Source: Escherichia phage mEp515
Reading direction: 5' to 3' (one strand)
Sequence record: PP180003
Length of the DNA stretch: 53,673 nucleotides
Shown here piece by piece: positions 1 through 53,673 of this stretch; the first letter of the stretch is position 1; every line of letters begins with the position of its first letter. A program made the translations under genes and the position numbers. The notes beneath the pieces were generated by a model. It had not been told where the DNA came from. It ran no database searches and saw only the letters and a list, made by a program, of their open reading frames with translations.

Positions 1-149
1 TCCAGACAGTAACGATTCGTAGTGTTTAGTTGCGTTCAGACTGGTTAATGGATGATAGAAAATATCATTTAAATTCACTAAGTTACACATCAATCTTCCG
101 CAGATGTGTTTTAATCCGTTCGATGATGTTAATATCCGTTCAGATAAAA

Positions 150-172
150 TTGTGTACCAAATCGTGACCAAA
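150..172. repeat. Left copy of flanking direct repeat (candidate attL core) TTGTGTACCAAATCGTGACCAAA
   Basis: 13/13 identical core TTGTGTACCAAAT plus GACCAAA shared with 53582-53604 (21/23 overall); lies 14 nt upstream of int start. Confidence 0.45.
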
Positions 173-185
173 AAGAGGTGTCATA

Positions 186-1400
186 ATGCTGACGGATACG
201 AAATTACGCGCAATAGCAAACAAGCCATATGACGGCCCGAACGAGATAGCAGATCGCGACGGCTTGTCTGCAAGGGTAAGCCCGAAAGGGAAAATAACTT
301 TCCAGTTCAGGTACAGGTTCAACGGTAAGCCTGTAAGGATGAAGATCGGCGATTACGGCAGCATGACGTTAAAAGATGCACGCTACGCGGTTGCAGAATA
401 CAAAGAGCTATTAGCGAAGGGGAAGAACCCAACTGTTTCAGTAAAGCAAGCGATAAGTTTTGAGCGTGGCAAATTAACGATAAGCGCCATTGTGAGCGAC
501 TATTTATCTCTGCCAAACGTTATTAAGCTGGTTGCATATAATGACGTCAGGAGCGCGCTTAAGCGTCATGTTGTCGATAAATTCGGTGAGTATATTGCCG
601 ATGATGTCAGCACGAAACAATGGATGGATATGTTTGGTGAGATCACTGCGGCGGGCCACGCGGTTACGGCTGGCCTAATACTTAAGCGAATGAAGATTGT
701 TGTGAACAGTGCTATCCGGCGCGGGCTAATGACCAGTACGGCGATAAACAACATCAGGGTTATTGACGTTGGCGAAAATTATGCGGTTGGCGAACGTTAT
801 TTATCATGCGATGAAATAGGCCATTTCTGGCGAACGGTGGATGATTCGCAGATCTACCGTCAGAACAAGATAGCATTAAAGCTATTGTTGCTCACCGGGT
901 GCAGGGTGGGAGAATTGCAGAAAATGCGGAGGGAACACCTCGACCTGGATAACGGTGTGTGGACCGTTCCGGCAGCGGTGGCGAAGACAAGGAGTGAAAT
1001 CAGGCGTGGATTATCTGATCTGTCAATAGAAATGCTCAGGGAGGTATTAGCCTCCCATGAGTATGATTATGTGTTCCCGCCAGTGATTAACGGCGGTAAC
1101 AGGCCAGTAAACGCATCAGTGATAAAAGTAGCTGCAATCTTCGTGCGTAAAAGAATGGGCGGTAAGTCGTGGTCCTGTCACGACCTCCGCCGGACGTGCA
1201 GGACGCACCTGTCAGCCATAGGTGTTCCGGTACATATCGCGGAAAAGATTTTAGGCCACTCACTAAGGGGAATTCTGGCGGTGTACGACAAATATGATTA
1301 TCTTGATGAACAAAAGGATGCGCTAAATAAGTTTGCGGATTATGTATTATCTTTGGCTGACGTCAAACCAATCTCATCAAAGAACCGCATTACATCCTGA
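186..1400 (+). CDS. int: Tyrosine recombinase / phage integrase (P4-type, N-terminal DUF4102-like arm-binding region)
   Basis: 404 aa; N-terminus LRAIANKPYDGPNEIADRDGLSARVSPKGKITFQFRYRFNGK typical of P4-family integrases; C-terminal HDLRRT box and catalytic Tyr region; SD AAGAGGTG upstream of ATG. Confidence 0.9.
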   Translation: MLTDTKLRAIANKPYDGPNEIADRDGLSARVSPKGKITFQFRYRFNGKPVRMKIGDYGSMTLKDARYAVAEYKELLAKGKNPTVSVKQAISFERGKLTISAIVSDYLSLPNVIKLVAYNDVRSALKRHVVDKFGEYIADDVSTKQWMDMFGEITAAGHAVTAGLILKRMKIVVNSAIRRGLMTSTAINNIRVIDVGENYAVGERYLSCDEIGHFWRTVDDSQIYRQNKIALKLLLLTGCRVGELQKMRREHLDLDNGVWTVPAAVAKTRSEIRRGLSDLSIEMLREVLASHEYDYVFPPVINGGNRPVNASVIKVAAIFVRKRMGGKSWSCHDLRRTCRTHLSAIGVPVHIAEKILGHSLRGILAVYDKYDYLDEQKDALNKFADYVLSLADVKPISSKNRITS

Positions 1401-1570
1401 TAGCGATACATGACGCCACGCCCGGTCCCCAACACATCAACCGGGTCCGGGAATGGAGTTCCGTTTTCCTCCCACTTTTTACGCCATGAATAAAACGTTC
1501 CCCTGCTAATTCCGCCCAGCATACGGCAGATGGCAGGGCGACTAAGAAGAATTGTTGCCGTCTTATCCAT
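1340..1570 (-). CDS. AlpA-like excisionase / small DNA-binding regulator
   Basis: 76 aa; HTH segment LSRPAICRMLGGISRGTFYSWRKK resembles AlpA/Xis family; last gene of leftward operon, convergent with and overlapping int 3' end. Confidence 0.6.
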   Translation of the reverse strand: MDKTATILLSRPAICRMLGGISRGTFYSWRKKWEENGTPFPDPVDVLGTGRGVMYRYQDVMRFFDEIGLTSAKDNT

Positions 1571-2229
1571 TATTTACCCCCCCCCGTGTATTCAACGTGT
1601 GCGATACAGCCATCAATAATTGCTTGTGCCATGTTGCGATAATCGCACGAAAAATCATTGTCATGGTTAAAGTCAATCTCTTTTGCCGCGTCTTCACCAA
1701 TCACCTTAGTAGCCAGCGCAAACGCAATTTGTGACAGTGCTTTTTCTTTTGGATCTATCCATCTGCGATATTTAAACCCATTCCATCTGGCTGTTTCTTC
1801 GTGTTTACCATCCTTTCTAACAAAGATCCCTAACTCATCGCCAGTAAAAATATATTTAGCTACGCAGTACATAGGGGCAAATTCCCCTGGGTAAAATTCT
1901 AGCCATACATTTAACGGCGGTCTTTCTCCTGGCTGCCATTCCTCGACTTTCTGCTTATCGCAATCATGGCGCTCATCTTCGATTAATTCATCAATGATTT
2001 CACTTTCTTTATTCATGCCGTCATCATCCTTATTCGATAAATCATCGTATTTTTCAAATTTCCAGCCTGAAGCCATAGCCGAATAAGTGCTGCCATTGTC
2101 AGCACGGATACCTAATAAATAGTATGTTCCGAAATTATATTCTGTGCGGCATGTTGCCACCTCAAACGATGGGTAACACTCAGGGTTAGCGCGATGACTA
2201 ATCACGCCAATTGCTTTAAGTTTATTCAT
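1570..2229 (-). CDS. Hypothetical protein (acidic, 219 aa)
   Basis: Long ORF with GAGGA SD; stop overlaps downstream start (TAATG coupling); no recognisable motif. Confidence 0.5.
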   Translation of the reverse strand: MNKLKAIGVISHRANPECYPSFEVATCRTEYNFGTYYLLGIRADNGSTYSAMASGWKFEKYDDLSNKDDDGMNKESEIIDELIEDERHDCDKQKVEEWQPGERPPLNVWLEFYPGEFAPMYCVAKYIFTGDELGIFVRKDGKHEETARWNGFKYRRWIDPKEKALSQIAFALATKVIGEDAAKEIDFNHDNDFSCDYRNMAQAIIDGCIAHVEYTGGGK

Positions 2230-2243
2230 TTGCTTATCCTCAA

Positions 2244-2419
2244 TTACGCCACAGCTACATTGTCAACTTTGATAAAATATTCAGGGTGATTTTCTATTTC
2301 GTGCTGAAAGTGAGCGTGACATAATCGCCAATCACGCGCCTGGTTGTGAAAGTAATAAACGTATTCGCCATCAACCTTATACAAAATGCCTGTAGGTTTA
2401 GCCATGTAATAACTAACCA
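2244..2419 (-). CDS. Hypothetical small protein (58 aa)
   Basis: Not in ORF track (under 60 aa); GGGGG SD 6 nt before ATG; start abuts ninB stop. Confidence 0.35.
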
Positions 2420-2851
2420 TTATTGCCCCCAGCGTTTTATAAATTCCTCGTTCAACTTAGTGTCACCAGACCATTGAACATTATGTTCAGCGCCGAACGA
2501 GTAGATCAGTTCGATTAGTTCGCTAAATTCTGCTTTACTCATCCGGCTGGTTGACGTACCCAGCACAACAAAACCTGATTTATCCAGGTTAGGGACAACG
2601 CCATATTTCTTAAGTCCGGCAGTAAATACCGCCTTCCAGTCTTCCGGCGACAGCTTTTTTCCGTACCAATTAACCTGATCGCTAATGTCGGTTAACAGCG
2701 CCCATAAAAGGCTATTTTGACTAAGCGAGCGGGTTTTCTCCTGGATGGTAATTATCAGCGGGCTTTTGCTATCAGACTGGATCTCTCTTATCTGCCTGAT
2801 AGCGTTTTCTTTTACGGCGTCGTTTACTATTTCAAATCTAATTTGCCTCAT
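2420..2851 (-). CDS. ninB: NinB (Orf-family recombination mediator)
   Basis: 143 aa; strong similarity to lambda NinB in my recollection (LIITIQEKTRSLSQNSLLWALLTDISDQVNWYGKKL, GVVPNLDKSGFVVLGTSTSRMSKAEFSELIELIYSFGAEHNVQWS). Confidence 0.85.
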   Translation of the reverse strand: MRQIRFEIVNDAVKENAIRQIREIQSDSKSPLIITIQEKTRSLSQNSLLWALLTDISDQVNWYGKKLSPEDWKAVFTAGLKKYGVVPNLDKSGFVVLGTSTSRMSKAEFSELIELIYSFGAEHNVQWSGDTKLNEEFIKRWGQ

Positions 2852-3569
2852 GGTTAGATAACGCCTCGTTTATTCTATTTGATGCAATTTCGAAATATTT
2901 TTCATCCTTTTCTATGCCGATAAAACGTCGGTTAGTATTCATGCAGGCAACGCCAGTAGTTCCGCTCCCCATACAGTTATCAAGAACTAAATCACATTCG
3001 TTTGTATATGTTTTAATTAAATATTCCATAAGCGCAACAGGCTTCTGTGTTGGGTGCAGCTTCGCACTATCTCGCGGAAACTCTAGTACCGTAACTGGAT
3101 AGCGTTTTGCGCCACTCACCGTAGTTACAATACCCGATGGATTGTAATTAGTAGATGTTTCCCTCCCTTTTTTGCGTTTATACGGCTTAAATCCCTCCCT
3201 CATTTGAGGGTTGTAAGTTGGCCGCTTGTCATAGAACACCAACACGTTTTCATGATTCTTAAGCGGAACGCGTTTCGCGTTAAGAAACCCCGTTCCTGCC
3301 TCTTTGCGCCAGATCCACTCATACCGAAGCATACCAATATTTGACGCGCCTAAAACTTTATCAAACGGAGTCTGTGCAGTCAGCACGATTGCCCCACAGT
3401 TTATGCGCTTGTATTCATTCCATAAAGACGTCAAATCAATAACGCTATCCCATTTGTTCCGCGTAGTCCCATACGGCAAATCACACAAAATCAAATTAAC
3501 GCTACGATCTGGAATAGACTTCATCAACTCCAGGCAATCGCCTGGCAATAATGTAACATCTTTATTCAT
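2838..3569 (-). CDS. DNA methyltransferase, beta-class (N6-adenine or N4-cytosine)
   Basis: 243 aa; motif IV DLPY (ILCDLPYGTT) near N-terminus and AdoMet motif LDNCMGSGTTGVA near C-terminus; no partner restriction enzyme seen. Confidence 0.8.
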   Translation of the reverse strand: MNKDVTLLPGDCLELMKSIPDRSVNLILCDLPYGTTRNKWDSVIDLTSLWNEYKRINCGAIVLTAQTPFDKVLGASNIGMLRYEWIWRKEAGTGFLNAKRVPLKNHENVLVFYDKRPTYNPQMREGFKPYKRKKGRETSTNYNPSGIVTTVSGAKRYPVTVLEFPRDSAKLHPTQKPVALMEYLIKTYTNECDLVLDNCMGSGTTGVACMNTNRRFIGIEKDEKYFEIASNRINEALSNHEAN

Positions 3570-3578
3570 GTTATAGCC

Positions 3579-3776
3579 TCATGACACACCGTTACTATTT
3601 TTCCATTGTGCCCGCGCATACATGATCGCCCGCAAAGAAATTAGACGAGAGCTTGTCATAAAAGCGCTTCTTAAGTACCTCATATCAACAACAACAGGCT
3701 TATCAGGATCGTCGCCGCGCATGTATTCAGCAATTGTGCTTAAGTCTTCCACGGTCAAATCTAATTCCCTATTCAT
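3579..3776 (-). CDS. Hypothetical protein (65 aa)
   Basis: ORF with AGGGGGG SD; within leftward operon. Confidence 0.4.
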   Translation of the reverse strand: MNRELDLTVEDLSTIAEYMRGDDPDKPVVVDMRYLRSAFMTSSRLISLRAIMYARAQWKNSNGVS

Positions 3777-3791
3777 GATCCAACCCCCCCC

Positions 3792-3998
3792 TTACACAAT
3801 CCGCATTGTGTTCCGTAATTCACCGCGCAACGCCTGCAAAGCGTAATGAATCGGCACAAAAGCCCGGTTAAATTTTACGTGCTTATACTTGCGCATTAGT
3901 GGCGGCGTATAAACCATCGTGCCGCAAGGATCGCATGTGAATTTAAAGTGAGATTCGTCAATAAACGTTTCTACTGAATAAAAAATTACCCGTCTCAT
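3792..3998 (-). CDS. Hypothetical protein (68 aa)
   Basis: ORF whose ATG overlaps upstream stop (ATGA). Confidence 0.4.
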   Translation of the reverse strand: MRRVIFYSVETFIDESHFKFTCDPCGTMVYTPPLMRKYKHVKFNRAFVPIHYALQALRGELRNTMRIV

Positions 3999-4552
3999 AA
4001 TTCCAACCCCGTTTCGCCGTTAAGTTTTTCAATCTCAAATATTGGTTTATCCGGTAGCAGGCCGTTATTTTTCCGGTATTCGTTCAGGAGGCTGTCAAAG
4101 TCAAACGCTAAATCATTAGCGTGACCGAATCGCCCTGGTTTAAACAGTGAGTAAAAATTAACCCCGTGCCTGTTTGGATCAACGCAAAGCGTTTCATCAA
4201 TCACCATTAAACGCAGAGTACGAGAAAGGTAATTCCACGGTATTCCCGTCTCAGCGCTAATGTCGCGCATACGCTTTTTAACGCTGTAGTCACTAAATAA
4301 CGACGCAACACGCTCACGACGTTCAGCATATAACTGTTTAATACGATAGCCCAGCAGACGGCGGCGGCGTCCAAAACATGTATATACGCGCTCGACGATA
4401 CCGTTTTTTATTAAGTGTTTAATTGTCTCAGGAAGTAACCCATCTTTATCATATCCAGCTAATAACCCCGTTTTATTGCGCAACTGGTGCATTGTTGCGA
4501 TGCCATCAAGTTCAAGGATATTGATAACTTTTGTTTCAAGTTCAGCGCTCAT
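3995..4552 (-). CDS. Hypothetical protein, possible winged-helix DNA-binding (185 aa)
   Basis: Start chosen at internal Met (MSAELETKV) preceded by GAGG SD; no catalytic motif. Confidence 0.45.
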   Translation of the reverse strand: MSAELETKVINILELDGIATMHQLRNKTGLLAGYDKDGLLPETIKHLIKNGIVERVYTCFGRRRRLLGYRIKQLYAERRERVASLFSDYSVKKRMRDISAETGIPWNYLSRTLRLMVIDETLCVDPNRHGVNFYSLFKPGRFGHANDLAFDFDSLLNEYRKNNGLLPDKPIFEIEKLNGETGLEL

Positions 4553-4631
4553 TGTTTTTAGCCTCGTTTTAAACGCGATAACAGCCACCAGAAAGCGGTA
4601 AACTTTCCGGTAAGCCGTTTGCTCATATTGA

Positions 4632-6047
4632 TTAAAAAGATGCGTTATTCTGGTTGTTTCGTTGGTTAAATCTGCCTGTGCGGTGATTCATAGACTGAAT
4701 ACACGCAGCAGCCGCGCGTGCCTGGTCGCATGGTAAAATGTTGCCGTTATCATCAAACCGCTGGTAAACAGTGCCAGATTTACCATGACGGTTTTTCGAT
4801 ACAATGATTTCCATATATTCGCGGGCTACAGACTGCTCATCGTAATATCCATCGCGGTAAACCATGATGATCCTGTCGGCATCTTGTTCAAGGTTCCCGG
4901 AATCGCGCAGATCTGAATTGTTAGGACGCTTGTTCGGTCGCTCCTCAACGCGGCGGGACAACTGCGCCAGCGCTAACACTGGAACGCGCAATTCTTTCGC
5001 CATCATCTTCAACGACCATGACAATTGCCCAACAGCGAGATCATGACGTTCGGCCTTAGCCAGTTTCATTAACCCGATGTAGTCAATCATTACCATACCC
5101 AGGTTTGGATGTTCCTGTTTCATCCGTTCCGTTGTGGCGCGTATTTCCTCAACCGTTAACTGCGACGCGTCAACGATCCACACATCAAGATTAGCAAGTG
5201 CGCTCATACCCTTGCCGACATGCGCCCACCCCTCATCATCAAGTTTTACCGGATTACGCAGGCAGTCTGTTGATAAATTACCAGCGCCAGCTATAGCGCG
5301 TTCAGTCATCTGATCGAGTGACATTTCAAGCGTGAAGAACAAAACGCCAACCCGCTGATCTTTACTGCCAGGGTAAGGGCGCTCAGCGGCAGCGCGGGCA
5401 ATTGTCAGCGCCAACGCAGATTTACCAGACCCAGGGCGTCCAGCTAAAAGCACCAAATCAGTAGCGTTAATGCCTCCCAACATCTCATCGAGTGGATCTA
5501 TCCCTGTTTTGATGTTGTCAGAATTAACACCGCATTCCATGCGCTTGCTTAAAACGTCCGTATATTCCTGTACCGCATCACGCAACAGAACAGGAATGAT
5601 CTTATCTTTCGTTACCTTTAATTTTGAATACCGGGAATCAAAATCTTTCATCGTCTCTTTGACGACCTCAAGCGTCCCCGTCTCCAGTTTGTAGCGCATA
5701 TCGTCGATGAGTTCCAACATCTGCCGCCGCTGGTGCTCTTCACGTAGTAGCTGTGCGTATCCCTTCAGGTTGGCAGCAGACGGGCACGATCTCGCCGTTT
5801 GCATTAGCGGTACAAAGTTTTCGTTGCCAATCTCATCGCCAACCAATAACGCGTCAATAAGATTCCTGTTTCTGGCTTGCGCCCTGATAATTTCAAACGC
5901 ACGTTTATACAGCGGAATCGTGAACACTTCAGGATCAAGAGTGGCGAGAACATCTTGCGCGTTAGGAGTAAGGCCGCCCAACAGCAGCCCACCGATAACT
6001 GACGCCTCACGTTCCTGCCGTAGTGAGTTTATTTGCTCAGTTACCAT
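4632..6047 (-). CDS. Replicative DNA helicase, DnaB family
   Basis: 471 aa; Walker A GRPGSGKSALALTIA, Walker B region VMIDYIGLM, DnaB-like N-terminal domain; strong GGAGGT SD. Confidence 0.85.
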   Translation of the reverse strand: MVTEQINSLRQEREASVIGGLLLGGLTPNAQDVLATLDPEVFTIPLYKRAFEIIRAQARNRNLIDALLVGDEIGNENFVPLMQTARSCPSAANLKGYAQLLREEHQRRQMLELIDDMRYKLETGTLEVVKETMKDFDSRYSKLKVTKDKIIPVLLRDAVQEYTDVLSKRMECGVNSDNIKTGIDPLDEMLGGINATDLVLLAGRPGSGKSALALTIARAAAERPYPGSKDQRVGVLFFTLEMSLDQMTERAIAGAGNLSTDCLRNPVKLDDEGWAHVGKGMSALANLDVWIVDASQLTVEEIRATTERMKQEHPNLGMVMIDYIGLMKLAKAERHDLAVGQLSWSLKMMAKELRVPVLALAQLSRRVEERPNKRPNNSDLRDSGNLEQDADRIIMVYRDGYYDEQSVAREYMEIIVSKNRHGKSGTVYQRFDDNGNILPCDQARAAAACIQSMNHRTGRFNQRNNQNNASF

Positions 6048-6081
6048 TATGTTATTACCTCCGGTTTACAAAATGGAAAAT

Positions 6082-6588
6082 TCAGGGTAAAGAAATACCG
6101 TGATTGCTATGAAAGTTATACATTCTTTCAGCTTCTTTTCTTGCTTTTACGGCATCATCAAATGAGTCACCGTAATAAACGTACATTGTTTTCTTTTTCC
6201 CATCAGACCCCCTTATACCTATTTGCGCCCGCCATTTATGGGTTTTCTTGTTCCACGTAACGCCAACGCATCCGCTAGTATTACTTGATGGCATTGTTTT
6301 GTTTCTGTTATTCTCCTTCCTTGTCACTATCCTTAAGTTTTCGATTCTATCGTCACCAGGTACATGATTTATGTGATCTATTTCCATTCCATCAGGAATA
6401 GGGCCGTTAAACATTTCCCAGATAATGCGGTGACGCCATGTGCAACAAATACCATTAACGCGTATAGTCCAATATCCGCGATAATGTTTACATCCAGCCA
6501 CGCTACCTGCTTTTATTTTGTTATTTGCACGGTTACAAGACCAATATAGAACGCCGTCGCTATATGTAAATAAATCATCCCACATCAT
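6082..6588 (-). CDS. HNH homing endonuclease with AP2-like DNA-binding domain (copy 1 of 4)
   Basis: RIIWEMFNGPIPDGMEIDHINH...NRIENLRIVTRKENN HNH motif then AP2-like C-terminus; start set at internal Met matching paralog N-termini (MMWDDLFTYSDG); ORF-track extension to 6690 overlaps upstream gene. Confidence 0.75.
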   Translation of the reverse strand: MMWDDLFTYSDGVLYWSCNRANNKIKAGSVAGCKHYRGYWTIRVNGICCTWRHRIIWEMFNGPIPDGMEIDHINHVPGDDRIENLRIVTRKENNRNKTMPSSNTSGCVGVTWNKKTHKWRAQIGIRGSDGKKKTMYVYYGDSFDDAVKARKEAERMYNFHSNHGISLP

Positions 6589-7705
6589 GACACCCAACCA
6601 TTTCAGGCCTATATACAAAGCGACCAATTTCGCCATAATCAGGGCTGTAAATGATAACCGCCGCGCAACGTTGCGATCTCCAGCCTCCATTAGTTGAATA
6701 AGCGTCTTTTCCCGCTAACGTGCCGTGGTGTTCAACTATGCCTATAGATGATTCTGTTACTGATTTATGGTGCAAATGTCCGACATGGACGTAAACATAT
6801 TTCGACTTGCCAAAATCCTCACGCCAGTCAGCTACGCAAGCAGACAATAAATTTTCAGGCTTTTTGATAGTGTGCCCGTGGTGGTAAGCAAGGAATGTTT
6901 TTCCGTACTGTGTGTGGTGGACGATGGCAGGGGACACATCAACCGTCACGCGCGGTTCATCTTCGTAAAAAGCCGCCAGCGCCGCACGTAGCCAGATCAT
7001 TCCTGACTGGTCGTGATTGCCGGATAACACCTGGATTTCAACATCCTTATGATTTAATAACATCTTCCCTACCGCCCGCCGGACAGACCGGATCGCTACA
7101 TAAACAAGTTTTGCGTAGCGACTATCTTGATCAAGAATGTGCCCGCTTGTTGGTGTCACCGGGACCATACCGTCAGAATGAAGTAGATCGCCACCGAGGA
7201 GCAGTACTGCTTTTTCAGACATAGGAGCAGCGCCAACCGCGTAGTCAAAGAAGTCATTCAACACGCGCTCAGCGATCCCAGTATCGTAGCTCTCACCGCA
7301 TTCAGCTTTATGAGCAAGTGCCCCGATATGCAGGTCAAACACCGGATAAAGAGCCAGGCTTTTTTGAAAATCAATTTCCGGCACTGGCACAGCCTCCGCG
7401 CGTGGTATTTCATCCGTGAAAGCGTCGCGGGCCGCTTCCATTAACTGTTCCATTTCGTCGCGGTCACGGGCTGTTTTAATCCAGCGCATGATCACATTGC
7501 CATCCTTATCGACTAGCAACGACTCGCCATTAACACCAAAACCAGGAGCGCGGCGCGTTGATAATAAACCGCGTTTTGCCAGTTTTGCTCCCAGGCGTTC
7601 GACATTGCGTTTAGACATGCCGTACTTTTCAGCGATCTGTTTGTACGTTAATCCGTTGTTATATTCAGCGATCAATTGCTCATCACTGATTTTTCTTTGC
7701 GACAT
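6575..7705 (-). CDS. HTH domain fused to calcineurin-like metallophosphoesterase
   Basis: N-terminal HTH (LTYKQIAEKYGMSKRNVERLGAKLAKRGLL); phosphoesterase motifs DLHIG, GDLLHSDG, GNHD, GHLHH; ATG at 7705 preceded by GGAGGG. Confidence 0.6.
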   Translation of the reverse strand: MSQRKISDEQLIAEYNNGLTYKQIAEKYGMSKRNVERLGAKLAKRGLLSTRRAPGFGVNGESLLVDKDGNVIMRWIKTARDRDEMEQLMEAARDAFTDEIPRAEAVPVPEIDFQKSLALYPVFDLHIGALAHKAECGESYDTGIAERVLNDFFDYAVGAAPMSEKAVLLLGGDLLHSDGMVPVTPTSGHILDQDSRYAKLVYVAIRSVRRAVGKMLLNHKDVEIQVLSGNHDQSGMIWLRAALAAFYEDEPRVTVDVSPAIVHHTQYGKTFLAYHHGHTIKKPENLLSACVADWREDFGKSKYVYVHVGHLHHKSVTESSIGIVEHHGTLAGKDAYSTNGGWRSQRCAAVIIYSPDYGEIGRFVYRPEMVGCHDVG

Positions 7706-7738
7706 AATGTTAATCCCTCCAGTCAACAAAATGTATAC

Positions 7739-8482
7739 CTACTTACACGCGAAAAGTTCAGACACCCAAAGTTGACCCTTAGCAGTAAATAGTGATTGGA
7801 CGTAACCTTCAGTCGAACATTTTACCACTCCATAGCCTTTGTCTACGAACCACTGTTTGAACATACGCCCGCCTCGCTTAATTCGCGTATCGTACACGTC
7901 AACCTGTTCAAGTTTTTTGTTGAGTTGCGTAGCAGTCATACCCAAAGGCTTGGCAACCTGTGTAGCGTTGCGATGCTGTTCGTTTTTTGCAATAGCATTA
8001 TAAACAGCCGCTTTCGGTGCTAATTCCTTATTTTCCAGCGCCAGACGATCAACTTCTTTCTGTGCTAATAGTTTTTGCTCTACCTCATCAGCCCATGCGC
8101 GAGCCGCCGCCACCGGATCAGTGAAATCCGGCAAAGCTGGTCTAAAACCGTAATGTCCATTTTCACGCAAAGCAGGGAGAACATCCTCGCACACCCAATC
8201 CTGGAAGCGCTCAGCTAATTCTACTTTTGATCGCATCACCAGACGGTAAACATCTGATTCATGAATTAGCGTTACGCCTTGCGGAATTGGTTCAAAACCC
8301 AAACGCCCCATTTCAGGGCATTTAATTTTAATCAATGACTTACAGTGTTCCCTTATAGCGTTTTGCGGCTTTGCGTACCCAAGCGCCCGCGCCACATCCA
8401 TTGCAACAAAAGCAGGTTTACCATCATAAATTACAGCAGTGATTTTATTGTCATCAAAATTAAAGCACATCAACTCAGACAT
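7739..8482 (-). CDS. Phage antirepressor (Bro-N domain plus KilA-C-like domain)
   Basis: N-terminus MSELMCFNFDDNKITAVIYDGKPAFVAMDVARALGY is Bro-N-like; start at internal ATG 8482 with GGAG SD. Confidence 0.7.
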   Translation of the reverse strand: MSELMCFNFDDNKITAVIYDGKPAFVAMDVARALGYAKPQNAIREHCKSLIKIKCPEMGRLGFEPIPQGVTLIHESDVYRLVMRSKVELAERFQDWVCEDVLPALRENGHYGFRPALPDFTDPVAAARAWADEVEQKLLAQKEVDRLALENKELAPKAAVYNAIAKNEQHRNATQVAKPLGMTATQLNKKLEQVDVYDTRIKRGGRMFKQWFVDKGYGVVKCSTEGYVQSLFTAKGQLWVSELFACK

Positions 8483-8613
8483 TGTAATTTCTCCGTAAAA
8501 CGCTCTACAACGCAAAAATCCCACCGCGTAACACGTTTGCACATGTTGCAGTGTCTTATTGCGCCAGAGGCGCTATCAGGTGGCTAATTTTTATTTACAG
8601 ACTGGTAGGTAGG

Positions 8614-8715
8614 TTATGGATTGACAAGAAGGAACAAACCGCCGAACAACGCTACGTTAACAGCGATTGCCGCAGCGATAGCAAATGCCAGGGCGAAAAC
8701 GTGTTTACCGTCCAT
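8614..8715 (-). CDS. Small hydrophobic peptide (33 aa, MDGKHVFALAFAIAAAIAVNVALFGGLFLLVNP)
   Basis: Single predicted TM helix; AGAGGA SD; preceded by the same 22-nt element found upstream of the antirepressor. Confidence 0.3.
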   Translation of the reverse strand: MDGKHVFALAFAIAAAIAVNVALFGGLFLLVNP

Positions 8716-8848
8716 TTTAAAATCCTCTCTAAAACGCTCTATAACGAGCTAAATAGCTAAAGGTATGCAAGTGTAGCACCCAATGCTTTTTAGCTCGCTG
8801 GTGAGCTTGTTTTGCGGGTAATTTTGTGTTTTTGCGGATCGTGGTTGG

Positions 8849-9904
8849 TCAAAGAGCGCCACATCGTGTATCACGTAGCGTTTTTGGTTTAAGCAGGAAA
8901 TCAAGTGTCGCTGTGAAGCCATTGCCGAAGTAAAAATCTGAAGCCGTGTTTTTGAACGCTTCAAAGTAGGCAACAAAGCCGTTGATGCTTTTGTCTTTCA
9001 GGTAGTCAGTGAACGCATAAATCTTGCGTTCAAGATCCCGATCAAGTTCGGCATGTGGCAACAGGCCATCAAACGCGCTGTTAAATGCCTCCACTACGTC
9101 GGCAGCGTTTGCAGTGGCTGACAGATTGCGCCATTTTTCAGCATCAGCCAGATACCCATCGAATTTAGTTACCCGGCAAATGTTAATAGGCTTAGGTGTT
9201 CCGCCACGGCTACGCCATTGCGTTAAAGCCCACTCAATCACTAATGTGATCTCATCCTCCGTATATGCTTTACGTGTTTTTGTTTCTGTCAGTAGTTCAA
9301 TGAATGGCTTGGTATCACGACATTTGCATCCAGCCTTGTCGTTGTAGAATGCCAGACAACGCAATGCAGCTTCGTTCACACCATCATGACTGACTGTTTT
9401 TTGTTCACTTTCGACAATACACGTAGTGTATATATCTTTTTCTCTTTCTTCTTCTTCTAATTCTAATTCTAATTCATGACCCTTTCTTGACCCGGTCATG
9501 ACCCTATCATGACCTTTTTGTGTTGGATTGATTAATTTTTCTAATTTTAATTGTTCCTTCGCTGTGTTTATGGCGGCCCTGTACGCGCTTTTAGAAGTCA
9601 TTGATTGGTCCAGCCTTTTCAATAACTTTAAACAAGTTATGTGGCCTTGAGAACATTCAAACAAACCAATTTCGATGAAGTATTTCATCATTTCTTCTAT
9701 GCGTTTTTCAGTAGATCCGACGTTTCTCGCAATGATTCTCGCGTCATGTCGTAGGTCGAATGTTAGATTGTGCTGATCCACGTCATAAGTTATCAGTTCT
9801 AGGCAATACCAATAAAGCCCGTAACCTTCCAGGCCATAATCTAACAAAACGTTTTGAAGTTTTTCATCGCGGTTAGCATCGCTATCGTGCTTGAACCACT
9901 TCAT
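8849..9904 (-). CDS. Replisome organizer / replication initiation protein (DUF4373-like N-terminus)
   Basis: 351 aa; N-terminus MKWFKHDSDANRDEKLQ typical of phage replisome organizers; central acidic linker; contains iteron-like repeats; GGAGG SD. Confidence 0.5.
   Translation of the reverse strand: MKWFKHDSDANRDEKLQNVLLDYGLEGYGLYWYCLELITYDVDQHNLTFDLRHDARIIARNVGSTEKRIEEMMKYFIEIGLFECSQGHITCLKLLKRLDQSMTSKSAYRAAINTAKEQLKLEKLINPTQKGHDRVMTGSRKGHELELELEEEEREKDIYTTCIVESEQKTVSHDGVNEAALRCLAFYNDKAGCKCRDTKPFIELLTETKTRKAYTEDEITLVIEWALTQWRSRGGTPKPINICRVTKFDGYLADAEKWRNLSATANAADVVEAFNSAFDGLLPHAELDRDLERKIYAFTDYLKDKSINGFVAYFEAFKNTASDFYFGNGFTATLDFLLKPKTLRDTRCGAL
9474..9514. repeat. Iteron-like direct repeats: four copies of TCATGACC(C) at 10-12 bp spacing, flanked by AT-rich tracts (candidate ori)
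   Basis: Copies at 9474, 9486 (one mismatch), 9496, 9507; adjacent (TTCTAA)3 and AT-rich 9515-9560; located inside the initiator gene as in lambda ori. Confidence 0.4.
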
Positions 9905-9907
9905 AGA

Positions 9908-10162
9908 TCATTCCTCCGGCAATGCAATATCATAAATTTCGCCGTATTCGTCAGCGCGTTTAATGAATCCTTTGCGGATTAATGAGTTTAATGCGTCAAC
10001 AGTAGTATGCAGTGGCAGTTCGCACACTTTTGCGATCTCTTCGCGTGAAGTGTGTGCGCGGCCTTTGTTGTCTGCCTTTTCTGCAATCGCCATTAAGACA
10101 AGTTTTTGAATCGGGCTGTTAAGTTTTACGCTCCATGCTTTGCTAATTATGTTCATGCTCAT
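9908..10162 (-). CDS. Small HTH DNA-binding protein (HTH_36-like), first gene of leftward early operon
   Basis: 84 aa from ATG 10162 (AGGAG SD); LVLMAIAEKADNKGRAHTSREEIAKVCELPLHTTVDALNSLIRKGFI; alternative start at 10276 lacks SD. Confidence 0.5.
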   Translation of the reverse strand: MSMNIISKAWSVKLNSPIQKLVLMAIAEKADNKGRAHTSREEIAKVCELPLHTTVDALNSLIRKGFIKRADEYGEIYDIALPEE

Positions 10163-10467
10163 CGTGTTTTCTCCTATGGTTAGAGTGAACGCGCGGGCGG
10201 GTATCCCATTAGCATTAGATAGCAGTGACTGACCGCTCAACAGATCCCGCCATTGCGTGATATTTGTTTTTCGCATCGCAGCGACACCGGGTTTTTAAAG
10301 AGCTTAAGGCGTCGGCCTTTTTGTGCTTTCCCTTATCTTTTTCCTTGCGTCATTGCAAGTATGGCTTTACCTTGTCAGCAAGTTTACAGAATGGCGCTAA
10401 CAGGTCAAGGCTTGAAAAACACGTTTTGTGACTTGCATCAAACTTTTTTAGGTTATAGGGTAGCGAC
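10163..10467. promoter_or_regulatory. Immunity-region intergenic switch: divergent promoters/operators between cI-like repressor and leftward early operon
   Basis: 305-bp non-coding interval between divergent genes; TTGCAAG-type half-sites; candidate -35 TGACTT at 10429-10434. Confidence 0.4.
10272..10303 (-). promoter_or_regulatory. nutR-like element (boxA-like GCTCTTTAAAAA plus short hairpin) on leftward transcript
   Basis: Minus-strand reading AGCTCTTTAAAAACCCGGTGTCGCTGCGATGCG; 26/33 identical to plus-strand copy at 19470-19502. Confidence 0.3.
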
Positions 10468-11115
10468 ATGAAAACAAAATGGTATGACTTAGCAAAGCAG
10501 CTCATGCGGGCGCAGGGCATGAGTCAGGATTCATTGGCTGATCTCATGGGGATAACCAAAGGTGGCCTTTCGCACTGGCTGAACGGTCGCCGTGAGCCAA
10601 ATCTTGAAGATATTGCGCGGATCATGCGGGCGCTTGGGCGTCGGCAGTTTACTGTCACACATGACGGGATGGTTATCGATGATTCTGTTTCTAACACGTT
10701 ACCGGGAGCGCCACCGCGTGATTTAGGCAGTTACCCGGTTGTTGACTGGAAGGATGTAGCAAACAATATGGAAGGCACATGCCGATCAACATTGCCACAC
10801 ATTACTACTAGCGTTATTTGTTCGGATGATAGTTATTGGCTGGTTGCTAAAGGTGAATCAATGAACGCACCGCAGGGGTTAAGCATCCCGGCGGGGACTA
10901 TGATACTCGTTGACCCGCACGCGCCAGCTATTGACGGAAAACTTGTTATAGCACAACTGGAGGAAGGGCAGATACCTACGTTTAAACAGTTGATTATTGA
11001 TGGAGGCCGAAAACTTTTGCGTTCACTGAATCCGTTGTATCCGCCGATCCCTATGAATCCAGAATCAAAAATCATAGGCGTGGTGGTTGATGCGAAGATC
11101 GTAAACCTGCCATAA
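10468..11115 (+). CDS. cI-like repressor (HTH_XRE N-terminus, S24 LexA-like autopeptidase C-terminus)
   Basis: 215 aa; HTH MSQDSLADLMGITKGGLSHWLNGRREP; C-terminal GESM serine motif and downstream Lys. Confidence 0.8.
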   Translation: MKTKWYDLAKQLMRAQGMSQDSLADLMGITKGGLSHWLNGRREPNLEDIARIMRALGRRQFTVTHDGMVIDDSVSNTLPGAPPRDLGSYPVVDWKDVANNMEGTCRSTLPHITTSVICSDDSYWLVAKGESMNAPQGLSIPAGTMILVDPHAPAIDGKLVIAQLEEGQIPTFKQLIIDGGRKLLRSLNPLYPPIPMNPESKIIGVVVDAKIVNLP

Positions 11116-11120
11116 ACACT

Positions 11121-11146
11121 AGCCGCCGGATGGCGGCTTTTCTTTG
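11121..11146 (+). terminator. Rho-independent terminator after repressor gene
   Basis: AGCCGCC-GGAT-GGCGGCT hairpin followed by TTTCTTTG. Confidence 0.7.
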
Positions 11147-11238
11147 TCTGAAAAAACACCAAAACGTAAACAGAAAACGCTATTTATTGTTTAAATATCA
11201 ATAGCATATAAAATATTTTAAAAAAGTATACAAAATGG

Positions 11239-11267
11239 ATTGACTCGGTGTTTTACGGGGCGTATAT
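11239..11267 (+). promoter_or_regulatory. Strong sigma70-type promoter (pL-like) for rightward early operon
   Basis: -35 TTGACT (11239-11244), 17-bp spacer, -10 TATATT (11262-11267); TACAAAATGG motif abuts the -35. Confidence 0.6.
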
Positions 11268-11522
11268 TGCGAATCAAAGGAAGGGCGTAGGTAACAAAAG
11301 CAGCTTCCTGGCACTTTAAAAATCAGGCTTAACACCTTGTCAACCGTGGAGTAACTCCCCGATGGGGGACCGAAAGCGGCACTGATAACAAGGCGCATGG
11401 GGTGTTTAAAGCGTTACATCCCCCACGAAACCGCACGCAGGGCGACGAGTCAGCTTGCTTGGAGTGAGCAAGGTCACGCCGGGAACGGCGATGATTGCGG
11501 GATTAGTTGAAAGATGTTAAGC

Positions 11523-11560
11523 CGCTCATTAAAAATCTGGTCAGCCGCTGGAAGTGCGGC
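11523..11560 (+). promoter_or_regulatory. nutL-like site: boxA-like CGCTCATTAAAAA plus boxB-like hairpin GCCGC-TGGAAGT-GCGGC
   Basis: boxA differs by one base from lambda boxA CGCTCTTAAAAA (from memory); hairpin 9 nt downstream; sits between promoter and N-like gene. Confidence 0.4.
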
Positions 11561-11617
11561 AATTAACGAAGATGATTTTTTTATTAAGTATCATCAAGGA
11601 TATACGGAGATCAGATC

Positions 11618-11908
11618 ATGACAGTTACAATCATGTATGGCAAATGTGACAGTAAACTGAATGCCAGGGAACGCAGAAGAATAAAAAGAGAAAACGAAAG
11701 AAAATCATCACCTGCAATTAATAAAACGGACAATGTGGATAAAGCCATTCGCTTTGCAAACGAGGAAAGATGCAAACCCAATGGCATTAAAGAACGTCGC
11801 AAAGGAGCGGTAAAATGGTATACGGAAAATGAAAGCGGCAACTACTACCACGCAACGCAACCACGCCAGTTAGGGGAAAAACCCCTTGATAAAGTCCGCT
11901 ACCATTAA
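11618..11908 (+). CDS. N-like transcription antiterminator candidate (arginine-rich motif protein)
   Basis: 96 aa; N-terminal ARM NARERRRIKRENERK resembles lambda/P22 N RNA-binding motifs; first gene after pL-like promoter and nut-like site. Confidence 0.45.
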   Translation: MTVTIMYGKCDSKLNARERRRIKRENERKSSPAINKTDNVDKAIRFANEERCKPNGIKERRKGAVKWYTENESGNYYHATQPRQLGEKPLDKVRYH

Positions 11909-11938
11909 TACAAAATGTAAATAATCGGAGGTGACATT

Positions 11939-12061
11939 ATGGTTATCGAGGCGCTCAAATTCAAACTTGCGGTAGCGGAAATGCTTCATGATGCCGAAAT
12001 GTGGAGCGCCGCGAATAAAGCCTTATACGTAGTGTTAACAGCGAAGGAGATCAAAGAGTGA
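11939..12061 (+). CDS. Hypothetical small protein (40 aa)
   Basis: GGAGGTG SD; stop overlaps GTG start of erf. Confidence 0.3.
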   Translation: MVIEALKFKLAVAEMLHDAEMWSAANKALYVVLTAKEIKE

Positions 12062-12699
12062 AAACAGAGTTACACAAAAAGCTGTGGACGATTCAACAAA
12101 CGTTGAATGCGCCGAAAAATCAGCGTAATAATTTCGGTGGGTACAATTACAGGTCGGCGGAGGATATTTTAGAGGCGGTTAAGCCACTGCTTCAAAATAT
12201 CACGCTGACTGTTAGCGATGAAATCGTCCTGATCGGCAATCGCTATTATGTGAAGGCCACAGCTACGCTAAGCGACGGTGAAGATGAAATTGCGGTAACT
12301 GCTTACGCCAGGGAAGAAGAAAGCAAGAAGGGAATGGACGCAAGCCAGTTAACTGGCGCGACATCAAGTTATGCGCGGAAATACGCGTTGAACGGATTGT
12401 TCTGTATTGATGATGCGCGAGATCCTGATACTGACGCATACGCGAAGCAGACTGGCCAGCAGCCTCGCCAGCAGAAAAACACACCAAAACAACAACCACA
12501 GCAGCAGAAAGCGCCGCCAAATCCTGACGAGGTGTTAGCGCGTTTCTGTGATGCAGCAGCGAAAGCGCCTGACGCTAACAAGTTGCGCGAGATATTCGGG
12601 AAGTGCTGGAAGCTACTTCCTAAAGATTCAGAACAGCAACAGAAAGCTAAAGACGTTTATGATATTCGCTTAAAAGAGCTTAACGGGGAGATCGGTTAA
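12058..12699 (+). CDS. Erf-family single-strand annealing protein
   Basis: 213 aa; NFGGYNYRSAEDILEAVKPLLQNITL and low-complexity Q/P-rich linker typical of ERF; GTG start with AAGGAG SD. Confidence 0.7.
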   Translation: MKTELHKKLWTIQQTLNAPKNQRNNFGGYNYRSAEDILEAVKPLLQNITLTVSDEIVLIGNRYYVKATATLSDGEDEIAVTAYAREEESKKGMDASQLTGATSSYARKYALNGLFCIDDARDPDTDAYAKQTGQQPRQQKNTPKQQPQQQKAPPNPDEVLARFCDAAAKAPDANKLREIFGKCWKLLPKDSEQQQKAKDVYDIRLKELNGEIG

Positions 12700-13109
12700 T
12701 GAGCTTAAATTCAATTACGCTGGGCGGTAACGTTGGGAATGATTGCGAAACGAGATTTACATCAAACGGGAAAGCAATCGGTAGTTTCTCACTTGCTGTA
12801 CAACAAGGTTACGGTGATAACAAACGTGCAATGTGGGTAACGTGTTTAATATTAGGTGATAGAGCAACAAAATTAGCCGAACATATTAGGAAGGGGGATC
12901 ACCTGGTTGTAAGTGGTCGGTTGGATGTTAGGGATTGGGAAGGGCAGGACGGAAGAAAAAACAAATCAGTTGAGGTTATCGTGTCAGATATTGAATTTAT
13001 GAGCGGAAATAAACGCAGCGACCAAAACCAAAACAGACAACGCGAACAGCAACAACAATATAACCAGGATAACGGCGGGCAGGACTGCGACCAAGATATC
13101 CCATTTTAG
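12699..13109 (+). CDS. ssb: Single-stranded DNA-binding protein
   Basis: 136 aa; OB-fold N-terminus, Gln-rich tail ending in acidic DIPF motif. Confidence 0.85.
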   Translation: MSLNSITLGGNVGNDCETRFTSNGKAIGSFSLAVQQGYGDNKRAMWVTCLILGDRATKLAEHIRKGDHLVVSGRLDVRDWEGQDGRKNKSVEVIVSDIEFMSGNKRSDQNQNRQREQQQQYNQDNGGQDCDQDIPF

Positions 13110-13138
13110 CGAATATAATCAATTAGTTAGGTGTTATT

Positions 13139-13663
13139 ATGAGTAATGCCGAACCATTGAAAATATGTTGTACTTGCGGGGCACTATTGCCCCTTTCTTG
13201 TTTTCATAACGATAAGGGCAAGAAAGACGGCAAATCATGTAGATGTAAAGAGTGCGCCAAAAAAGCCACTAGAGAATGGAGTGAAGCGAATAAAGAAAGA
13301 AAAAAGAAAAATGATAGCGAATACGCAAAAACAGATAAAGCCAAAAAGAAAAGGGAAGAATACAGAAAATCGCAAAGAGGTAAAGAGATCGCGGCTGAAT
13401 CAAGAAAAAAATGGAATGAGAAAAACCCTAAAAAATACCACGCCCAAGTGATGGCACATAACGCTATCCGCGACGGCAAATTAATTAAACAACCTTGCGA
13501 AGTATGCGGCAGAGATGACCGCGTACACGCGCACCATTGCGATTATGATAAGCCGCTCGATGTTATGTGGCTTTGCCCGATATGCCATCGAGAGTGGCAC
13601 AACGAACACGGTGAAGGAGCTAATGCACACGACGAGGTATTAAGTGGTGAGCGAATATCTTAA
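13139..13663 (+). CDS. HNH endonuclease-like zinc-finger protein with lysine-rich region
   Basis: C-terminal CEVCGRDDRVHAHHCDYDKPLDVMWLCPICHREWH is an HNH signature; N-terminal CxxC pair. Confidence 0.5.
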   Translation: MSNAEPLKICCTCGALLPLSCFHNDKGKKDGKSCRCKECAKKATREWSEANKERKKKNDSEYAKTDKAKKKREEYRKSQRGKEIAAESRKKWNEKNPKKYHAQVMAHNAIRDGKLIKQPCEVCGRDDRVHAHHCDYDKPLDVMWLCPICHREWHNEHGEGANAHDEVLSGERIS

Positions 13664-13928
13664 AGCACCGCCACCGCCACCGCGAACAAAAGAACAAGTA
13701 TTAAAAGAAGCCCGTGATCATATCGATCATGGGCTTTTTTTATGCGGAACGGCGGCGGATCGAATGGCGAAAAGATTTAGTGACCTGTACGCAAAACAAA
13801 TATGGTTCGACAACTGGCAGGCAAGTTTTTACCCACTGCAAAGAAAACCGGATATGCATTGGCCTGAATATGTCGATCCACGTATGCGCAAATATCGCGG
13901 GCGTATGGGCCAGGTTATTAACGATTAA
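13644..13928 (+). CDS. Hypothetical protein (94 aa)
   Basis: GTG-start ORF overlapping upstream gene end. Confidence 0.4.
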   Translation: MVSEYLKAPPPPPRTKEQVLKEARDHIDHGLFLCGTAADRMAKRFSDLYAKQIWFDNWQASFYPLQRKPDMHWPEYVDPRMRKYRGRMGQVIND

Positions 13929-13942
13929 TGAGGTATTAAATC

Positions 13943-14167
13943 ATGATCGAAGATAAAGAAGTTGACGTAGAAATTCCTGACAGCGCTGATGAGCTTATCA
14001 CTTTCGGCGGCGGCCTGTATGAGTTCGATACATCGGCTGGGTGGGTTGATAAGTGGCCTCAGCCTACTCGCCAGGAATTAATTAACCGCAAATCATTCGG
14101 CGAAGATGCAGAACGCCTTGCTAATAACAAGTGGCTTAACAAGTTCATTGCGGAGGGTGATAAATGA
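13943..14167 (+). CDS. Hypothetical protein (74 aa)
   Basis: ORF in early operon. Confidence 0.45.
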   Translation: MIEDKEVDVEIPDSADELITFGGGLYEFDTSAGWVDKWPQPTRQELINRKSFGEDAERLANNKWLNKFIAEGDK

Positions 14168-14277
14168 ACCTTGCAAAAATTGCCGCATTGCTTGCGGCTT
14201 TGTCTATCGCTGTGCTGTATCTCAGCGTATCGCTTTATATAACGGTAGCGATCATTAAACTCATTGCTAACATGTGA
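14164..14277 (+). CDS. Small membrane peptide (37 aa, MNLAKIAALLAALSIAVLYLSVSLYITVAIIKLIANM)
   Basis: ATGA overlap with upstream stop; single TM helix. Confidence 0.3.
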   Translation: MNLAKIAALLAALSIAVLYLSVSLYITVAIIKLIANM

Positions 14278-14285
14278 GGTTAATC

Positions 14286-14405
14286 ATGAAAGTCGGTAAG
14301 GATATTGTGACGGTCGCGTTTTGCATTATTTGCTTCCTATTTGTGGTTGTGTTTTGTGGCGGATTTGCAGCGCTGGTTAGCTTTATTTTCAGGGGATTGT
14401 TGTGA
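14286..14405 (+). CDS. Small membrane peptide (39 aa, MKVGKDIVTVAFCIICFLFVVVFCGGFAALVSFIFRGLL)
   Basis: GAGG SD; hydrophobic; stop overlaps next start. Confidence 0.3.
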   Translation: MKVGKDIVTVAFCIICFLFVVVFCGGFAALVSFIFRGLL

Positions 14406-14677
14406 TGAAAACATGGGATGCAAAGACTGGTGATCTTGTTGTATTGCCTGAATATCGTGATGACCCTGGCCTGGTTGTACTGAATAAGATGTATAACGAT
14501 CTAGATCGCCCGCTAGTGGTTAAATACCTGGACGGAACAATCATAGAACCGCGCTACTTTGATGATATTGAACTGAAGGCCCGCAACGTTCGCGTTAAGC
14601 CGTTCCGGGCTTATGTTGAGGACCACTGGCGGAAATTGTTCGCCGGACTGAATGGGATGTACGGCGTATGGCTATAA
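14405..14677 (+). CDS. Hypothetical protein (90 aa)
   Basis: ORF, translationally coupled. Confidence 0.45.
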   Translation: MKTWDAKTGDLVVLPEYRDDPGLVVLNKMYNDLDRPLVVKYLDGTIIEPRYFDDIELKARNVRVKPFRAYVEDHWRKLFAGLNGMYGVWL

Positions 14678-14859
14678 AGGAAGTAAAGGTCAAAGACCTG
14701 AAAGGCGGTGAGCGATTAAAGGCGTGGTGGGGTCGCGAGTTTACAGCCGCTGCCTTCATGATCATGCAGGGCGGGGAGGTCGTTATATACGATGAAGACC
14801 TGAAGGAAGTCGGCAGGTGGCATCTTGAGCAATATATCGAGGTGTTAGATGAAAATTAA
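14668..14859 (+). CDS. Hypothetical protein (63 aa)
   Basis: ORF. Confidence 0.4.
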   Translation: MAIKEVKVKDLKGGERLKAWWGREFTAAAFMIMQGGEVVIYDEDLKEVGRWHLEQYIEVLDEN

Positions 14860-15181
14860 ATTCCATAAAGGTTATGATTCGGTCACTAACAAGTTATCGC
14901 TATTTATTGAGTTCGAGCGCCGGATCGTGGTTGTTCCTTATTCTCGGCGCTTTAATGATGCGGCAGGGCGGCGGCAATTCGCGTTAGACATGTTGTTACG
15001 TGGCTGCGGCCTTATGCGCCCGCTATCTGATTTGAAACGGATGATGCCGGGATCGTTCGGTCAGGTTGATGAAATAGAAATAAGCCCGGAAGAACTGAAG
15101 CGGGAGCGTGATTTATTCCTTTCAAGCGAAGGAAACCCGTTTAATTCAGAAACAGAAATGAAATGGCATCACCCACTATAA
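14849..15181 (+). CDS. Hypothetical protein (110 aa)
   Basis: ORF. Confidence 0.45.
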   Translation: MKIKFHKGYDSVTNKLSLFIEFERRIVVVPYSRRFNDAAGRRQFALDMLLRGCGLMRPLSDLKRMMPGSFGQVDEIEISPEELKRERDLFLSSEGNPFNSETEMKWHHPL

Positions 15182-15194
15182 AAGGATAAATATC

Positions 15195-15815
15195 ATGAAC
15201 GACATTAAAACAGCTTATTCACTAGGCAGCGATGGCATGTTAATCACTCGCTACACTGAAGACGCAAGTTTTCATGAAGTGGAAACGAAGGATTATCACG
15301 AAGTATTAAAAGATATGGAAGCTGGCGCGTATGACGCAGATTTGAATCTGGCTTTACAGATTGTTGATATTATGATGGACGCGTCGATCCGCGATTATGT
15401 GTCTTTAAACGCTGAAGAAAAAACGGCTGTGGCTCGTTATGTCTTCTGCCTAACTTTCGTGAAACGAATGGAAGAGGAATATGGGCGCGTGCCAGTGCCG
15501 GAAGAAATTGACCCGCTGGCGTTCGGAAGCGCTGTTATTTTCCCGTTAGATGAAAATCATACTGGTAGCGTTGCGCTGCATTCTATGCGCGGCGTAATGA
15601 AATGCATCTTTGAGGCTAAAGCGCTACAGAAGTGCATTGATGAAGGGCATGACGAAGAAGACGTAAAAGCGATCATGCCGTTGTTTTATGGCGAAATGGT
15701 TGGGAACAACATGCGCGCAAATGATTTAGGTGTGCAGGCTGCCATAACTGTACTTAACGAAGCGCGGAAAATGTCGCAGCCAATGCCGGAACCTGAAAAA
15801 CGTGTACTGCATTAA
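15195..15815 (+). CDS. Hypothetical acidic protein (206 aa)
   Basis: ORF; acidic composition; no motif recognised. Confidence 0.5.
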   Translation: MNDIKTAYSLGSDGMLITRYTEDASFHEVETKDYHEVLKDMEAGAYDADLNLALQIVDIMMDASIRDYVSLNAEEKTAVARYVFCLTFVKRMEEEYGRVPVPEEIDPLAFGSAVIFPLDENHTGSVALHSMRGVMKCIFEAKALQKCIDEGHDEEDVKAIMPLFYGEMVGNNMRANDLGVQAAITVLNEARKMSQPMPEPEKRVLH

Positions 15816-15820
15816 CATCG

Positions 15821-15880
15821 TGATTGCGATCACATAAATATACATTTTGTGTTGTGATCGCATATCCGTTTTGTAAACTG
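15821..15880. promoter_or_regulatory. Intergenic inverted repeat TGCGATCACA / TGTGATCGCA flanking a TACATTTTGT motif (candidate operator or internal promoter)
   Basis: 10-bp arms separated by about 18 bp containing TATACATTTTGT; lies upstream of ORF 15915. Confidence 0.35.
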
Positions 15881-15914
15881 AAATCAAAAGGTTTACGGCA
15901 CGGAGGAAAACAAG

Positions 15915-16133
15915 ATGGCAAGCGAATTAATGCTTTATTGTGTTGAAGGTGGCGTGGGACATGATGCCTACGTCGCCGGGAAAAGCTATCCAGCAGATGA
16001 AGTGCTTTCTAATATGCACTTCCGGGAAAATGAAAACCAGGTGTCTGTGTGGAAGCGATGCGTTGATGGCATTGAGGTAGTTAGCCTCGAAAGATATTTG
16101 GGTAAATTTGACTACGCATTGATCGAGGCTTAA
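15915..16133 (+). CDS. Hypothetical protein (72 aa)
   Basis: ORF with GGAGG SD. Confidence 0.45.
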   Translation: MASELMLYCVEGGVGHDAYVAGKSYPADEVLSNMHFRENENQVSVWKRCVDGIEVVSLERYLGKFDYALIEA

Positions 16134-16231
16134 CTATGGACGAAACATTGCTATTCATGTGCATTTGCTGGGGTTTTATTGCCTTATGCCTGTTTATCAG
16201 GTGGTTTATTGAATACCATATGAGGTGATAT

Positions 16232-16426
16232 ATGGAACAGAAAACTGATTATAGAATACCTGACAACCTGAAGTTAGTTGGCATTGGTTTTGGTTGTCGT
16301 TTTGTATCTGACGCAAACGGGGCGATTTATTTAGTGCGCATCATTGATGGCGTTCAACATATAAGAAGGCTAGGACTTTACATCAAAGCATTTAGAAGAG
16401 GTTATTTGAAAACTCATGAAATTTAA
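16232..16426 (+). CDS. Hypothetical protein (64 aa)
   Basis: ORF. Confidence 0.4.
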   Translation: MEQKTDYRIPDNLKLVGIGFGCRFVSDANGAIYLVRIIDGVQHIRRLGLYIKAFRRGYLKTHEI

Positions 16427-16619
16427 ACAGTATAAAGAATGGAAGATTCCAGAAGAAGCGACAAAGGCAGCGCCCGGAATTTTTTCGGGCGTTTATTTTT
16501 ATATGGGCGGTAAATGGTATTTCGGCAGCAGGCCGGATCACTATTATCAAGAATTATGCAAATCTCACACATGGGACATTAATGAACGCGTGCAAGGCGG
16601 TGTAATAGACGAGGTTTAA
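16416..16619 (+). CDS. Hypothetical protein (67 aa)
   Basis: ORF. Confidence 0.4.
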   Translation: MKFKQYKEWKIPEEATKAAPGIFSGVYFYMGGKWYFGSRPDHYYQELCKSHTWDINERVQGGVIDEV

Positions 16620-16620
16620 A

Positions 16621-16857
16621 ATGATTAATGGTTTTTTAAGCTGGTTAAGAGTGTGGTTTTTTGCCACGCTTTTCGTTTTTTTGGCGTTCAGCGGTGTCAT
16701 TGTCATATTTACGCTGGCGATGATGTTCATTACATGGTCAGTACCTGAATTTAACAATCTTGGAAGTATTTTTGCTGTCGCCCGCGCCATGTTTGCTTGT
16801 AGCGCATTTGTTGGTTTTTGTTGGAGTGTTTCGCCTGATTGGGATGATGAATGGTGA
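16621..16857 (+). CDS. Small membrane protein (two predicted TM helices)
   Basis: 78 aa; hydrophobic segments WFFATLFVFLAFSGVIVIFTLAMMFI and AMFACSAFVGFCW. Confidence 0.45.
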   Translation: MINGFLSWLRVWFFATLFVFLAFSGVIVIFTLAMMFITWSVPEFNNLGSIFAVARAMFACSAFVGFCWSVSPDWDDEW

Positions 16858-16861
16858 TCCT

Positions 16862-17095
16862 ATGGCCTTGTTCAATATGTCAGAACTGCAATTCAACGCC
16901 GTAAAAGCTGCCGCCCGCGCTGCACTTTCTGCTTGCAAAGCGGAGGTAGAGAAAAACGGCTACAGCGATAAAGCCACGCGGCTGATATTAGAAAAGCATT
17001 ATCGCAAGGTCGCCCCACTAATCAGCATTGAGCGCTTTGTGTGGTTGGTGGGGTATTTAAACAACCGTTGGGGGACGGAACAAGATTATTTCTAA
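16862..17095 (+). CDS. Hypothetical protein
   Basis: Start set at internal Met (MALFNMSELQ) to avoid overlap with preceding gene. Confidence 0.4.
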   Translation: MALFNMSELQFNAVKAAARAALSACKAEVEKNGYSDKATRLILEKHYRKVAPLISIERFVWLVGYLNNRWGTEQDYF

Positions 17096-17104
17096 GGGGG
17101 CGTA

Positions 17105-17644
17105 ATGAAAAATGATTTTGGAGGCAGCCACACTCCTAAGGAAATTAAAGATCTATGGCAGACGCCTAAACCAGTTTTCAGAGGAATGGACCGCGAATTT
17201 GAATTTGTCGCTGACGTGGCGGCAAACAAGGAAAATGCGCTAGTTCCTCGGTATATAACCGAAGAAATGGACACGTTGCATTATCCGTGGGGAGCTGTGG
17301 CAATGCCTGGTGAGTATGTCTGGCTTAATCCGCCATATTCTAAACCGGGGCCATTCGTTGAGAAGGCGGCATTAGAACATCAACGAAATCACATTGGCTG
17401 TGTAATGCTGTTGCCCGCTGACATTTCTGTTAGCTGGTTTATGAACGGCGTGGATACGGCAAACGAATGCCGATTAATCACGCGCGGGCGGCTGGCGTTT
17501 ATCAATGCTGCGACTGGTAAGCCAGTAAGCGGAAACAATAAAGGGAGCTTGTTTTTGATCTGGCATCCACGGTGCAGACATGAATGTATTTTTACACACA
17601 TAACACGTAAAGAGCTATACGCAAGAGGTGCAGATAATGACTAG
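17105..17644 (+). CDS. Phage N6-adenine DNA methyltransferase (Dam-like)
   Basis: 179 aa; catalytic NPPY motif (VWLNPPYSKPG); size and layout typical of phage orphan Dam methylases. Confidence 0.8.
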   Translation: MKNDFGGSHTPKEIKDLWQTPKPVFRGMDREFEFVADVAANKENALVPRYITEEMDTLHYPWGAVAMPGEYVWLNPPYSKPGPFVEKAALEHQRNHIGCVMLLPADISVSWFMNGVDTANECRLITRGRLAFINAATGKPVSGNNKGSLFLIWHPRCRHECIFTHITRKELYARGADND

Positions 17645-18134
17645 TGCAGCAGATTTACTACGAATCGCAGCGGAAACAATTGAGCAAAGAGGTAAACAAA
17701 ACGGCTACGACAGAAAAGAGGAAAAATCAGCGCCAAAAATAGCCACTATATACAACGCTAAGAAGGGCGCAAATTTAACCCCACTTGATGTATGGGATCT
17801 GATGATTTGTCTTAAGGAGGCGCGTTTAGAGGCTATTTTGGTTAATGGCAGCGATCCCACTGACACTTTGGTTGACCTAATCAGCTACAGCGCACTAAAA
17901 GCTGAGCAAATATTGAATGATCTGGATGAAGAGTTAAAGAAAAATCAGTTCACTGCCGCCAATATTAATGATGGAATAATAAATGACGCAGCAATAACAA
18001 GCTGTAAGGGATTGCCGCCTTCAATGCTTAAACCTCAGTGTGGCTGTATTTCAAATCGGCTTGATTTGAGTTTTGACAGATCTGAAGCTATTCGCGACAA
18101 GAGGTATGACCCAAATGAAAAAGGTGACAATTGA
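17637..18134 (+). CDS. Hypothetical protein (possible nucleotide pyrophosphohydrolase-like domain)
   Basis: ORF with AGAGGTG SD; functional guess is weak. Confidence 0.4.
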   Translation: MTSAADLLRIAAETIEQRGKQNGYDRKEEKSAPKIATIYNAKKGANLTPLDVWDLMICLKEARLEAILVNGSDPTDTLVDLISYSALKAEQILNDLDEELKKNQFTAANINDGIINDAAITSCKGLPPSMLKPQCGCISNRLDLSFDRSEAIRDKRYDPNEKGDN

Positions 18135-18618
18135 CAGGTTATTGGCCTGCGTTTATGTCGCCGTTTTCGTGATCATCAACCTAATTGTTAACCATTGCGG
18201 CCCGTGGGTGATTCCTATCACTACGGTAGCCGCTGTGTGTGTCAATATGATGATCCGCGACTTCCTGTTATATGACGGCGGTATCAAGTGGTCGGCGACA
18301 ACATGCGCCGCCGCTGGCGCAATCACTGTGCTGATAAATTACGACGCCGGAATGGTAGCGATCGCGTCATTTGTTGCGGTTGTTTCCGGTGCACTTATTT
18401 CTGGCGGCGTTTACCGGGTTTTACCTGGTGACTTTGATTCAAAACGATGGCCTGCAAATATAGCGTCAGCAATAGGCGATGCGTTGATTTTCCCTACGCT
18501 ATCGTTTATGGCATTCATGCCGGAAATATCAGCAATGCAATTCATATCCAAAATGGCGGCGGTAACGGTGATCACTATCATCATGCGCCGCTATTTTACG
18601 TTTGAGGGTAGAAAATGA
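18115..18618 (+). CDS. Integral membrane protein (4-5 predicted TM helices)
   Basis: Strongly hydrophobic segments throughout; start uncertain (18106 or 18115). Confidence 0.5.
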   Translation: MKKVTIDRLLACVYVAVFVIINLIVNHCGPWVIPITTVAAVCVNMMIRDFLLYDGGIKWSATTCAAAGAITVLINYDAGMVAIASFVAVVSGALISGGVYRVLPGDFDSKRWPANIASAIGDALIFPTLSFMAFMPEISAMQFISKMAAVTVITIIMRRYFTFEGRK

Positions 18619-19373
18619 GCAGGGGTAAACATTGGTTTAATAATTGGCTTAGAAATTGGGTCGTTTGGTCGTTGTACGACGGCAGCGGGTACGCCGTCAA
18701 AGATTGGGCGGAAGCAGGATATAAGTGCTATTGCTTCAACTATGACGGCGCAAATCACGGCGATTATGAAGGCGTTAAAATCATTCATCCAAATATTGAA
18801 TACGTTAACGTATGGATTGACAGTCACTTCCTGGTGATGTTCTCGCCTGAACTGTCAGTTTACCCAGATCCTGATATTATCCTGGGCTTCCCGCCGTGCG
18901 ACGATCTCGCCGTGTCTGGCGCTCGCTGGTTCGCTGATAAACGGAAAAAAGATCCTGACTTCCAGGTGAAGGCGGCGAATAGCGCAAAACTGGTAGAAAA
19001 ACTGGCGGATATGCACAACGTGCCGTGGATGGTGGAAAATCCGGTGGGAGCACTGTCAACGCTATGGCGCAAACCTGATTTTATTTTCAACCCTTGCGCT
19101 TACGGTGGCTACCTGCCGGAAGACGACAAACATCCTGCTTTCCCTGATGTTTACCCTGCGCGCGACGCGTATACAAAGAAAACTTGCATATGGTGCGGCA
19201 ACGGATTCAAACAGCCGCTTTTTAGACCTGTAGATCTTAACTCTGGCGATAACCCTGGGTGGGCGAAAACCGGAGGCAGGACGAAACGAACAAAGATGAT
19301 CCGCTCACTAACTCCGCGTGGCTTTGCCCGTGCTGTATTCCTGGCTAACCATAACAGCGCTTTACCGGACTGA
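18615..19373 (+). CDS. DNA (cytosine-5) methyltransferase-like protein, short and atypical
   Basis: 252 aa; motif-IV-like GFPPCDD (Pro-Cys) and motif-VI-like WMVENPVG (ENV); no target-recognition domain at this length. Confidence 0.4.
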   Translation: MSRGKHWFNNWLRNWVVWSLYDGSGYAVKDWAEAGYKCYCFNYDGANHGDYEGVKIIHPNIEYVNVWIDSHFLVMFSPELSVYPDPDIILGFPPCDDLAVSGARWFADKRKKDPDFQVKAANSAKLVEKLADMHNVPWMVENPVGALSTLWRKPDFIFNPCAYGGYLPEDDKHPAFPDVYPARDAYTKKTCIWCGNGFKQPLFRPVDLNSGDNPGWAKTGGRTKRTKMIRSLTPRGFARAVFLANHNSALPD

Positions 19374-19470
19374 AATTTACAAAATGGCGTCATTGCGTGA
19401 TATGGATCACATAATGGCGCTTTTCACCTTGTTATGACGTATCCATTTTGTATACTTCAAACAAGCAAAA

Positions 19471-19503
19471 TGCTCTTTAAAAATCCGGCAGCGCTGAAAT
19501 GCG
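19471..19503 (+). promoter_or_regulatory. Second plus-strand nut-like element (boxA-like GCTCTTTAAAAA plus hairpin GCGC-TGAAAT-GCGT)
   Basis: 26/33 identical to the minus-strand element at 10272-10304; hairpin start resembles P22 boxB GCGCUGA (from memory). Confidence 0.3.
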
Positions 19504-19532
19504 TAGAAATCACCTGAAAAGGAGAGAGCATT

Positions 19533-19709
19533 ATGCCTTTTGATAATTACCAATGGCATGACGACTATGAACGAGAAAGCGTCATGCGTGCAATGTGCAA
19601 TGTATGCAGCACGAAGAAAGGAGACTGCAACGAGTGCAACGAATGTTTAGATCATTGGCTAAGGGCCGGACACGCCGAAAGGCTGAACGAAACAGAGAAT
19701 CAAAAATAA
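19533..19709 (+). CDS. Small Cys-rich protein (58 aa)
   Basis: Strong AAGGAG SD; CNVC...CNECNEC putative zinc ligands. Confidence 0.35.
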   Translation: MPFDNYQWHDDYERESVMRAMCNVCSTKKGDCNECNECLDHWLRAGHAERLNETENQK

Positions 19710-19723
19710 TCGGGGTGGTTTTT

Positions 19724-20329
19724 ATGCAAAACCCTAAAAAACCCATACGACGCCGTTGCAAATGCTGCGGCGTTTTTTTTGAGCCTAAATATCACAATCA
19801 AACGTGGTGCAGTGATGAATGTCTGGAAGAACTGAAGTTTGACCAGCTATGCCGCGACCGAGAAAAGGCTATGAAGGCTATGGAACGGAAGAAACGCCGC
19901 GACAGCCAGCGTGAGGAACGCAACCGGAAACGTAAACAGTTAAATCCGCGCAGCTACTGGATTAAACAGGCGCAAAACGTGTTTAACGCATATATTCGCG
20001 AACGTGACGCAGGACAGCCGTGTATATCTTGCGGGACTTATTATTACGAACAATGCGGCGCTGATGCTGGACACTGGCGCACAGTAGCGGCAGCCGGACA
20101 CCTTCGCTTTAACGAGGATAACGTAAACCTACAATGCCGACATTGCAATCAGGTATTAGACGGCAATGTAGAGTTATACAGAATAAATTTAATAAAAAAA
20201 ATAGGATTAGAAAGGGTGGAGGCATTAGAAAATAATAACGAGACTCACAAATGGACGATAGAAGAATGTAAGGAAATCATAAAAGTCTATCAGGCTAAAT
20301 TGGACGCCTTAAGGAGAAAGGCGGCATGA
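19724..20329 (+). CDS. ninG: NinG / Rap-like recombination endonuclease
   Basis: Start at internal ATG (MQNPKK); PRSYWIKQAQNVFNAYIRERD, PCISCG, GHWRTVAAAGHLRFNE, HKWTIEECKEI closely track lambda NinG as I recall it. Confidence 0.85.
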   Translation: MQNPKKPIRRRCKCCGVFFEPKYHNQTWCSDECLEELKFDQLCRDREKAMKAMERKKRRDSQREERNRKRKQLNPRSYWIKQAQNVFNAYIRERDAGQPCISCGTYYYEQCGADAGHWRTVAAAGHLRFNEDNVNLQCRHCNQVLDGNVELYRINLIKKIGLERVEALENNNETHKWTIEECKEIIKVYQAKLDALRRKAA

Positions 20330-20733
20330 ATGAATATTCTTTTAGCCTGCCTTACCCGCCATCGAACAATCGCTATTACCGACATTCTCGCGGTTTTCAC
20401 TATATTAGCAAAGTGGGGAAGGAATACAGGGAACAAGTAAGAGACATCATCGAGCTATTAAATTTAAACATCAACCTATCTTGCCGACTGGCAATAACTA
20501 TTCATGCCGCGCCGCCTGATAACCGGATCAGAGATCTGGATAATATCCCAAAATGCCTTTTTGATAGCCTTACTTACGCCGGATTCTGGACCGACGACGG
20601 ACAAATCGATTCTATAAAAATTGTTCGCTGCCGGAAGGTGAAAGGCGGGCGATTGTTTATTAAGGTGCGCGAGCGCGGCGACCTGTTACCGGATATTGGC
20701 GAATACGAAACTAATATATGGGGTGAGAAATGA
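20326..20733 (+). CDS. rusA: RusA-family Holliday junction resolvase
   Basis: 135 aa; LPYPPSNNRYYRH, RDLDNIPKCLFDSLTYAGFWTDDGQI, GGRLFIKV match the RusA signature. Confidence 0.9.
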   Translation: MNEYSFSLPYPPSNNRYYRHSRGFHYISKVGKEYREQVRDIIELLNLNINLSCRLAITIHAAPPDNRIRDLDNIPKCLFDSLTYAGFWTDDGQIDSIKIVRCRKVKGGRLFIKVRERGDLLPDIGEYETNIWGEK

Positions 20734-20912
20734 AAAACGAAATTAAAGATCTGCAAATAGATATTCAGCGCGACGAGCTTGATTTAGCTACAGTCAGGCA
20801 AATCCAGGCTTTCCACATGAGAGAATTGCTTGCGCTGAAAGAGCTTGAAAGAAAGTTGGTCCAGTCAATATCTGATCGCAAAAGACTGGTTGCGCGTTAC
20901 GGGGGTAAATAA
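20730..20912 (+). CDS. Hypothetical protein (60 aa)
   Basis: ORF, coupled. Confidence 0.4.
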   Translation: MKNEIKDLQIDIQRDELDLATVRQIQAFHMRELLALKELERKLVQSISDRKRLVARYGGK

Positions 20913-21634
20913 TGAATTTGGAATCTATTCTTAAATTCCATTTCCCAAAGTCACCGCGTTTGTCAGATGAAAGCCGTGGAACATCACCTGATGCACTTAA
21001 TACTACTGATGCACTAACCGCCGCAGGTATGGCGCAATCTCGCGTAGAGCTTGGATATAGCGCTTTTTTAGGGAAGATGGAACTATCACAAGCCGAAAAA
21101 CATAAGGCCGTAGTTTTGCTTATAGAGCGTTTAAAGGCTATGGCAAAAGATTATAAATACGTTATGGAACTGGACGAGGCACAACGCAATGATCTCATTA
21201 TTCTTGTTGCCGTTTTTGCGTTTCGGGATTATTGCCAGAGTGCCGCGACGGAAAAAACTTGCATGGAGTGCGGCGGATATAAATTTACGTTTGACGAATA
21301 CGGTGAAAAACACCTTTGTAAAAAATGCAAGGGGCATGGGACAGTTCGCAATCATTGTAAACAATGCAAGGGCCGTGGCGAAGTACCGGACAAAGCAGCC
21401 AGCGAAGCGACGGAAATGCCAGTATTCAAAACGTGCCAGCATTGCGGCGGGCGCGGTTACTCGCGTTTCCCAGTAGATCTTGTTCGGCAGGCGGTTAATC
21501 AGCTTGTTTTCCCTGTAAGCCGATCAACATGGTGGAAGAAATACAGGGTTTTCTATGAAGACGCCATAGTGGAGCTATTCAAAGAAGAATCTCGCGCGGA
21601 AAGCGAAATCAAACGAGTGACACGGGGTGAATAA
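20912..21634 (+). CDS. Q-like late antiterminator candidate with DnaJ-type zinc finger
   Basis: 240 aa; four CxxCxGxG repeats (CMECGGYK, CKKCKGHG, CKQCKGRG, CQHCGGRG); follows ninG/rusA as Q does in lambdoid phages, but 1.9 kb from the lysis cassette. Confidence 0.4.
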   Translation: MNLESILKFHFPKSPRLSDESRGTSPDALNTTDALTAAGMAQSRVELGYSAFLGKMELSQAEKHKAVVLLIERLKAMAKDYKYVMELDEAQRNDLIILVAVFAFRDYCQSAATEKTCMECGGYKFTFDEYGEKHLCKKCKGHGTVRNHCKQCKGRGEVPDKAASEATEMPVFKTCQHCGGRGYSRFPVDLVRQAVNQLVFPVSRSTWWKKYRVFYEDAIVELFKEESRAESEIKRVTRGE

Positions 21635-21864
21635 TGGAGCTAAAAATCTGGCAGGCTATCGACGTTGTTGATAATGAATTGTCTATGTTCGCCACTAACG
21701 GGAAACGCGTTGTGATCGCTACATGGACTCGTAACCATGATGATATTGCTTTTCGTCGCGCGGCGGCGGAATTGCTTTTCTCTGATGGCGGCTACACGAT
21801 GAACATCGACCAGCTTGCAAGAATGAAAGATGAAAAACTGGTTGATAGCTACACAACTGCTTAA
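21634..21864 (+). CDS. Hypothetical protein (76 aa)
   Basis: ORF. Confidence 0.4.
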   Translation: MELKIWQAIDVVDNELSMFATNGKRVVIATWTRNHDDIAFRRAAAELLFSDGGYTMNIDQLARMKDEKLVDSYTTA

Positions 21865-21874
21865 CGGGGTGAAT

Positions 21875-22108
21875 ATGCGTATCTATGAACACAAGCGGGA
21901 TAAAACCCGCTTTTTTGTTCGTGCTGGAGTGGCGTACCAGTATCACGAATGCGGTTACATTGAGGAGCTTGCTTACGATCTGGACTTCGAGCAAGAAAAG
22001 GAATGGTTCGATTTTAAAATTTACCGGAAGCGCAAACCAACGCGCGACGAGCGACACGCTATCCGTGACTTTTTAATCAGCATTGAACGTTGGGAGACAG
22101 AGGAATGA
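21875..22108 (+). CDS. Hypothetical protein
   Basis: Internal ATG with GGGGTGA SD. Confidence 0.4.
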   Translation: MRIYEHKRDKTRFFVRAGVAYQYHECGYIEELAYDLDFEQEKEWFDFKIYRKRKPTRDERHAIRDFLISIERWETEE

Positions 22109-22332
22109 AGGTAAAATTCTTGCACGATCACGGTTATCCGTCATTGAAACAGGTTGTTGGTAAGGTCGTTGATGTCGTTCATAGCGATGATGTCACTTGC
22201 ATGATTAACGGTGCTGATCTAATTGCCGCTGGTGCTGATGACCATTACATAAATCCAGCGTGGTCGTATACGTTTAGCCTGGGCGACTTCGTTGGCGACA
22301 AGGGGCGCGGGCTGGAAGTGGTCGAGGGTTAA
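22105..22332 (+). CDS. Hypothetical protein
   Basis: ATG 22105; GGGAG upstream. Confidence 0.4.
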   Translation: MKVKFLHDHGYPSLKQVVGKVVDVVHSDDVTCMINGADLIAAGADDHYINPAWSYTFSLGDFVGDKGRGLEVVEG

Positions 22333-22336
22333 CATC

Positions 22337-22585
22337 ATGGACGTTTACGAAGATCTATACCTCCAGACAAACACCAACACTTTTTATTTTCTTAAAAACG
22401 GCGTCGTGTATCGCAGTGACGACGGGGTGATAATGAAAGAGTGGTTATTTAAGCGTGAAGACCTACTCGACGATCTGGTTTTTGCCGGTGTATTTCGTAA
22501 ACGTCCGGCTAACCTGGAAGAAGAAATGTTGATTGAGGTTATTAAAAATGAAAATCAGGGTAAGTTATTTCCGGGCGAAAGATAA
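22337..22585 (+). CDS. Hypothetical protein
   Basis: ATG with GAGGG SD. Confidence 0.4.
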   Translation: MDVYEDLYLQTNTNTFYFLKNGVVYRSDDGVIMKEWLFKREDLLDDLVFAGVFRKRPANLEEEMLIEVIKNENQGKLFPGER

Positions 22586-22799
22586 GGCAACAGGAAAGCA
22601 GGTGGCGATCCTGGTTAACGAGGCGCAGTACATGTTTGTCCTTCAGCCGTGGTGTATGGCTGACTATAGCAGTGATTATCGCCGTCATGCTGCGCGGAGT
22701 GCGGTAGGGATGAAGGGATGGCAACCGCGCGACATGGAAAACTATTGTGAATGGAAATTAGTAGCAAAATACACGGTCGATTATAAAGGGGTTTTCTGA
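22548..22799 (+). CDS. Hypothetical protein
   Basis: ATG with GAGGT SD. Confidence 0.4.
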   Translation: MKIRVSYFRAKDKATGKQVAILVNEAQYMFVLQPWCMADYSSDYRRHAARSAVGMKGWQPRDMENYCEWKLVAKYTVDYKGVF

Positions 22800-22871
22800 T
22801 TAATGTCACTTTCCTGGACGATGCGCGAAACAGGGGCCAAATGGCCCCATTAAACCAGAAGGGGTGGGATC

Positions 22872-23171
22872 ATGAAAAGCGATAAATTCATTGCGTGCTG
22901 TTTTGTCGAAGTTCCTAATGATGATGTTTTCTACAATTATGAATTTAAAGACAGTTGGGGCGGATCTCATGTTGTAGTTGGCAAGCGCGGCGACTGGTTA
23001 TATATCACTGATGGTGACAGGATCTTCACTAAAAACCAGTTGTTAAGAATAAAGGCAGAAAATAATGAAATACCAGTTGGTAATATGGGGATTATGAACT
23101 ACCACGCCTGCCTATGTTTAAAGCAAGATGCGGTAAATAAAGCGCGTAGCTTACCTGGTGCGGAGTTTTAA
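22872..23171 (+). CDS. Hypothetical protein (99 aa)
   Basis: ORF. Confidence 0.4.
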   Translation: MKSDKFIACCFVEVPNDDVFYNYEFKDSWGGSHVVVGKRGDWLYITDGDRIFTKNQLLRIKAENNEIPVGNMGIMNYHACLCLKQDAVNKARSLPGAEF

Positions 23172-23173
23172 TT

Positions 23174-23347
23174 ATGGTTGTGTTCAGGCTATGGCGCGGT
23201 GTTAGTCGTACCGATGGCACGTACAGCCGCGTGATTGAAGATGTAAATCGTGGGCGTTTTTATGAACTGGCATACAATGAGGGAATGGGAAATACATATT
23301 TTGATGAATCTATCCATATGTGGCGGAAGATGGCTGGTGAAGGTTAG
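23174..23347 (+). CDS. Hypothetical small protein (57 aa)
   Basis: GGAG SD; not in ORF track. Confidence 0.3.
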   Translation: MVVFRLWRGVSRTDGTYSRVIEDVNRGRFYELAYNEGMGNTYFDESIHMWRKMAGEG

Positions 23348-23538
23348 CGACCTATGAACGAGATTGAAGACGGTATCTATTTACACAAGGTATTTAACAT
23401 CACCTATTTACTTAGAGGTGAATCGGTGATGATAAGACCTGATGATGATCCGCATTGGGAATCAAGCGACATGGATCGGTGGCATATGCAAACATTACTA
23501 AATAATGGCCTGATATATAGAAAGCCGTAAAGCCGTAT

Positions 23539-23567
23539 TTGTAGAGCGTAAACAAACAGATTAAAAT
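23539..23567 (+). promoter_or_regulatory. Candidate late promoter (pR'-like) just upstream of terminator and lysis genes
   Basis: -35 TTGTAG (23539-23544), 17-bp spacer, -10 TAAAAT (23562-23567). Confidence 0.3.
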
Positions 23568-23594
23568 ATTACCTAACAATGCGAAATTGTAATT

Positions 23595-23620
23595 ACCCGG
23601 CCCCGCGCCGGGTTTTTGCT
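23595..23620 (+). terminator. Rho-independent terminator (tR'-like) preceding holin
   Basis: ACCCGGC-CCCGC-GCCGGGT hairpin followed by TTTTTG. Confidence 0.7.
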
Positions 23621-23637
23621 TTGTTGGAGGTAAATCT

Positions 23638-23838
23638 ATGTTCGACAGAATACGGGAGGCGTGTGCGTATGTGACTGGGGCCGTAACTGCTTTTTTCGGC
23701 GCTATAACCATCAATGACGTCGCTGTTTTCGTTGGTATCTTATCAACCATAGGCACATTTGCCGTTAATTATTACTTCAAATCACAGGAGAACAAGCGGG
23801 CGCAAGAGGAACACGACGCGCGAATGGGGAATAAGTAA
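23638..23838 (+). CDS. Holin, probable pinholin (two TM helices)
   Basis: 66 aa; two hydrophobic helices and basic C-terminus; GGAGG SD; directly precedes SAR endolysin. Confidence 0.65.
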   Translation: MFDRIREACAYVTGAVTAFFGAITINDVAVFVGILSTIGTFAVNYYFKSQENKRAQEEHDARMGNK

Positions 23839-24330
23839 ATGATTAGCCAATCGCTGAAAAACAAGATTGTTGCGGCGGCGGCTGGTGGGGCGATCGCTAT
23901 TGCGGCGGTGATGATTAAGCCATTAGAGGGCGTGGAATACGATCCTTATCGTGATGTTGTTGGCGTATGGACTGTTTGCTACGGTCACACCGGAAAAGAC
24001 ATCATGCTTGGGAAGACTTACACGCAATCAGAATGCGATGCTTTGTTGAACAAAGATCTACATAAGACCGCAAAAGCGATTGACCCATATATCAAAGTCG
24101 AAATATCAGATTTTACCCGCGCTGCACTTTATTCATTCGCCTATAACGTAGGCGCAACCAACTTCAAAACATCAACCTTATTAAAGCTACTCAATGACGG
24201 CAAGAAATCAGAGGCGTGCGCACAGCTTAAGCGCTGGGTATACGCTGGCGGTAAGAAGTGGCAAGGCCTGGTTAACCGCCGCGAGGTTGAATATGCCGTT
24301 TGCGAATGGGGTGAGAAATGGACAAGGTGA
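23839..24330 (+). CDS. SAR endolysin (T4-lysozyme-like, GH24)
   Basis: N-terminal signal-anchor-release segment [17 protein letters not shown]; catalytic E-x8-D-x5-T pattern ([23 protein letters not shown]). Confidence 0.85.
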
Positions 24331-24788
24331 AGACGTTAATCATCGCCGTTGTTGTTTGCATTATTGCCGGACTGATCGCCGTAACGTGTTATTACCAGGG
24401 TGAAACGGCAAGGTTACAGGAAGAAGTCACGGTGACGAAAGGCGCACTGAAGACAGCAAGTAACACTATTCAGCAGATGAAGGAGCGAAACGCCGAACTG
24501 TCAAAACTTGATAAGAGGTATCACGATGAGATTAAAGCTATCAGATCTGACATTGCCGATCTGCGCACTGGCATTGATAACGGTACTATCAGGCTGCGCG
24601 TCAACGCCGTGCCAATGCGAACAGACAGTAATACCGGAACCTCCAGCCGCATTGATGGAGCCACCTGCGAACCTACTGCCGACGCTAAATCGGCTTATCT
24701 ATCCCTCAGAGAACAACTAAAAATAAAAGACGCACAGATCACTGGCCTACAGGACTACATCAAAACGCAGTGCTTACGCAAAGAATAA
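24318..24788 (+). CDS. Rz-like i-spanin
   Basis: 156 aa; N-terminal TM helix then coiled-coil periplasmic domain. Confidence 0.7.
24526..24720 (+). CDS. Rz1-like o-spanin lipoprotein embedded in +1 frame of Rz
   Basis: Signal peptide with lipobox VLSGC, Pro-rich mature part ([16 protein letters not shown]); GAGGT SD. Confidence 0.55.
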   Translation: MRLKLSDLTLPICALALITVLSGCASTPCQCEQTVIPEPPAALMEPPANLLPTLNRLIYPSENN

Positions 24789-25124
24789 CAGCGCGTGGAC
24801 GTGTCGCCGTTTCCGCCAGCCAGCCATAACCGGGCCAATCCTTCCCGCGAGCGACGGCAGAAATTCAAAAACACGTAATACCGGATCAACAGTCCCATTA
24901 ACAGGTCAGGCGCTACCTGGGTAGAAGAAAGCGTCATTACTCACCTGCCATGCGTAGGACGAGCGCCCGGATCTGTTTATCAGAGATGTTAAGCAGGTCC
25001 AGATTTATAAAATTCTGGAAACGGTACTCATGCAGCGCCGTTTTCAGTGTTTTATAGCTGTTTTCACTCCCTGCGGTGTCCAGTTTTGCGGGGGTTATAT
25101 TTTTCAGGATAGAGGAATATTCTG

Positions 25125-25709
25125 ATGGCTAAGGGTAAAGGCATTAAGTTGCCTCAATTCAAAGTTCCGCTCTTTGAGCATACAACAGTTTTCTTCTGCC
25201 CGACCCGCGACATGTTTTATGAATTTTGCGAAAGGGCCGGAATACCAATCGAACCTGATTTCGAACTGGCAGGAGGATTAACGCTTACTTGTACTGGTGA
25301 GAAAGGCGGTAATTTCTATGTGATCGCAGTATTCGACAATGAGTTAGGTACGCTGGTACACGAATGCGCTCACACTACATTCCACGTTCTAAGCGATGTA
25401 GGTGTCGTGGCAACCACTGATCCAACTCATCCGGCAAACGAGACATATGCTTACATGGTAGGCCGTATCTTTGACGCATTCTTCCCAATCCTGGCAGAGT
25501 CAAACGAAGCACAGATTGCAGCAATGCAGGCGGCTGAAGTTGTCGAGAAGGCATTAGATCAGGCAGAAAAGGCGACTGATGCAGCAGAGCAAGCAGTAAA
25601 ACAGGCAGAGGAACCGAAAGAAGAGAAAAAACCAGTTAAGAAAGGCAAACGTAAGCCTAAAGCAAAAGAGGCGCTTGTGCCGCGTGTTATGAGATTTAAA
25701 CGGGGGTGA
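25125..25709 (+). CDS. Hypothetical protein with HExxH motif and polybasic C-terminal tail
   Basis: 194 aa; HECAH zincin-like motif; C-terminus KKPVKKGKRKPKAKEALVPRVMRFKRG. Confidence 0.5.
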   Translation: MAKGKGIKLPQFKVPLFEHTTVFFCPTRDMFYEFCERAGIPIEPDFELAGGLTLTCTGEKGGNFYVIAVFDNELGTLVHECAHTTFHVLSDVGVVATTDPTHPANETYAYMVGRIFDAFFPILAESNEAQIAAMQAAEVVEKALDQAEKATDAAEQAVKQAEEPKEEKKPVKKGKRKPKAKEALVPRVMRFKRG

Positions 25710-25711
25710 TT

Positions 25712-25786
25712 ATGATTGACCCGCTCATTATCCTTTCTGCCTGTGTCGCTGTATGGCTGGCGATCATGATATTCATCGAAAGCTGA
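25712..25786 (+). CDS. Mini-ORF 1, hydrophobic peptide (24 aa, MIDPLIILSACVAVWLAIMIFIES)
   Basis: ATG 3 nt after upstream stop; GGGGG upstream. Confidence 0.3.
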   Translation: MIDPLIILSACVAVWLAIMIFIES

Positions 25787-25796
25787 AGGTGTTCAC

Positions 25797-25877
25797 ATGA
25801 ACGCATACGAAATGCTATTGCTGGTGGCTGTAGTTGTAGTCATTGCCGTTGATTTCTATCGAGGGTTTAAAAGATGA
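25797..25877 (+). CDS. Mini-ORF 2, hydrophobic peptide (26 aa, MNAYEMLLLVAVVVVIAVDFYRGFKR)
   Basis: GAAGGTG SD at 5-nt spacing. Confidence 0.3.
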   Translation: MNAYEMLLLVAVVVVIAVDFYRGFKR

Positions 25878-25945
25878 AAGAAGCAGACTTCTTTTGCATG
25901 ATTGTAGTGATCGTCATCATTGCGGTGATTTTAAACCTTAGTTGA
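25874..25945 (+). CDS. Mini-ORF 3, hydrophobic peptide (23 aa, MKEADFFCMIVVIVIIAVILNLS)
   Basis: ATGA overlap with mini-ORF 2; GAGGG SD. Confidence 0.3.
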   Translation: MKEADFFCMIVVIVIIAVILNLS

Positions 25946-25962
25946 ATCGCAGGGGGTTGAAA

Positions 25963-26031
25963 ATGAAATGGCTTGATTTCTTTTTCCTGATTGTTGCGAT
26001 TGTTCTAACCATGACCGCGCTTGCTCAATAG
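25963..26031 (+). CDS. Mini-ORF 4, hydrophobic peptide (22 aa, MKWLDFFFLIVAIVLTMTALAQ)
   Basis: AGGGGG SD at 6-nt spacing; paralogous to mini-ORF 3. Confidence 0.3.
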   Translation: MKWLDFFFLIVAIVLTMTALAQ

Positions 26032-26194
26032 GTTATGGCTTGGACGCGCATTTTATGCGCTTCCTAAACTTAGTAAGCCAAAGAAAGAGAATGGCAAACA
26101 ATGAAATATCTATCCAGTTGGTTTGGTGTATCAATATACTTCGCAACATTAATCGAGTGTTTATATATAGTGAATAAATTTTAAGAGGTGAATT

Positions 26195-26680
26195 ATGGCC
26201 CGCACTAAAAAGGCAAAGGCTGACGATAAAAAGACAGCCGCAAAAAGGGTGGGCCGTCCGCATGGTTATACCGAAGAAAAGGCATTAGAGATCTGTGAGC
26301 TGGTGGCGGACGGTCAAAGTATTAACAAGATTTCGAAGATGCCTGATATGCCTGCGCGTTCAACAATCCTTAAATGGTTCAGAGACGTGCCAGAGTTCTC
26401 GGACATGTACATACGCGCGAAGGAGATCGGTTTTGAGGTATTGGCTGATGAGATCATAGATATAGCAGATGCAGCGGAGAACATTGATAAAGACGAATGC
26501 CGCCGCCATCAACTGATGATTGAAACGCGTAAATGGCTATTGGCAAAACTGCAACCGCGTAAATATGGTGAACGCGTCACGCAGGAAATCGTTGGTAACA
26601 GGGAGGAAGCACCCGTCCAGGTAGAAGTCACGAAAGAAGAGATCGCCCGCATCGTCCAGGAAGTAGAAGACGAGGTGTGA
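26195..26680 (+). CDS. Terminase small subunit
   Basis: 161 aa; N-terminal HTH (GRPHGYTEEKALEICELVADGQSINKISKM), acidic C-terminus; immediately upstream of large terminase. Confidence 0.7.
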   Translation: MARTKKAKADDKKTAAKRVGRPHGYTEEKALEICELVADGQSINKISKMPDMPARSTILKWFRDVPEFSDMYIRAKEIGFEVLADEIIDIADAAENIDKDECRRHQLMIETRKWLLAKLQPRKYGERVTQEIVGNREEAPVQVEVTKEEIARIVQEVEDEV

Positions 26681-28161
26681 TTATGTTGACAATCAAAGAA
26701 CGAGTTATTCAGTCCAAATGTGAAAACGATGGCCTGTTTTTCAATCGCTATTTCTATAAACAAGCGAATGGAACGAAGATGTTAATCTCAGGCCATCATT
26801 TAGCTATCCGTGATGCACTACAACGCGTTATTAATGGTGAGATAACCCGCCTCATCATTAACATTCCCCCAGGGTACGGTAAAACTATGATCGCGACTAT
26901 CAACATGATGGCACGGTCCCTCGCAATAAATCCCCGCACAAGATTCCTTCACGTTTCCTATTCCAACAACCTGGCGCTACTCAATTCCTCTACTGTAAGA
27001 AACATGATCTGTACGCCTGAATATCAGGCAATGTGGCCCATGAAGATCCGCAACGATGCAAACTCAAAATCGATGTGGTGGACCGAATACGGTGGCGGCG
27101 TGTATGCAACGTCATCGCTTGGCCAGGTAACTGGGTTCCGTGCAGGATACATGGAATCAGGATTTAACGGCGCGTTAATCATCGACGACCCATTAAAACC
27201 CGCTGACGCTTACTCTGACGTGGTGAGAAAGCAGGTTAACACCAACTATAACGACACGCTTGCTTCACGTCTGGCTGTGCAAACAACGCCTGTCATAGTC
27301 ATCATGCAGCGCATCCACTACGATGATTTGTCCGGCTACCTGTTACGAGGTGGGAGCGGTGAAAAGTGGTATCACCTGAACCTGCCAGTGAAGATCGACA
27401 ACAGCATCGACTACTGGGATCTGTACCCTGAAAACGAGTTCGCAATCCCTATCGCTCACAACCTGCATGACGGCTGGCTATGGCCTAAAAAGCACAATGA
27501 CGCCCATGAAGCTGGACTGAAAGCACACAGGAGGTCATTCGAGGCCCAGTACATGCAGCGCCCGCGTAAATTCGACGAAGAGGGTGCATTGTGGACTGAA
27601 GCCATGATAACCGCTGCGCACCGGATGCAGATAACGCAGGACAAGATCCGCACGGTGATAGCCATCGACCCGGCGACAACATCATCTGATGAGTCGGACG
27701 AAACCGGGATTGTGGCATGTTCCGCTTATGGTGGCGGCAAGTACGCACAGTATTCTGTAGACGGTGACTATTCAGGCCGCATGTCGCCTAACGACTGGGC
27801 GCAAGCAGCAATGAGCGCATACGACATTCATGAGGCTGACGCGATGGTTATCGAAACCAACCAGGGCGGTGAAATGGCAGAGGCCACGCTACGCAATGCC
27901 GGATTTAAAGGCCGCATTGTTAAGGTGCACGCAAGCAAGGGTAAATTTGCCCGCGCCGAACCAATATCTGCATTGTATGCACAGGGTAGGGTAGTCCACA
28001 CTGGCAGCCTGTACACACTGGAAAATCAAATGATGGAATATGTGCCAGCTACCGCCAAAAAATCCCCTGACCGTATGGACGCTATGGTATGGGGTATCAC
28101 TGAATTAAGCCAGCCACAGGCAATGGGCCTCATGTTACCGAAGCGCCTGCGCGGATTTTAA
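26677..28161 (+). CDS. Terminase large subunit
   Basis: 494 aa; ATPase Walker A-like PPGYGKT and C-terminal nuclease domain; GTG start overlapping terS stop (or ATG 26683). Confidence 0.85.
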   Translation: MIMLTIKERVIQSKCENDGLFFNRYFYKQANGTKMLISGHHLAIRDALQRVINGEITRLIINIPPGYGKTMIATINMMARSLAINPRTRFLHVSYSNNLALLNSSTVRNMICTPEYQAMWPMKIRNDANSKSMWWTEYGGGVYATSSLGQVTGFRAGYMESGFNGALIIDDPLKPADAYSDVVRKQVNTNYNDTLASRLAVQTTPVIVIMQRIHYDDLSGYLLRGGSGEKWYHLNLPVKIDNSIDYWDLYPENEFAIPIAHNLHDGWLWPKKHNDAHEAGLKAHRRSFEAQYMQRPRKFDEEGALWTEAMITAAHRMQITQDKIRTVIAIDPATTSSDESDETGIVACSAYGGGKYAQYSVDGDYSGRMSPNDWAQAAMSAYDIHEADAMVIETNQGGEMAEATLRNAGFKGRIVKVHASKGKFARAEPISALYAQGRVVHTGSLYTLENQMMEYVPATAKKSPDRMDAMVWGITELSQPQAMGLMLPKRLRGF

Positions 28162-28239
28162 AATCTGACTCACAATCCCCCACAAGTTTTTCTATTTTTC
28201 GCGTAGCAACGCGTAAACATGTATTCAGGAGTAAACATT

Positions 28240-29610
28240 ATGCCATCCAATTTAGAATTGGCGGTTAATGCTGCCTTGTCTCAACGCCAGGCGGCATATG
28301 CCCGCTATGCCGCAGCCAACCCATTCACTATGGGGATAGATGCCAAACGAGATACTGCGTGGAGTGAATACGGATTCAAAGAAGAGATCACGTATGACGA
28401 TTTATACAAACTGTATCGTCGCGGCGGTATAGCTCACGGTGCTGTGGAAAAGATTGTTACAACTTGCTGGCGCACCATGCCGACGCTGATAGAAGGTACT
28501 AAAGACGAGAAAGCCGAAAAGGAAACACCCTGGGAAAGAGAAATAAAGAAACAATTCGACAACAGATTTTGGCGCGTCATTGCCGAATGCGATCGCCGAC
28601 GCCTCATTGGTCGTTATGCTGGCCTGTTGATTCACGTCAGAGATAACCAGCCGTGGGATCAGCCAGTAACAAAAGGCGTTGGCATTGCCAAATTTACCCC
28701 GGCATGGGCTGGTGCACTAACGCCGAAGGAGTTCGAAGAAGACCCGGATAATGAAAATTATGGCCTGCCGACGTGGTGGGAATACAAAGAACGCATTAAC
28801 AGTAAGACCATTGCCAGAAGAATCCACCCTGATCGCATATTCATATTTGGTGACTATTCTGATGATGCCATCGCCTTCCTTGAGCCGTCCTATAACGCCT
28901 TTGTGTCACTGGAAAAAGTGGAAGGTGGTAGTGGTGAATCATTCCTGAAAAACGCTGCCCGTCAGCTTGCTATCTCATTCGATAAAGAGATCGACTTCCG
29001 GTCACTGGCAGCCACATACGGATGCGACGTCACAGAGCTGCGCGAGAAATTCAACGAGGCAGCGGCTGAAATGAATAAGGGTAATGATGTGATGATGGCA
29101 TTACAAGGTGCAACAGTAAGCCCGCTGGTGACTGCCGTATCTGACCCGTCAGCAACCTATGATGTCAACCTGCAAACCGCAGCCGCTGGTATTGATATTC
29201 CAACCCGCATCCTGGTTGGGAACCAGCAGGGCGAACGCGCATCAACCGAAGACCTCCGCTACTTCAACAGCCGCTGTATGACCCGCAGGGAGGAAATCGG
29301 CGGCGAGCTTGAGGATTTATTCCGCAAGATGGCAGATCTCCGCCTTATCAGTATGCCAATTGACGTATCAGTAATATGGGACGACCTGAACGCCATGACC
29401 AAAGCCGAACTACTGGAAGCGGCACACAAAATGGCGCAAATCAATCAGGCTTGCCTGGCTACTGGTGAAGAAATATTTAGCGGTGACGAGATCCGAGAGG
29501 CTGCCGGATACGATGGCCCTGCCAGTGTAGTAGAAATGGAAGAGGAAAACGATGATGAAGGTGAAGAAGATAATCAGGCGAATACCTCCAGCCGCGATAA
29601 TGCCATCTAA
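28240..29610 (+). CDS. Portal protein
   Basis: About 456 aa; position after terminase; acidic C-terminal tail; start at second ATG with AGGAG SD (first ATG 28219 lacks SD). Confidence 0.8.
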   Translation: MPSNLELAVNAALSQRQAAYARYAAANPFTMGIDAKRDTAWSEYGFKEEITYDDLYKLYRRGGIAHGAVEKIVTTCWRTMPTLIEGTKDEKAEKETPWEREIKKQFDNRFWRVIAECDRRRLIGRYAGLLIHVRDNQPWDQPVTKGVGIAKFTPAWAGALTPKEFEEDPDNENYGLPTWWEYKERINSKTIARRIHPDRIFIFGDYSDDAIAFLEPSYNAFVSLEKVEGGSGESFLKNAARQLAISFDKEIDFRSLAATYGCDVTELREKFNEAAAEMNKGNDVMMALQGATVSPLVTAVSDPSATYDVNLQTAAAGIDIPTRILVGNQQGERASTEDLRYFNSRCMTRREEIGGELEDLFRKMADLRLISMPIDVSVIWDDLNAMTKAELLEAAHKMAQINQACLATGEEIFSGDEIREAAGYDGPASVVEMEEENDDEGEEDNQANTSSRDNAI

Positions 29611-30496
29611 CACCGAAGACCCGACCATGACAGGTAAGTTCCGGTCGGGCGCTATCAAGCGTTTTAAAGCCTGCCTGAAGAAAGTTGCGGATCCGTATAT
29701 TGCCATACTGGACAGAATACAATACAGCCTGGCTGTTAATAAGAAATACACTTTCCAGATCTACATTGACGAATTACATGATTTGCTGGAAGACGCCAGC
29801 GACATGATTGATGAAATATTCGAGTTAACAGACCCGGAAAACTTCTGGTTCTGGCAGGAATACGTGAAAGTGGCATATCAGCGCGGCACTTCTCAGGAAT
29901 ATGCCAACCTCGCTAACCAGTCAGTCACATATTCCAGGGCTTACCCTGAAGTGTCGTCGGTATTAACCAGTCAGACCTATCGCACACGCCTCGCCCTGGT
30001 TCGAACCCGTGTATTTGAAGAGATGCGCGGGCTGACCGCACAGATCAAGAAGGATATGGCCCGGCGATTAACTGAAGGGATGGCCCGTGGCTTAAACCCA
30101 CTGGAAATAGCACGCACATTGCAGCAGGAAACGCAATTACCGCTATACAGGTGCAAACGTATTGCTCGTACTGAAATATGCACAGCGTTGCGCACAGCGC
30201 GTATGGATGAGGCGGAAGCGGCGACGGAAGAGCTTAACTTGCGCACTATGCAAATGCACATTTCGGCATTGTCACCGACTACCAGGCTATCACACGCACA
30301 GCGACACGGGAAAACATACACCATAGAAGAGCAGCGCGAATGGTGGAGTAGATCCCCTAATTCAATTAACTGCAAATGCAGCACTATTACCGTGATGGTT
30401 GATGAGTCTGGTAATATATTAAACAAACGAATATTAGATCGGGCGCAAGAAAACTATAAGGTTGCGCACGCTAAATATGGCGAAGATTGGGAGTAA
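29552..30496 (+). CDS. Head morphogenesis protein (Mu F-like minor head protein)
   Basis: 314 aa; position after portal, overlapping its 3' end; start uncertain. Confidence 0.7.
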   Translation: MMKVKKIIRRIPPAAIMPSNTEDPTMTGKFRSGAIKRFKACLKKVADPYIAILDRIQYSLAVNKKYTFQIYIDELHDLLEDASDMIDEIFELTDPENFWFWQEYVKVAYQRGTSQEYANLANQSVTYSRAYPEVSSVLTSQTYRTRLALVRTRVFEEMRGLTAQIKKDMARRLTEGMARGLNPLEIARTLQQETQLPLYRCKRIARTEICTALRTARMDEAEAATEELNLRTMQMHISALSPTTRLSHAQRHGKTYTIEEQREWWSRSPNSINCKCSTITVMVDESGNILNKRILDRAQENYKVAHAKYGEDWE

Positions 30497-30501
30497 TAAC
30501 C

Positions 30502-30999
30502 GTGAATGAAATGATTAACTGGCATGATTATTTCACGTATAAATCCGGGCGTCTTTATTGGAAAGTAAAACCAAAACACGGAAGGGTTTGTGTTGGTGAT
30601 CTTGCTGGTTGTGTGTGCGGTACGACATCATACAGGGTAATACGCTACAAACAAAACCGGTATTTGGAACATCGTATCATATGGGAGATGCACAACGGCC
30701 CGATCCCTGAAGGTTACGAGATAGATCACATTGACCATAACACGCTAAATAACGATATAACGAATCTAAGAATGGTAACCCATCACGAAAACACACTAAA
30801 TGCGTCAATGCGGAAGGATAATAAAAGCGGTTGCGTCGGTGTTATTTGGCACAAGGCGCGCCGTAAATGGATGGCGTACATAGCTGTGAATAAGAAGCCA
30901 AAATATTTAGGTTTATTTGACAGCATAGATGAGGCCGTAGCTGCCCGCCGACAGGCTGAAAAAGAGAACAATTATCACCAAAATCACGGGAGTGTTTAA
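30502..30999 (+). CDS. HNH homing endonuclease with AP2-like domain (copy 2 of 4)
   Basis: HRIIWEMHNGPIPEGYEIDHIDHNTLNNDITNLRMVTHHENT plus AP2-like C-terminus; GTG start with GGGAG SD; inserted between head genes. Confidence 0.8.
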   Translation: MNEMINWHDYFTYKSGRLYWKVKPKHGRVCVGDLAGCVCGTTSYRVIRYKQNRYLEHRIIWEMHNGPIPEGYEIDHIDHNTLNNDITNLRMVTHHENTLNASMRKDNKSGCVGVIWHKARRKWMAYIAVNKKPKYLGLFDSIDEAVAARRQAEKENNYHQNHGSV

Positions 31000-31000
31000 G

Positions 31001-32266
31001 ATGTCAGATTTAATTCAAGTAAACACAAAAATTTCATGTAATAAAATCCGCAGGGAAACATACAACGGGCGGGAACATATTGTTGTCCCGTCCTACACAT
31101 TACCCTTTGGTATCGTTATGAATCGTGAATATTACCCTGAAGCTGAAATTATCGCTAATTATCAGTCACTGGAAGGCACACTTGCACCGCTGGGCCATCC
31201 TACGGTTGACGGCGAATTTGTTTCCGCATTTAGCCCGGAAGGTCTGAATATTGGCTTTTGTGGTGCGTGGAACAGAAATGTTGAATTACGCGGCAATCGT
31301 GTTTATGTGGAAAAATGGGTTGATGTTGAAACAGCAAGCCATTCAGAACAAGGGCGCGAATTATTAAGCCGACTCGAAGCGCTGGAAAAAGGCGAAAGCA
31401 AGGATCCTATCTGGTCATCCGTAGCCGTATATCGTCAGCGTATGCCAGCCACCGAAGAAATGAAAGCCCAGGGTGCTGACAGCGTTGTCAAAATTATGTC
31501 GATTGACCATGACGCTATCTTACTGCATGAACCGCCAGCCGCATCGCCTGAACAGGGCGTTGGCCTGATGGTTAACACTGACCAGGCCAAGCCGTTAATG
31601 GCGGTGGCAATGAAAGAAAACAGCTATCGCACGCTTGAAAAACAATTGGAAGAAGCGGCGCGTGAACTGTTCAAGGATGCGGATTATGTCTACGTCGTGG
31701 ACTTCACAGACAAAGAAGTGACCATTGCTACTAATGCCGAAAGTGCTCAAGTTTGCACGTATGAAAAACAGGCTGATAAAATAATTCTCAATAATGGCGA
31801 GCTTGCAACCAATGAGGAAAGTAAATCCTGGTTCGCTCAGTTCGCTGAACACCTATCCAATCTTTTCTCACTAAGTGAAAAAATTAAGGCCAATAAATCG
31901 GAGGACGATCCCATGCCTTTGACCAAAGAAGAACGCGCCGAACTGGTGAAAGAAATTAACGAAAGCATCACCGCAAATATGGCTAATGCAATCGCTGAAG
32001 CGCTTAAACCAGTACAGGCAAGCGTTGAAGAATTACAGACCAATCAGAAAGCGATTAAAGAAGAGATCGCAGCAAACGCAGATAAAGAAGTAGCAGAAAA
32101 ACGCGCCGCAGTAGCAAAAGTGCACGGCGAAATTGTTGCTAACGCATTAAGTGGTGAAGCGTTAGAAGCAATGTTTAAATCCCTGGGAAAAGCGTCGCCG
32201 ATGGCAACCAATGCAGCAAGCGAAGGTAAAAAAGGCGAAGTACCAGACTTTAACACTTATTTCTAA
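31001..32266 (+). CDS. Putative scaffolding / prohead core protein (DUF2213-like)
   Basis: About 421 aa; position between MuF-like and capsid genes; coiled-coil-rich C-terminal half. Confidence 0.45.
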   Translation: MSDLIQVNTKISCNKIRRETYNGREHIVVPSYTLPFGIVMNREYYPEAEIIANYQSLEGTLAPLGHPTVDGEFVSAFSPEGLNIGFCGAWNRNVELRGNRVYVEKWVDVETASHSEQGRELLSRLEALEKGESKDPIWSSVAVYRQRMPATEEMKAQGADSVVKIMSIDHDAILLHEPPAASPEQGVGLMVNTDQAKPLMAVAMKENSYRTLEKQLEEAARELFKDADYVYVVDFTDKEVTIATNAESAQVCTYEKQADKIILNNGELATNEESKSWFAQFAEHLSNLFSLSEKIKANKSEDDPMPLTKEERAELVKEINESITANMANAIAEALKPVQASVEELQTNQKAIKEEIAANADKEVAEKRAAVAKVHGEIVANALSGEALEAMFKSLGKASPMATNAASEGKKGEVPDFNTYF

Positions 32267-32282
32267 TTAAAAGGGGATCACA

Positions 32283-32711
32283 ATGTTTCGTTTTCGTCGT
32301 GTAAATATTGATGGTAAATCTATTACCGAAACCTACGCCGCCGCCGCAGCGGTGAAGCCCGGTGAACTGGTTAAACGGGCGAACGGCAAATTCGCTAAAG
32401 TAGCACTTGCTGACGTTGGTAAGGAACAACTTTTCATCGTTAACCCGGCGTTCCATGAAGGCAAAACCATTGCTGATGAAATTGCTGAAGGTGAAACCGT
32501 TGTTGCTGATTATGTGGAGCAGGGTCGTGAGTTTGCTCTTCGTGTTCCTGCCGCAACATACAAAAAGGGGGCGGCTATCGCTTTCACGGCTACTGGCGTC
32601 AAGCTGTTTACCGAGCCGCTTGAGTCAGCACCCGCAGATCCGATTGTCGCATACTGCCAGGAAGACGTAACCCTGGAAGCGGAAGACTTCATTCGCGTTC
32701 GCGTAGCTTAA
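32283..32711 (+). CDS. Putative head decoration / structural protein (DUF2190-like)
   Basis: 142 aa directly upstream of major capsid gene. Confidence 0.45.
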   Translation: MFRFRRVNIDGKSITETYAAAAAVKPGELVKRANGKFAKVALADVGKEQLFIVNPAFHEGKTIADEIAEGETVVADYVEQGREFALRVPAATYKKGAAIAFTATGVKLFTEPLESAPADPIVAYCQEDVTLEAEDFIRVRVA

Positions 32712-32728
32712 TTTAAAAGGGGAAAAAC

Positions 32729-33778
32729 ATGTACTTTACTAAAGAAAACCTCGCTACCAACGCCCGTATGCAGGGCCATTGGAAAGAACTGTGGGCGCAA
32801 CGCAACATCTTCAACGATCAGCATGACGCCATGATTGCAGCAAACAAGGCGAACATGACCGCTGAAATGATTGCCTGTAACGCCGTTGGCGGCTTTGCAA
32901 AAGAGTTCTGGAAAGAAATCGACAACCAGATTATCGAACTGAACACCGAAGAAATCGGTATTGAAATCGTCAACGACCTGATGGGTGTGCAAACCGTACT
33001 GCCTATCGGTAAAACGCTGAAAATGTACAGCGTATCCGGCGACATCAACGATGAAGTCGTAATGTCTATGGATGGTCAGGCGCCTCACGGCTATGATCAC
33101 ACCGAATACGGCAGCGATGGCGACCCGATCCCGATGTTCGCAGCGGGTTACGGTGTTAACTGGCGTTTAGCCCAGGGCTTAAATACTGTAGGCATCGACC
33201 TTGCCCTGGACAGCCAGCGCCTGAAACTGAAAAAATTCAACAAAGCACGCGTTAAATTCTACCTTGAAGGTAACGAAAACATCGTGGTTGATGGTCATAA
33301 AGCTATGGGTATTAAAAAACACACAAACACCCAGCAACTGACCTTGACCACTGACCTTGCCACTGCAAAATTTGACGCACTGATCGACTTCTTCACCGTT
33401 GGCGAATTTGGTGTTCTGGCCCGCAATAACTTCGTTGCAAAATATGATGTGATGTGGGTATCACCTGAAATCATGGCTAACCTGGCACGTCCGCACATCG
33501 TTAACGGTGCTGTCGTTGGCAGCGTACTCAACACGGTTATGCCGTTCGCCCCTGTTGGTGAAATCCGTCAGACCTTTGCACTGAAAGGCAACGAAATCAT
33601 TGCTTATCAGCGCCGCCGTGACGTTATCACCCCGCTGATCGGTATGACTACTGGTGTAGTACCTGTTCCGCGCTCTATGCCTACTGATAACTACAACTTC
33701 AAAATCATGTCTGCCGAAGGTTTACAGATCACCCGCGACATGCTGGGCCGTTCCGGTGTTGTTTACGGTCACAAATAA
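32729..33778 (+). CDS. Major capsid protein
   Basis: 349 aa; position and size; followed by a strong terminator. Confidence 0.65.
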   Translation: MYFTKENLATNARMQGHWKELWAQRNIFNDQHDAMIAANKANMTAEMIACNAVGGFAKEFWKEIDNQIIELNTEEIGIEIVNDLMGVQTVLPIGKTLKMYSVSGDINDEVVMSMDGQAPHGYDHTEYGSDGDPIPMFAAGYGVNWRLAQGLNTVGIDLALDSQRLKLKKFNKARVKFYLEGNENIVVDGHKAMGIKKHTNTQQLTLTTDLATAKFDALIDFFTVGEFGVLARNNFVAKYDVMWVSPEIMANLARPHIVNGAVVGSVLNTVMPFAPVGEIRQTFALKGNEIIAYQRRRDVITPLIGMTTGVVPVPRSMPTDNYNFKIMSAEGLQITRDMLGRSGVVYGHK

Positions 33779-33797
33779 TTTCCTTATTTCCTGTAAC

Positions 33798-33828
33798 TCC
33801 CCGGCGCGATGCCGGGGATTTTTTTTGT
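33798..33828 (+). terminator. Rho-independent terminator after capsid gene
   Basis: TCCCCGGC-GCGAT-GCCGGGGA hairpin plus TTTTTTTT. Confidence 0.75.
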
Positions 33829-33844
33829 ATGTGGAGCAAACAAA

Positions 33845-34231
33845 ATGGTCACTACAGAACAGGCGCGGGAATATCTTGAAAGCCAGGGTATTGACCTGCC
33901 AGACATTATCTTATCCTTGCTGGTGGAGCAGGCAAACAGCGTTAATGAATGCCTTGATGCCAACTATCCGGCCTCCACTGCAACATTGATTCAACTTTAT
34001 CTGATTGGCCTGTTAGGACTCACTCAGGCTAACAAGTACGTTTCCTCGCAAACTGGTCCGAACGGTGCAAGCCAGTCATACCGCTATGTCGATTTCAATA
34101 AAAAATGGAAGGCGGCCTGCTCGTTGCTTTACTCCCTTGATAAACATCACTGTACAGCCGAACTGATTCCACCAGATCCAGAAAACACCGCGCACGCTGG
34201 GCTTTGGATAGGTAAAAGCGGGAGGATGTAA
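33845..34231 (+). CDS. Putative head-tail connector / adaptor protein
   Basis: ATG with GGAG SD; position in head-tail joining block. Confidence 0.45.
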   Translation: MVTTEQAREYLESQGIDLPDIILSLLVEQANSVNECLDANYPASTATLIQLYLIGLLGLTQANKYVSSQTGPNGASQSYRYVDFNKKWKAACSLLYSLDKHHCTAELIPPDPENTAHAGLWIGKSGRM

Positions 34232-34233
34232 CA

Positions 34234-34419
34234 ATGTGGAACGACCTGACATTACCGGATCCGCTATTGCCGAAGCTGTTTACCCGCGTGTGGGTGAAGA
34301 CAGACACCGGGCGACAGGTGGCGGCCTATCTTAATGATGCTGGTGAATGGGTAATTCTGTGCCCGCGCGTGGCGAAAACCCATCCGAAAATTGTTAAATG
34401 GAGCTATGGCTATGAGTAA
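34234..34419 (+). CDS. Hypothetical head-tail joining protein (61 aa)
   Basis: ORF in structural block. Confidence 0.4.
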   Translation: MWNDLTLPDPLLPKLFTRVWVKTDTGRQVAAYLNDAGEWVILCPRVAKTHPKIVKWSYGYE

Positions 34420-34798
34420 GATCGCGAGATTCAGTTACAAGGCATTAGCCACCATTTACCCCGTAACGCGTGACGACTGGAATAATTCGAAGGTATACGG
34501 GCAACCTTACCTGATTGATTGCGCCTGGACGTCGACGGAAGGTAAAGACGAAGACGAGCGCGGGAGTGAAACCGATGTTAGTTACGTCATATTTACCGAA
34601 CTGCTTTACAACCTGCAACCAGTGGAGCGCCCCCGGAAAGGGTGGATGATTGCACCAGGTGACACCACGGCTTTTTCTGATCCGCTTGAAGCTGGCGCGA
34701 ATGAGATCTCCGGCGTGGTTGAATGGGATATGAGCATGTTTAACGACACACCGGATTATAAAATCATTACAGGTAACAGCGTGCGAAGTAAATATTAA
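34406..34798 (+). CDS. Putative head closure / connector protein
   Basis: ORF; start uncertain (34406-34415). Confidence 0.45.
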   Translation: MAMSKIARFSYKALATIYPVTRDDWNNSKVYGQPYLIDCAWTSTEGKDEDERGSETDVSYVIFTELLYNLQPVERPRKGWMIAPGDTTAFSDPLEAGANEISGVVEWDMSMFNDTPDYKIITGNSVRSKY

Positions 34799-34809
34799 AG
34801 GGGTTTTCT

Positions 34810-35250
34810 ATGCCTATTAAGGGTGTTAAACGCGTCAGGGAGCGATTGAAGCAGGAACTAAAGGAAATTACAGACAGAAAAACGCACGATGTATTATGGC
34901 GAGTGGGGCTTGTTGCTGGTGGATTCGCCGCAAATATGACGCCGATCGATACTGGTTTTTTAATTAACAGTCAATTCCAGTATATAGGTGACACTCCCGA
35001 GGGTATGCAATTACGTCTGGGTTACACCGCCCGCTACGCTGAATGGGTGCATGACATGCCAGGCACATTAAAAGGCCAGCCGCGCGAACATTTCGGTAAA
35101 ACAAGAGAAGGCGTCGAATTTGGCGGCGGTACTGGTAAGGGTGATTACTGGGATCCAAACGCGGAACCGGAATTTTTGCGCAAAGCATTCGAAGAACCAG
35201 ATAACGCCGACGATATTTATAAAACGATTATAGAAGGTTACAAAACATGA
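34810..35250 (+). CDS. Putative tail completion / head-tail joining protein
   Basis: 146 aa; position. Confidence 0.45.
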   Translation: MPIKGVKRVRERLKQELKEITDRKTHDVLWRVGLVAGGFAANMTPIDTGFLINSQFQYIGDTPEGMQLRLGYTARYAEWVHDMPGTLKGQPREHFGKTREGVEFGGGTGKGDYWDPNAEPEFLRKAFEEPDNADDIYKTIIEGYKT

Positions 35251-35633
35251 AACGCAGCGAGGTTTACGACGAAATAAGGGATTGGATTAAATCCCACGGG
35301 TACGACGAAGGTTATATTTTGCAGGCCCGTTTCTGGAATGAGCGATCCAATTCGAATAACAGCAGATATATTGTCATACAGCAAAACGGCGGAGCGGCGG
35401 GAGAAGAGGCGATAACCCGCGACTATTTCCGCATCCTGGTTATTTCGGCGCGTAATGACGCAAATATCAGTGAAGTGGAAGATCTCGCCGATGCAATACG
35501 GCAAAGTATGATAACAGAGTATAAAACTGATAAAATTACATACATGAAGCCAGTAGGCGCTATTCCTGCAATGCAGACAAGAGAAGGGCGCTTTATTTTT
35601 ACCGTAGCTTTTCAAACTACCATATCAAGATAA
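35247..35633 (+). CDS. Putative tail terminator / tail component
   Basis: 128 aa; position before major tail protein. Confidence 0.45.
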   Translation: MKRSEVYDEIRDWIKSHGYDEGYILQARFWNERSNSNNSRYIVIQQNGGAAGEEAITRDYFRILVISARNDANISEVEDLADAIRQSMITEYKTDKITYMKPVGAIPAMQTREGRFIFTVAFQTTISR

Positions 35634-35646
35634 GAGGTAATAAGAC

Positions 35647-36123
35647 ATGTCTGAGACTTGCAAAAATGGCTCATTTACAGGCCGTGACGTTGCTGTATTC
35701 TTTGCTATCGCTTGCCCTAACGCCAAACCGGAAACTGGAGCGTACAAGGCGTTAGGCATGATGCGCGGCAAAACACTTTCCGTAGAATGGGAAACCGCAG
35801 ACGCCACCGCTGATAAATCCGCCGACTATACCAAAGAATCCCTGGTCACTTACAAATCTGTTTCTTTCTCCGGCGACGGCGTATCACGTAGTGATGCTCT
35901 ACACAACCAGAAAGAACTAAAGCGGCATGTAATGTCACCGGGCACTGCTACCGGAAATCAGCCGTACGTGTGGCTAAAAATCGTCACCCCCACCGATGTG
36001 ACTGAGGGTCCATTCCTTTGCACATCTTTCGAAGAAGAAGCGCCGCACGATGATGTGACAACCTGGTCCATTGAGTGCGAAAGCGCGGGCCAGGTAACTG
36101 TAACCGATCCAGTTGTCGCATAA
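35647..36123 (+). CDS. Putative major tail tube protein
   Basis: 158 aa; AAGAGGT SD; followed by terminator then chaperone and tape measure. Confidence 0.5.
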   Translation: MSETCKNGSFTGRDVAVFFAIACPNAKPETGAYKALGMMRGKTLSVEWETADATADKSADYTKESLVTYKSVSFSGDGVSRSDALHNQKELKRHVMSPGTATGNQPYVWLKIVTPTDVTEGPFLCTSFEEEAPHDDVTTWSIECESAGQVTVTDPVVA

Positions 36124-36129
36124 ACAATA

Positions 36130-36156
36130 AAGGGGCTATTTAGCCCCTTCCTTTTA
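36130..36156 (+). terminator. Rho-independent terminator after major tail gene
   Basis: AAGGGGCT-ATTT-AGCCCCTT hairpin plus CCTTTT. Confidence 0.6.
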
Positions 36157-36167
36157 GGGTGAATACT

Positions 36168-36848
36168 ATGATCCATGTTCGTACAGGACAATTTGCGGCT
36201 GTGGTGAACGGTAAGCGCTATAAATTTAACCCGTGTTTCGCTGCGATGGCTAAAATCGGTAATGACAGGGAGCTTGTGGAATGTTTCGCAACCATCCACG
36301 GTAGCAAATACCCTTCACGATTACCTACAGATCCAGACCTCCGCAATCGCATTATGGCGCGGTGTTATGGTGAGATAGTACAAACGTCAATGCGCATCCT
36401 GAAATGTTGCTCAGACGACGAAACAGGCCCGTTATTAGGCGAATGCTGGTTCACTCCTTCGGGTAAATTGAGATTAAAACCGGGAATAATGCCAGTTGAT
36501 GATGTTATCACGCTGGCGCAACACTGCATGTACCACGGTTTAATTGGTGACGGCCCTGAAGAGGTCGCAAGCGATAGACGGGAAGGTGAATACAAACCAA
36601 CGTTCGACATACTGGAGTTTGTTTATTCTGCCGTTGCTCACCTGGGGTTATCAGAATCAGAAGCGTGGAATATGACAATGACCGGATATAGGGCCGCTGT
36701 GCGTGCTAAAACGCCGTCAGAAGCAAGAAACAAACAAAAACGACCAGATGTATTACTGGATAAAAAGGCTTATGACGATGGAATGAGGGAGGCTATGGAG
36801 ATATTAAAAAGAATGGAAAATAGCGAGCAAGAAAAAGCCCGGGATTAG
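36168..36848 (+). CDS. Putative tail assembly chaperone
   Basis: Position immediately upstream of tape measure; no frameshift site identified. Confidence 0.4.
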   Translation: MIHVRTGQFAAVVNGKRYKFNPCFAAMAKIGNDRELVECFATIHGSKYPSRLPTDPDLRNRIMARCYGEIVQTSMRILKCCSDDETGPLLGECWFTPSGKLRLKPGIMPVDDVITLAQHCMYHGLIGDGPEEVASDRREGEYKPTFDILEFVYSAVAHLGLSESEAWNMTMTGYRAAVRAKTPSEARNKQKRPDVLLDKKAYDDGMREAMEILKRMENSEQEKARD

Positions 36849-36869
36849 CCGGGCCTCTAAAATTCTGTG

Positions 36870-37229
36870 TTAGTTGAAATACGCATCAACTCTGTGGGCC
36901 ACGTTTACACCATAAGACTCGCCATCCTTAAACGCATTTAGTGACGCTTTATTATTTTTTGCCGCCTCTTTTAATCCATTGTACTTGCTATTAAGATCTT
37001 TCCATTCAGCGGTTTTTTCTAATACTGGCTTCATTGCGTAATGAATACAGCCAACGTTAAATGGCATTTCCAGATCACCATTACCGTCACCATGCTTTAT
37101 ATCGTACAACTGAGCATTATGCGCACATTCACGAAGTATGTATTTTGCAGACGGAGAGTGCTCAGCATTAGCATTAAGCGCAACCCCTGCAAGTACCGCC
37201 ACGATTAAGATTTTTGCCAGACTTTTCAT
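36870..37229 (-). CDS. Secreted/periplasmic protein of unknown function (opposite-strand moron in tail operon)
   Basis: 119 aa; signal peptide MKSLAKILIVAVLAGVALNANA with AxA cleavage site; two Cys in mature part; minus-strand terminator hairpin at 36837-36856. Confidence 0.6.
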   Translation of the reverse strand: MKSLAKILIVAVLAGVALNANAEHSPSAKYILRECAHNAQLYDIKHGDGNGDLEMPFNVGCIHYAMKPVLEKTAEWKDLNSKYNGLKEAAKNNKASLNAFKDGESYGVNVAHRVDAYFN

Positions 37230-37241
37230 ATTTCACCCCGC

Positions 37242-37331
37242 TTAGTTTTTGTTTTTCAGTGCTTTTAACATTTCTTCGATGAAGTCAGCATAGCGCTCAT
37301 GTTCGCTGGGGTGGTAGTTTACGTTTTTCAT
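37242..37331 (-). CDS. Small ORF (29 aa) upstream of secreted moron
   Basis: AAGAGGA SD; MKNVNYHPSEHERYADFIEEMLKALKNKN. Confidence 0.3.
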   Translation of the reverse strand: MKNVNYHPSEHERYADFIEEMLKALKNKN

Positions 37332-37488
37332 TTTCTTATCCTCTTTTGCTTCCTCCGGTCAATCCGGTCTTTTAAATCCCTTTGCTCTATCCCTTTCCTT
37401 TATCTTCTTTATACAAAATGTACTCGTTGAAGTGAAGCCATTTTGTATAAAATAGAGACATAGATCACATTTTGTATGAGGTTAAATC
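37332..37488. promoter_or_regulatory. Divergent regulatory region with three TACAAAATGTA-family motifs and TAGATCACA
   Basis: Motif copies at 37412-37422 (perfect palindrome), 37439-37449, 37468-37477. Confidence 0.4.
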
Positions 37489-40400
37489 ATGTCAACAAAT
37501 TTAGGCACAATTTATTACGAGGTTGATGCAAAAACGGGTCAGCTTCTGACTGTTCAACGCGAGGTAGATCGCGCAACTGGCAAAATGGAAAAGGATTTGG
37601 AGCGCGTGGATAGTGCCGCTACCCAGGCAAGCAAGTCACTGTCAAAGCTATCCTCGATTGCCAGCGCCCTGGGTGCTGCAATGGCAGCGAAAAAAATCAT
37701 TGAGTATGCAAACGCCTGGCAGGAGGTGAATAACAGGCTAATCAATAGCGTTCGTGCTGGTGAATCACTGGCAGACGTTAATCAGCGTGTATTTCAGATC
37801 GCGCAAAATTCACGAAGCGACCTTGATGCTACAGCAGATCTTTACGGTAAATTAGAGCGCTCGACGCGCGACGCTGGTTTATCGACGAAAGCACTTGGTG
37901 ATATGGTTGAAACCATTAACAAAACATTCCGCATTTCTGGCGCTTCTGCCGCTGAAGCAGAAGGCGGGATCCGTCAGTTGGGTCAATCCCTCGCCAAAGG
38001 TGTTTTGAATGGCGATGAATTTAACTCCGTTACAGAAAACGCCACCAGGCTGTCAGAGGGTTTGGCTAAATCACTGGGCGTATCGTCAGCAGAAATGCGC
38101 AAGATGGCAGCAGAAGGGAAAATCACCCGTGAAGCTATCATTAAAGCCCTTAAGGAAATGAAGGCGGAGGTTGATGCTGAGTTTTCTAAACTCACCCCAA
38201 CTATGCAGGAGGCTTTCACTGTTGCAGGCAACAACGCAGCTAAATTTTTCGGCAGCAATTCGTCAATTATGGGCGGGATTGGTGCTTTTAATTCGGCAGT
38301 TGTAACCCTGTCAGAAAACCTTAACGAAATAGCTACTGCATTTATTGGCCTTGCCACTGTGATGGGTGGCAGAGTGGTAAATAAATTCGTAGCTGCAACA
38401 GCAGAGGCATTAACTAACGCTCAGGCAACCAGGGCACAAACGGCAGCGGCACGGCAGGCCGCTCAGAGTGAATTGGCGCTAGCTAACGCTCAGGTGGTAT
38501 CAGCACGGCAATCAGCAGCGGCGGCGGCGGCAAGGCTGAGAGAGGCGCAGGCTTATGCTGCGGCAAATGCCGGAACAAAATTCGAAGTTCAGACGCTGAA
38601 AGAACTGGCTGTAGCCAAAGCACAGAACACAGCGGCATCAAACTCCCTTACTGCGGCAGAGCAGCGCCTTGCTGCGGCCCACACTGCGGCGGCAGCTAAT
38701 GCAGGACTACTAAAAACAGCATTTAGCGCTACTTTAGGCGCAATAGGCGGTATACCCGGCGCGTTAATGCTTGCTGTTTACGGATTGACATCATATGTAG
38801 ATCACGTAGATCAAACGGCAGAGGCAAATCGCAACCTTGCCGATTCAGTGGACGTTAGCACCGAATCACTGGAGCGAATGAGTAAGGCGGCTAAACTGGC
38901 TGGCGCAGATAAGCTACAAATATCAATGGGTCAGTTAGAGGAAGACATTGCCAGTCTTAACAAACAGATTGACCAGGACACACAGGCGCTAGAACTGAAT
39001 AAACAGGCACTGGAGAAAGCAGAGGAGGGGTCACGCGCTTACGCTAATCTATCGAAAGCTAATCAGGAAATAACGGCCCGTCTAACCAGGGAAGAAGCGC
39101 AGCGTGAAGATATTCTCGACCGCCTTAATCAAATGCAGCGCAAATATATTTTGCTTATGCAGGATACAGATCCTCTAATGAAGACCCTTGCCACTTCGTT
39201 GGGGTTGGTAGCAGACGCATACGGAAGAATCACCACAGAAGCAGAACGCGCAGCAGCAGCAACGCAACACGCTTCAGCAGCGCTTAACGCAGATCAACAA
39301 GAACTAATGAATCTGGCAAACCGCCGCCTGGAGCTGGCAAAACTCGACTCCAAAACAGCCAGCAGGGAAAAGGCGATTGATGGGTTTAAGCGTGAGGCTG
39401 AGAAAGCAAACCTGACCGGGGAAGCGTATGAAAAATACATGGCTACAATGACCAAAGCGTACGACACCGAGCAGAAACGCGCCGAAGCTGAAAGAAAGGC
39501 CAGTCATGGGAAAAAAACTGGCGAAAGCGAGGAGAAAAAACATCTAAAAGAGGCTGAACGCCTGCGCAAAGAGCTTGAGAAGCGGGGCCAGAATGTTGCA
39601 GACAAATACAACGTAGAAGCCGCAGCACAACGGAAATTAAAAGAGGATCAGGATGCGCTAAACGCCGCACTTAAAAGCGGGAAAATAAGCGCGGAACAAT
39701 ACAATAAGGCATGGAAAGAATTAATTGGAACCGAGGAACAACGCAAACGTCAGGCTGGTTGGGATAATCTGGTAAACAATGAGCTACAACTACGCGGGCA
39801 ACTAGACCCAATTCAGCAGGCGATGAATGAATGGGCGGTTCGCAAGCAGATGCTCACAGATTTAGGCGCTACAGAGCAATATATGAGGGAGCAAGAAAAA
39901 GCGCATGAGAGGGAAATGCTATCACTTCAGTGGGAGAGGTATAAGGCGCAGTCATTGACCAACCAACTGTTAGGCGATGCTGTTGATGCAATGAGCGGAT
40001 CTGCAACTAACGCGCTTGTCGGCCTGATTAACGGTACTCAAAATTGGCAACAGGCGATCGCTAACATTGGCAATACAATCCTTTCCTCCGTGATTGGTAC
40101 GATTGTTCAAATGGGTACTGAGTGGGTCAAGCAGCAATTGATTGGTGATACAGCAAGAACTATGGCAACAACCAAAGCACTGGCAGAGGCGGCAGCGTTA
40201 TCATCAGCGTGGGCTACCCCTGCATACCTGGCAAACGTTGCCACGATGGGCGGCGCTGGGGCCACTGGACTTACTGGGCTTACTACTGGCGTCGCTGCCG
40301 CCAAAACGCTTGGACTGGCTGGCGCTCGTTATAACGGCGGTGCGGTTAACGGTGGTAGCCTGTATCGCGTAGGGGAACACGGTAAGCCAGAGATCTTCCA

Positions 40401-40644
40401 ATCTCGAAACGGTGAACAGTATATGATTCCTGGTGACAACGGCAGGGTAATACCAAATCGCGACATTGGTGGTGCGGGTGGTGGTAACGTTAGTATAAAC
40501 GCACCGATTAGTGTTTACCCACAAAATGGATGGAGTGATGAGGACGCCAAAAAACTACAGCAGGATATGGAAAAGATCTGCATGGGCCTGATACACCGCG
40601 AATCATCCAGACCGGGCGGAATGCTGCAACCGCGCCGCAAATAA
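37489..40644 (+). CDS. Tail tape measure protein
   Basis: 1051 aa; long coiled-coil/Ala-rich protein with Gly-rich C-terminus. Confidence 0.85.
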   Translation: MSTNLGTIYYEVDAKTGQLLTVQREVDRATGKMEKDLERVDSAATQASKSLSKLSSIASALGAAMAAKKIIEYANAWQEVNNRLINSVRAGESLADVNQRVFQIAQNSRSDLDATADLYGKLERSTRDAGLSTKALGDMVETINKTFRISGASAAEAEGGIRQLGQSLAKGVLNGDEFNSVTENATRLSEGLAKSLGVSSAEMRKMAAEGKITREAIIKALKEMKAEVDAEFSKLTPTMQEAFTVAGNNAAKFFGSNSSIMGGIGAFNSAVVTLSENLNEIATAFIGLATVMGGRVVNKFVAATAEALTNAQATRAQTAAARQAAQSELALANAQVVSARQSAAAAAARLREAQAYAAANAGTKFEVQTLKELAVAKAQNTAASNSLTAAEQRLAAAHTAAAANAGLLKTAFSATLGAIGGIPGALMLAVYGLTSYVDHVDQTAEANRNLADSVDVSTESLERMSKAAKLAGADKLQISMGQLEEDIASLNKQIDQDTQALELNKQALEKAEEGSRAYANLSKANQEITARLTREEAQREDILDRLNQMQRKYILLMQDTDPLMKTLATSLGLVADAYGRITTEAERAAAATQHASAALNADQQELMNLANRRLELAKLDSKTASREKAIDGFKREAEKANLTGEAYEKYMATMTKAYDTEQKRAEAERKASHGKKTGESEEKKHLKEAERLRKELEKRGQNVADKYNVEAAAQRKLKEDQDALNAALKSGKISAEQYNKAWKELIGTEEQRKRQAGWDNLVNNELQLRGQLDPIQQAMNEWAVRKQMLTDLGATEQYMREQEKAHEREMLSLQWERYKAQSLTNQLLGDAVDAMSGSATNALVGLINGTQNWQQAIANIGNTILSSVIGTIVQMGTEWVKQQLIGDTARTMATTKALAEAAALSSAWATPAYLANVATMGGAGATGLTGLTTGVAAAKTLGLAGARYNGGAVNGGSLYRVGEHGKPEIFQSRNGEQYMIPGDNGRVIPNRDIGGAGGGNVSINAPISVYPQNGWSDEDAKKLQQDMEKICMGLIHRESSRPGGMLQPRRK

Positions 40645-40648
40645 TCAA

Positions 40649-40680
40649 AACCCCGGCGCAATGCCGGGGTTATTTTTATT
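40649..40680 (+). terminator. Rho-independent terminator after tape measure gene
   Basis: AACCCCGGC-GCAAT-GCCGGGGTT hairpin plus ATTTTTATT; near-identical stem to terminator at 33798. Confidence 0.75.
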
Positions 40681-40855
40681 CAATTTCATCATTTTTAAAT
40701 TCGCCGTTTGCATAAAGCTGTAATGCTCTTATCAGTTCGTCAGCTTGCTTTTTGTCTATTACAATCATCTCGCAGTCGCTAACGATCCATAATCTTCCGT
40801 CATCTTCAATACTAAGATCAATCCTTCTACATTCTTCAGTATCATGAATAATCAT
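40676..40855 (-). CDS. Small ORF (59 aa, acidic)
   Basis: Not in ORF track; weak SD. Confidence 0.25.
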   Translation of the reverse strand: MIIHDTEECRRIDLSIEDDGRLWIVSDCEMIVIDKKQADELIRALQLYANGEFKNDEIE

Positions 40856-40893
40856 TATAAACCTTCATCATGTTATTGATTTCGTGAATAAAT

Positions 40894-41064
40894 TTACTCA
40901 AATCTTGTATATCCTCTCTCAATTTTCCCTCCGTGTACACTTCTGGCAAATACCGCGTCAGTATACCTAAAAAATGGGCATGTATATGTATCCCCTTTAC
41001 TATCCATATATTTTAGCACCCATGCTATGCGTTTTACGTTGCTTTTATTTGCCGGATTTTTCAT
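40894..41064 (-). CDS. Hypothetical small protein (56 aa)
   Basis: Internal ATG with GGAGG SD. Confidence 0.35.
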   Translation of the reverse strand: MKNPANKSNVKRIAWVLKYMDSKGDTYTCPFFRYTDAVFARSVHGGKIERGYTRFE

Positions 41065-41327
41065 TTTATTTTTCCTCCGCAAATCACAACCTGCCGTTTC
41101 TTGCTATGTAGCTGCGAGCAAACATCACCTGCCAGATGTTCCAAATCTCACGCCACGTAAATTTATCATCTTCCATATCTCACCCCGTCGCGCTTGTATG
41201 GTTCGCCATCAGCAAACGGGATTAACTCATCGTTTGCCACCATTCGATTAAACCAGTCTTTAAGAATAACCAGGGAGAACCGGATCCCGTAACTGTGCAA
41301 TTCGCGCCACCTCATTTATGTGCCACC

Positions 41328-41834
41328 CTATTTACCGTGATTTGGATGAAAACCGTATTTAATTTCGGCTTCTTGCCTTGCCTTGATTGCATCATCTTTG
41401 CTTTTGAATACCCCTAAATGTTTTAATTTTCCGTTGATTCTGATAACTGCGCACCATTTACGCAATCTTTCAAGCCAATAAACACCAGCACAGCCGGATT
41501 TATTATTATGGTTGCGACTTCTGTTGTGGTTATTGTCTTTGCAGGTAACTAGCCGCAAATTTTCTATATGGTTGTTTACCTTATTGTGATCGATATGATC
41601 TATTTCCATTCCTTCCGGGATTGGTCCGTTGTGCATTTCCCATATAATTCTATGCTCTTGGTATATCCTCCTGTTAAACCCTACATGTATATACCCACTT
41701 CGTTTATGAAGGCACCCGGCTCGCTTTCCCGCATATCTTGAATTCCAGGTTTTGGAAACGCCATTTCTTGGCTTCCATAATATAGCGCCGTCACTGTATA
41801 TAAAATAATCATTCCAGTTAATTACTTGTGACAT
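41328..41834 (-). CDS. HNH homing endonuclease with AP2-like domain (copy 3 of 4)
   Basis: HRIIWEMHNGPIPEGMEIDHIDHNKVNNHIENLRLVTCKDNN plus AP2-like C-terminus. Confidence 0.8.
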   Translation of the reverse strand: MSQVINWNDYFIYSDGAILWKPRNGVSKTWNSRYAGKRAGCLHKRSGYIHVGFNRRIYQEHRIIWEMHNGPIPEGMEIDHIDHNKVNNHIENLRLVTCKDNNHNRSRNHNNKSGCAGVYWLERLRKWCAVIRINGKLKHLGVFKSKDDAIKARQEAEIKYGFHPNHGK

Positions 41835-42076
41835 CCGCGCACCCCTGACAATTCATTAAATTTGTGATGCTCGACGATTACCCATGCTTTCAAGTCCTGG
41901 CTATAAACACGCCAATCTAAATTGGCGCGGAAGGCGTAGCCGTAGCCGTCCTTTAATTTTTTGGGTGCAACATCCTTGTTTAAAAACGCGTTCAGAAGTG
42001 CTTTTGCTTTTTTGATTACGTGTCCAGGTGCGTTTTTCTGTGCTTTCAGGTTTTTACCAATCGCCACCAATTTCAT
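41822..42076 (-). CDS. Hypothetical basic protein (84 aa)
   Basis: Lys-rich; start MKLVAIGKNLK. Confidence 0.45.
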   Translation of the reverse strand: MKLVAIGKNLKAQKNAPGHVIKKAKALLNAFLNKDVAPKKLKDGYGYAFRANLDWRVYSQDLKAWVIVEHHKFNELSGVRGCHK

Positions 42077-42093
42077 AACACACCCCACAATCC

Positions 42094-42249
42094 ATTAGCT
42101 GACCACTTTCAGGAAGAAATCACGGTACTCATTTTCCTTCGCATTCATCATGAATTGACCGTATTTGAATGCGTCATCAAAGCCTTTAACTATCGCCACT
42201 TCCACCTGTTCGAATGCGTTGTTCAGCATTACCACTACATAACGCTTCA
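42094..42249 (-). CDS. Hypothetical small protein (51 aa)
   Basis: Not in ORF track; AAGGGGG SD. Confidence 0.35.
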
Positions 42250-42419
42250 TGTTGGCCCCCTTTGTCGGTACTGCTTTTTCTTCTTGCTTACTATATACAT
42301 CTTGTCACGCCTTATGTGAAGCCATTTTGTAAACTGGTTATAATTCTTGTGATGAATTTCTCATTTTTCGCGTAGAAGCGCGTAAAGATGTATGCAATAT
42401 GTAACTTATAGGGGGAATC

Positions 42420-42773
42420 ATGCCAGAAGTTTTCAGATGGACGCCGCAAAGAAGCTACAGCGTGACCAGGGAACCAAATGTGTCTGTCATTAAACTTGGT
42501 GATGGGTATGAACAGCGCCAGGCGAAAGGGATTAACACATTGCTTGACAGCTACACCCTGGTCTTTAAAGGCAGTAGCGCAGGATGCGGTGATGGTGGGA
42601 ACGTGGCGATCCAGGCAGAAGCATTCTTGAGGGCGCGCGGCGCTGTCGATGCTTTCTACTGGACGCCTTCGATGGATGGGGTGCAAAGGCTTTTCGTTTG
42701 CCGTAGCTGGAGCATGACCAAAGACGGGCCTGTGTACACGCTAAACGCAACGTTTGAACAAGTTGTTGGCTAA
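42420..42773 (+). CDS. Minor tail protein M (lambda gpM-like)
   Basis: 117 aa; FRWTP...GDGYEQRQ...FYWTP...ATFEQVVG matches lambda gpM landmarks as I recall them. Confidence 0.85.
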   Translation: MPEVFRWTPQRSYSVTREPNVSVIKLGDGYEQRQAKGINTLLDSYTLVFKGSSAGCGDGGNVAIQAEAFLRARGAVDAFYWTPSMDGVQRLFVCRSWSMTKDGPVYTLNATFEQVVG

Positions 42774-42784
42774 TGGGGGTTGTT

Positions 42785-42970
42785 ATGTACGGGACTTGTG
42801 TAGTTGACAAAACTTACGCTTTTACATTGTTTGACGACTATGAGATCAACGACCTTACTGTAAAGGCTGACAATGGCGATACATGGTATCTTCATGATGT
42901 TGGTGATGGTTATGTGGGATGCAGATCCAGAGAAGGCAAGGAGGTTTTATTTTTGGTTGATGGCGTATAA
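42785..42970 (+). CDS. Hypothetical small protein (61 aa)
   Basis: ATG with GGGGG SD. Confidence 0.35.
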   Translation: MYGTCVVDKTYAFTLFDDYEINDLTVKADNGDTWYLHDVGDGYVGCRSREGKEVLFLVDGV

Positions 42971-42974
42971 TAAC

Positions 42975-43000
42975 AACCCCGCTTCGCGCGGGGTTTTCTT
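42975..43000 (+). terminator. Rho-independent terminator
   Basis: AACCCCGC-TTCGC-GCGGGGTT hairpin plus TTTCTT. Confidence 0.7.
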
Positions 43001-43001
43001 G

Positions 43002-43139
43002 TCAGTAGTTAATGTGCATCAAACTCATTGGGTGAGCGTGCGCCATGTTGTTTGCTATTGCCGCCCAGTCCCAACCAGCAGCGTGAACACCAAATACGAT
43101 CAAGCCCATTATTATTAGCGCCAAAACTTCTATTTTCAT
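43002..43139 (-). CDS. Small membrane peptide (45 aa)
   Basis: AGGTGA SD; MKIEVLALIIMGLIVFGVHAAG TM segment. Confidence 0.3.
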   Translation of the reverse strand: MKIEVLALIIMGLIVFGVHAAGWDWAAIANNMAHAHPMSLMHINY

Positions 43140-43149
43140 AATCTGTCAC

Positions 43150-43398
43150 CTATAAGTTATCACGCAGATAATTAACGCCCTTATCAGTAACGAATGAATG
43201 GTTGACCTGGTTTTCATCCGTCATGATGATGAATAACTTTTCCTGTAGGTATTTCGCTTTCGGGTACAGTGTTAAACAGACCTGGTACAGTATCCCGCGC
43301 TCAATCAGCAAATGAATAAATTCGTGTTCATGATAACCGATAAGGCGGGCGGCCTGTTTCAACGTGTACACATAATCCCCGTGATTACGCCGCGCCAT
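43150..43398 (-). CDS. Small HTH DNA-binding protein (82 aa)
   Basis: HTH-like YTLKQAARLIGYHEHEFIHLLIERGIL. Confidence 0.5.
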   Translation of the reverse strand: MARRNHGDYVYTLKQAARLIGYHEHEFIHLLIERGILYQVCLTLYPKAKYLQEKLFIIMTDENQVNHSFVTDKGVNYLRDNL

Positions 43399-43407
43399 AC
43401 TCCCACC

Positions 43408-43758
43408 CTATTTATTGAACGCAGACAAATTGTCGATACAGAAATCTTTAGCCGCTTTTTCGTATTCACGTTTTGCTTCAGGATCGTCAGCCGGGAAACC
43501 TTTTGCGTGTATTTCGCCAGGGCAAGACTGATCCATAGAATCAGCAAATTCAACATTGACGTTAAAGTTAATATCTTTCGGGTTCATCTCTTCCACCTTA
43601 TCCGGTACTTGGACCGGAGTAATATCAAAATCACGATAGTTAAACCCACAGCGAAGTAATTCACGACCTTCATCACGCGCCGCAGCATATGTGTCAAATA
43701 GGCCCATGCGTTCCCATCCGCATTTATTGGTAAACACGTCTAAACTGTATTTTTGCAT
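43408..43758 (-). CDS. Hypothetical protein (116 aa)
   Basis: ORF; no motif recognised. Confidence 0.5.
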   Translation of the reverse strand: MQKYSLDVFTNKCGWERMGLFDTYAAARDEGRELLRCGFNYRDFDITPVQVPDKVEEMNPKDINFNVNVEFADSMDQSCPGEIHAKGFPADDPEAKREYEKAAKDFCIDNLSAFNK

Positions 43759-43770
43759 TTTGTTAACCTC

Positions 43771-43926
43771 TCATTTGACGGGTTCGATCTCGTACCCCAA
43801 AACGCGTTCGTCTTCAGCAAGTAAAAGCGCGTCAACCAGCGCATCGCCTTCATCTTTATACAGGGCCACAAGCATTTCCCTGCCATCAGCCAGGAACACC
43901 GTCAACCTCCACACCTTATCATCCAT
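43771..43926 (-). CDS. Small acidic protein (51 aa)
   Basis: Internal ATG with strong GGAGGTG SD; first gene of minus-strand island. Confidence 0.4.
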   Translation of the reverse strand: MDDKVWRLTVFLADGREMLVALYKDEGDALVDALLLAEDERVLGYEIEPVK

Positions 43927-44053
43927 CGCACACCTCCGCGCCATTTTGTTAACCCTGCTTCCTTTTGAGTACAATATACATATTGTAAAAAGCGCTATCA
44001 ACCGTTTTGGTATGATTTAGCGTGACGTAGATCACAAATTGCAAGGTGATAAA

Positions 44054-44758
44054 ATGCGCAGCATACCTACAGAAATGATTATTGATTCCGTGGATGCCGG
44101 AGTCGGCGCGGTAATTGACTTGTTTGAATTAGACCTCACGCCCCTGGGTGGCGAGGTTATCCGCTTCCATTCCGGCGCGAATGGCTATTACGGCCCGGTT
44201 ATCTGGAAGGGGGTGGCCTACAACAGCTACCCAATCGAGGCGACTGGCTTCGAAATGAAAAACGAAGGCGTTTACTCACGCCCACAAATGGTAGTAGCCA
44301 ACATCGGCGGGCTAATCACCGGGATGAATAACGATTTTAACGACCTGCGAGGAATGAAGGTTACGCGCCGCCAGGTGGAGGTAAAATACCTGGACGCCGT
44401 TAATTTCCCCAACGGCAACCCGGATGCAGATCCATCTATTGAGGCTGTGTCTTTTTACGTCGTTGAAGCGATGAGTGAAGAAACAGCCGACCAGGTGCAA
44501 TATGAACTGTCAACGCCAATTGATGCTGATAAGGCGGTTATCCCTGGGCGCACAATTCTCGCTGACGTTTGCCAGTGGCAATATCGCGGCGACGGTTGCG
44601 GATACAGTGGCGGCCCTGTAGCTACAGATAAAGACGAATCGACCAGCGATCCAAAACTGGATAGATGCAGCCACCGCCTGAGCGGTTGCCGTTTGCGTTT
44701 TCCGCGCCCCAACCCGTTACCAATTTCCTGTTTCCCGGGATCAAGCAAGGTGGGTTGA
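44054..44758 (+). CDS. Minor tail protein L (lambda gpL-like)
   Basis: YLDAVNFPNGNPDADP, ADVCQWQYRGDGCGYSG and Cys cluster CSHRLSGCRLRF parallel lambda gpL. Confidence 0.9.
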   Translation: MRSIPTEMIIDSVDAGVGAVIDLFELDLTPLGGEVIRFHSGANGYYGPVIWKGVAYNSYPIEATGFEMKNEGVYSRPQMVVANIGGLITGMNNDFNDLRGMKVTRRQVEVKYLDAVNFPNGNPDADPSIEAVSFYVVEAMSEETADQVQYELSTPIDADKAVIPGRTILADVCQWQYRGDGCGYSGGPVATDKDESTSDPKLDRCSHRLSGCRLRFPRPNPLPISCFPGSSKVG

Positions 44759-44760
44759 TT

Positions 44761-45492
44761 ATGGCGCTTGAAGATAAAATGATTCGCTATGCCGCAGCAC
44801 ACCCGGAAGAGGAGGTGTGCGGGCTGGTGATAGATAACGATTATTTTTACCCGTGCTTAAACGTGTCTGAAACGCCGCACAACAGCTTTAAAATATCGCC
44901 TGACGATTATATCAAAGCTGACGAATTAGGCGTTATAACCGCCGTTTTTCACTCCCATACTGACAATTCGTTGATATTGTCAGCACGGGATCGACAACAG
45001 CAGGTTATTTCCGGCCTGCCGTGGTATTTGTGTTCCGGCGGCAGGGTTAGAAAGTTCCGCCCGGTGGCGCACCTGTTGGGCCGTAAATTTGAACACGGTA
45101 AAACAGATTGTTACTCGCTTTTCCGTGACGCATATCACCTATGCGGCGTGGATCTGCCCGACTTTGAGCGCCACGATGGGTGGTGGCTGCGTGGGGAAAA
45201 CCTGTACATAAAAAACCTGCCATTGAACGGGTTTTTCATGGTTGACGCGCAAAGCATTCAGCCAGGTGATGTGATTATTCGCCAGCCTTTTAAAGGCGCT
45301 GACCCATGTCACGCGATGATTTACCTGGGCGATAACACCGTTTTGCATCATGACAATGCCGGACTGTTAAGCCGCCGCGAGCAAATGCGGCCAGCTTATG
45401 TTAGGCAAACGCATTCAATATGGAGATCTGACAAATGCTCAAATTTAGATTTACGGGCAATCTTCGAAGATATTACGGCAAGGTGTGTTTAA
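44761..45492 (+). CDS. Tail assembly protein K (lambda gpK-like; MPN/JAMM plus NlpC/P60-like)
   Basis: VFHSHTDNS (HxH) and later Cys/His pair; position after L. Confidence 0.8.
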   Translation: MALEDKMIRYAAAHPEEEVCGLVIDNDYFYPCLNVSETPHNSFKISPDDYIKADELGVITAVFHSHTDNSLILSARDRQQQVISGLPWYLCSGGRVRKFRPVAHLLGRKFEHGKTDCYSLFRDAYHLCGVDLPDFERHDGWWLRGENLYIKNLPLNGFFMVDAQSIQPGDVIIRQPFKGADPCHAMIYLGDNTVLHHDNAGLLSRREQMRPAYVRQTHSIWRSDKCSNLDLRAIFEDITARCV

Positions 45493-45965
45493 ACGTTGAT
45501 ACGCCAGCGCAGGGACTTCGCTTATTGACCGCACAGAATCAGGAGTTCAAGAAGGCTTTTTTAAACACCCCATTGCGCTTGCGAATTGCCGGAAAAGATT
45601 ACGACGAAAAGACCGCACCCGCAGCGGTTAACAGTAAATACCAGGATGGTACTACCGTCATTGTTGCGCCAGTGGTGGAAGGCGGTATTGCAGGGATTGG
45701 CGTTGTAGGCTGGATTTTGATCGGTGTTTCGGTTGTTAGCGTTGCGTTCTCGATCTTCATGTCACGCAACATGAAGATAAAAACATCAGCAGAAAGCGCA
45801 CAAGATAACACCATATCTAACAACACATACACCAGCGTTGAAAACAAGGTTGGCCAGGGTAGACCAGTGCCGATCCTGTTGGGTGAAATGAAAATAGGTT
45901 CAAACGTCGGATCGTTAGGCATAGACACAAGTAATAACAAAGACGCCTTAGACGTTGTAAGTTAA
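45435..45965 (+). CDS. Tail assembly protein I (lambda gpI-like)
   Basis: 176 aa; internal hydrophobic segment; position between K and J. Confidence 0.75.
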   Translation: MLKFRFTGNLRRYYGKVCLNVDTPAQGLRLLTAQNQEFKKAFLNTPLRLRIAGKDYDEKTAPAAVNSKYQDGTTVIVAPVVEGGIAGIGVVGWILIGVSVVSVAFSIFMSRNMKIKTSAESAQDNTISNNTYTSVENKVGQGRPVPILLGEMKIGSNVGSLGIDTSNNKDALDVVS

Positions 45966-45977
45966 TAGGGGGTTACA

Positions 45978-46544
45978 GTGAACTGGTCTGAATTGTTTGT
46001 TTATGATGAAGATTCTCCTTCATGTTTAAGGTGGAAAGTCACCGCTAACAGCAGAACGGCGAGGACTGGCGATGCGGCAGGAAAAATAGTAGCGGCAAAA
46101 AGCGGCAATAAGTACTGGAAAATCACATGGAAGGGCCGTCGCTATTATGCTCACCGGATTGTTTACGAATTATGCAGTGGCAGAAAATTAAAACGCAGTG
46201 AGATCATCGATCACATTGATGGTAATGGGCTTAATAATAAATTCAATAACATACGCGTAACAGATAAAAAAGGTAACGCCAGAAATATGACCATAGGTCG
46301 CGCGACAAGGGAGAGCGGATTGCCATTTGGGATATGTTGGCACGCAGAAGGGAGATCTATTAGAGCACGTATCACCGCTGATAACGACAAAAGAGTTAGT
46401 AAATCATTTAGCGTTATAGCGTGCGGTGGACTTGAAATGGCTATTAATGCCGCCGTCGCGTGGCGGTCATTCATGATTGAAGAGCTAAATAAAGCTGGCG
46501 CAGGATACACGAAATTACACGAAACAGGGGGTTTATATGTCTAG
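45978..46544 (+). CDS. HNH homing endonuclease with AP2-like domain (copy 4 of 4)
   Basis: AHRIVYELCSGRKLKRSEIIDHIDGNGLNNKFNNIRV; GTG start with GGGGG SD; inserted between tail genes I and J. Confidence 0.75.
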   Translation: MNWSELFVYDEDSPSCLRWKVTANSRTARTGDAAGKIVAAKSGNKYWKITWKGRRYYAHRIVYELCSGRKLKRSEIIDHIDGNGLNNKFNNIRVTDKKGNARNMTIGRATRESGLPFGICWHAEGRSIRARITADNDKRVSKSFSVIACGGLEMAINAAVAWRSFMIEELNKAGAGYTKLHETGGLYV

Positions 46545-49500
46545 TGGCGGCGGTAAAGCAAAAACGCCAACTTTGCTTAATGATAATTTGTTTCATAAAC
46601 AATTTTATCGGGTTTTAGATATTCTAAGTGAAGGACCAATTTTTGGAGTAGTTAACCAAACAGCGCCATTAAACAGCGTAATGCTTAATGACACGCCTAT
46701 CACTGACGCAAGCGGAAACACATCAGTCCCTGGCGTTAGCTTAGCGTGGCGTAATGGTACGGCTGACCAGTCACCAATCAACGGCTTCAACGCTATTGAG
46801 TCAACCGTTATTGTCAACGCAAAAGTAACTCACGACACACCAATAATCAGGACCATTTCAGATCCCAACGTTAACCGCGTAAGGCTGAATCTTGGCGTTG
46901 ACTCTTTGGTAAGGTCAGATGACAAGGGCAATCAATACAATACATCCGTTATGTTGATGGTTGATGTCAAACCTTCATCGTCATCAACGTGGTCACTGGT
47001 TAAAGATATTACTATTGGCCCAGGCAAACAAAGCGGTGAGTATCTAGAAGCCCACATTATCAACGCGCCGGATGAAAAACCGTTTGATATTCGCGTTCGT
47101 CGCGTAACGCCAGACAGCACGGGAGATCTTCTTCACAATGATACCAGGTGGAGCAGTTACAGCGAGATAATCGATGATAATTTGTCTTATCCCCATACCG
47201 CTGTTGCTGGCGCGGTAATTGACCACGATCAGTATACTGATACGCCTACCCGCACCTATCATCTGCGTGGGCTGATTGTTGATGTTCCTGATAACTACGA
47301 CCCGGAAACGCGCACGTATTCAGGATTATGGCTTGGTGGCTTTAAAAAGGCGTATACCAATAACCCTGCATGGCTTTTCCGGTATCTGGTTAAAAATGAA
47401 CGTTTCGGGCTTGCCCGTCATGCTGGTTACATTGATGTTGACGACGGCGCATTATATACGCTTTCTCAATACTGCGACCAGTTGGTTAGCGACGGATACG
47501 GCGGCTTTGAACCTCGCATGACGCTTAATGCTTACATCACGGAGCAAATGAGCGCACGCGACTTACTTGATAACATTGCAGGCATGTTCCGTGGTATCGC
47601 GTTATGGGACGGGCAACGCCTTACCGTGATGATTGATGCACCACAAGATCCGATCGCCACCATTACAAATGCAAACGTCGTTGATGGCGCGTTTACTCGT
47701 TCAAGTATTGCCCGCGCAGAATCTTACAACGCCGTGATTGTGTCATGGACTGACCCAGAAAACGGCTGGGAGCAATCAAAAGAATACGTGGCAGATGATG
47801 AATTGATCGCCCGCGACGGTTATAACGAAACAACGCTAGAGGCGTTCGGTTGCACGTCACGCGGGCAAGCGTACCGCGCTGGCAAATGGCTGATAGAAAC
47901 GGCAAAACGCGAGCCATCAAAATTCACGTTTAAAATGGCCCGTGACGCAATTCACTTCACCCCCGGGGATATTATCGAGATACTCGACAATAACCGCGCT
48001 GGCGCTCGTTTAGGCGGCCGCATCGTGGCGAACAGTGGGAAGGTGATAACGGTAGACAAGGTTGATTCTGAATATATCGCGGCTGGTGACACTATCAGTT
48101 TACTTGATAGTGATGGCAAGTTTAAAAAACACCAGATCACCGGAGTTAACGGAAACAACATCACCCTTGCAACCGCCCCCGCATGGATTCGTAACGGGAC
48201 CGTATTCGCTGTGTCAACTGAAGCGGCAAAACCTGTTCTGTGTCGAATTATCAGCGTAGCAGAAACAGAAAATAACAGCGTGTACACCATCGAGGCAGCA
48301 CAACATGACCCACACAAACAGGCTGTAGTTGATGAAGGCGCAATCTTCGAGGTAAACAACGACACGCTTAATCACTTCCGCGTGCCGAACATTGAAAATC
48401 TGAAGGTGTTAAACGTTGGTTCTGAAACTGTTCAATGTCGCGCTACATGGGAAACACAGACGACAACGCATCGCCTGACCTTTGAAATACGCGTATATAA
48501 CGCCGAAGGCCGCGTGGTGGCAGCTTATGAAACAACGAATTACCGCTATGATTTTTATGGCCTCGATGCTGGCAGCTACACACTTGGTATTCGCGGTCGT
48601 AATGACACTGGCATGAAGGGGGCGGAAAGTATTGTTGACCTGGTTATTGGCGCGCCAGCGGCCCCAATTGGAGTTAATTGGGTTCCCGGCGTTTTCCAGG
48701 CAACAGTATACCCGATCAGCAAAACAACACTGACAACTGATACAGCATACGAGTTCTATTTCTCAGGTGAAAATCAGATCACTGACCCATCAAAAGTAAC
48801 AACTTTGGCGCAGTTTACCGGGCGCGGCTATCAGTGGACTTTTGGCGGAATGAACACGGGCCATACCTATTACGTTTATGTCCGCACACGTAACGCTTTT
48901 GGTGTGTCAGATTTCGTTGAGTCATCAGGAAAACCAACTGAAAACTTCGATGAAATTAGCGACTACGTCACCAAAGACGTGATTAACTCAGAACAGTTTA
49001 AAGGGATGATTAGCGACATTAAAGATCTTGGCGACCGCGCCGACCTTATCGAAAGCGCTACAAATGACCTTAAAACTGCTACCGACAACCTCAAAACTGC
49101 AACTGATAACCTGACAAACATCACTGACGATTTAATGGTTGACACTGACAACCTGACAAACATCACTGACGAATTGAGGACTGATACGGACGGCTTAATC
49201 ACAGAAACAGGGGCCATAAAAGCTGATACGGACACACTGAAAAAACAAACGGAAGATCTTTATAAAAAGGTTGGGGAAAACGCCGATGATATTGGACAGC
49301 ATGAGGCAAGAATAGATTCACTGGAGGTATCTAGCGAAAAAGTTGGCAGTGAACTTGCGCAAGCAAAAGCAAGCCTGCAAAACGCGTCATTGGCGCTTAT
49401 CAATAACTCACTTGCACAGACTAACACTCGCGTAACTCTTACCGCTCAGTATAAGAAAGGCAGGACAGAGACGAAGGCTGAAATTGACCGTATTGACAAC

Positions 49501-50718
49501 GTTATTGCTGAAGAGAAAAAGGCAACGGCTGAATCACTGGAAACCATCACGGCAGAAATGAACACGATGGATTCTAACCTTAAAGGTCAGATCTCAAGCG
49601 TGGAACGCGCAGTGGCTGACGAGGCCAGCGCACGCGCAGAAGCCATTAACGGTGTGAACGCATCAATAAGCAATCTAGACAAGAAAACAGACGCCAGCAT
49701 CAATAGACTTGATCAAGCTATTGCAGACGAAACGAACGCCCGCACACAGGCAGTCAGTGACGTTAACGCGAGTATCTCATCGCTAGACAAGAAAACTGAC
49801 GCCAGCGTTAAACGCTTGGATCAAGCAATTGCAGACGAAACCAGTGCAAGAACTGAAGCTATCAGCGGCGTGAACGCATCAATTTCCACTCTTGATAGCA
49901 AGGTAACAAGCAATGTAACGCGCATAGATAAGGCTATTGCAGACGAAACGAAGGCACGCACTGACGCGATAAGTAGCCTTAATTCATCGCTTACCAGTAC
50001 GATTAATTCGAAAGTGTCTGAAGTATCAACGGCACTTTCTACGCATGAAGCATCAAGCGCTGAAAAATTTAGCCAGATCTCTGCGTCTTTCGAATCTGTA
50101 AACTCAAGTATTACAGAATGGTCACAATCTATGGCAACGGCTGACGAGGCATTGTCAACCAAAATTGATCAGTTAACAGTAACCGTTAACGGTAACAAAA
50201 CGGCGATCGAGACGACATCGAATGCGCTAACCGATTTCAAGGGTAACGTTGATGCGTCATATTCAATCAAGCTCGCCACCGATAACAACGGCATGAAGTA
50301 CGCGACAGGTATGTCGCTTGGCCTGACTGGTAACGGCACAAACTTTCAATCGCAGTGTATTTTCCTCGTTGACCGCTTCGTGTTAATGACCTCAGCAAAC
50401 GGCACATATACAACACCTTTCTATGTCACCAATGGTGCGATGTATGTGAAAGAAGCGTTTATTAAAGACGGATCGATCGATACTGCAAAAATAGCGCAGC
50501 AAATCCAGTCAACTGTATTTGTTCAAGACTCAAAAGGTTGGATGATTAACAAAGATGGATGGGCGCAATTCAACGAAGTTACTGTAAGGGGTAACGTCAT
50601 TGTTAAAGGCAATCAAAATTTCGATGTACGCAATAGTGACGGACGGGTAATTATTAACAATAATGGCATTACAGTAAATCTTCCTAGTGGTGGTAAAATT
50701 ATTATCGGTGTTTGGTAA
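46537..50718 (+). CDS. Host specificity / central tail fibre protein J (lambda gpJ-like)
   Basis: 1393 aa; conserved gpJ N-terminal two-thirds; C-terminal region with tandem coiled-coil repeats and a distinct distal domain. Confidence 0.9.
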   Translation: MSSGGGKAKTPTLLNDNLFHKQFYRVLDILSEGPIFGVVNQTAPLNSVMLNDTPITDASGNTSVPGVSLAWRNGTADQSPINGFNAIESTVIVNAKVTHDTPIIRTISDPNVNRVRLNLGVDSLVRSDDKGNQYNTSVMLMVDVKPSSSSTWSLVKDITIGPGKQSGEYLEAHIINAPDEKPFDIRVRRVTPDSTGDLLHNDTRWSSYSEIIDDNLSYPHTAVAGAVIDHDQYTDTPTRTYHLRGLIVDVPDNYDPETRTYSGLWLGGFKKAYTNNPAWLFRYLVKNERFGLARHAGYIDVDDGALYTLSQYCDQLVSDGYGGFEPRMTLNAYITEQMSARDLLDNIAGMFRGIALWDGQRLTVMIDAPQDPIATITNANVVDGAFTRSSIARAESYNAVIVSWTDPENGWEQSKEYVADDELIARDGYNETTLEAFGCTSRGQAYRAGKWLIETAKREPSKFTFKMARDAIHFTPGDIIEILDNNRAGARLGGRIVANSGKVITVDKVDSEYIAAGDTISLLDSDGKFKKHQITGVNGNNITLATAPAWIRNGTVFAVSTEAAKPVLCRIISVAETENNSVYTIEAAQHDPHKQAVVDEGAIFEVNNDTLNHFRVPNIENLKVLNVGSETVQCRATWETQTTTHRLTFEIRVYNAEGRVVAAYETTNYRYDFYGLDAGSYTLGIRGRNDTGMKGAESIVDLVIGAPAAPIGVNWVPGVFQATVYPISKTTLTTDTAYEFYFSGENQITDPSKVTTLAQFTGRGYQWTFGGMNTGHTYYVYVRTRNAFGVSDFVESSGKPTENFDEISDYVTKDVINSEQFKGMISDIKDLGDRADLIESATNDLKTATDNLKTATDNLTNITDDLMVDTDNLTNITDELRTDTDGLITETGAIKADTDTLKKQTEDLYKKVGENADDIGQHEARIDSLEVSSEKVGSELAQAKASLQNASLALINNSLAQTNTRVTLTAQYKKGRTETKAEIDRIDNVIAEEKKATAESLETITAEMNTMDSNLKGQISSVERAVADEASARAEAINGVNASISNLDKKTDASINRLDQAIADETNARTQAVSDVNASISSLDKKTDASVKRLDQAIADETSARTEAISGVNASISTLDSKVTSNVTRIDKAIADETKARTDAISSLNSSLTSTINSKVSEVSTALSTHEASSAEKFSQISASFESVNSSITEWSQSMATADEALSTKIDQLTVTVNGNKTAIETTSNALTDFKGNVDASYSIKLATDNNGMKYATGMSLGLTGNGTNFQSQCIFLVDRFVLMTSANGTYTTPFYVTNGAMYVKEAFIKDGSIDTAKIAQQIQSTVFVQDSKGWMINKDGWAQFNEVTVRGNVIVKGNQNFDVRNSDGRVIINNNGITVNLPSGGKIIIGVW
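49654..49977 (+). repeat. Three in-frame 108-bp tandem repeats within J (36-aa units VNASIS.LDKKTDAS..RLDQAIADET.ART.A)
   Basis: Repeat units begin at 49654, 49762 and 49870; shorter DNLTNITD repeats upstream around 49100-49170. Confidence 0.55.
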
Positions 50719-50758
50719 CCACTGTTGCCCCGCCAAATGGTTGGGGCAACTAATTTTA

Positions 50759-51703
50759 TTAATAAATTACTGGCAAATAAGGAAGATTCATACCTATACA
50801 GAAATCCGGCCTGTTACCTATTTCATACCTGACAATCCTTGATCCTGTTCCGCTTTTCACCTGCCCGTTGTACATCATAATGCCTTTGTATCTTAGTTCC
50901 TTGTATGCTGATATAGCTCTAGTATTAAAGCCGCATCTCAATATTGGGAAGAACGCGTCACCTATTGTCTGGTAACTATTCGATAACGCTATAAATCCCT
51001 TAACAACCAATGGCCTTTGTTTTGTTGAAAACACGCATTGATTATTTTTATTAATGATGGTTATTCCGTCGCCAGGTGATGGCGGTGATTTGCTAAAAAT
51101 AGCCAAATTCATCGTTACCGATCCATATGTGTCACCAGTTGCAGAAGTGTTTGTGTTTGTACAGATCAATTTATTGTTTCCGTCAAACTCAACTGAAACA
51201 CCGCTATTGCTCCAGTTACCGAAAGGAACACCGGCAACTGGCATAGTGTAAGAACCATTAAAGCTAACACTCCCAACCCATAAACATGACATCAATGTAT
51301 CGTTAGTCGTTATCGATGCAAAATCTGTGCTATCTGCAACTAATATACCCTCACCAGTAGACGCCTTTGCTATCTCAAACACGCTACCGCTAAAATTAGT
51401 GATCCTATCAGAATATGCGTTCTCACCACTAATTGAAATCCTTGCCGTGCCACCAGAAGCACTAAAGCCTGATATAAAATATGTTTCAACACCCCTGTCA
51501 AGCTCAAACGCGTAAGCGCCTACCTTTGGGATTAGAAACTTATCGCCGCCAGTTAAATCCTTTATGGAAAAACTTTGCGAAAACCCAGCATTTTGAATAT
51601 TGAAATCTCCAGCGTGTGAGAACGCACGCAACCCGCTTGTTATTTCCATTGCAGGGCGTCCGTCATTCAGCCCAATATATATACCCGCCCCCATTAGTAC
51701 CAC
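50759..51703 (-). CDS. Hypothetical beta-rich protein (314 aa), opposite strand between J and side tail fibre
   Basis: Ser/Thr/Gly/Asn-rich; no signal peptide recognised; start overlaps upstream lipoprotein gene. Confidence 0.5.
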   Translation of the reverse strand: MVLMGAGIYIGLNDGRPAMEITSGLRAFSHAGDFNIQNAGFSQSFSIKDLTGGDKFLIPKVGAYAFELDRGVETYFISGFSASGGTARISISGENAYSDRITNFSGSVFEIAKASTGEGILVADSTDFASITTNDTLMSCLWVGSVSFNGSYTMPVAGVPFGNWSNSGVSVEFDGNNKLICTNTNTSATGDTYGSVTMNLAIFSKSPPSPGDGITIINKNNQCVFSTKQRPLVVKGFIALSNSYQTIGDAFFPILRCGFNTRAISAYKELRYKGIMMYNGQVKSGTGSRIVRYEIGNRPDFCIGMNLPYLPVIY

Positions 51704-51912
51704 TCCTTACTTCCGCAATCTCTAGTCTTGCCACTATGACCATCAGTGCCATCATAAACGCGACAGATCTCACCGGACGGAACCTTAGCCCCGTCAACCC
51801 ATCTTTCATAGCAGACACCGTATGCGCTAGTTGCACAATGGCCGTTGTGTCGATTAGTGTCAGCGCAACCAACCAGAATAGCCGCAACAGCGATAATTGT
51901 TACCATTTTCAT
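51694..51912 (-). CDS. Small Cys-rich lipoprotein (candidate Llp/Cor-like superinfection-exclusion lipoprotein)
   Basis: 72 aa from MKMVTIIAVAAILVGC (lipobox LVGC); six further Cys; GGGGTG SD; adjacent to receptor-binding genes. Confidence 0.5.
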   Translation of the reverse strand: MKMVTIIAVAAILVGCADTNRHNGHCATSAYGVCYERWVDGAKVPSGEICRVYDGTDGHSGKTRDCGSKEWY

Positions 51913-52046
51913 TAGTACACCCCACTCAGATTGTGTGTATTTGTTGCTTTGTTTATTATAATATACATTTTGTATAAGCATAAAATGCAACATAGATCAC
52001 AAAATGGTAGAATTATTCCGTTAATTAACATAATGGAGTCATTGCG

Positions 52047-53396
52047 ATGATTTACACAACTGGAACAATTGCCATCAATGGCAACACAGTTACAGGCACG
52101 GGTACAAACTTTTCCGCGCCGCTTTCTCTCATTCGTGTAGGTTGCACGCTCATTACCATCGGCAATCCGGTGCAGATCTTTACCATCACAGAAATTAAAA
52201 GCGGTACTGAACTGTCAGTAACGCCAGCGGCTAACCCTGCGATCCCCGCCGGAACAAAATTTAGCATTCTGCTTTCTGACTCGATCTCAGTAGATGGTCT
52301 TGCTCAGGACGTAGCTGAAACGCTGCGTTACTACCAGGGTAAGGAAACTGAAATTGCAGAAGCAATTGAATTTTTCCATGAATTTGATTTCAATGCACTT
52401 ACAACGCTGGCTAACCAGGTTCACACTGATTCAGCGCAAGTAAGCGCAGATAAAGCGATAGTTCAGCAATATAAAACAGATTCCGAATCAGCCAAATCAG
52501 CAGCAGAAGCTGCAAAAGGTCAGGCGGTGTTAGCTCAAACCGCCGCAGAGACAGCTAATACCAACGCGCAAGCCGCCAGCACTGCAGCGCAGGGATTTTG
52601 CGATCGGGCCGAAGAATGGGCGCAAAGCGTAAACCCCGACAACCTGCTAACTAAAGCCGGCAACCTGGCAGGGTTGACAGATAAATCGGCGGCGAGGTCC
52701 AATCTTGGGGTTGGAGATAATAGTTTAGTTAAGTTAGGTGCGCTGCACCTGAATGGTGGTGAGTCATTAGTGTTAAGGGGCGCAGAGTCTAACGAGTTAA
52801 GGTTGTCAAACTCTTTATACGGGGCTGATAGCTGGGTTGGGATGACGATGCATAAGTGGTACGAGGATTGGACGCGGGCTGGCTTGGTAAGGGGAGGTGG
52901 TACCAAATTATCAGACTACCGCATCCATGTGTGGAAAGATGGTATATCTGATGCTTTATTCCGATTTTTGCCCGACCAAAGGCTTATTAGCGGCAACAGT
53001 GACAACCCGGCGGTTAACGAGTTCCAGAAAGCGCCGCTATCGGACCGCGACCATAAAAAAGAAATCCAATACACGGACGGCGAGGAAAGCTACAACCGCG
53101 TTCGCCAATGGCTTCCGGTAATGTTTAAGTATAAAGAGTCGGATGTACAGCGATACGGCCTTATCGCGCAGGACCTGGTAAGGATTGACCCGGAATACGT
53201 GCATTTGCTGCCGGGCTACGCCATCTATGAGGACGTCAAGGGGGTGGACGAGGAAGGGAACGAGGTAGTAGTAGACCGGAAGGAGATCGGGTATACAGAC
53301 GATGTGCTGTCTCTAGACAGTAATGTGCTGTTGATGGATCTGTGTGCCGCCTTCGTTCATCTGTTGCATAAAGTGGAGAAGCTGGAAGGTAAGTAA
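52047..53396 (+). CDS. Side tail fibre protein with probable C-terminal intramolecular chaperone domain
   Basis: 449 aa; N-terminus MIYTTGTIAINGNTVTGTGTNF typical of stf-family fibres; C-terminal segment consistent with self-cleaving chaperone domain. Confidence 0.75.
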   Translation: MIYTTGTIAINGNTVTGTGTNFSAPLSLIRVGCTLITIGNPVQIFTITEIKSGTELSVTPAANPAIPAGTKFSILLSDSISVDGLAQDVAETLRYYQGKETEIAEAIEFFHEFDFNALTTLANQVHTDSAQVSADKAIVQQYKTDSESAKSAAEAAKGQAVLAQTAAETANTNAQAASTAAQGFCDRAEEWAQSVNPDNLLTKAGNLAGLTDKSAARSNLGVGDNSLVKLGALHLNGGESLVLRGAESNELRLSNSLYGADSWVGMTMHKWYEDWTRAGLVRGGGTKLSDYRIHVWKDGISDALFRFLPDQRLISGNSDNPAVNEFQKAPLSDRDHKKEIQYTDGEESYNRVRQWLPVMFKYKESDVQRYGLIAQDLVRIDPEYVHLLPGYAIYEDVKGVDEEGNEVVVDRKEIGYTDDVLSLDSNVLLMDLCAAFVHLLHKVEKLEGK

Positions 53397-53400
53397 GGAA

Positions 53401-53430
53401 AAGGGGCCATACGGCCCCTTCTTTAGTTTG
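53401..53430 (+). terminator. Hairpin after tail fibre gene (possible bidirectional terminator)
   Basis: AAGGGGCC-ATAC-GGCCCCTT followed by CTTTAGTTT. Confidence 0.4.
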
Positions 53431-53554
53431 AGTTTTCCCAGCCCATTTTACGCCGCACCAACGAGATTTCGTAGTATTCCTTGCCTTCTACCTCCACCAA
53501 CGGCCAATCGTTAATAATCACGTATATCTCCGCTATACCTCAATCACGCCGCGC

Positions 53555-53587
53555 GAAACGAGGCTAACGCCTCGTTTCTTTTTGTGT
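53555..53587 (+). terminator. Rho-independent terminator abutting right-end repeat
   Basis: GAAACGAGGC-TAAC-GCCTCGTTTC hairpin plus TTTTTGTG. Confidence 0.6.
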
Positions 53588-53604
53588 ACCAAATAGAGAC
53601 CAAA
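53582..53604. repeat. Right copy of flanking direct repeat (candidate attR core) TTGTGTACCAAATAGAGACCAAA
   Basis: 21/23 identical to 150-172. Confidence 0.45.
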
Positions 53605-53673
53605 TATCCAAAACAAAAAGCAAAAGCACTGTAACATACTGTTTTATAAATGATTATTCACAACACTAATCAT

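Follow-up and report, generated by a model that had tools for sequence, protein, structure and literature searches.

Three predicted solitary DNA methyltransferases of different families in the early operons of Escherichia phage mEp515

Three methyltransferase genes in divergent early operons

The window, by which we mean the whole 53,673-nucleotide stretch analysed here (Escherichia phage mEp515, record PP180003), had been predicted to encode three solitary DNA methyltransferases of different classes. All three reading frames are present at the coordinates given: one minus-strand frame at 2838-3569 (243 aa) and two plus-strand frames at 17105-17644 (179 aa) and 18615-19373 (252 aa). Profile searches place their products in three different families, as predicted, with matches to PF01555 (E 1.6e-29), PF05869 (E 5.5e-52) and phrog_757 (E 1.2e-86), respectively, and these sequence-based assignments are far beyond chance. 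By blastn, the window is 96-99% identical to phage mEp021 across most of positions 1-22000 and 99.6% identical across 16700-20800; this comparison places it among the temperate mEpimmI coliphages, as a sibling of mEp021. All three methyltransferase genes are named in the mEp021 GenBank record, and the trio is real but ordinary.

The first gene belongs to the leftward early (replication) operon, in which it immediately precedes NinB; the other two lie in the rightward early operon, where the second of the three opens a four-gene cassette. Between the divergent operons is the gene for a CI-type repressor (10468-11115, plus strand), recognized by its HTH_3 and Peptidase_S24 domains in Pfam and by the mEp021 annotation. 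Both operons are under Gp17/nut antitermination, with terminator-like hairpins upstream. Because the early operons need Gp17 antitermination, no expression of these genes is expected in lysogens, so that a lysogen methylome would be a poor test of the enzymes. The neighbouring genes, including part of the small ORFs of unknown function, were scanned with Pfam, NCBIfam and PADLOC profiles, which returned no restriction endonuclease beside the three genes; the neighbours found were only NinB, DnaB, a homing-type HNH_3 and AP2 protein, Bro/ANT, DUF6378, NinG and RusA. No restriction endonuclease is listed in the mEp021 annotation either, in agreement with the claim that a cognate nuclease is lacking.

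The beta-class enzyme and the small Dam

The product of the minus-strand gene (2838-3569) is a predicted beta-class N6/N4 amino-methyltransferase, matching PF01555 over residues 25-230 with 103.9 bits (cut-off 26.7). It also matches phrog_67 (E 2e-73) and the PADLOC MTase_II profile (E 1.1e-81), and its sequence relatives in the PDB are the DpnA-like M1.HpyAVI, CcrM and MboIIA. Motif IV, DLPY (residues 29-32, within 'CDLPYGTT'), precedes motif I, 'CMGSGTT' (residues 198-204, with GSGTT at 200-204), and this order confirms the beta class. The original prediction of a beta-class, DPPY-type methylase was thus right about the class and wrong about the motif, which reads DLPY. The protein shares with the PF01555 enzymes M1.HpyAVI/DpnA-like, CcrM, M.MboIIA and YhdJ its domain, its small size and the circularly permuted order of motif IV, target-recognition region and motif I, but differs in having DLPY in place of DPPY. 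It also falls far below the cut-offs of the characterized specificity groups, scoring 82.9 bits against 830 for the CcrM equivalog and 76.3 against 292 for PRK11524 (YhdJ-type), and a specificity can therefore not be transferred to it from these enzymes. Its chemistry, judged only from the motif IV aspartate, is most likely N6-adenine rather than N4-cytosine methylation.

Comparison with mEp021 revealed that an internal segment of this gene (3057-3491, minus strand; 435 bp, approximately residues 27-171) is without DNA similarity to mEp021 by blastn, while both flanks are 97-99% identical. The segment spans motif IV and the entire target-recognition region, and from the alignment it is an intragenic cassette replacement relative to mEp021. 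At the protein level the two alleles are 56% identical overall, with the C-terminal 75 residues nearly identical. Methyltransferases of Klebsiella Webervirus phages share 75% identity with the window allele, and enzymes of Brochothrix and Lactobacillus phages share 61-67%. All of these relatives carry 'CDLPYGTT', and on sequence comparison DLPY is a conserved trait of this allele type and not a sign of decay. The gene as a whole is absent from the sibling phages mEp554 and mEp013, megablast gave zero matches to it across 5,426 complete E. coli genomes, and within the phage group it is a swappable accessory gene.

The plus-strand gene at 17105-17644 was proposed to encode a Dam-like NPPY methylase, and its 179-aa product is indeed a predicted small phage Dam-type N6-adenine methyltransferase, above the cut-offs of both PF05869 (176.3 bits against 28.1) and the TIGR01712 equivalog (142.9 bits against 97.05), with NPPY at residues 74-77 within 'WLNPPYSKPG'. 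It is 100% identical to mEp021_30. In its NPPY motif, its length class (~170-180 aa) and its location ahead of NinG, RusA and Q in a nin-like region it resembles the small Dam enzymes of the T1, HP1 and VT2 type, from which we noted no notable difference. The Dam enzymes of T1, HP1 and VT2 methylate the N6 position of adenine in GATC. By analogy, GATC is the probable target of the mEp515 enzyme.

A short Dcm with a predicted DNMT3-like fold

The third gene (18615-19373, plus strand) encodes a predicted 252-aa Dcm-type C5-cytosine methyltransferase. Both sequences on which this assignment had first been based, 'GFPPCDD' and 'WMVENPVG', are found in the translation, which contains candidate motifs I ('YDGSG', residues 21-25), IV ('PPCDD', with C95), VI ('ENP', with E141), VIII (the region 'KKTCIW', with K188 and K189) and IX/X ('IRSLTPRGFARAV'). 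An alignment of 31 family members shows no variation at G23/S24/G25, P93/P94/C95, E141/N142/P143 or K188, and at least 90% conservation at K189; motif I aligns with the motif I region of DNMT3B. The residue that follows the catalytic cysteine is Asp in the window protein, Thr in most family members and Asn in DNMT3B. PCDD had been regarded as a departure from a canonical PCQ, but beside a family consensus of PCTD and the PCND of DNMT3B it is no defect.

The window protein itself has no Pfam or NCBIfam match, including none to PF00145 at E up to 0.01 or up to 1; PF00145 is weakly matched by 14 of the 31 family members (best E 1.3e-06), and the family profile weakly matches DNMT3B (E 0.05) and M.HaeIII (E 0.9). 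The predicted structure is a confident model, and its best matches among solved structures are exclusively C5-methyltransferases, DNMT3A/B being the closest. The modelled fold thus agrees with solved C5-methyltransferases over other Rossmann enzymes. In sequence, the protein's similarity to the catalytic domain of mammalian DNMT3A/DNMT3B and to bacterial Type II C5-methyltransferases (M.HhaI, M.HaeIII; PF00145) is marginal. Between the motif VIII strand (residues 190-195) and the motif IX helix (residues 224-231) the model contains only ~28 residues, mostly coil, consistent with the earlier remark that the protein has no room for a target-recognition domain; unlike the HhaI-type enzymes, in which the target-recognition domain makes this region far longer, it also has no partner restriction enzyme. 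A conserved 30-residue insert at residues 159-187 may stand in place of that domain. As judged from its sequence motifs, the protein combines a complete set of catalytic elements (SAM-binding loop, PC cysteine and ENx glutamate) with a rudimentary target-recognition region.

The description of this protein as atypical did not survive a survey of its relatives. The match to phrog_757 extends over residues 5-248, homologues are 215-262 aa long, and the family occurs in 1,517 of 50,697 phage records and in more than 7,700 protein clusters; by sequence, the protein falls in a family that ranks among the commonest methyltransferases of phages. It is 63% identical over its full length (E 2e-107) to the Dcm of phage KarlJaspers (Bas06; bas06_0055). 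The Dcm that has been studied experimentally comes from the 95.4%-identical phage K42: in a preprint it is reported to raise 5mC in msDNA, as measured by LC-MS, whereas a C82A/E128A/K175A/K176A mutant does not, and to trigger the retron Ec86/Eco1 (10.1101/2023.08.16.553469). The four mutated residues align to C95, E141, K188 and K189 of the window protein, an offset of 13 positions, and the Drexlerviridae enzymes (KarlJaspers, K42; phrog_757) resemble it further in belonging to the 225-260 aa length class and in a predicted DNMT3-like fold. It differs from them in a 15-aa N-terminal extension and in PCDD in place of PCTD; it also belongs to a temperate phage and to a cassette, whereas the KarlJaspers gene lies beside a helicase gene in a virulent T1-like phage. 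By analogy with these relatives the enzyme would be expected to make 5mC, and the earlier verdict of uncertain activity appears outdated.

Which sites it would methylate is a separate matter. MG1655 is dcm+. Although this is so, msDNA contained little 5mC without the phage enzyme (10.1101/2023.08.16.553469), so the phage short Dcm may not simply be a copy of host Dcm. For K42 Dcm, CCWGG specificity was taken over from E. coli Dcm as an assumption rather than mapped, the support being msDNA site mutants only (10.1101/2023.08.16.553469). The scant target-recognition region and the rise in 5mC over a poorly methylated host background would also suit a C5-methyltransferase fold put to another use: a relaxed or short-motif cytosine methylase, an enzyme that transfers something other than methyl, such as carboxymethyl from Cx-SAM, or one that acts on another substrate such as single-stranded DNA, RNA or nucleotides. 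The nearest structural relatives lend this some colour, as DNMT3A/B recognize CpG only. Nevertheless, we consider such departures from sequence-specific CCWGG methylation unlikely: the K42 product was identified as 5mC, mutation of CCTGG in msDNA abolished the retron response (10.1101/2023.08.16.553469), and neither a CmoA-like Cx-SAM synthase nor another hypermodification gene was found in the window and mEp021 records.

Proposed role and the Dam-Dcm cassette

Taken as a whole, these features are best explained by three solitary methyltransferases that would be transcribed together with the early lytic genes and would modify replicating phage DNA, and host DNA incidentally; we give this reading a probability of about 0.8. 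Shown directly by the analysis are the families and fold to which the proteins belong, the conservation of their catalytic residues, the lack of a partner nuclease and the operon positions. The leftward replication operon would contribute an accessory beta-class amino-methyltransferase, most likely acting on N6 of adenine, and the rightward operon a small T1/HP1-type Dam and a short Dcm making C5-methylcytosine. Activity of all three enzymes in this phage, and their target sequences, are probable on sequence and family grounds. The benefit would presumably be protection from methylation-sensitive host restriction, but sequence does not resolve the choice among anti-restriction, regulation and packaging. 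Published work describes a cost, in that retron defence systems sense phage methyltransferases of this kind.

At least one of the three genes could instead be an inactive remnant, or serve purely regulatory ends (the timing of replication or packaging) without protecting against restriction. The beta-class gene is dispensable, to judge from the two siblings that lack it, and the DNA of E. coli K-12 hosts is already methylated at GATC and CCWGG, which would make Dam and a CCWGG-specific Dcm redundant there. Against this, none of the three reading frames is disrupted and each encodes a complete set of catalytic motifs, Dam and Dcm are retained throughout the phage group, and a cytosine methyltransferase is among the core genes listed by manual analysis in the mEpimmI paper; we regard decay or a purely regulatory role as a slim prospect.

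We also observed that the Dam and Dcm genes are the outer members of a conserved cassette of four genes that overlap end to end, with genes for a DUF6378 protein and a divergent VUT/YhhQ-like membrane protein between them. The DUF6378 gene (17637-18134, plus strand; PF19905, E 2e-08) starts within the end of the Dam gene and occupies an equal position in the relatives L003 and L004. The membrane protein gene (18106-18618, plus strand) has candidate starts at TTG 18073, ATG 18106 and ATG 18115, and its stop codon shares the sequence ATGA with the start codon of the Dcm gene. An AlphaFold model contains six long helices (pLDDT 63.8) and the mEp021 record annotates six transmembrane segments, in keeping with the multi-pass membrane protein that had been predicted to adjoin the 252-aa gene. 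The protein has no direct Pfam match and belongs to phrog_4899, which carries no functional annotation. A profile search returned 260 representatives, and of ten distant ones tested, eight passed the PF02592 gathering score; hhalign against the distant homologues plus YhhQ gave 99.7% probability (E 1.5e-25), and against YhhQ alone a non-significant E of 0.1. These intermediate sequences link the protein to the VUT transporter superfamily (PF02592, YhhQ/COG1738), of which it would be a short and divergent representative. It is like YhhQ, the E. coli preQ0 transporter, in its six predicted helices, and unlike it in length (~167 aa against 221 aa) and in belonging to a phage without deazaguanine genes.

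The end-to-end overlap, a gene order shared by every sequenced mEp phage and by relatives with just 67% identity in Dcm, the presence of the cassette in 35 of the 5,426 complete E. coli genomes and the distant relation to the preQ0 transporter family could all suggest one DNA-modification module, in which the membrane protein imports a precursor or cofactor used by one of the enzymes. We think this very doubtful, given that KarlJaspers has a short Dcm without the membrane protein, whose family is narrow (12 close clusters), that no DpdA/TGT or preQ0-pathway gene occurs in the window and mEp021 records, that the direct similarity to YhhQ is itself non-significant, and that gene overlap is common in phage early operons and no proof of shared function; YhhQ homologues reported earlier in phages showed no correlation with any modification group (Hutinet et al. 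2019). The compound proposal, that the short Dcm family, with hardly any target-recognition domain, are relaxed or short-motif C5 methylases rather than copies of host Dcm, and that in mEpimmI phages they act with the conserved and translationally coupled Dam, DUF6378 and VUT-like proteins in one module needing an imported compound, is likewise highly improbable.

For the preferred reading, in which the enzymes modify replicating phage DNA, the site content of the phage genome provides weak evidence. GATC occurs 252 times (245 expected) and CCWGG 122 times (126 expected); neither is avoided, which is compatible with protected sites.

Three methyltransferase genes in a sibling of mEp021

A Megablast search with window positions 16700-20800 returned coliphage mEp021 (MH706966.1), 99.6% identical along the full query, and five more phages from the same group that are 86-91% identical. 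Across its first 22 kb the window is 97-99% identical to mEp021, except at 8500-9367 (90.7%) and in three replaced segments, and it opens with an integrase gene at 186, as does the mEp021 record. Based on this identity and the shared integrase start, the window is the complete genome of an mEp021 sibling within the mEpimmI group, which comprises Nus-dependent, non-lambdoid temperate coliphages (PMC11893012).

The original prediction described three orphan DNA methyltransferases. As an observation this was confirmed: open reading frames lie at exactly 2838-3569(-), 17105-17644(+) and 18615-19373(+), and the motifs quoted for them are present in the translations, with one correction in motif IV of the first, beta-class enzyme. 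The interpretation was partly right. All three genes are already named as methyltransferases in the mEp021 record and the third belongs to a family with published functional evidence, so little changes for the field; the value of the check is corrective, in that the supposedly unusual enzyme comes from a populous phage family on which activity data have been published, its structural relatives are of the DNMT3 type and a lysogen methylome is a poor test. The product of 17105-17644(+) matched the phage Dam family PF05869 (E 5.5e-52), passed the NCBIfam equivalog TIGR01712 (142.9 bits, cut-off 97.05) and is 100% identical to mEp021_30; it is a small phage Dam of the standard kind.

The genes occupy two operons. 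The leftward operon, running from the HTH gene at 10276 towards the excisionase gene, encodes in order a replication protein, Bro/ANT, a 384-aa HTH protein, an HNH_3+AP2 endonuclease, DnaB, the beta-class methyltransferase and NinB. The rightward operon, after the CI-type repressor, encodes Erf, SSB, small genes, Dam, a DUF6378 protein, a membrane protein, the short Dcm (18615-19373), NinG, RusA and Q. Since both operons need the N-like protein Gp17, which acts at nutL, nutR1 and nutR2, the three methyltransferase genes should be expressed in lytic growth and silent in the lysogen. Comparing the methylomes of lysogens, which had been suggested as a test, would probably give a false negative.

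The absence of a cognate restriction endonuclease was borne out, with nothing resembling one among the neighbouring genes scanned and none annotated in mEp021. A search near the methyltransferases for a hidden restriction partner, including with PADLOC, found none; PADLOC recognised only the two amino-methyltransferases and a homing endonuclease. The HNH_3+AP2 protein (6082-6690(-)) fits homing-endonuclease models, and mEp554 and mEp013 lack it. Its gene sits between those for the DnaB helicase and the 384-aa HTH protein, a position at which mEp554 and mEp013 do not carry it; mEp021 has a second HNH gene ahead of the tail-fibre J gene. Over the whole window, GATC and CCWGG occur at expectation, neither avoided nor enriched, and these counts are therefore uninformative on specificity. 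GAATTC is strongly under-represented in the whole window (2 observed versus 12.7 expected by maximal-order Markov estimation), and so too are CTAG (29 versus 74) and GGCC (128 versus 196). One relative's locus, L004, carries a Lar-type restriction-alleviation gene (PF14354) at 9031-9258, just downstream of a Q-like antiterminator, which fits an anti-restriction theme in that part of the genome.

The short Dcm family

The 252-aa short Dcm (18615-19373(+)) had no match in Pfam, NCBIfam or PADLOC, and direct comparison with PDB sequences yielded a chance match only (E 1.4); its identity emerged only from PHROGs, from a family profile and from structure prediction. It matches PHROG 757, 'DNA methyltransferase' (E 1.2e-86). 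It had been called atypical; instead, it belongs to a very common phage family, found by tblastn in 1,517 of 50,697 phage records with hosts that include Escherichia, Klebsiella, Salmonella, Shigella, Campylobacter and Vibrio, and a protein search that scored 8,000 candidates returned at least 7,743 clusters. Among the matches listed, homologues measure 215-262 aa, except for a small number of truncated entries; a source name is given for few of them, and it is mostly 'DNA cytosine methyltransferase'. In a 31-member alignment, G23/S24/G25 (motif I), P93/P94/C95 (motif IV) and E141/N142/P143 (motif VI) are invariant, as are K188 and a C-terminal 'IRSLT.R' block. After the catalytic cysteine, most members carry Thr, the mEp-like clade carries Asp and DNMT3B carries Asn; 'PCDD' is therefore no mark of inactivity.

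The family profile gave weak PDB matches to DNMT3B (E 0.05) and M.HaeIII (E 0.9), and 14 of the 31 members weakly matched PF00145. An AlphaFold2 model was confident (pLDDT 89.1, pTM 0.87), and the best 50 PDB matches to it in Foldseek were all DNMT3A, 3B or 3C (best E 3e-07). Profile and model thus align the protein with C5 enzymes and not with a non-methylase fold, and in structure its nearest relatives are enzymes of the DNMT3 type. The proposal that the protein has no room for a target-recognition domain (TRD) was largely right, as only ~28 mostly unstructured residues separate the motif VIII strand (190-195) from the motif IX helix (224-231) in the model; a conserved insert at 159-187 is also present in both the alignment and the model.

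A related enzyme has been characterized in phage K42, which is 95.4% identical to KarlJaspers Bas06 and from which escape mutants on retron Ec86 were isolated; every one of the four escapers carried lesions within a 711-bp dcm gene or immediately upstream of it (10.1101/2023.08.16.553469). Expression of K42 Dcm was toxic only with the retron present and raised 5mC in msDNA as measured by LC-MS, a C82A/E128A/K175A/K176A mutant was inactive, and 34 of 35 sequenced Ec86-sensitive phages encode this Dcm (10.1101/2023.08.16.553469). Later papers cite the K42 result as established. The KarlJaspers dcm gene is also 711 bp long and encodes a protein that shares 63% identity with the window protein across 232 residues (E 2e-107); C95, E141, K188 and K189 of the latter align with the four residues mutated in K42 Dcm. 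The activity of the 252-aa protein had been regarded as uncertain, a view that the published data on its family do not favor.

Specificity is less secure than activity. Strain MG1655 is dcm+. Yet its control msDNA contained little 5mC (10.1101/2023.08.16.553469), and for this reason the phage Dcm may behave unlike the host enzyme. A CCWGG specificity for K42 Dcm was assumed from E. coli Dcm, its sole support being a CCTGG mutation in the msDNA stem (10.1101/2023.08.16.553469). Our literature search found no methylome data or genome-wide map for phages with the short Dcm family.

The four-gene cassette and its membrane protein

The genes for Dam, the DUF6378 protein (17637-18134(+)), the membrane protein (18106-18618(+)) and the short Dcm overlap at each junction, the last being ATGA. 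This cassette spans 17105-19373(+) in the window, and 4494-6747 and 4679-6705 in the relatives' loci L003 and L004, respectively. Every sequenced mEp phage has the genes in this order, as do prophage relatives with a Dcm of only 67-79% identity; the cassette is conserved throughout the mEpimmI group, and 35 of 5,426 complete E. coli genomes contain it. PGAP names the cassette Dcm, among the matches listed, 'DNA cytosine methyltransferase' or 'hypothetical protein'. The PHROG label 'phosphofructokinase' on the DUF6378 protein looks unreliable.

The membrane protein, whose gene separates those for DUF6378 and Dcm, is probably a short and divergent representative of the VUT/YhhQ (PF02592) transporter superfamily, linked to it via intermediate sequences only. 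It has only 12 close clusters, and a profile search of 1.84 billion representatives found 260 relatives; 8 of 10 distant relatives tested passed the PF02592 gathering score, and profile-profile comparison with VUT/YhhQ gave 99.7% probability. Comparison with E. coli YhhQ alone was not significant (E 0.1), the structure model was of low confidence (pLDDT 63.8), and a BFVD search with that model returned nothing below E 0.47. A 7-deazaguanine system was considered and rejected because neither DpdA/TGT nor preQ0 genes are present; phage-borne YhhQ homologues with no clear link to deazaguanine modification have been noted before (Hutinet et al. 2019). Given this absence, and since KarlJaspers, unlike the window, carries the short Dcm without this neighbor, a functional link is possible but unsupported.

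The beta-class methyltransferase and its replaced segment

The 243-aa product of 2838-3569(-) matches PF01555 (N6_N4_Mtase; E 1.6e-29). It had been described as DPPY-type; its motif IV in fact reads DLPY. The enzymes nearest to it, those of Klebsiella, Brochothrix and Lactobacillus phages, carry the same 'CDLPYGTT', so DLPY is a trait of the allele type rather than a lesion. The enzyme is only 56% identical to mEp021_05. Window positions 1-3056 and 3492-7719 match mEp021 DNA at 99.1% and 96.9%, whereas 3057-3491 has no DNA similarity to mEp021 at all. On the minus strand this segment encodes approximately residues 27-171, comprising motif IV and all of the recognition region; the C-terminal 75 residues, with the SAM-binding motif, are almost unchanged. 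Between the sibling phages, the recognition region has been cleanly exchanged inside the gene. Within the replaced segment, the window version resembles methyltransferases of Klebsiella Webervirus and Gram-positive phages; for the allele as a whole, identity is 75% to the Webervirus enzymes and 61-67% to those of Brochothrix, Lactobacillus and Bacillus phages.

The gene is wholly missing from mEp554 and mEp013, in which small ORFs directly follow NinB, and Megablast found nothing similar to it in 5,426 complete E. coli genomes. Together with the segment swap, these absences mark it as an exchangeable accessory gene. The enzyme's scores fall well short of the equivalog cut-offs for CcrM and YhdJ, so its target cannot be inferred. 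Specialists in phage-host epigenetics may find interest in this swap, in the specificity of a Dcm nearly devoid of a TRD and in the carriage of a known retron trigger by temperate phages of the mEpimmI group.

Elsewhere in the leftward operon, window positions 7720-8499(-) are not common to mEp021; a gene at 7739-8542 specifies a Bro-N + KilAC/ANT antirepressor-like protein, and in its place mEp021 has a larger 'zinc-ribbon domain' gene.

Follow-up and report, generated by a model that had tools for sequence, protein, structure and literature searches.

I-HmuI, the HNH (HNN) enzyme of Bacillus phage SPO1, is an intron-encoded, strand-specific nickase. Free-standing phage enzymes of the HNH-AP2 (HNN-AP2) kind have also been described (Magnani et al., 2004, as cited in PMC10448857 and PMC2248197), and 44-kb Xanthomonas phages carry 6–8 free-standing HNH genes each, with multiple dispersed HNN-AP2 genes and one zinc-type HNH gene per genome (PMC2248197). 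HNH-AP2 homing endonucleases are therefore a known kind of phage parasite and not a new system.

Here we examine Escherichia phage mEp515 (record PP180003; "the window" is the whole stretch analyzed, 53,673 nucleotides), a temperate phage of the mEp021 group (mEpimmI), which is a group of Nus-dependent coliphages with 48 published genomes. The words "HNH" and "homing" were not found in the paper describing that group (PMC11893012). Very probably, mEp515 carries five free-standing homing endonuclease genes, each an optional, selfish cassette of ~0.5 kb: four encode I-HmuI-like HNH_3 nucleases with an AP2-type domain, and one encodes a zinc-ribbon HNH protein (ZnHNH). Whereas I-HmuI is intron-encoded and has a different C-terminal DNA-binding module, the mEp515 genes are free-standing and the HNH_3 proteins end in an AP2-type domain. 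They share a two-domain architecture and several dispersed copies per genome with the HNH-AP2 genes of Xp10, OP1 and Xop411 and with the IPA-HNH genes of ICP1, although unlike the latter they score clearly on the standard HNH_3 profile; like HNH-AP2 phage genes, they have essential genes as neighbors and are present in some sister phages but not in others. Because multicopy free-standing HNH-AP2 genes are textbook phage parasites, the set is of little importance in itself; its practical value, discussed below, lies in the phages that carry it.

Five intact HNH genes

All five HNH ORFs were confirmed as full-length frames:

6082..6588, minus strand: HNH1, HNH_3 plus AP2-like, 168 aa, Pfam HNH_3 score 75.3 bits; neighbors are a metallophosphoesterase-like gene (6575-7729) and the replicative helicase gene (4632-6047)
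13139..13663, plus strand: ZnHNH, 174 aa, between the SSB gene and an anti-RecBCD gene
30502..30999, plus strand: HNH2, HNH_3 plus AP2, 165 aa, HNH_3 score 74.9 bits; neighbors are a MuF-like head morphogenesis gene (29552-30496) and a putative scaffold gene
41328..41834, minus strand: HNH3, HNH_3 plus AP2-like, 168 aa, HNH_3 score 70.6 bits; in an accessory island on the reverse strand, flanked by the tape-measure gene and a minor-tail gene
45978..46544, plus strand: HNH4, divergent HNH_3 plus AP2-like, 188 aa, GTG start, HNH_3 score 37.7 bits; neighbors are tail-assembly gene I (45435-45965) and host-specificity gene J (46537-50718)

A 202-aa reading of HNH1 (start 6690) was rejected: homology with relatives begins only with the Met codon at 6588/6585, and the added N-terminal stretch would run into the upstream gene.

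Domains and catalytic residues

The four HNH_3 (PF13392) matches lie above the gathering cut-off of 24.8 bits. Matches to the AP2/ERF profile (PF00847) are found in the same four ORFs, all below its gathering threshold of 33.3 bits (25.6 bits for HNH1; 18.7, 13.4 and 17.3 bits for the others), and a precomputed PF00847 match is present in many of their homologues. NCBIfam gave no meaningful match for any of the five proteins, and PADLOC gave only weak, generic matches to its homing-endonuclease model ("HEase"). Since a phmmer search of PDB sequences yielded no match for ZnHNH and only a marginal one, to I-HmuI, for HNH2 (E 0.07), a fold comparison was needed. In a high-confidence structure model of one HNH_3 protein, the nuclease part is predicted to resemble I-HmuI (beta-beta-alpha-metal fold), and the predicted C-terminus, a three-stranded sheet packed on a helix, can be superposed on solved plant AP2 domains.

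Alignment to I-HmuI (PDB 1U3E) shows that equivalents of its D74/H75, N87 and N96 are kept in HNH1–HNH4; a set of 55 homologues shows no variation at H76 and N97, and at least 90% of its members retain D75 and N88. Thus, when degenerate frames or lost catalytic residues were looked for, the frames proved intact and the His and Asn equivalents were present in all four. These findings bear on the idea that the genes are inactive relics, or AP2-type DNA-binding regulators domesticated without nuclease action. Degenerate HNH-AP2 remnants do occur among the Xanthomonas phage sets (PMC2248197), and the HNH_3 score of HNH4 is much lower than those of the others, yet every frame is full length, the catalytic Asp-His, Asn and Asn equivalents are retained, and dN/dS values of 0.08–0.26 for orthologue pairs of HNH1, HNH2 and HNH4 indicate purifying selection. 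We consider this explanation very unlikely.

ZnHNH has no Pfam match whatsoever and a weak match to phrog_1035, "endonuclease VII" (1.6e-10); T4 endonuclease VII-like proteins are grouped with the zinc-type HNH enzymes. Its N-terminal zinc ribbon (C10, C13, C36 and C39) is followed by a helical linker and then by a predicted C-terminal beta-beta-alpha-metal motif, in which 58 sequences all share C120, C123, H132, H133, C146, H150 and H154. The zinc-type HNH proteins that contain two CxxC dyads, namely Xanthomonas phage "group IV" and gp13 of lactophage bIL170 (PMC2248197), likewise have cysteine dyads on either side of the His and occur once per genome, always in the same place; ZnHNH differs from them in its extra N-terminal ribbon and long helical linker. 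The gene lacks annotation in the mEp021 record, and our assignment corrects the existing annotation.

Optional genes at mostly empty sites

We placed breakpoints by blastn and junction alignments against five sister phages (mEp021, mEp010, mEp554, mEp044 and MagusPhagus), a set without mEp013; MagusPhagus was covered from 4.4 kb onward, past its helicase site. Across six phages and ~35 E. coli prophages, all five genes are clean presence/absence polymorphisms with intact neighbors. HNH1 is 100% identical to mEp021_10 and 93% identical to mEp010_11, annotated "homing endonuclease", and is absent from mEp554 and mEp044. HNH4 is 100% identical in mEp021 and absent from mEp554, mEp010, mEp044 and MagusPhagus, and HNH3 is absent from all five sister phages. 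The plaque-forming isolate mEp044 has none of the five, so no HNH gene is essential; likewise, the optional presence of ZnHNH among sister phages implies that neither recombination nor packaging depends on it as a core enzyme.

In the prophages the sites are mostly empty: occupancy is 0/31 for HNH1 and 0/24 for HNH4 (counting prophages in which both flanks matched), 1/34 for HNH3, and 1/35 and ~1–2/35 for the remaining two. At ~0–3% per site, the elements are not sweeping through the group. When filled in diverged genomes, however, the same sites hold orthologues: HNH2 relatives lie at MuF/scaffold in three other genomes (L006, L007 and L008), ZnHNH relatives also follow SSB (L015 and L016), and HNH4 relatives (54–83% identity) are always at I/J in E. 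coli and Salmonella prophages (L009–L014). The HNH3 site is filled only in E21845, where the encoded protein is 52% identical and likewise starts with MSQ(V/I)INW; HNH3 may show similar site fidelity, on this single comparison.

At least 11 distinct HNH insertion sites were found across the mEpimmI group, and HNH1-like genes occur in 757 phage records, in up to four places per record among the matches listed. The earlier note had called the load in mEp515 unusually heavy; this does not hold, as the prophage in E. coli E21845/O/A has six HNH genes and the Xanthomonas phages match or exceed that number (PMC2248197). It had also described the AP2-HNH genes as four paralogs. They are indeed four HNH_3 homologues, but duplication within this genome is not borne out: pairwise identity is only 27–49%, and HNH1, HNH2 and HNH4 have closer relatives elsewhere, so they look like independent acquisitions.

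Insertion points and linked tracts

Empty and filled sites in related phages place each insert, as the note had proposed to do:

6091..6601, minus strand: HNH1 inserted segment, 511 bp (breakpoints against mEp554 and mEp044), with a 6-bp repeat, CCTGAA (minus strand), at its bounds
6614..6802, minus strand: HNH1-linked tract (~190 bp)
30517..31012, plus strand: HNH2 inserted segment, ~496 bp (junction alignments)
31009..31045, plus strand: HNH2-linked tract with carrier-exclusive alleles, 5′ end of the scaffold gene
~41325-41823: HNH3 inserted segment
45970-46541: HNH4 inserted segment, replacing 14–15 bp (J's ribosome-binding site and ATG) and supplying new ones

The neighbors are undisrupted, as the note had claimed, though the inserts replace terminal codons: they break into the start or end of adjoining coding sequences and supply replacement codons, ribosome-binding sites and start codons. 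The HNH1 insert enters the upstream gene four codons short of its stop, and the C-terminus encoded by that gene now reads ...MVGCHDVG* in place of ...FSIL*. At the HNH2 site, for which the empty allele of mEp021 or mEp044 is GTGAATAAAGAACTGATTCAGGTTAATACCAAATTAACCGCTAATACC, the scaffold gene's original ribosome-binding site, GTG and first codons now serve HNH2, and the 3′ end of the insert gives the scaffold gene a new ribosome-binding site (GGGAG) and an ATG, at 31001, which is probably its true start. The ATG of HNH3 overlaps the end of a ParE-like gene (41822-42088), and the I/J junction sequence for HNH4 is AGGAGAAAAGCCATGAGTAGCGGCGGCGGC. It is because each cassette gives the displaced gene its terminal codons, ribosome-binding site and start codon that such elements can persist in tightly packed operons.

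Two of the inserts adjoin short tracts of carrier-exclusive alleles. For HNH2, when four carriers were compared with 11 non-carriers, 274 flank sites were polymorphic; 11 of these had carrier-exclusive alleles, and every one lay at 31009-31044, the 36 bp adjoining the insert; four carriers against five non-carriers gave 12 fixed differences at 31009-31045, including four consecutive synonymous third-position changes. For HNH1 (three carrier genomes aligned with seven non-carriers), 26 of 28 carrier-exclusive sites fall in the ~190-bp tract, and none on the helicase side. Judged from these alignments, 31009-31045 is a candidate target or immunity tract for HNH2, or a minimal co-conversion tract. 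The carriers may share descent, in which case both linked tracts could reflect plain linkage and not immunity; polymorphisms just outside the tracts, which are common to carriers and non-carriers, count against this.

Proposed homing and its alternatives

The note had read the AP2-HNH genes as free-standing homing endonucleases, and the presence/absence polymorphism, intact frames, kept catalytic residues and purifying selection all point the same way. In the cycle we envisage, a carrier and a non-carrier phage would come together in the same cell, either through co-infection or because one of them is the resident prophage, and the enzyme would nick or cut the empty allele beside its own insertion point. 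Phage recombination functions (Erf, SSB, NinB, NinG and RusA) would then repair the break from the carrier genome, copying the HNH gene and, alongside it, a short stretch of flanking sequence with differences that would shield the carrier from its own enzyme.

The note had further suggested that one of these proteins doubles as the terminase-associated HNH of cos phages, acting in cos cleavage and packaging as HK97 gp74 does. That protein too belongs to the HNH superfamily and comes from a siphovirus, a related prophage (L008) has an HNH_3 gene between its small and large terminase genes, and Barth et al. note homing endonuclease genes near terminase genes too (PMC10448857). The mEp515 genes, however, are not beside the terminase: the coding regions for its small (26195-26680) and large (26677-28161) terminase subunits overlap, and no HNH gene separates or adjoins them. 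The packaging type also differs from that of HK97, the small terminase being Sf6-like (PF20901, 127.5 bits), which we take to be the headful type, and MuF is present. Moreover, the HNH genes are dispensable in relatives: mEp044 forms plaques with the same packaging module and none of the five, and the terminase-adjacent gene of L008 is itself optional, being absent from mEp515, mEp021 and L007. A packaging role is thus extremely improbable.

A different possibility is a role in competition among phages, as weapons or exclusion factors: produced in the course of infection, or by the prophage, the enzymes would cut the genomes of related non-carrier phages, and homing would be a by-product. HNH3 would be the prime case: it lies next to the ParE-like gene, and a bidirectional terminator (40649-40671) marks the edge of their reverse-strand island. 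This proposal is compatible with all of the data, including the weak "HEase" matches and the purifying selection on measurable orthologue pairs. Against it, a promoter scan of the HNH3 island was at chance level (six found versus 5.5 expected), and the rarity of the genes in prophages argues against a strong benefit to host or prophage; we regard it as unlikely. Also unlikely, and speculative, is a broader version in which the mEpimmI gut coliphages host a diversified HNH swarm that may both initiate module exchange and arm related temperate phages and prophages against one another, and in which HNH3 might be an exclusion nuclease in a possibly lysogeny-expressed island. If so, the 36-bp scaffold tract, with its two haplotypes, would be a natural target/immunity pair.

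For the favored homing interpretation, the group offers culturable, closely related temperate E. coli K-12 phages with 0, 1, 1, 3 and 5 HNH genes. Together with exact insertion points, ~35 prophages with mostly empty sites and one predicted 36-bp target/immunity tract, these make homing easily testable, and the temperate system is suited to tests of flanking-marker conversion and inter-phage competition.

Mosaic origin of the set

Most of the genome is ~99–100% identical to mEp021 outside one block, mapped by identity in 500-bp windows and by mismatches:

26886..43530, no strand: block divergent from mEp021, ~16.6 kb, from the large terminase gene to the tail island

HNH2 and HNH3 lie inside this block, and HNH1, ZnHNH and HNH4 in the backbone common to mEp021. 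The total of five is therefore a product of mosaicism, three genes having come with the mEp021-like backbone and two with the structural block. HNH2 at first seemed to mark a recombination boundary, as identity to mEp021 by megablast appeared to drop from 98% to 90% at 30518; the windows and mismatch map place the real boundaries at ~26.9 kb, which falls within the large terminase gene, and at ~43.5 kb, and since no HNH gene lies on either, this idea was rejected. We also considered a hidden in-frame element in the tape-measure gene, which encodes 1051 aa here versus 781 aa in mEp021. Blastp revealed nothing nuclease-like and identified the gene as a divergent allele whose two ends show 31–44% identity and whose middle is longer and has no match.

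The five HNH genes and their two kinds

All five HNH ORFs of mEp515 are present and intact, four of them combining HNH_3 and AP2-like regions and one of a zinc type:

6082..6588 (-): HNH1, HNH_3 plus AP2-like
30502..30999 (+): HNH2, HNH_3 plus AP2-like
41328..41834 (-): HNH3, HNH_3 plus AP2-like
45978..46544 (+): HNH4, HNH_3 plus AP2-like
13139..13663 (+): ZnHNH, zinc ribbon plus HNH motifs

HNH1–HNH4 each score above the Pfam threshold for HNH_3, and all are assigned to phrog_99. Over their C-terminal 70-90 residues the sole Pfam match is AP2 (13-26 bits, below the gathering score of 33.3), save for a negligible 12-bit match on HNH1. The earlier note had named frameshifts and loss of catalytic residues as grounds for doubt: the frames are intact, and I-HmuI residues D74/H75, N87 and N96 have counterparts in all four proteins. 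Across the aligned family, H76 and N97 do not vary, and conservation of D75 and N88 reaches ≥90%. The four had also been called paralogs. They are indeed of the same HNH_3/AP2 kind, but they share only 27-49% pairwise identity and three have closer relatives elsewhere: HNH1 shares 62-65% identity with lytic-coliphage genes (for example in ACG-M12 and AKS96), HNH2 59% with the NinG|RusA gene of the E. coli E21845/O/A prophage, and HNH4 92% with a metagenomic protein.

ZnHNH matches nothing in Pfam or NCBIfam and falls in phrog_2340 ("endonuclease"). Across 58 homologues, C36 and C39 of the zinc ribbon are invariant and C10 and C13 conserved at ≥90%, and the pattern C120-x2-C123...H132-H133...C146...H150...H154 is invariant. 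A database search returned 171 related protein clusters; nearly all of the 120 listed (P0092-P0211) lack a Pfam domain, and where NCBI gives a name it is "hypothetical". These relatives look like a widespread phage nuclease family that lacks a curated profile. NinG (19595-20329, Pfam-confirmed) occurs in each of the five sister phages examined and is outside the selfish HNH set.

Optional presence among relatives

PP180003 is a phage genome record in prophage gene order rather than a prophage integrated in a bacterial chromosome. It belongs to mEpimmI, a group of Nus-dependent temperate coliphages described in PMC11893012, where six of them were sequenced; according to that study, mEp515 and mEp021 share OmpA as receptor and the lipoprotein Lpp021. 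That paper does not discuss the HNH genes, some of which are labeled "HNH endonuclease" or "homing endonuclease" in the mEp021 and mEp010 records. mEp021 (MH706966) is collinear with mEp515 from base 1 (98.4% identity in the left-hand 25 kb and 94.3% in the right-hand 25 kb), and mEp554, mEp010, mEp044, mEp013 and MagusPhagus are remoter matches. We searched the sister genomes for each gene by tblastn and blastn.

Carriage of the HNH genes in mEp515 and sister phages (amino acid identity in parentheses)
HNH1: carried by mEp515, mEp021 (100%), mEp010 (93%); absent from mEp554, mEp044
ZnHNH: carried by mEp515, mEp021 (100%), mEp554 (61%); absent from mEp010, mEp044, MagusPhagus
HNH2: carried by mEp515 only; absent from all five sister phages
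HNH3: carried by mEp515 only; absent from all five sister phages
HNH4: carried by mEp515, mEp021 (100%); absent from mEp554, mEp010, mEp044, MagusPhagus

Because mEp044, a plaque-forming isolate, has none of the five, none of them is essential. The mEp021 copy of ZnHNH (MH706966 13839-14360) is unannotated in GenBank, where the record leaves a gap between the SSB and anti-RecBCD genes.

About 35 of 5,426 complete E. coli genomes contain a prophage of the mEp021 group, and five insertion-site searches found no complete E. coli genome matching mEp515 above ~95%. Where both flanks matched, the helicase (HNH1) site was occupied in 0 of 31 prophages and the I|J (HNH4) site in 0 of 24. The MuF|scaffold (HNH2) site was occupied in one of 35 (33 clearly empty), the tail-island (HNH3) site in one of 34, and the SSB (ZnHNH) site in ~1-2 of 35.

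Anatomy of the insertions

The earlier note placed the four AP2-HNH genes in intergenic slots that leave their neighbors undisturbed. The neighbors do stay intact, but the cassettes are not simply intergenic: they replace terminal codons and starts. The HNH1 insert (6091-6601), bordered by a 6-bp repeat, enters a metallophosphoesterase-like gene four codons ahead of its stop and supplies a new eight-codon tail. The HNH2 insert (30517-31012) splits off roughly the first five codons of the putative scaffold gene, and that gene's ribosome-binding site and GTG become the start of HNH2; translation of the scaffold gene is maintained by a new GGGAG ribosome-binding site and an ATG (31001) at the 3′ end of the insert. 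The HNH4 insert (45970-46541) swaps out 14-15 bp holding the ribosome-binding site and ATG of J and brings new ones, and J still begins MSSGGGK. The HNH3 insert (~41325-41823, minus strand) places the HNH3 start codon within the final codons of a ParE-like gene, and ZnHNH is accompanied by an alternative SSB C-terminus. Such replacement codons and signals are how a selfish cassette can fit harmlessly into a tightly coupled operon.

Site fidelity, selection and linked alleles

Orthologues of HNH2 (76-90% amino acid identity) occupy MuF|scaffold in three other genomes, and those of HNH4 (54-83%) always lie between I and J, including in Salmonella enterica prophages whose tail module is lambda-like. 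ZnHNH relatives (53-61%) follow SSB in other group members; one in the 154-kb Citrobacter phage Tr1 has an unrelated context. dN/dS values (HNH1, 0.08; HNH2, 0.13-0.26; HNH4, 0.17) indicate purifying selection.

At the HNH2 site, we compared the flanks of four carriers with those of eleven non-carriers (274 polymorphic sites). All 11 carrier-exclusive alleles fall within 31009-31044, on the immediate 3′ side of the insert; a smaller set gave 12 fixed differences at 31009-31045. Within the tract, four codons in a row (Q-V-N-T) differ synonymously at the third position, and polymorphisms just beyond it are common to carriers and non-carriers. In genomes with an empty site the tract is a candidate recognition region of the enzyme, with the carrier version as the matching immune allele; at the least, it may be the minimal co-converted tract. 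The HNH1 tract is one-sided too (26 of 28 carrier-exclusive sites within 6614-6802), and at HNH4 the co-segregating changes are confined to the first codons of J.

The comparison with relatives that the earlier note had suggested yielded precise empty and filled sites. Site fidelity, purifying selection and linked flanking alleles are evidence that these genes act, or did until recently, as site-specific mobile elements. Together with their identity, fold, intact catalytic residues and optional presence, this bears out the description of free-standing homing endonucleases, and we consider it very probable that these are five independent genes of that type. The HNH enzyme would nick or cut the empty allele close to the junction (I-HmuI, a relative with a single active site, is a nickase), and phage Erf, SSB, NinB, NinG and RusA would mend the break with the carrier genome as template. 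The data are also compatible with HNH genes that serve competition between related phages or act as a prophage-expressed exclusion nuclease, although we regard this as unlikely. As homing endonuclease genes, the set would not surprise a specialist, but it is a natural system, well defined and easy to work with, in which to test homing in temperate coliphages.

Origin of the HNH load

mEp515 is almost identical to mEp021 at ~11.6-26.9 kb and ~43.5-49.5 kb, whereas the 16.6-kb block 26886-43530, from the large terminase to the tail island, is 5-25% divergent or unalignable, which points to a recent modular recombinant. Outside that block, identity to mEp021 is ~99-100% for most of the genome. 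The shared backbone carries HNH1, ZnHNH and HNH4, each 100% identical to its mEp021 copy, and the foreign block carries HNH2 and HNH3. The load therefore adds up from two mosaic parts and did not expand within one genome.

Nor is that load unusually heavy, as had been supposed. The E21845/O/A prophage (NZ_CP076272 ~1476745-1531696), a member of the group, has six such genes at sites that differ in part from those of mEp515: five HNH_3 genes (before erf, methylase region, NinG|RusA, MuF|scaffold, tail island) and an unannotated zinc-type gene in the erf-ssb gap (L023 14399-14914). Published Xanthomonas phages of 44 kb carry 6-8 free-standing HNH genes, one of zinc type and the others dispersed genes of HNN-AP2 type (PMC2248197), and the literature already documents phage lineages rich in homing endonuclease genes that lie next to essential genes (PMC10448857). 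Genes resembling HNH1 are found in 757 phage records, and the records listed have them in as many as four places. A further prophage (L008, in E. coli GCA_048049915) has HNH_3 genes at MuF|scaffold and at two sites empty in mEp515, between lysozyme and an Rz-like lysis gene (2385-2909) and between the small and large terminase genes (5683-6186), and the mEp021 group as a whole has at least 11 distinct HNH sites.

The L008 terminase-adjacent gene is optional. The earlier note had proposed that one mEp515 HNH protein may double as the terminase-associated HNH of cos phages, which we find highly improbable. A small terminase that scores 127.5 bits against the Sf6 family, a large terminase bearing a Terminase_6C nuclease domain and a MuF protein encoded after the portal gene together form a set typical of headful packaging rather than of cos phages. 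No HNH gene lies beside the terminase genes in mEp515, and relatives without any HNH are viable.

Other features of the genome

Smaller patches at ~7.7-11.5 kb, including the repressor region, also diverge from mEp021. Judged from the annotation of their mEp021 counterparts, three genes encode DNA methyltransferases:

2838-3569 (-): N4/N6
17105-17644 (+): Dam-like
18615-19373 (+): Dcm-like

The tape-measure protein (37489-40644) has 1051 residues, compared with 781-782 in mEp021 and mEp554. Its ends are just 31-44% identical to theirs, ~350 central residues have no counterpart, and no nuclease-like insert was seen in it; its length predicts a longer tail. Between the tape-measure and minor-tail genes is a reverse-strand accessory island that includes the ParE-like toxin gene (41822-42088, minus strand; the RefSeq name of its homologues, with PF24732 in related contigs). 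Directly after the tape-measure gene, a strong bidirectional terminator-like hairpin with a 10-bp GC-rich stem (40649-40671) closes the island.

Follow-up and report, generated by a model that had tools for sequence, protein, structure and literature searches.

Escherichia phage mEp515 (sequence record PP180003) raises the question of what reads the short motif TACA-AAA-TGTA, which recurs throughout the non-coding DNA of the stretch analysed here, a window of 53,673 nucleotides. On both strands of the whole window, the core ACAAAATG/CATTTTGT is matched 20 times against 4.5 expected. Fourteen copies fall in the 5,123 non-coding bases, which make up 9.5% of the window by gene calls made in this analysis and in which 0.46 copies are expected (Poisson P ~1e-16); four lie wholly within the 48.5 kb of coding DNA. 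The observation made in the initial annotation is upheld. ACAAAATG is also the top-enriched 8-mer in the non-coding DNA of the window. The enrichment check against shuffled sequence proposed earlier gave a clear answer, as TACAAAATGTA at one mismatch or fewer has 11 matches against 1.6 expected, a number reached in 0 of 100 shuffles. Start-codon contexts account for the coding matches at 10474, 33840 and 43756. The copies already listed are placed correctly to within 1-3 bases (7725, 11229, 11909, 15841, 19378, 19442, 37412, 37437, 37466, 42321, 43940, 51964 and 51998), and additional sites occur at 6067, 10385, 10420, 11254, 15865, 42296, 42393 and 43977. In all, about 25 putative operator copies occupy 11 intergenic regions, with about 20 of them in nine regions away from rep, the gene for the prophage's CI-like repressor.

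The description of the site as a palindrome is half right. TACA/TGTA half-sites flank an AT-rich centre, but the symmetry is only partial, the right half being TGG in about half of the copies, which have two or three mismatches to the dyad. The dyad form is aATACR-W3-YGTATt, and both orientations are found within one operon. The window consensus, TATACAAAATGTATA, fits the phage L/epsilon34-type consensus WTACRAWWTGTAT. The AAAAT centre is near-invariant in dispersed copies, stricter than the family logo demands, which could reflect recent common descent or a second requirement. The asymmetric core discriminated better than a symmetric half-site matrix trained on the window, partly because some training halves of that matrix were mis-registered. 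The earlier wording 'upstream of many operons' is inexact, since several copies are internal to operons and immediately precede a ribosome-binding site. A function at the RNA level was rejected because copies within one operon can point either way with respect to transcription. Start codons of small ORFs were likewise rejected for the intergenic copies, which lack a ribosome-binding site and run into immediate stops, as was a 434-like reading, ACAA-N6-TTGT, because its second half is not conserved. We know of no E. coli regulator with this consensus, and a full-text literature search for the motif string returned unrelated eukaryotic papers only.

We propose, with a probability of roughly three in four, that Rep, the lambda-CI-like repressor encoded by the prophage itself, has this motif as its operator. 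The immunity region holds the following features.

10468 to 11115, plus strand: Rep, CI-like prophage repressor, proposed binder of the motif
10385 to 10395, unstranded: putative operator TACAGAATGGC, centred at -16 of the leftward early promoter
10420 to 10430, unstranded: operator-like CACGTTTTGTG, at -51 of the leftward early promoter
11229 to 11239, unstranded: putative operator TACAAAATGGA, centred at -41 of the rightward early promoter and abutting its -35
11254 to 11264, unstranded: putative operator TACGGGGCGTA, centred at -16 of the rightward early promoter, 25 bp from the 11229 site

By Pfam, Rep has an N-terminal HTH_3 domain (5e-13) of the Cro/C1 type and a C-terminal, LexA-like Peptidase_S24 domain (1.7e-18), and its best PDB match is the lambda CI repressor. 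It is 100% identical to the cI product of phage mEp010 and 96% identical to Rep021 of mEp021, which confers immunity (PMC11893012), and is the sole protein in the window with the helix-turn-helix of this clade. The rep gene lies beside the early promoters, and the motif is the longest element common to both early promoter regions. The leftward early promoter is predicted as TTGACC-16-TAAACT (TSS ~10374, with nutL downstream); its two sites are 35 bp apart, and the one at 10420 is also at about -36 of a possible rightward rep promoter. The rightward early promoter is predicted as TTGACT-17-TATATT (11240-11268, TSS ~11275). The 10385 operator reads TACAAAATGG in MagusPhagus and the MS 21-1 prophage, and the half-sites at 11254 are kept in 22 distinct relatives with a variable centre. 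Over the immunity region, half-sites are kept in 15-22 distinct relatives, while centres and spacers vary.

The association with this repressor extends well beyond close relatives. A scan of viral contigs with a six-sequence alignment retrieved relatives of Rep; a search of GTDB representative genomes with Rep peptides returned no relative. Three dyads lie between the repressor gene and cro in 43/43 distinct IMG/VR phage loci whose CI-like repressor is 43-51% identical to Rep and has its recognition helix; in these loci dyad density is 18.3 per kb between cI and cro versus 0.95 per kb elsewhere. Three TACR-N3-YGTA dyads likewise separate cI from cro in KPP5665-2, ENT1, ST64T, Midgardsormr38 and Vibrio P2. 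The outgroup repressors are 40-51% identical to Rep and have in common the recognition helix T-K/Q-G-x-x-x-H-W-L-x-x-R-R, with H36, W37, L38 and R42 invariant in the repressor alignment. The outgroup logo is aATACRwwwYGTATt, and its operators are spaced by 25-26 and 32-34 bp, near the 24-37 bp of the pairs and triplets in the window; TACAAAATGGA is itself the middle operator in Klebsiella phages. In the complete genomes of ST64T, KPP5665-2 and Midgardsormr38, dyads are confined to the two operator regions flanking the repressor gene, apart from one or two isolated, chance-like copies each. The motif is best read as the Rep operator because all 43 repressor loci carry the dyads and because, in the three complete outgroup genomes, dyads are essentially confined to the immunity region. 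The c2 repressor of ST64T and phage L is 44% identical to Rep and nearly identical in its recognition helix; phage L/ST64T and epsilon34 have the same half-sites at the same spacing, and the leftward early promoter of ST64T carries a pair of perfect TACAAAATGTA copies at a distance of 25 bp. For a related repressor, the operator WTACRAWWTGTAT had been proposed independently in the paper on the epsilon34 genome (PMC2629481). By sequence, this places the candidate operator with those of the phage L/epsilon34-type CI repressors, Rep's own family.

Conservation in relatives, suggested earlier as a check, is also found, in that sites are kept in mEp021-type (mEpimmI) phages; mEp021, MagusPhagus and two E. 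coli prophages have them at orthologous positions. Half-site columns show 95% identity, versus 86.5% for other non-coding columns of the same regions, among 4-5 relatives (P = 1.4e-7), and outer half-sites are kept while the centre varies or flips. The regions on the early side of the genome are as follows.

6067 to 6077, unstranded: single putative operator TACAAAATGGA
7725 to 7735, unstranded: single putative operator AACAAAATGTA(TA)
11909 to 11919, unstranded: perfect putative operator TACAAAATGTA, following the N-like gene (11618-11908) and preceding the gene after it
15841 to 15875, unstranded: putative operator pair TACATTTTGTG (15841-15851) and TCCGTTTTGTA (15865-15875), 24 bp apart
19378 to 19452, unstranded: putative operator cluster TACAAAATGGC (19378), weak CACATAATGGC (19408) and TCCATTTTGTA (19442)

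Promoters were predicted with a weighted hexamer scan of intergenic regions only; a generic sigma-70 scan was uninformative (27 promoters found versus 28 expected). In early, late and accessory-gene regions alike, sites coincide in part with predicted -10/-35 elements, which, together with the retention of half-sites, fits the original suggestion of a dimeric regulator of early and late genes. The rightward early promoter and those predicted to start at 15886, 37401 and 42285 have operator centres at -16 and -40/-41. In the four pairs spaced by 24-25 bp, a TTGACA-like hexamer (at least 4/6) begins 1-2 nt past each -41 site, for which the chance is about 0.04 per site (binomial estimate). Only the two early promoters are near consensus, and most dispersed ones score modestly. 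The -10 resemblance of the latter comes partly from the operator half-site itself (TGTATA).

Singly placed operators lie close to start codons, with centres 25 nt upstream of that of the helicase gene (4632-6047, minus strand) for 6067, of the gene at 6575-7705 (minus strand) for 7725, and of the ATG of the gene after the N-like gene for 11909. At 7725, ACA....TGTATA is kept in five phages around a centre of AAAA, AATT, TTTT or GAAT. The 15841/15865 pair is at -40/-16 of a predicted plus-strand promoter, TTGTGA-16-TAAACT (TSS ~15886). The 19442 operator is at -16 of a predicted TTGTTA-16-TATACT (TSS ~19463) and just upstream of nutR2 boxA at 19472, the position of nutR2 being taken from PMC11893012. 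Further sites occur in the tail-gene cluster.

37412 to 37476, unstranded: putative operator cluster TACAAAATGTA (37412), GCCATTTTGTA (37437) and CACATTTTGTA (37466)
42296 to 42403, unstranded: putative operators TACATCTTGTC (42296), GCCATTTTGTA (42321) and weak TGCAATATGTA (42393)
43940 to 44043, unstranded: putative operators GCCATTTTGTT (43940), perfect TACATATTGTA (43977) and weak CACAAATTGCA (44033)
51964 to 52037, unstranded: putative operators TATACATTTTGTATA (core 51964-51974), CACAAAATGGT (51998) and AACATAATGGA (52027)

The operators at 37412 and 37437, 25 bp apart, are at -16/-41 of a leftward predicted promoter (TTCACT-17-TATAAA, TSS ~37401) and also at -43/-18 of a rightward predicted promoter before the tape-measure gene; the 37466 copy is not conserved in the relatives compared. 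Those at 42296 and 42321, again 25 bp apart, are at -16/-41 of a leftward predicted TTCACA-17-TATATA (TSS ~42285), and the 42321 operator also lies within the spacer of a rightward predicted TATAAT promoter. The weak 42393 operator precedes the tail gene at 42420. The 43977 operator is at -16 of a leftward predicted promoter, TTGATA-17-TATATT (TSS ~43966). The 51964-52037 operators, including the perfect 15-bp palindrome TATACATTTTGTATA, separate a leftward lipoprotein operon from a rightward tail-fibre gene, and promoters predicted on each strand overlap them. Further start sites in the tail-gene cluster are predicted near 37460, 42351, 51948-51953 and 52020.

Could something other than Rep account for these sites? 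One reading would have the motif be a promoter element read by RNA polymerase itself and serving, by orientation, as an A-rich proximal UP-like element abutting the -35 or as a -10 region of the TTTTG-TAWAMT type. Such a reading would suit the placement of ACAAAATGG 2 nt upstream of -35-like hexamers at 11240, 37436 and 42320, and that of CCATTTTG ahead of TATAAA, TAAACT or TATACT at several sites. However, the G is at -13, whereas an extended -10 has it at -14, and no convincing promoter is seen for five copies that immediately precede ribosome-binding sites. The three tandem dyads between cI and cro in all 43 outgroup loci, the lack of the dyad at other promoters of the outgroup genomes, and the variation of the centre around fixed half-sites also make this reading quite improbable. 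That the sites are conserved linkers or boundaries for recombination, or relics of a mobile promoter cassette, with regulation secondary, is less probable still. Homology with relatives does begin or end, at 6090, 7719-7737, 37391, 43943 and 51958-51960, within 2-26 bp of a site, and some copies have longer flanks in common (ACAAAATGGCTTCAC at 37439 and 42323; ACATAGATCACA at 37458 and 51990). Yet 10/57 block ends lie near operators versus 19.7% expected from other non-coding DNA (P = 0.71); the excess of block ends over all positions arises because junctions fall between genes.

A different binder, either a host global regulator or a phage protein, is unlikely, if somewhat less so. One candidate in the window, possibly a Cro analogue, is the product of the first leftward early gene (9908-10162), which is HTH_36/MarR-like by Pfam. 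Canonical Cro proteins bind the same operators as CI, and outgroup Cro proteins have a similar recognition helix, so that in principle one would expect these sites to have a second binder; the preference of another protein might also explain the strict AAAAT centre and the TGG variant. Against this, the CI-like repressor is the feature common to the window and every dyad-bearing outgroup, and the 9908-10162 protein is of a different fold and has no homologue beside the outgroup sites.

Rep is the preferred binder. A Rep dimer would read aATACR-W3-YGTATt through its Cro/C1-type helix-turn-helix, and a Cro analogue may use the same sites. Given the OR1/OR2-like placement at the rightward early promoter, bound Rep should block RNA polymerase there; at the early promoters this would maintain lysogeny. 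Rep binding, the sign of regulation and the promoters themselves are inferred, the link to the repressor by comparative association. The same operators in nine further regions suggest that this single repressor would silence about ten transcription units genome-wide. Three of these regions immediately precede early genes, two are at predicted internal promoters of the rightward early operon, and four are divergent promoter regions, where leftward accessory-gene islands meet rightward tail genes in the tail-gene cluster. At the divergent regions, one operator pair may serve as O1/O2 for one promoter and as O2/O1 for the opposite one. With the divergent promoter pairs under Rep, the antisense accessory islands (a ParE-like toxin, a KilAC fragment and an exclusion lipoprotein) and the tail genes behind them would come under direct immunity control. 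The full regulon, with about 25 operators, about ten units, the tail-cluster islands, probable CRP input and stoperator-like roadblocks within operons, is a tentative proposal to which we give a little short of even odds. A Rep-repressed exclusion lipoprotein operon would be unexpected, as that gene may well act in lysogens, and this counts against Rep as the binder. So do the strict AAAAT centre, the modest scores of most dispersed promoters and the poor right half, TGG rather than TGTA, of about half of the copies, although TACAAAATGGA serves as middle operator in the Klebsiella phages all the same.

In lambda PR, OR2 and OR1 are centred near -41 and -16, and the tandem operators of the window are likewise about 25 bp apart and near -16 and -41 of an early promoter. 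Other features recall lambda CI/PR, P22 c2 and 434. Rep has a Cro/C1-type helix-turn-helix and an S24 LexA-like domain, the operators are dyads with conserved half-sites and a tolerant centre, and the repressor gene is flanked by two early promoters, downstream of which come nut sites and an N-like antiterminator. In contrast to lambda, the window operator is shorter (about 11-15 bp, TACA-N3-TGTA), rep is co-directional with one early operon, and about 20 more operator copies are well away from the immunity region. The three tandem operators of the canonical switch were not found upstream of rep, where two sites are recognisable, and no XRE-type Cro is encoded opposite rep or anywhere in the window; both absences in the cI-proximal region count against the Rep reading.

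Dispersed operators set the window and its relatives apart from ST64T, KPP5665-2 and Midgardsormr38 as well. Immunity systems with dispersed operators include the P1 C1 operators, the gp71 stoperators of mycobacteriophage L5 and the conserved inverted repeats of Streptomyces phiC31; of these, P1 and L5 have asymmetric sites, and the stoperators work in a single orientation with respect to transcription. As in these phages, one immunity repressor (Rep, as proposed here) would serve more than ten sites in short intergenic regions, some of them within operons. The repressor families are unrelated, however, and unlike the P1 and L5 sites, that of the window is a dyad, which occurs in either orientation and, for the most part, in a lambda-like O1/O2 arrangement at predicted promoters. 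The system would be a new variant of one already known, the lambda-type repressor, with its operators unusually dispersed over the genome.

The mEpimmI phages have been reported to be as common as lambdoid phages in human gut E. coli, and the 2025 genome paper says of their repressor operators only that they are probably different from lambda's. New here are aATACR-W3-YGTATt as candidate operator and a map that places about 25 candidate sites. Should Rep indeed occupy the dispersed ones, a lambda-like model with two operator regions would not fit the mEpimmI group, and lysogenic silencing would be distributed over many promoters. The accessory islands of the tail operon would then be immunity-controlled units rather than free-running lysogenic-conversion genes, affecting the expression of prophage exclusion, toxin and antirepressor-like genes. 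Such a map would be of use for engineering mEpimmI phages and for reading prophage transcriptomes.

A companion element, TAGATCACA, had been noted near the motif and is indeed intergenic at 37461, 44028 and 51993; with coding copies at 6372 and 30722, it occurs five times in the window versus 0.34 expected. It is half of a separate CRP-like dyad, GTGA-N6-TCACA, and GTGA-N6-TCAC occurs seven times versus 0.45 expected.

15819 to 15834, unstranded: CRP-like dyad CGTGATTGCGATCACA, centre 59.5 bp upstream of predicted TSS 15886
19396 to 19411, unstranded: CRP-like dyad CGTGATATGGATCACA, centre 59.5 bp upstream of predicted TSS 19463
37454 to 37469, unstranded: half CRP-like site AGAGACATAGATCACA, containing TAGATCACA, centre 60.5 bp upstream of leftward TSS ~37401
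44021 to 44036, unstranded: CRP-like dyad CGTGACGTAGATCACA, containing TAGATCACA, centre 62.5 bp upstream of leftward TSS ~43966
51986 to 52001, unstranded: half CRP-like site TGCAACATAGATCACA, containing TAGATCACA

The CRP consensus is AAATGTGATCTAGATCACATTT, of which TAGATCACA is the right half, and the class I position is -61.5. Three full GTGA-N6-TCACA dyads, and centres 59.5-62.5 bp upstream of four predicted start sites, resemble class I arrangements, unlike the left halves at two window sites, which are weak. The binder of the CRP-like dyads could be a phage protein. Coupling of the motif to Dam methylation through an embedded GATC, as had been suggested, is not supported, since GATC adjoins only 4-5 of the roughly 25 sites and lies there within the CRP-like dyad. 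A Dam-methylation-sensitive site was rejected because GATC is not conserved with the operator dyads. For instance, GATC is lost at 37461 in mEp021, where the neighbouring dyads persist, and at the 19397 site in MagusPhagus, where TGTGA-N6-TCACA is kept.

The window represents a prophage from the mEp021/mEpimmI group of E. coli phages, with a tail region that shares 86-94% identity with mEp013, mEp021, mEp044, mEp010, mEp554 and MagusPhagus; the best match of its first 25 kb to a complete E. coli genome (90.6% identity) is located inside dgcM. Its relevant features are as follows.

186-1400: integrase gene
~10160 down to 1340: leftward early operon, with replication genes
start ~10374: leftward early promoter, TTGACC-16-TAAACT, with nutL downstream and candidate operators at -16 and -51
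10468-11115, plus strand: CI-like repressor gene (rep, encoding Rep)
11240-11268: rightward early promoter, near consensus, TTGACT-17-TATATT, start ~11275
from ~11275: rightward early operon (N-like gene, erf, ssb, methyltransferases, ninG, rusA, Q), followed in the layout by lysis, head and tail genes
36870-37336, 40676-42250, 43002-43926 and 50759-51912: four short leftward gene islands within the tail cluster
10292-10303 (minus strand), 11524-11535 and 19472-19483: boxA-like sequences GCTCTTTAAAAA and GCTCATTAAAAA
40649-40671 and 42975-42995: strong bidirectional intrinsic terminators of the AACCCCGG...CCGGGGTT type
11463-11478, 15819-15834, 19396-19411 and 44021-44036: non-coding full CRP-like dyads, GTGA-N6-TCAC(A)
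37454-37469 and 51986-52001: CRP-like half-sites

The repeated TACA-AAA-TGTA-type motif is a real and conserved feature. The initial annotation had placed it correctly to within 1-3 bases, and additional copies were found beyond those it listed. The motif is enriched: TACAAAATGTA, allowing at most one mismatch, has 11 matches in the window versus 1.6 expected, and the core ACAAAATG has 20 copies versus 4.5. By our own gene calls, consistent with how the relatives are annotated, non-coding DNA makes up 9.5% of the window and holds 14 of the 20 core copies (0.46 expected, P ~1e-16). ACAAAATG is the top enriched non-coding 8-mer, with GATCACA next, among 7-mers (7 versus 0.39). Conservation across related phages, a check the initial annotation had named, is also seen: mEp021, MagusPhagus and two E. 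coli prophages have copies at matching positions, and half-site columns are 95% identical, as compared to 86.5% for the remaining non-coding columns in those regions (P = 1.4e-7). The third copy before the tape-measure gene (37466-37476) survives intact in the window and MagusPhagus alone and has decayed in mEp021 and both E. coli prophages, so maintenance is not universal among copies. Two good matches fall in coding DNA and may be functional or chance: TACAAACTGTA (28405-28415) is in the portal gene and is shared by mEp021 and probably the MS 21-1 prophage, and TTATACAAAATG (2381-2388) belongs to a small early gene.

Aligned by its core, the motif has the consensus T-W-T-ACAAAATG-K-A. The full dyad form is TATACA-W3-TGTATA, of which a perfect copy lies at 51964; in about half of the copies TGG replaces TGT in one half, and the dispersed copies have a strict AAAAT centre. 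The most informative place is site 7725, which reads ACAAAATGTATA, ACAAATTGTATA, ACATTTTGTATA, ACGTTTTGTATA and ACAGAATGTATA in five phages: the outer ACA and TGTATA are fixed while the centre is altered or flipped. Such a pattern is the signature of a dyad site recognised by a dimer, as the initial annotation had proposed, with an AT-rich centre that would not be read base by base.

Several lines of comparison point to Rep as the protein concerned. The motif is the longest element common to both regulatory regions flanking rep. Rep has HTH_3 and Peptidase_S24 domains, its best solved relative is lambda CI, and it is 100% identical to cI of mEp010 and 96% identical to Rep021, the repressor of mEp021. 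Rep021 has been demonstrated to confer immunity, and its operators are not known (PMC11893012). In phages whose repressors are 40-51% identical to Rep, namely KPP5665-2 (Klebsiella), ENT1 (Enterobacter), ST64T (Salmonella, phage L immunity), Midgardsormr38 (Erwinia) and Vibrio phage P2, the short cI-cro intergenic region carries three TACR-N3-YGTA dyads each, with further dyads at the other early promoter. One KPP5665-2 site is exactly TACAAAATGGA, and ST64T has two copies of TACAAAATGTA at 25 bp spacing. The recognition helices are nearly alike (ITKGGLSHWLNGRR in Rep; ITQGGLGHWLNARR, ITKGAVSHWLNARR and KTQGAIGHWLNGRR in the outgroups). A scan of viral contigs extended this to 43 distinct outgroup loci, in each of which the 170 bp preceding the repressor gene contain three (rarely four) dyads, at 18.3 per kb versus 0.95 per kb elsewhere in the loci, with spacings of 25-26 and 32-34 bp and a symmetrised logo of aATACRwwwYGTATt. 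Rep alone in the window carries an HTH of this type, and outgroup Cro proteins used as queries match only Rep's own HTH there. In the epsilon34 genome paper, WTACRAWWTGTAT was proposed as the repressor operator, and the DNA-binding part of that repressor is related to phage L's (PMC2629481). On these comparisons, assignment of the motif to Rep as its putative binder is well supported. As far as comparison of sequences can tell, the best explanation of the motif is that it serves the prophage's CI-like repressor as operator and belongs to the phage L/epsilon34 operator family, a reading directly testable with existing reagents.

Were the motif purely a promoter element, the tandem cI-cro triplets in every outgroup would go unexplained, as would the copies directly before ribosome-binding sites. 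Binding by a different protein is a less likely possibility. A Cro analogue would even be expected to use these sites, but the one component that the window has in common with every outgroup is the repressor. The idea that the copies are recombination linkers failed a test of homology block ends, 10 of 57 of which fall near operators versus 19.7% expected from other non-coding DNA (P = 0.71), with no excess near operators.

Operator assignment to Rep is consistent with the geometry of the early promoters. At the rightward one, -41 is the centre of TACAAAATGGA and -16 that of TACGGGGCGTA, a spacing of 25 bp; in 22 distinct relatives the half-sites, -35 and -10 are conserved and the operator centre and remaining spacer vary. 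In lambda PR, OR2 lies at about -40 and OR1 at about -16, OR1 being strong and OR2 weaker. The window recalls this arrangement, its -41 sites being mostly the TGG variant and its -16 sites better dyads.

The remarkable point is the distribution of these candidate operators across the entire genome, with lambda-like O1/O2 geometry at predicted promoters. Whereas perfect dyads in ST64T, KPP5665-2 and Midgardsormr38 are found at the two operator regions adjoining the repressor gene, with one or two isolated, chance-like extras each, the window and its relatives have candidate operators in nine further intergenic regions. One extra, TACACAGTGTA in Midgardsormr38 (10812-10822), is found away from the immunity region, in the tail region, where two divergent Arc-family genes flank it and antirepressor genes are adjacent; it could be a chance match or a solitary dispersed operator. 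For each of the single copies at 6067, 7725 and 11909, the distance from the centre to the start codon downstream is exactly 25 nt. These three early-gene start regions (6040-6077 and 7700-7735, both minus strand, and 11909-11941) share the order operator, GGAGG, 5 to 8 nt, ACAT(T/A)ATG, and look like paralogous translation-start cassettes. The remaining six regions have pairs or triplets at 24-37 bp spacing, and an operator region stands at the upstream end of all four leftward islands.

Promoters in the dispersed regions were predicted by a weighted hexamer scan, with modest scores except for the two early promoters, and their -10 resemblance derives partly from the operator half-site itself. 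Operator centres fall at -16 and -40/-41 of predicted promoters 15886 (+), 37401 (-) and 42285 (-), and a centre lies between -16 and -18 at 19463 (+; the nutR2 boxA follows immediately, at 19472), 37460 (+), 43966 (-), 51953 (-) and 52020 (+). In each of the four pairs at 24-25 bp spacing, the -41 site is followed after 1-2 nt by a hexamer with at least 4/6 matches to TTGACA (TTGACT, TTGTGA, TTCACT, TTCACA), for which our binomial estimate of chance is ~0.04 per site; these are conserved or still -35-like in relatives. Two predicted divergent promoters would share the 37412/37437 pair, with the O1 and O2 roles exchanged between them. In lambda, a site at -41 can repress or activate; for individual sites here we infer that Rep may repress, activate or merely block elongation.

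The 9-mer TAGATCACA, the right half of the CRP consensus, would belong to a distinct upstream site, probably one for host CRP, at these putatively Rep-controlled promoters. GTGA-N6-TCAC occurs seven times in the window versus 0.45 expected, and the non-coding sites are conserved with variable spacers. CRP-like centres lie 59.5, 59.5, 60.5 and 62.5 bp upstream of predicted starts 15886, 19463, 37401 and 43966. These distances approximate the position of class I CRP sites, and the same starts bear candidate repressor operators. The suggestion that an embedded GATC couples the motif to Dam found no support: MagusPhagus has lost GATC at 19396 and reads TGTGATGAATGTCACA, so it is the dyad that is conserved.

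Both bidirectional terminators lie in gaps where rightward tail genes meet leftward island ends, so each tail sub-cluster and each island could be a separate transcription unit. Short hairpins follow the boxA-like sequences, whose positions agree with those reported for nutL, nutR1 and nutR2 of mEp021; nutR2 comes right after the predicted operator-controlled promoter starting at ~19463. The 13-mer CATTGCGTGATAT (10251, 19391) is common to the nutL and nutR2 regions, in opposite orientations relative to transcription. GTCATTGC has five copies (10349, 19389, 52038, 25839, 28576), four in non-coding DNA versus 0.16 expected. An HNH endonuclease gene (6082-6585) separates the helicase gene from its upstream neighbour in the window and mEp021 and is missing in three relatives; the homology junction there is 18 bp from the candidate operator at 6067.

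Follow-up and report, generated by a model that had tools for sequence, protein, structure and literature searches.

Two 33-base repeats in coliphage mEp515 very probably represent the nutL and nutR2 antitermination sites of mEp021-type phages

The closest described counterpart of the locus considered here is the antitermination system of coliphage mEp021 and the mEp-immI group, in which the protein Gp17 acts on three sites, nutL, nutR1, and nutR2 (experiments of Valencia-Toxqui et al., 2023, Arch Virol 168:92, cited by Negrete-Mendez et al., 2025, PMC11893012). According to that account, nutL separates the leftward genes from the repressor gene, gp15, upstream of which it lies; nutR1 is upstream of gp17, and nutR2 follows the methyltransferase gene and precedes ninF, ninG, rusA, and Q. 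In mEp021, downstream terminators are reported to be read through in a manner that depends on Gp17 and Nus factors (PMC11893012). The three-site Gp17 system is therefore already known, having been demonstrated for mEp021 and its conservation shown for 48 members of the group, and the repeats described below are a rediscovery of it.

With the nutL and nutR sites of phage lambda and their partner N, this system shares a reported dependence on Nus factors (PMC11893012), as well as the layout of boxA, short spacer, and small hairpin with a G- and purine-rich loop, the location of the sites on early transcripts past repressor-controlled promoters, and a small basic partner protein with an arginine-rich motif (ARM). 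The two systems differ in that lambda has two sites and mEp021-type phages three, and in that the lambda boxA is CGCTCTTA (lambda nutL reads CGCTCTTAAAAATTAAGCCCTGAAGAAGGGC), whereas that of mEp021-type phages is a 12-nt sequence of the rrn type. The lambda hairpin carries a GAAGA or GAAAA pentaloop on a 5-bp GCCCU/AGGGC stem, while the mEp021-type loop is U-GNRA-U/A, with four loop bases, or GGAAG. Unlike in lambda, the N-like gene of mEp021-type phages belongs to the operon extending as far as Q, and the replication genes are found in the opposite operon.

The boxA of the Escherichia coli rrn operons, GCTCTTTAACAA (consensus GCUCUUUAACAA), which works with NusB, NusE, NusA, NusG, and SuhB, is almost identical in its core to the mEp021-type GCTCTTTAAAAA, although antitermination in the rrn operons works without any phage protein and lacks a recognition hairpin of the boxB type directly 3' of boxA. 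A Sodalis chromosome carries TGCTCTTTAACAATCTGG. In phage P22, whose gp24 is the equivalent of N, boxB has the sequence GCGCUGACAAAGCGC, which shares a CGCU...AGCG stem and a G- and A-rich loop with mEp021-type nutL (UCGCUGCGAAGCGA), and the ARM of the P22 protein, GNAKTRRHERRRK, resembles the NARERRRIKR of Gp17. The P22 hairpin forms a pentaloop with an extruded base, unlike the mEp021-type one.

The window analysed here, 53,673 nt of the phage mEp515 record PP180003, comprises a whole phage genome that runs colinear with mEp021 from base 1 and is 98.4% identical to it over the first 25 kb, with a coverage of 92%. The minus strand at 10272-10304 bears the 33-mer AGCTCTTTAAAAACCCGGTGTCGCTGCGATGCG, exactly where a preliminary description had located it, and the plus strand bears TGCTCTTTAAAAATCCGGCAGCGCTGAAATGCG, the sequence previously reported, although at 19471-19503 rather than one base earlier (19470-19502). 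Direct string comparison bears out the reported identity of 26/33. A degenerate 32-mer spanning both copies finds only these two places in the genome and none in 100 dinucleotide-preserving shuffles. The 12-mer GCTCTTTAAAAA alone, with up to two mismatches, occurs 7 times against 8.3 expected; as the boxA sequence is thus not rare once mismatches are allowed, the significance of the repeats comes from boxA, spacer, and hairpin jointly.

Both repeats, and the third site treated below, have the same architecture, an rrn-type boxA (GCTCTTTAAAAA), a spacer of about 7-10 nt, and a hairpin of 4-5 bp whose loop follows the rule U-GNRA-U/A (U-GGAAG-U in nutR1). In nutL, boxA is an exact match at 10292-10303 (minus strand), invariant in all related loci reaching that position, and the boxB-like hairpin UCGC-U-GCGA-U-GCGA at 10271-10284, the minimum-free-energy structure, has a 4-bp stem and a GNRA loop flanked by U on both sides; the whole site (10269-10303, minus strand) scores 52.9 bits with a covariance model (E 8.6e-12). 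In nutR2, an exact boxA at 19472-19483 (plus strand), also conserved in relatives, precedes the minimum-free-energy hairpin GCGC-U-GAAA-U-GCGU at 19491-19504, and the whole site (19472-19506, plus strand) scores 51.8 bits (E 1.6e-11). The fourth base pair of these hairpins takes in one base outside the 33-mers as first reported. A third nut-like element, which the preliminary description had placed at 11523, corresponds to nutR1 (11524-11561, plus strand; 48.9 bits), in which boxA GCTCATTAAAAA is followed by the hairpin GCCGC-U-GGAAG-U-GCGGC (11544-11560). A scan of the 53.7 kb with the covariance model, the kind of search that had been proposed, returned exactly these three strong matches plus one orphan boxA-like sequence without a boxB hairpin, GCACTTTAAAAATCAGG (11311-11327, plus strand; 13.6 bits), 43 nt past a pR-like -10 hexamer. 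The orphan forms the left edge of a 213-nt insertion that several relatives lack.

Conservation in related phages, likewise proposed as a check, is nearly complete: 49 of the 53 related sequences keep all three sites in synteny, and the remaining four are truncated contigs. The hairpins are thermodynamically weak and do not exceed shuffled sequence in stability (z about 0); what supports them is covariation and not folding energy. Stem pairing is retained in 97.5% of cells, compared with 82.5% for shuffles and 16-62% when the partners are slid, double (compensatory) changes occur at three stem pairs, and RNAalifold predicts the same helix independently. Across sites and relatives the loops are GCGA, GAAA, GUGA, GCAA, or GGAAG. 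Relatives have GCGA, GUGA, or GCAA in nutL, where the flanking U-A is pairable in most; in nutR2 the loop UGAAAU is invariant while the alternative stems CCGC/GCGG and ACGC/GCGU still pair; and in nutR1 five other stem sequences occur, every one of them pairing. Compared with mEp021, nutR2 is identical over 35 nt, nutL agrees at 33/35 positions, and nutR1 at 37/38, the last differing in boxA (AAAAA in mEp515 vs. AACAA in mEp021). The two changes in nutL are a spacer T>C and a loop-closing A>U; this U is unique, the other 52 sequences having A, and the U-A pair is consequently lost in mEp515 nutL, although the U/U arrangement is also natural in nutR2. An IMG/VR search with the same pattern gave matches confined to the mEp021-type phage group.

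The positions of the sites likewise agree with the published ones. Their mEp021 counterparts fall at record positions of about 11001, 12225, and 20172, and in MH706966 nutL (about 10970-11001) and nutR2 (about 20172-20206) are flanked by gp14/gp15 and gp33/gp34, respectively, a match made to the position descriptions in PMC11893012. The orthologous positions are occupied in mEp515, where the neighbours of nutL are the first leftward gene and the repressor gene, and those of nutR2 the methyltransferase gene and ninF; Gp17 is identical, and the sites differ from those of mEp021 by point changes only. The earlier nut-like reading of the repeats thus holds, as do its boxA and 4-bp-stem hairpin in each copy. 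Its layout, with one element heading the leftward operon, one within the rightward operon ahead of ninG, rusA, and Q, and a third near 11523, agrees with the published three-site arrangement; its label 'nutR-like' for the minus-strand site is right in calling it a nut site, while the literature name is nutL. Functionally the mEp021-type nutL heads the replication-gene operon, as nutR does in lambda.

The presumed partner of the sites, the N-like antiterminator gp17 (11618-11908, plus strand), encodes a 96-aa protein with the ARM NARERRRIKR that is 100% identical to mEp021 Gp17. Every relative encodes Gp17 with a conserved ARM, in which N15, A16, R17, R20, K23, and R24 do not vary even among homologues with identities as low as 65%, and the residues named in PMC11893012 (R17, R19, R20, R21, and R24) are all present in mEp515. 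Gp17 matched no Pfam family, its similarity to lambda N was undetectable by BLASTP (E = 31), and a tblastn search of 50,697 phage records recovered mEp-group phages only, with no P22-like match. The mEp covariance model gives the lambda sites 6.7 bits (nutL) and 3.4 bits (nutR). As these protein and site comparisons, by BLASTP, Pfam, tblastn, and covariance model, detect no homology to lambda N or nut, the mEp system can be said to work like N/nut without being a detectable homologue of it, and the binding partners of Gp17 are assigned by analogy.

The surrounding signals fit a lambda-type arrangement in which a bipartite boxA and GNRA-like-loop hairpin lies past early promoters and before terminators, the promoters and terminators here being consensus matches. 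A predicted pL-like promoter (TTGACC-16-TAAACT; 10381-10408, minus strand) lies 78 nt upstream of the nutL boxA, with both hexamers conserved in 33 sequence variants, and a predicted pR-like one (TTGACT-17-TATATT; 11240-11268, plus strand; 10/12 in the consensus scan) is conserved in distant relatives. Downstream of nutL the first leftward gene (9908-10162, minus strand) encodes a small HTH protein (Pfam HTH_36, E 7.7e-8) with a conserved AGGAG ribosome-binding site and ATG, and the CI-type repressor gene, with HTH_3 and Peptidase_S24 domains, occupies 10468-11115 (plus strand). Plus-strand terminator-like hairpins at 14182-14198 and 16469-16493 correspond to TERM_2 and TERM_3 of mEp021 and were also found by the consensus scan; a third at 19387-19420, just upstream of nutR2, corresponds to the predicted TERM_4 (t4) of mEp021, with invariant arms, a hypervariable loop, and a region z of -3.5. 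Promoters upstream and terminator-like hairpins downstream of the sites agree with the mEp021 annotation as consensus matches. Past nutR2, the genes at 19533-21634 (plus strand; Pfam and mEp021 annotation) are ninF-like, NinG (E 8e-65), RusA (8e-15), a 60-aa ORF, and the Q antiterminator (20912-21634; Antiterm, 1e-29).

Three other readings of the repeats were weighed. That they are chance matches or a purely historical duplication without present function, or else DNA operators and not RNA signals, could appeal to the hairpins being no more stable than shuffled sequence; it can be given almost no credence, since no chance matches of the combined pattern are expected, position and transcribed strand are strictly conserved in 49 of 53 sources, the covariation preserves RNA pairing and not DNA sequence, and palindromy at the DNA level is limited to the small stem. 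Very unlikely, though somewhat less so, is a mode of action through boxA alone, as in the host rrn operons (NusB/E/A/G and no phage protein), with the hairpins incidental. The boxA is indeed of the rrn type (GCTCTTTAAAAA), matching GCUCUUUAACAA at 11/12 positions in nutL and nutR2 and at 12/12 in the nutR1 of relatives, several of which have exactly TGCTCTTTAACAA, and the orphan boxA at 11311, which lacks a hairpin, is conserved. Against this stand the compensatory changes in the hairpin and the U-GNRA-U/A loop that paralogous and orthologous sites have in common, the Gp17 ARM present in every relative, and the Gp17-dependent antitermination reported at these sites in PMC11893012.

A more tangible alternative, doubtful as it is, concerns nutR2, which would still be a genuine nut site but, in place of re-loading polymerase in mid-operon, might lead a third early unit with a promoter and regulation of its own (promoter at 19429-19456, nutR2, ninF, ninG, rusA, and Q). 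The t4 hairpin region upstream would then be a group of sites for regulators to bind, in addition to or in place of a terminator. A predicted promoter-like TTGTTA-16-TATACT at 19429-19456 (plus strand) lies 16 nt ahead of the nutR2 boxA and is retained in 11 diverse loci in which the neighbouring spacer bases vary. The -10 regions of this site (CCATTTTGTATACT) and of the pL-like promoter (CCATTCTGTAAACT) are alike in form, and both promoters contain the motif CCATTyTGTAwACT. Its core ACAAAATGG is found 12 times where 1.0 is expected, mostly between genes; the motif overlaps the pL-like -10 hexamer and abuts the pR-like -35 hexamer, and the stretch 19376-19455 is filled by four copies or near-copies in alternation. 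The U-tract of t4 is short and, in mEp021, interrupted (CTATTC). This promoter nevertheless matches the consensus at only 9/12 positions, a score reached 25 times against 27.5 expected in shuffled sequence, and the conservation upstream of nutR2 could also reflect the terminator hairpin. In PMC11893012, nutR2 belongs to the antitermination scheme for rightward early transcription, and no such promoter is mentioned. On this doubtful reading nutR2 may lie some 10 nt inside a third early transcript, one starting at the conserved promoter-like site embedded in the ACAAAATGG motif cluster, and the motif might be an operator for the Rep021-type repressor or some other regulator of the phage.

The reading of the two repeats as the nutL and nutR2 sites of an mEp021-type temperate coliphage of the mEp-immI group, working as RNA, is very well supported. 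By analogy with lambda N, from which the assignment of each factor to its part of the site is taken, the boxA RNA GCUCUUUAAAAA, one base off the E. coli rrn boxA, would recruit host NusB/NusE as the transcript emerges, and the hairpin, 7-10 nt downstream with its U-GNRA-U/A loop, would be bound by the Gp17 ARM. Gp17 with NusA and NusG would then render RNA polymerase terminator-resistant. Polymerase modified at nutL would read the leftward replication-gene operon, and that modified at nutR1 and nutR2 would carry the rightward operon past the hairpins at 14182, 16469, and 19387 to ninG, rusA, and Q.

The preliminary description thus recognised functional antitermination signals from raw sequence, and was right in their anatomy and role. 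To the biology of these phages the analysis adds little beyond the known mEp021 system: explicit covariation evidence for the boxB stem and for a loop rule, U-GNRA-U/A, common to nutL, nutR1, and nutR2, an indel polymorphism that duplicates boxA at nutR1, and a nut type that in IMG/VR appears confined to the mEp021-type phage group. A further modest addition is the intergenic motif, which hints at how the three early regions may be regulated; if the motif is such an operator, three regulated early promoters would explain the need for three nut sites.

Two 33-nt elements lie on opposite strands of the window, AGCTCTTTAAAAACCCGGTGTCGCTGCGATGCG on the minus strand (10272-10304) and TGCTCTTTAAAAATCCGGCAGCGCTGAAATGCG on the plus strand (19471-19503). 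The coordinates in the preliminary description are exact for the first, while the second is present as described but one base to the right of where it had been placed. Direct string comparison bears out the reported identity of 26 of 33 positions, and the 4-bp hairpins ascribed to both elements are the minimum-free-energy structures in single-sequence folding (UCGC-UGCGAU-GCGA on the minus strand and GCGC-UGAAAU-GCGU on the plus strand). A degenerate 32-mer spanning both copies matches the window at these two places only, and 100 dinucleotide-preserving shuffles gave no match. Taken by itself, the boxA 12-mer is statistically unremarkable when mismatches are allowed (seven matches vs. 8.3 expected); its two exact and two one-mismatch copies (11311 and 11524) all fall in early control regions.

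From base 1 and over its first 25 kb, the window is colinear with Enterobacteria phage mEp021 (MH706966; 92% coverage, 98.4% identity), and identity to mEp554, mEp010, mEp044, and mEp013 is 90-92%. At 53.7 kb, the window is evidently a complete mEp-immI genome; this group is described as temperate coliphages from human faeces that are non-lambdoid and depend on Nus factors (PMC11893012). Early antitermination is mediated by Gp17 via three nut sites (PMC11893012, citing experiments of Valencia-Toxqui et al., 2023): nutL is located upstream of gp15, the repressor gene, nutR1 upstream of gp17, and nutR2 on the downstream side of the methyltransferase gene. Of the three, nutL and nutR2 resemble each other most. 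In mEp021, the three window sites have counterparts at exactly these positions (nutL 10970-11001, nutR1 12225-12262, and nutR2 20172-20206 in MH706966), and the minus-strand element is therefore nutL (10269-10303), the plus-strand element nutR2 (19472-19506), and the site listed at 11523 in the preliminary description, upstream of gp17, nutR1 (plus strand, 11524-11561). The match to the published sites is by described position. Relative to mEp021, the window has an unchanged nutR2 (35 nt compared), a nutR1 with one boxA difference, and a nutL with two differences, T>C in the spacer and A>U at the loop-closing base. The observation of two nut-like elements is confirmed and their interpretation supported, and the nutL/nutR2 feature is already known, because it has been published and experimentally characterized in a near-identical phage.

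Twenty-eight distinct site variants align cleanly in a layout of a 12-nt boxA, YCNGG, two to five variable bases, a 4-5 bp stem, U, the loop, U or A, and the return stem. Every nutR2 copy, like nutR1 of the divergent subgroup, has a GAAA loop; nutL has GCGA (with single variants GUGA and GCAA), and nutR1 of the mEp021 type has GGAAG, the only loop that does not fit GNRA. The loop is flanked by U and A, which could pair, in one nutR1 and the majority of nutL copies; all other sites have U on both sides. Neither site is more stable than shuffled sequence (z-scores near 0), so thermodynamic stability was rejected as evidence for the hairpin and covariation was used. Standard pairs occupy 97.5% of stem cells; column shuffling gives 82.5%, and sliding the partners gives 16-62%. 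Both sides have changed in three of the five pairs, and none of 500 shuffles reaches the covariation score of 0.368 (vs. 0.106). The same helix is predicted independently by RNAalifold, and the nutR1 stems occur as six different sequences that all pair, GCCGC, GCUAC, UGCAC, UCGC, and GCAC with their partners among them. The covariance search suggested in the preliminary description, run with a model built on the aligned variants, yields exactly three strong matches in the whole window (52.9, 51.8, and 48.9 bits), which are nutL, nutR2, and nutR1; since the training alignment included these sites, the result shows the absence of further sites rather than an independent detection. The only other notable match, at 11311, is weak (13.6 bits) and represents a boxA without a hairpin. 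Searched against Rfam with a permissive E-value, the 8-24 kb region gave sub-threshold chance matches only, with no nut, boxA, or boxB family.

The expected conservation in related phages was also found. Among 53 sources (43 IMG/VR loci retrieved via Gp17, 8 loci via divergent Gp17 homologues of 69-73% identity, mEp021, and the window), 49 have the full set of three sites, with order and orientation kept; in the other four, the contig stops short of the missing site. Scanning IMG/VR for the exact pattern recovered contigs of the mEp021-type phage group only, a scan of GTDB species representatives yielded nothing beyond an rrn-like boxA in Sodalis and a chance match in a coding region, which does not widen the host range, and the nutR2 region is present in 32 of 5,426 complete E. 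coli genomes.

Gene assignments were taken from Pfam and the mEp021 annotation. First in the leftward operon is the gene for a small HTH_36 protein identified by Pfam (9908-10162, minus strand), with replication genes next, and a pL-like promoter, TTGACC-16-TAAACT (10381-10408, minus strand), lies upstream of nutL. The rightward side comprises, in order, a CI-type repressor (10468-11115), a terminator hairpin (11121-11138), a pR-like promoter, TTGACT-17-TATATT (11240-11268), upstream of nutR1, then gp17, erf, ssb, further genes, a methyltransferase (18615-19373), a ninF-like gene, NinG, RusA, and Q (20912-21634). Both promoters were recognized by consensus and are conserved in relatives, and terminator-like hairpins at 14182, 16469, and 19387 are the counterparts of mEp021 TERM_2, TERM_3, and TERM_4. 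The loop-closing substitution in nutL (A>T at 10275), seen in the window only, creates an ATG (10274-10276) and with it a mechanical 122-aa ORF (9908-10276) that starts within the nutL hairpin; this was rejected as a gene start, as relatives carry GCGAAGCG there, and the leftward gene has its conserved RBS and ATG at 10162, for an 84-aa HTH_36 protein.

Further structures surround nutL. The leader of ∼105 nt between nutL and the first leftward gene (10163-10268, minus strand) is near-invariant across 33 sequence variants and contains a long-range stem of GGCGGG (10246-10251) with CCCGCC (10196-10201), for which one related locus (L042) has a compensatory change (GGCTGG/CCAGCC); the leader is possibly an RNA-processing or Rho-related site. 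Directly 5' of the nutL boxA in the minus-strand RNA is a small hairpin, AAGG(C)...(G)CCTT (10306-10319), whose stem is kept and whose loop varies in relatives, and which on the plus strand resembles an intrinsic terminator (a stem, then TTTTGTGCTTT) facing the repressor gene.

Upstream of nutR1, an orphan boxA-like copy, GCACTTTAAAAATCAGG (11311-11327), lies 43 nt past the pR-like -10 hexamer and is followed by a 213-nt segment with a small gp16-like ORF (11398-11511), then by the nutR1 boxA (11524). At least 10 relatives (e.g., L002, L007, L044, L051, and L052) lack this segment and carry a single nutR1, so that it is a 213-nt insertion bounded by two boxA copies; nutR1 of these relatives contains the exact rrn boxA, TGCTCTTTAACAATCTGG. 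Inside the insertion is a hairpin (11453-11473, GCTTGCT-TGGAGTG-AGCAAG) with several compensatory changes in the L045 subgroup (GATCACT-TGGATTG-AGTGGT) and a loop resembling the nutR1 loop UGGAAGU.

The possibility that nutR2 heads a third regulated early transcript is raised by a promoter-like sequence, TTGTTA-16-TATACT (19429-19456), located 16 bases upstream of its boxA. This sequence is kept in 11 diverse loci, its -10 region (CCATTTTGTATACT) is built like that of the pL-like promoter (CCATTCTGTAAACT), and 19376-19455 is filled by four alternating copies or near-copies of a motif, both arms of the TERM_4 (t4) hairpin among them. Promoter-like matches of this quality are, however, equally frequent in shuffled sequence, and a separate nutR2 transcript seems rather unlikely. 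The motif itself, T[AT][TC]ACAAAATGG, is strongly over-represented, with 12 exact copies of the core ACAAAATGG in the window vs. 1.0 expected and 13 of the 12-mer at one mismatch or fewer vs. 0.9; of 15 copies, 10 or more are not within an ORF of ≥70 aa. The motif is found at 2378, 6065, 10383, 11227, 15866, 19376, 19443, 37410, 37438, 42322, 51965, and 51996, among others; its copies overlap the pL-like promoter at the -10 hexamer, adjoin the pR-like promoter's -35 hexamer, and, upstream of nutR2, flank the t4 hairpin or make it up. The motif is a candidate operator or promoter element that is not described in PMC11893012, where the operators of the repressor are not defined either.

Gp17 of mEp021 has a 100% identical counterpart in the window, a 96-aa protein encoded by the ORF at 11618-11908, whose arginine-rich motif NARERRRIKR includes R17, R19, R20, R21, and R24, the residues named in PMC11893012. 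Gp17 matched no Pfam family, its PDB sequence search gave chance matches only and no N-peptide structure, and tblastn against 50,697 phage records (E ≤ 10) recovered mEp-group phages only, with no N of lambda, P22, or phage 21. The family is narrow: a 5.8-billion-protein database holds 52 clusters, with near-full-length matches at ≥63% identity, three matches that are partial fragments, and no distant relatives, and all relatives with an organism name are E. coli or Caudoviricetes.

The mEp nut system acts like N/nut of phage lambda with no detectable sequence homology: BLASTP of Gp17 against lambda N gives E = 31, and the mEp nut model scores lambda nutL and nutR at 6.7 and 3.4 bits. Lambda sites combine CGCTCTTA with a 5-bp stem and a GAAGA or GAAAA pentaloop, whereas in the window sites the boxA is of the rrn type and 12 nt long, and the GNRA loop has four bases, between U and U/A. 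The layout also differs from lambda, as the N-like gene is part of the operon extending to Q and the opposite operon holds the replication genes. The best-supported explanation of the three sites is N-type processive antitermination, its dependence on Gp17 and Nus factors coming from the literature. The putative binding partners are assigned by analogy with lambda: the boxA of each emerging early transcript would recruit NusB/NusE, the hairpin would be bound by the arginine-rich motif of Gp17, and Gp17 and the boxA-recruited factors, with NusA and NusG, would render RNA polymerase resistant to terminators.
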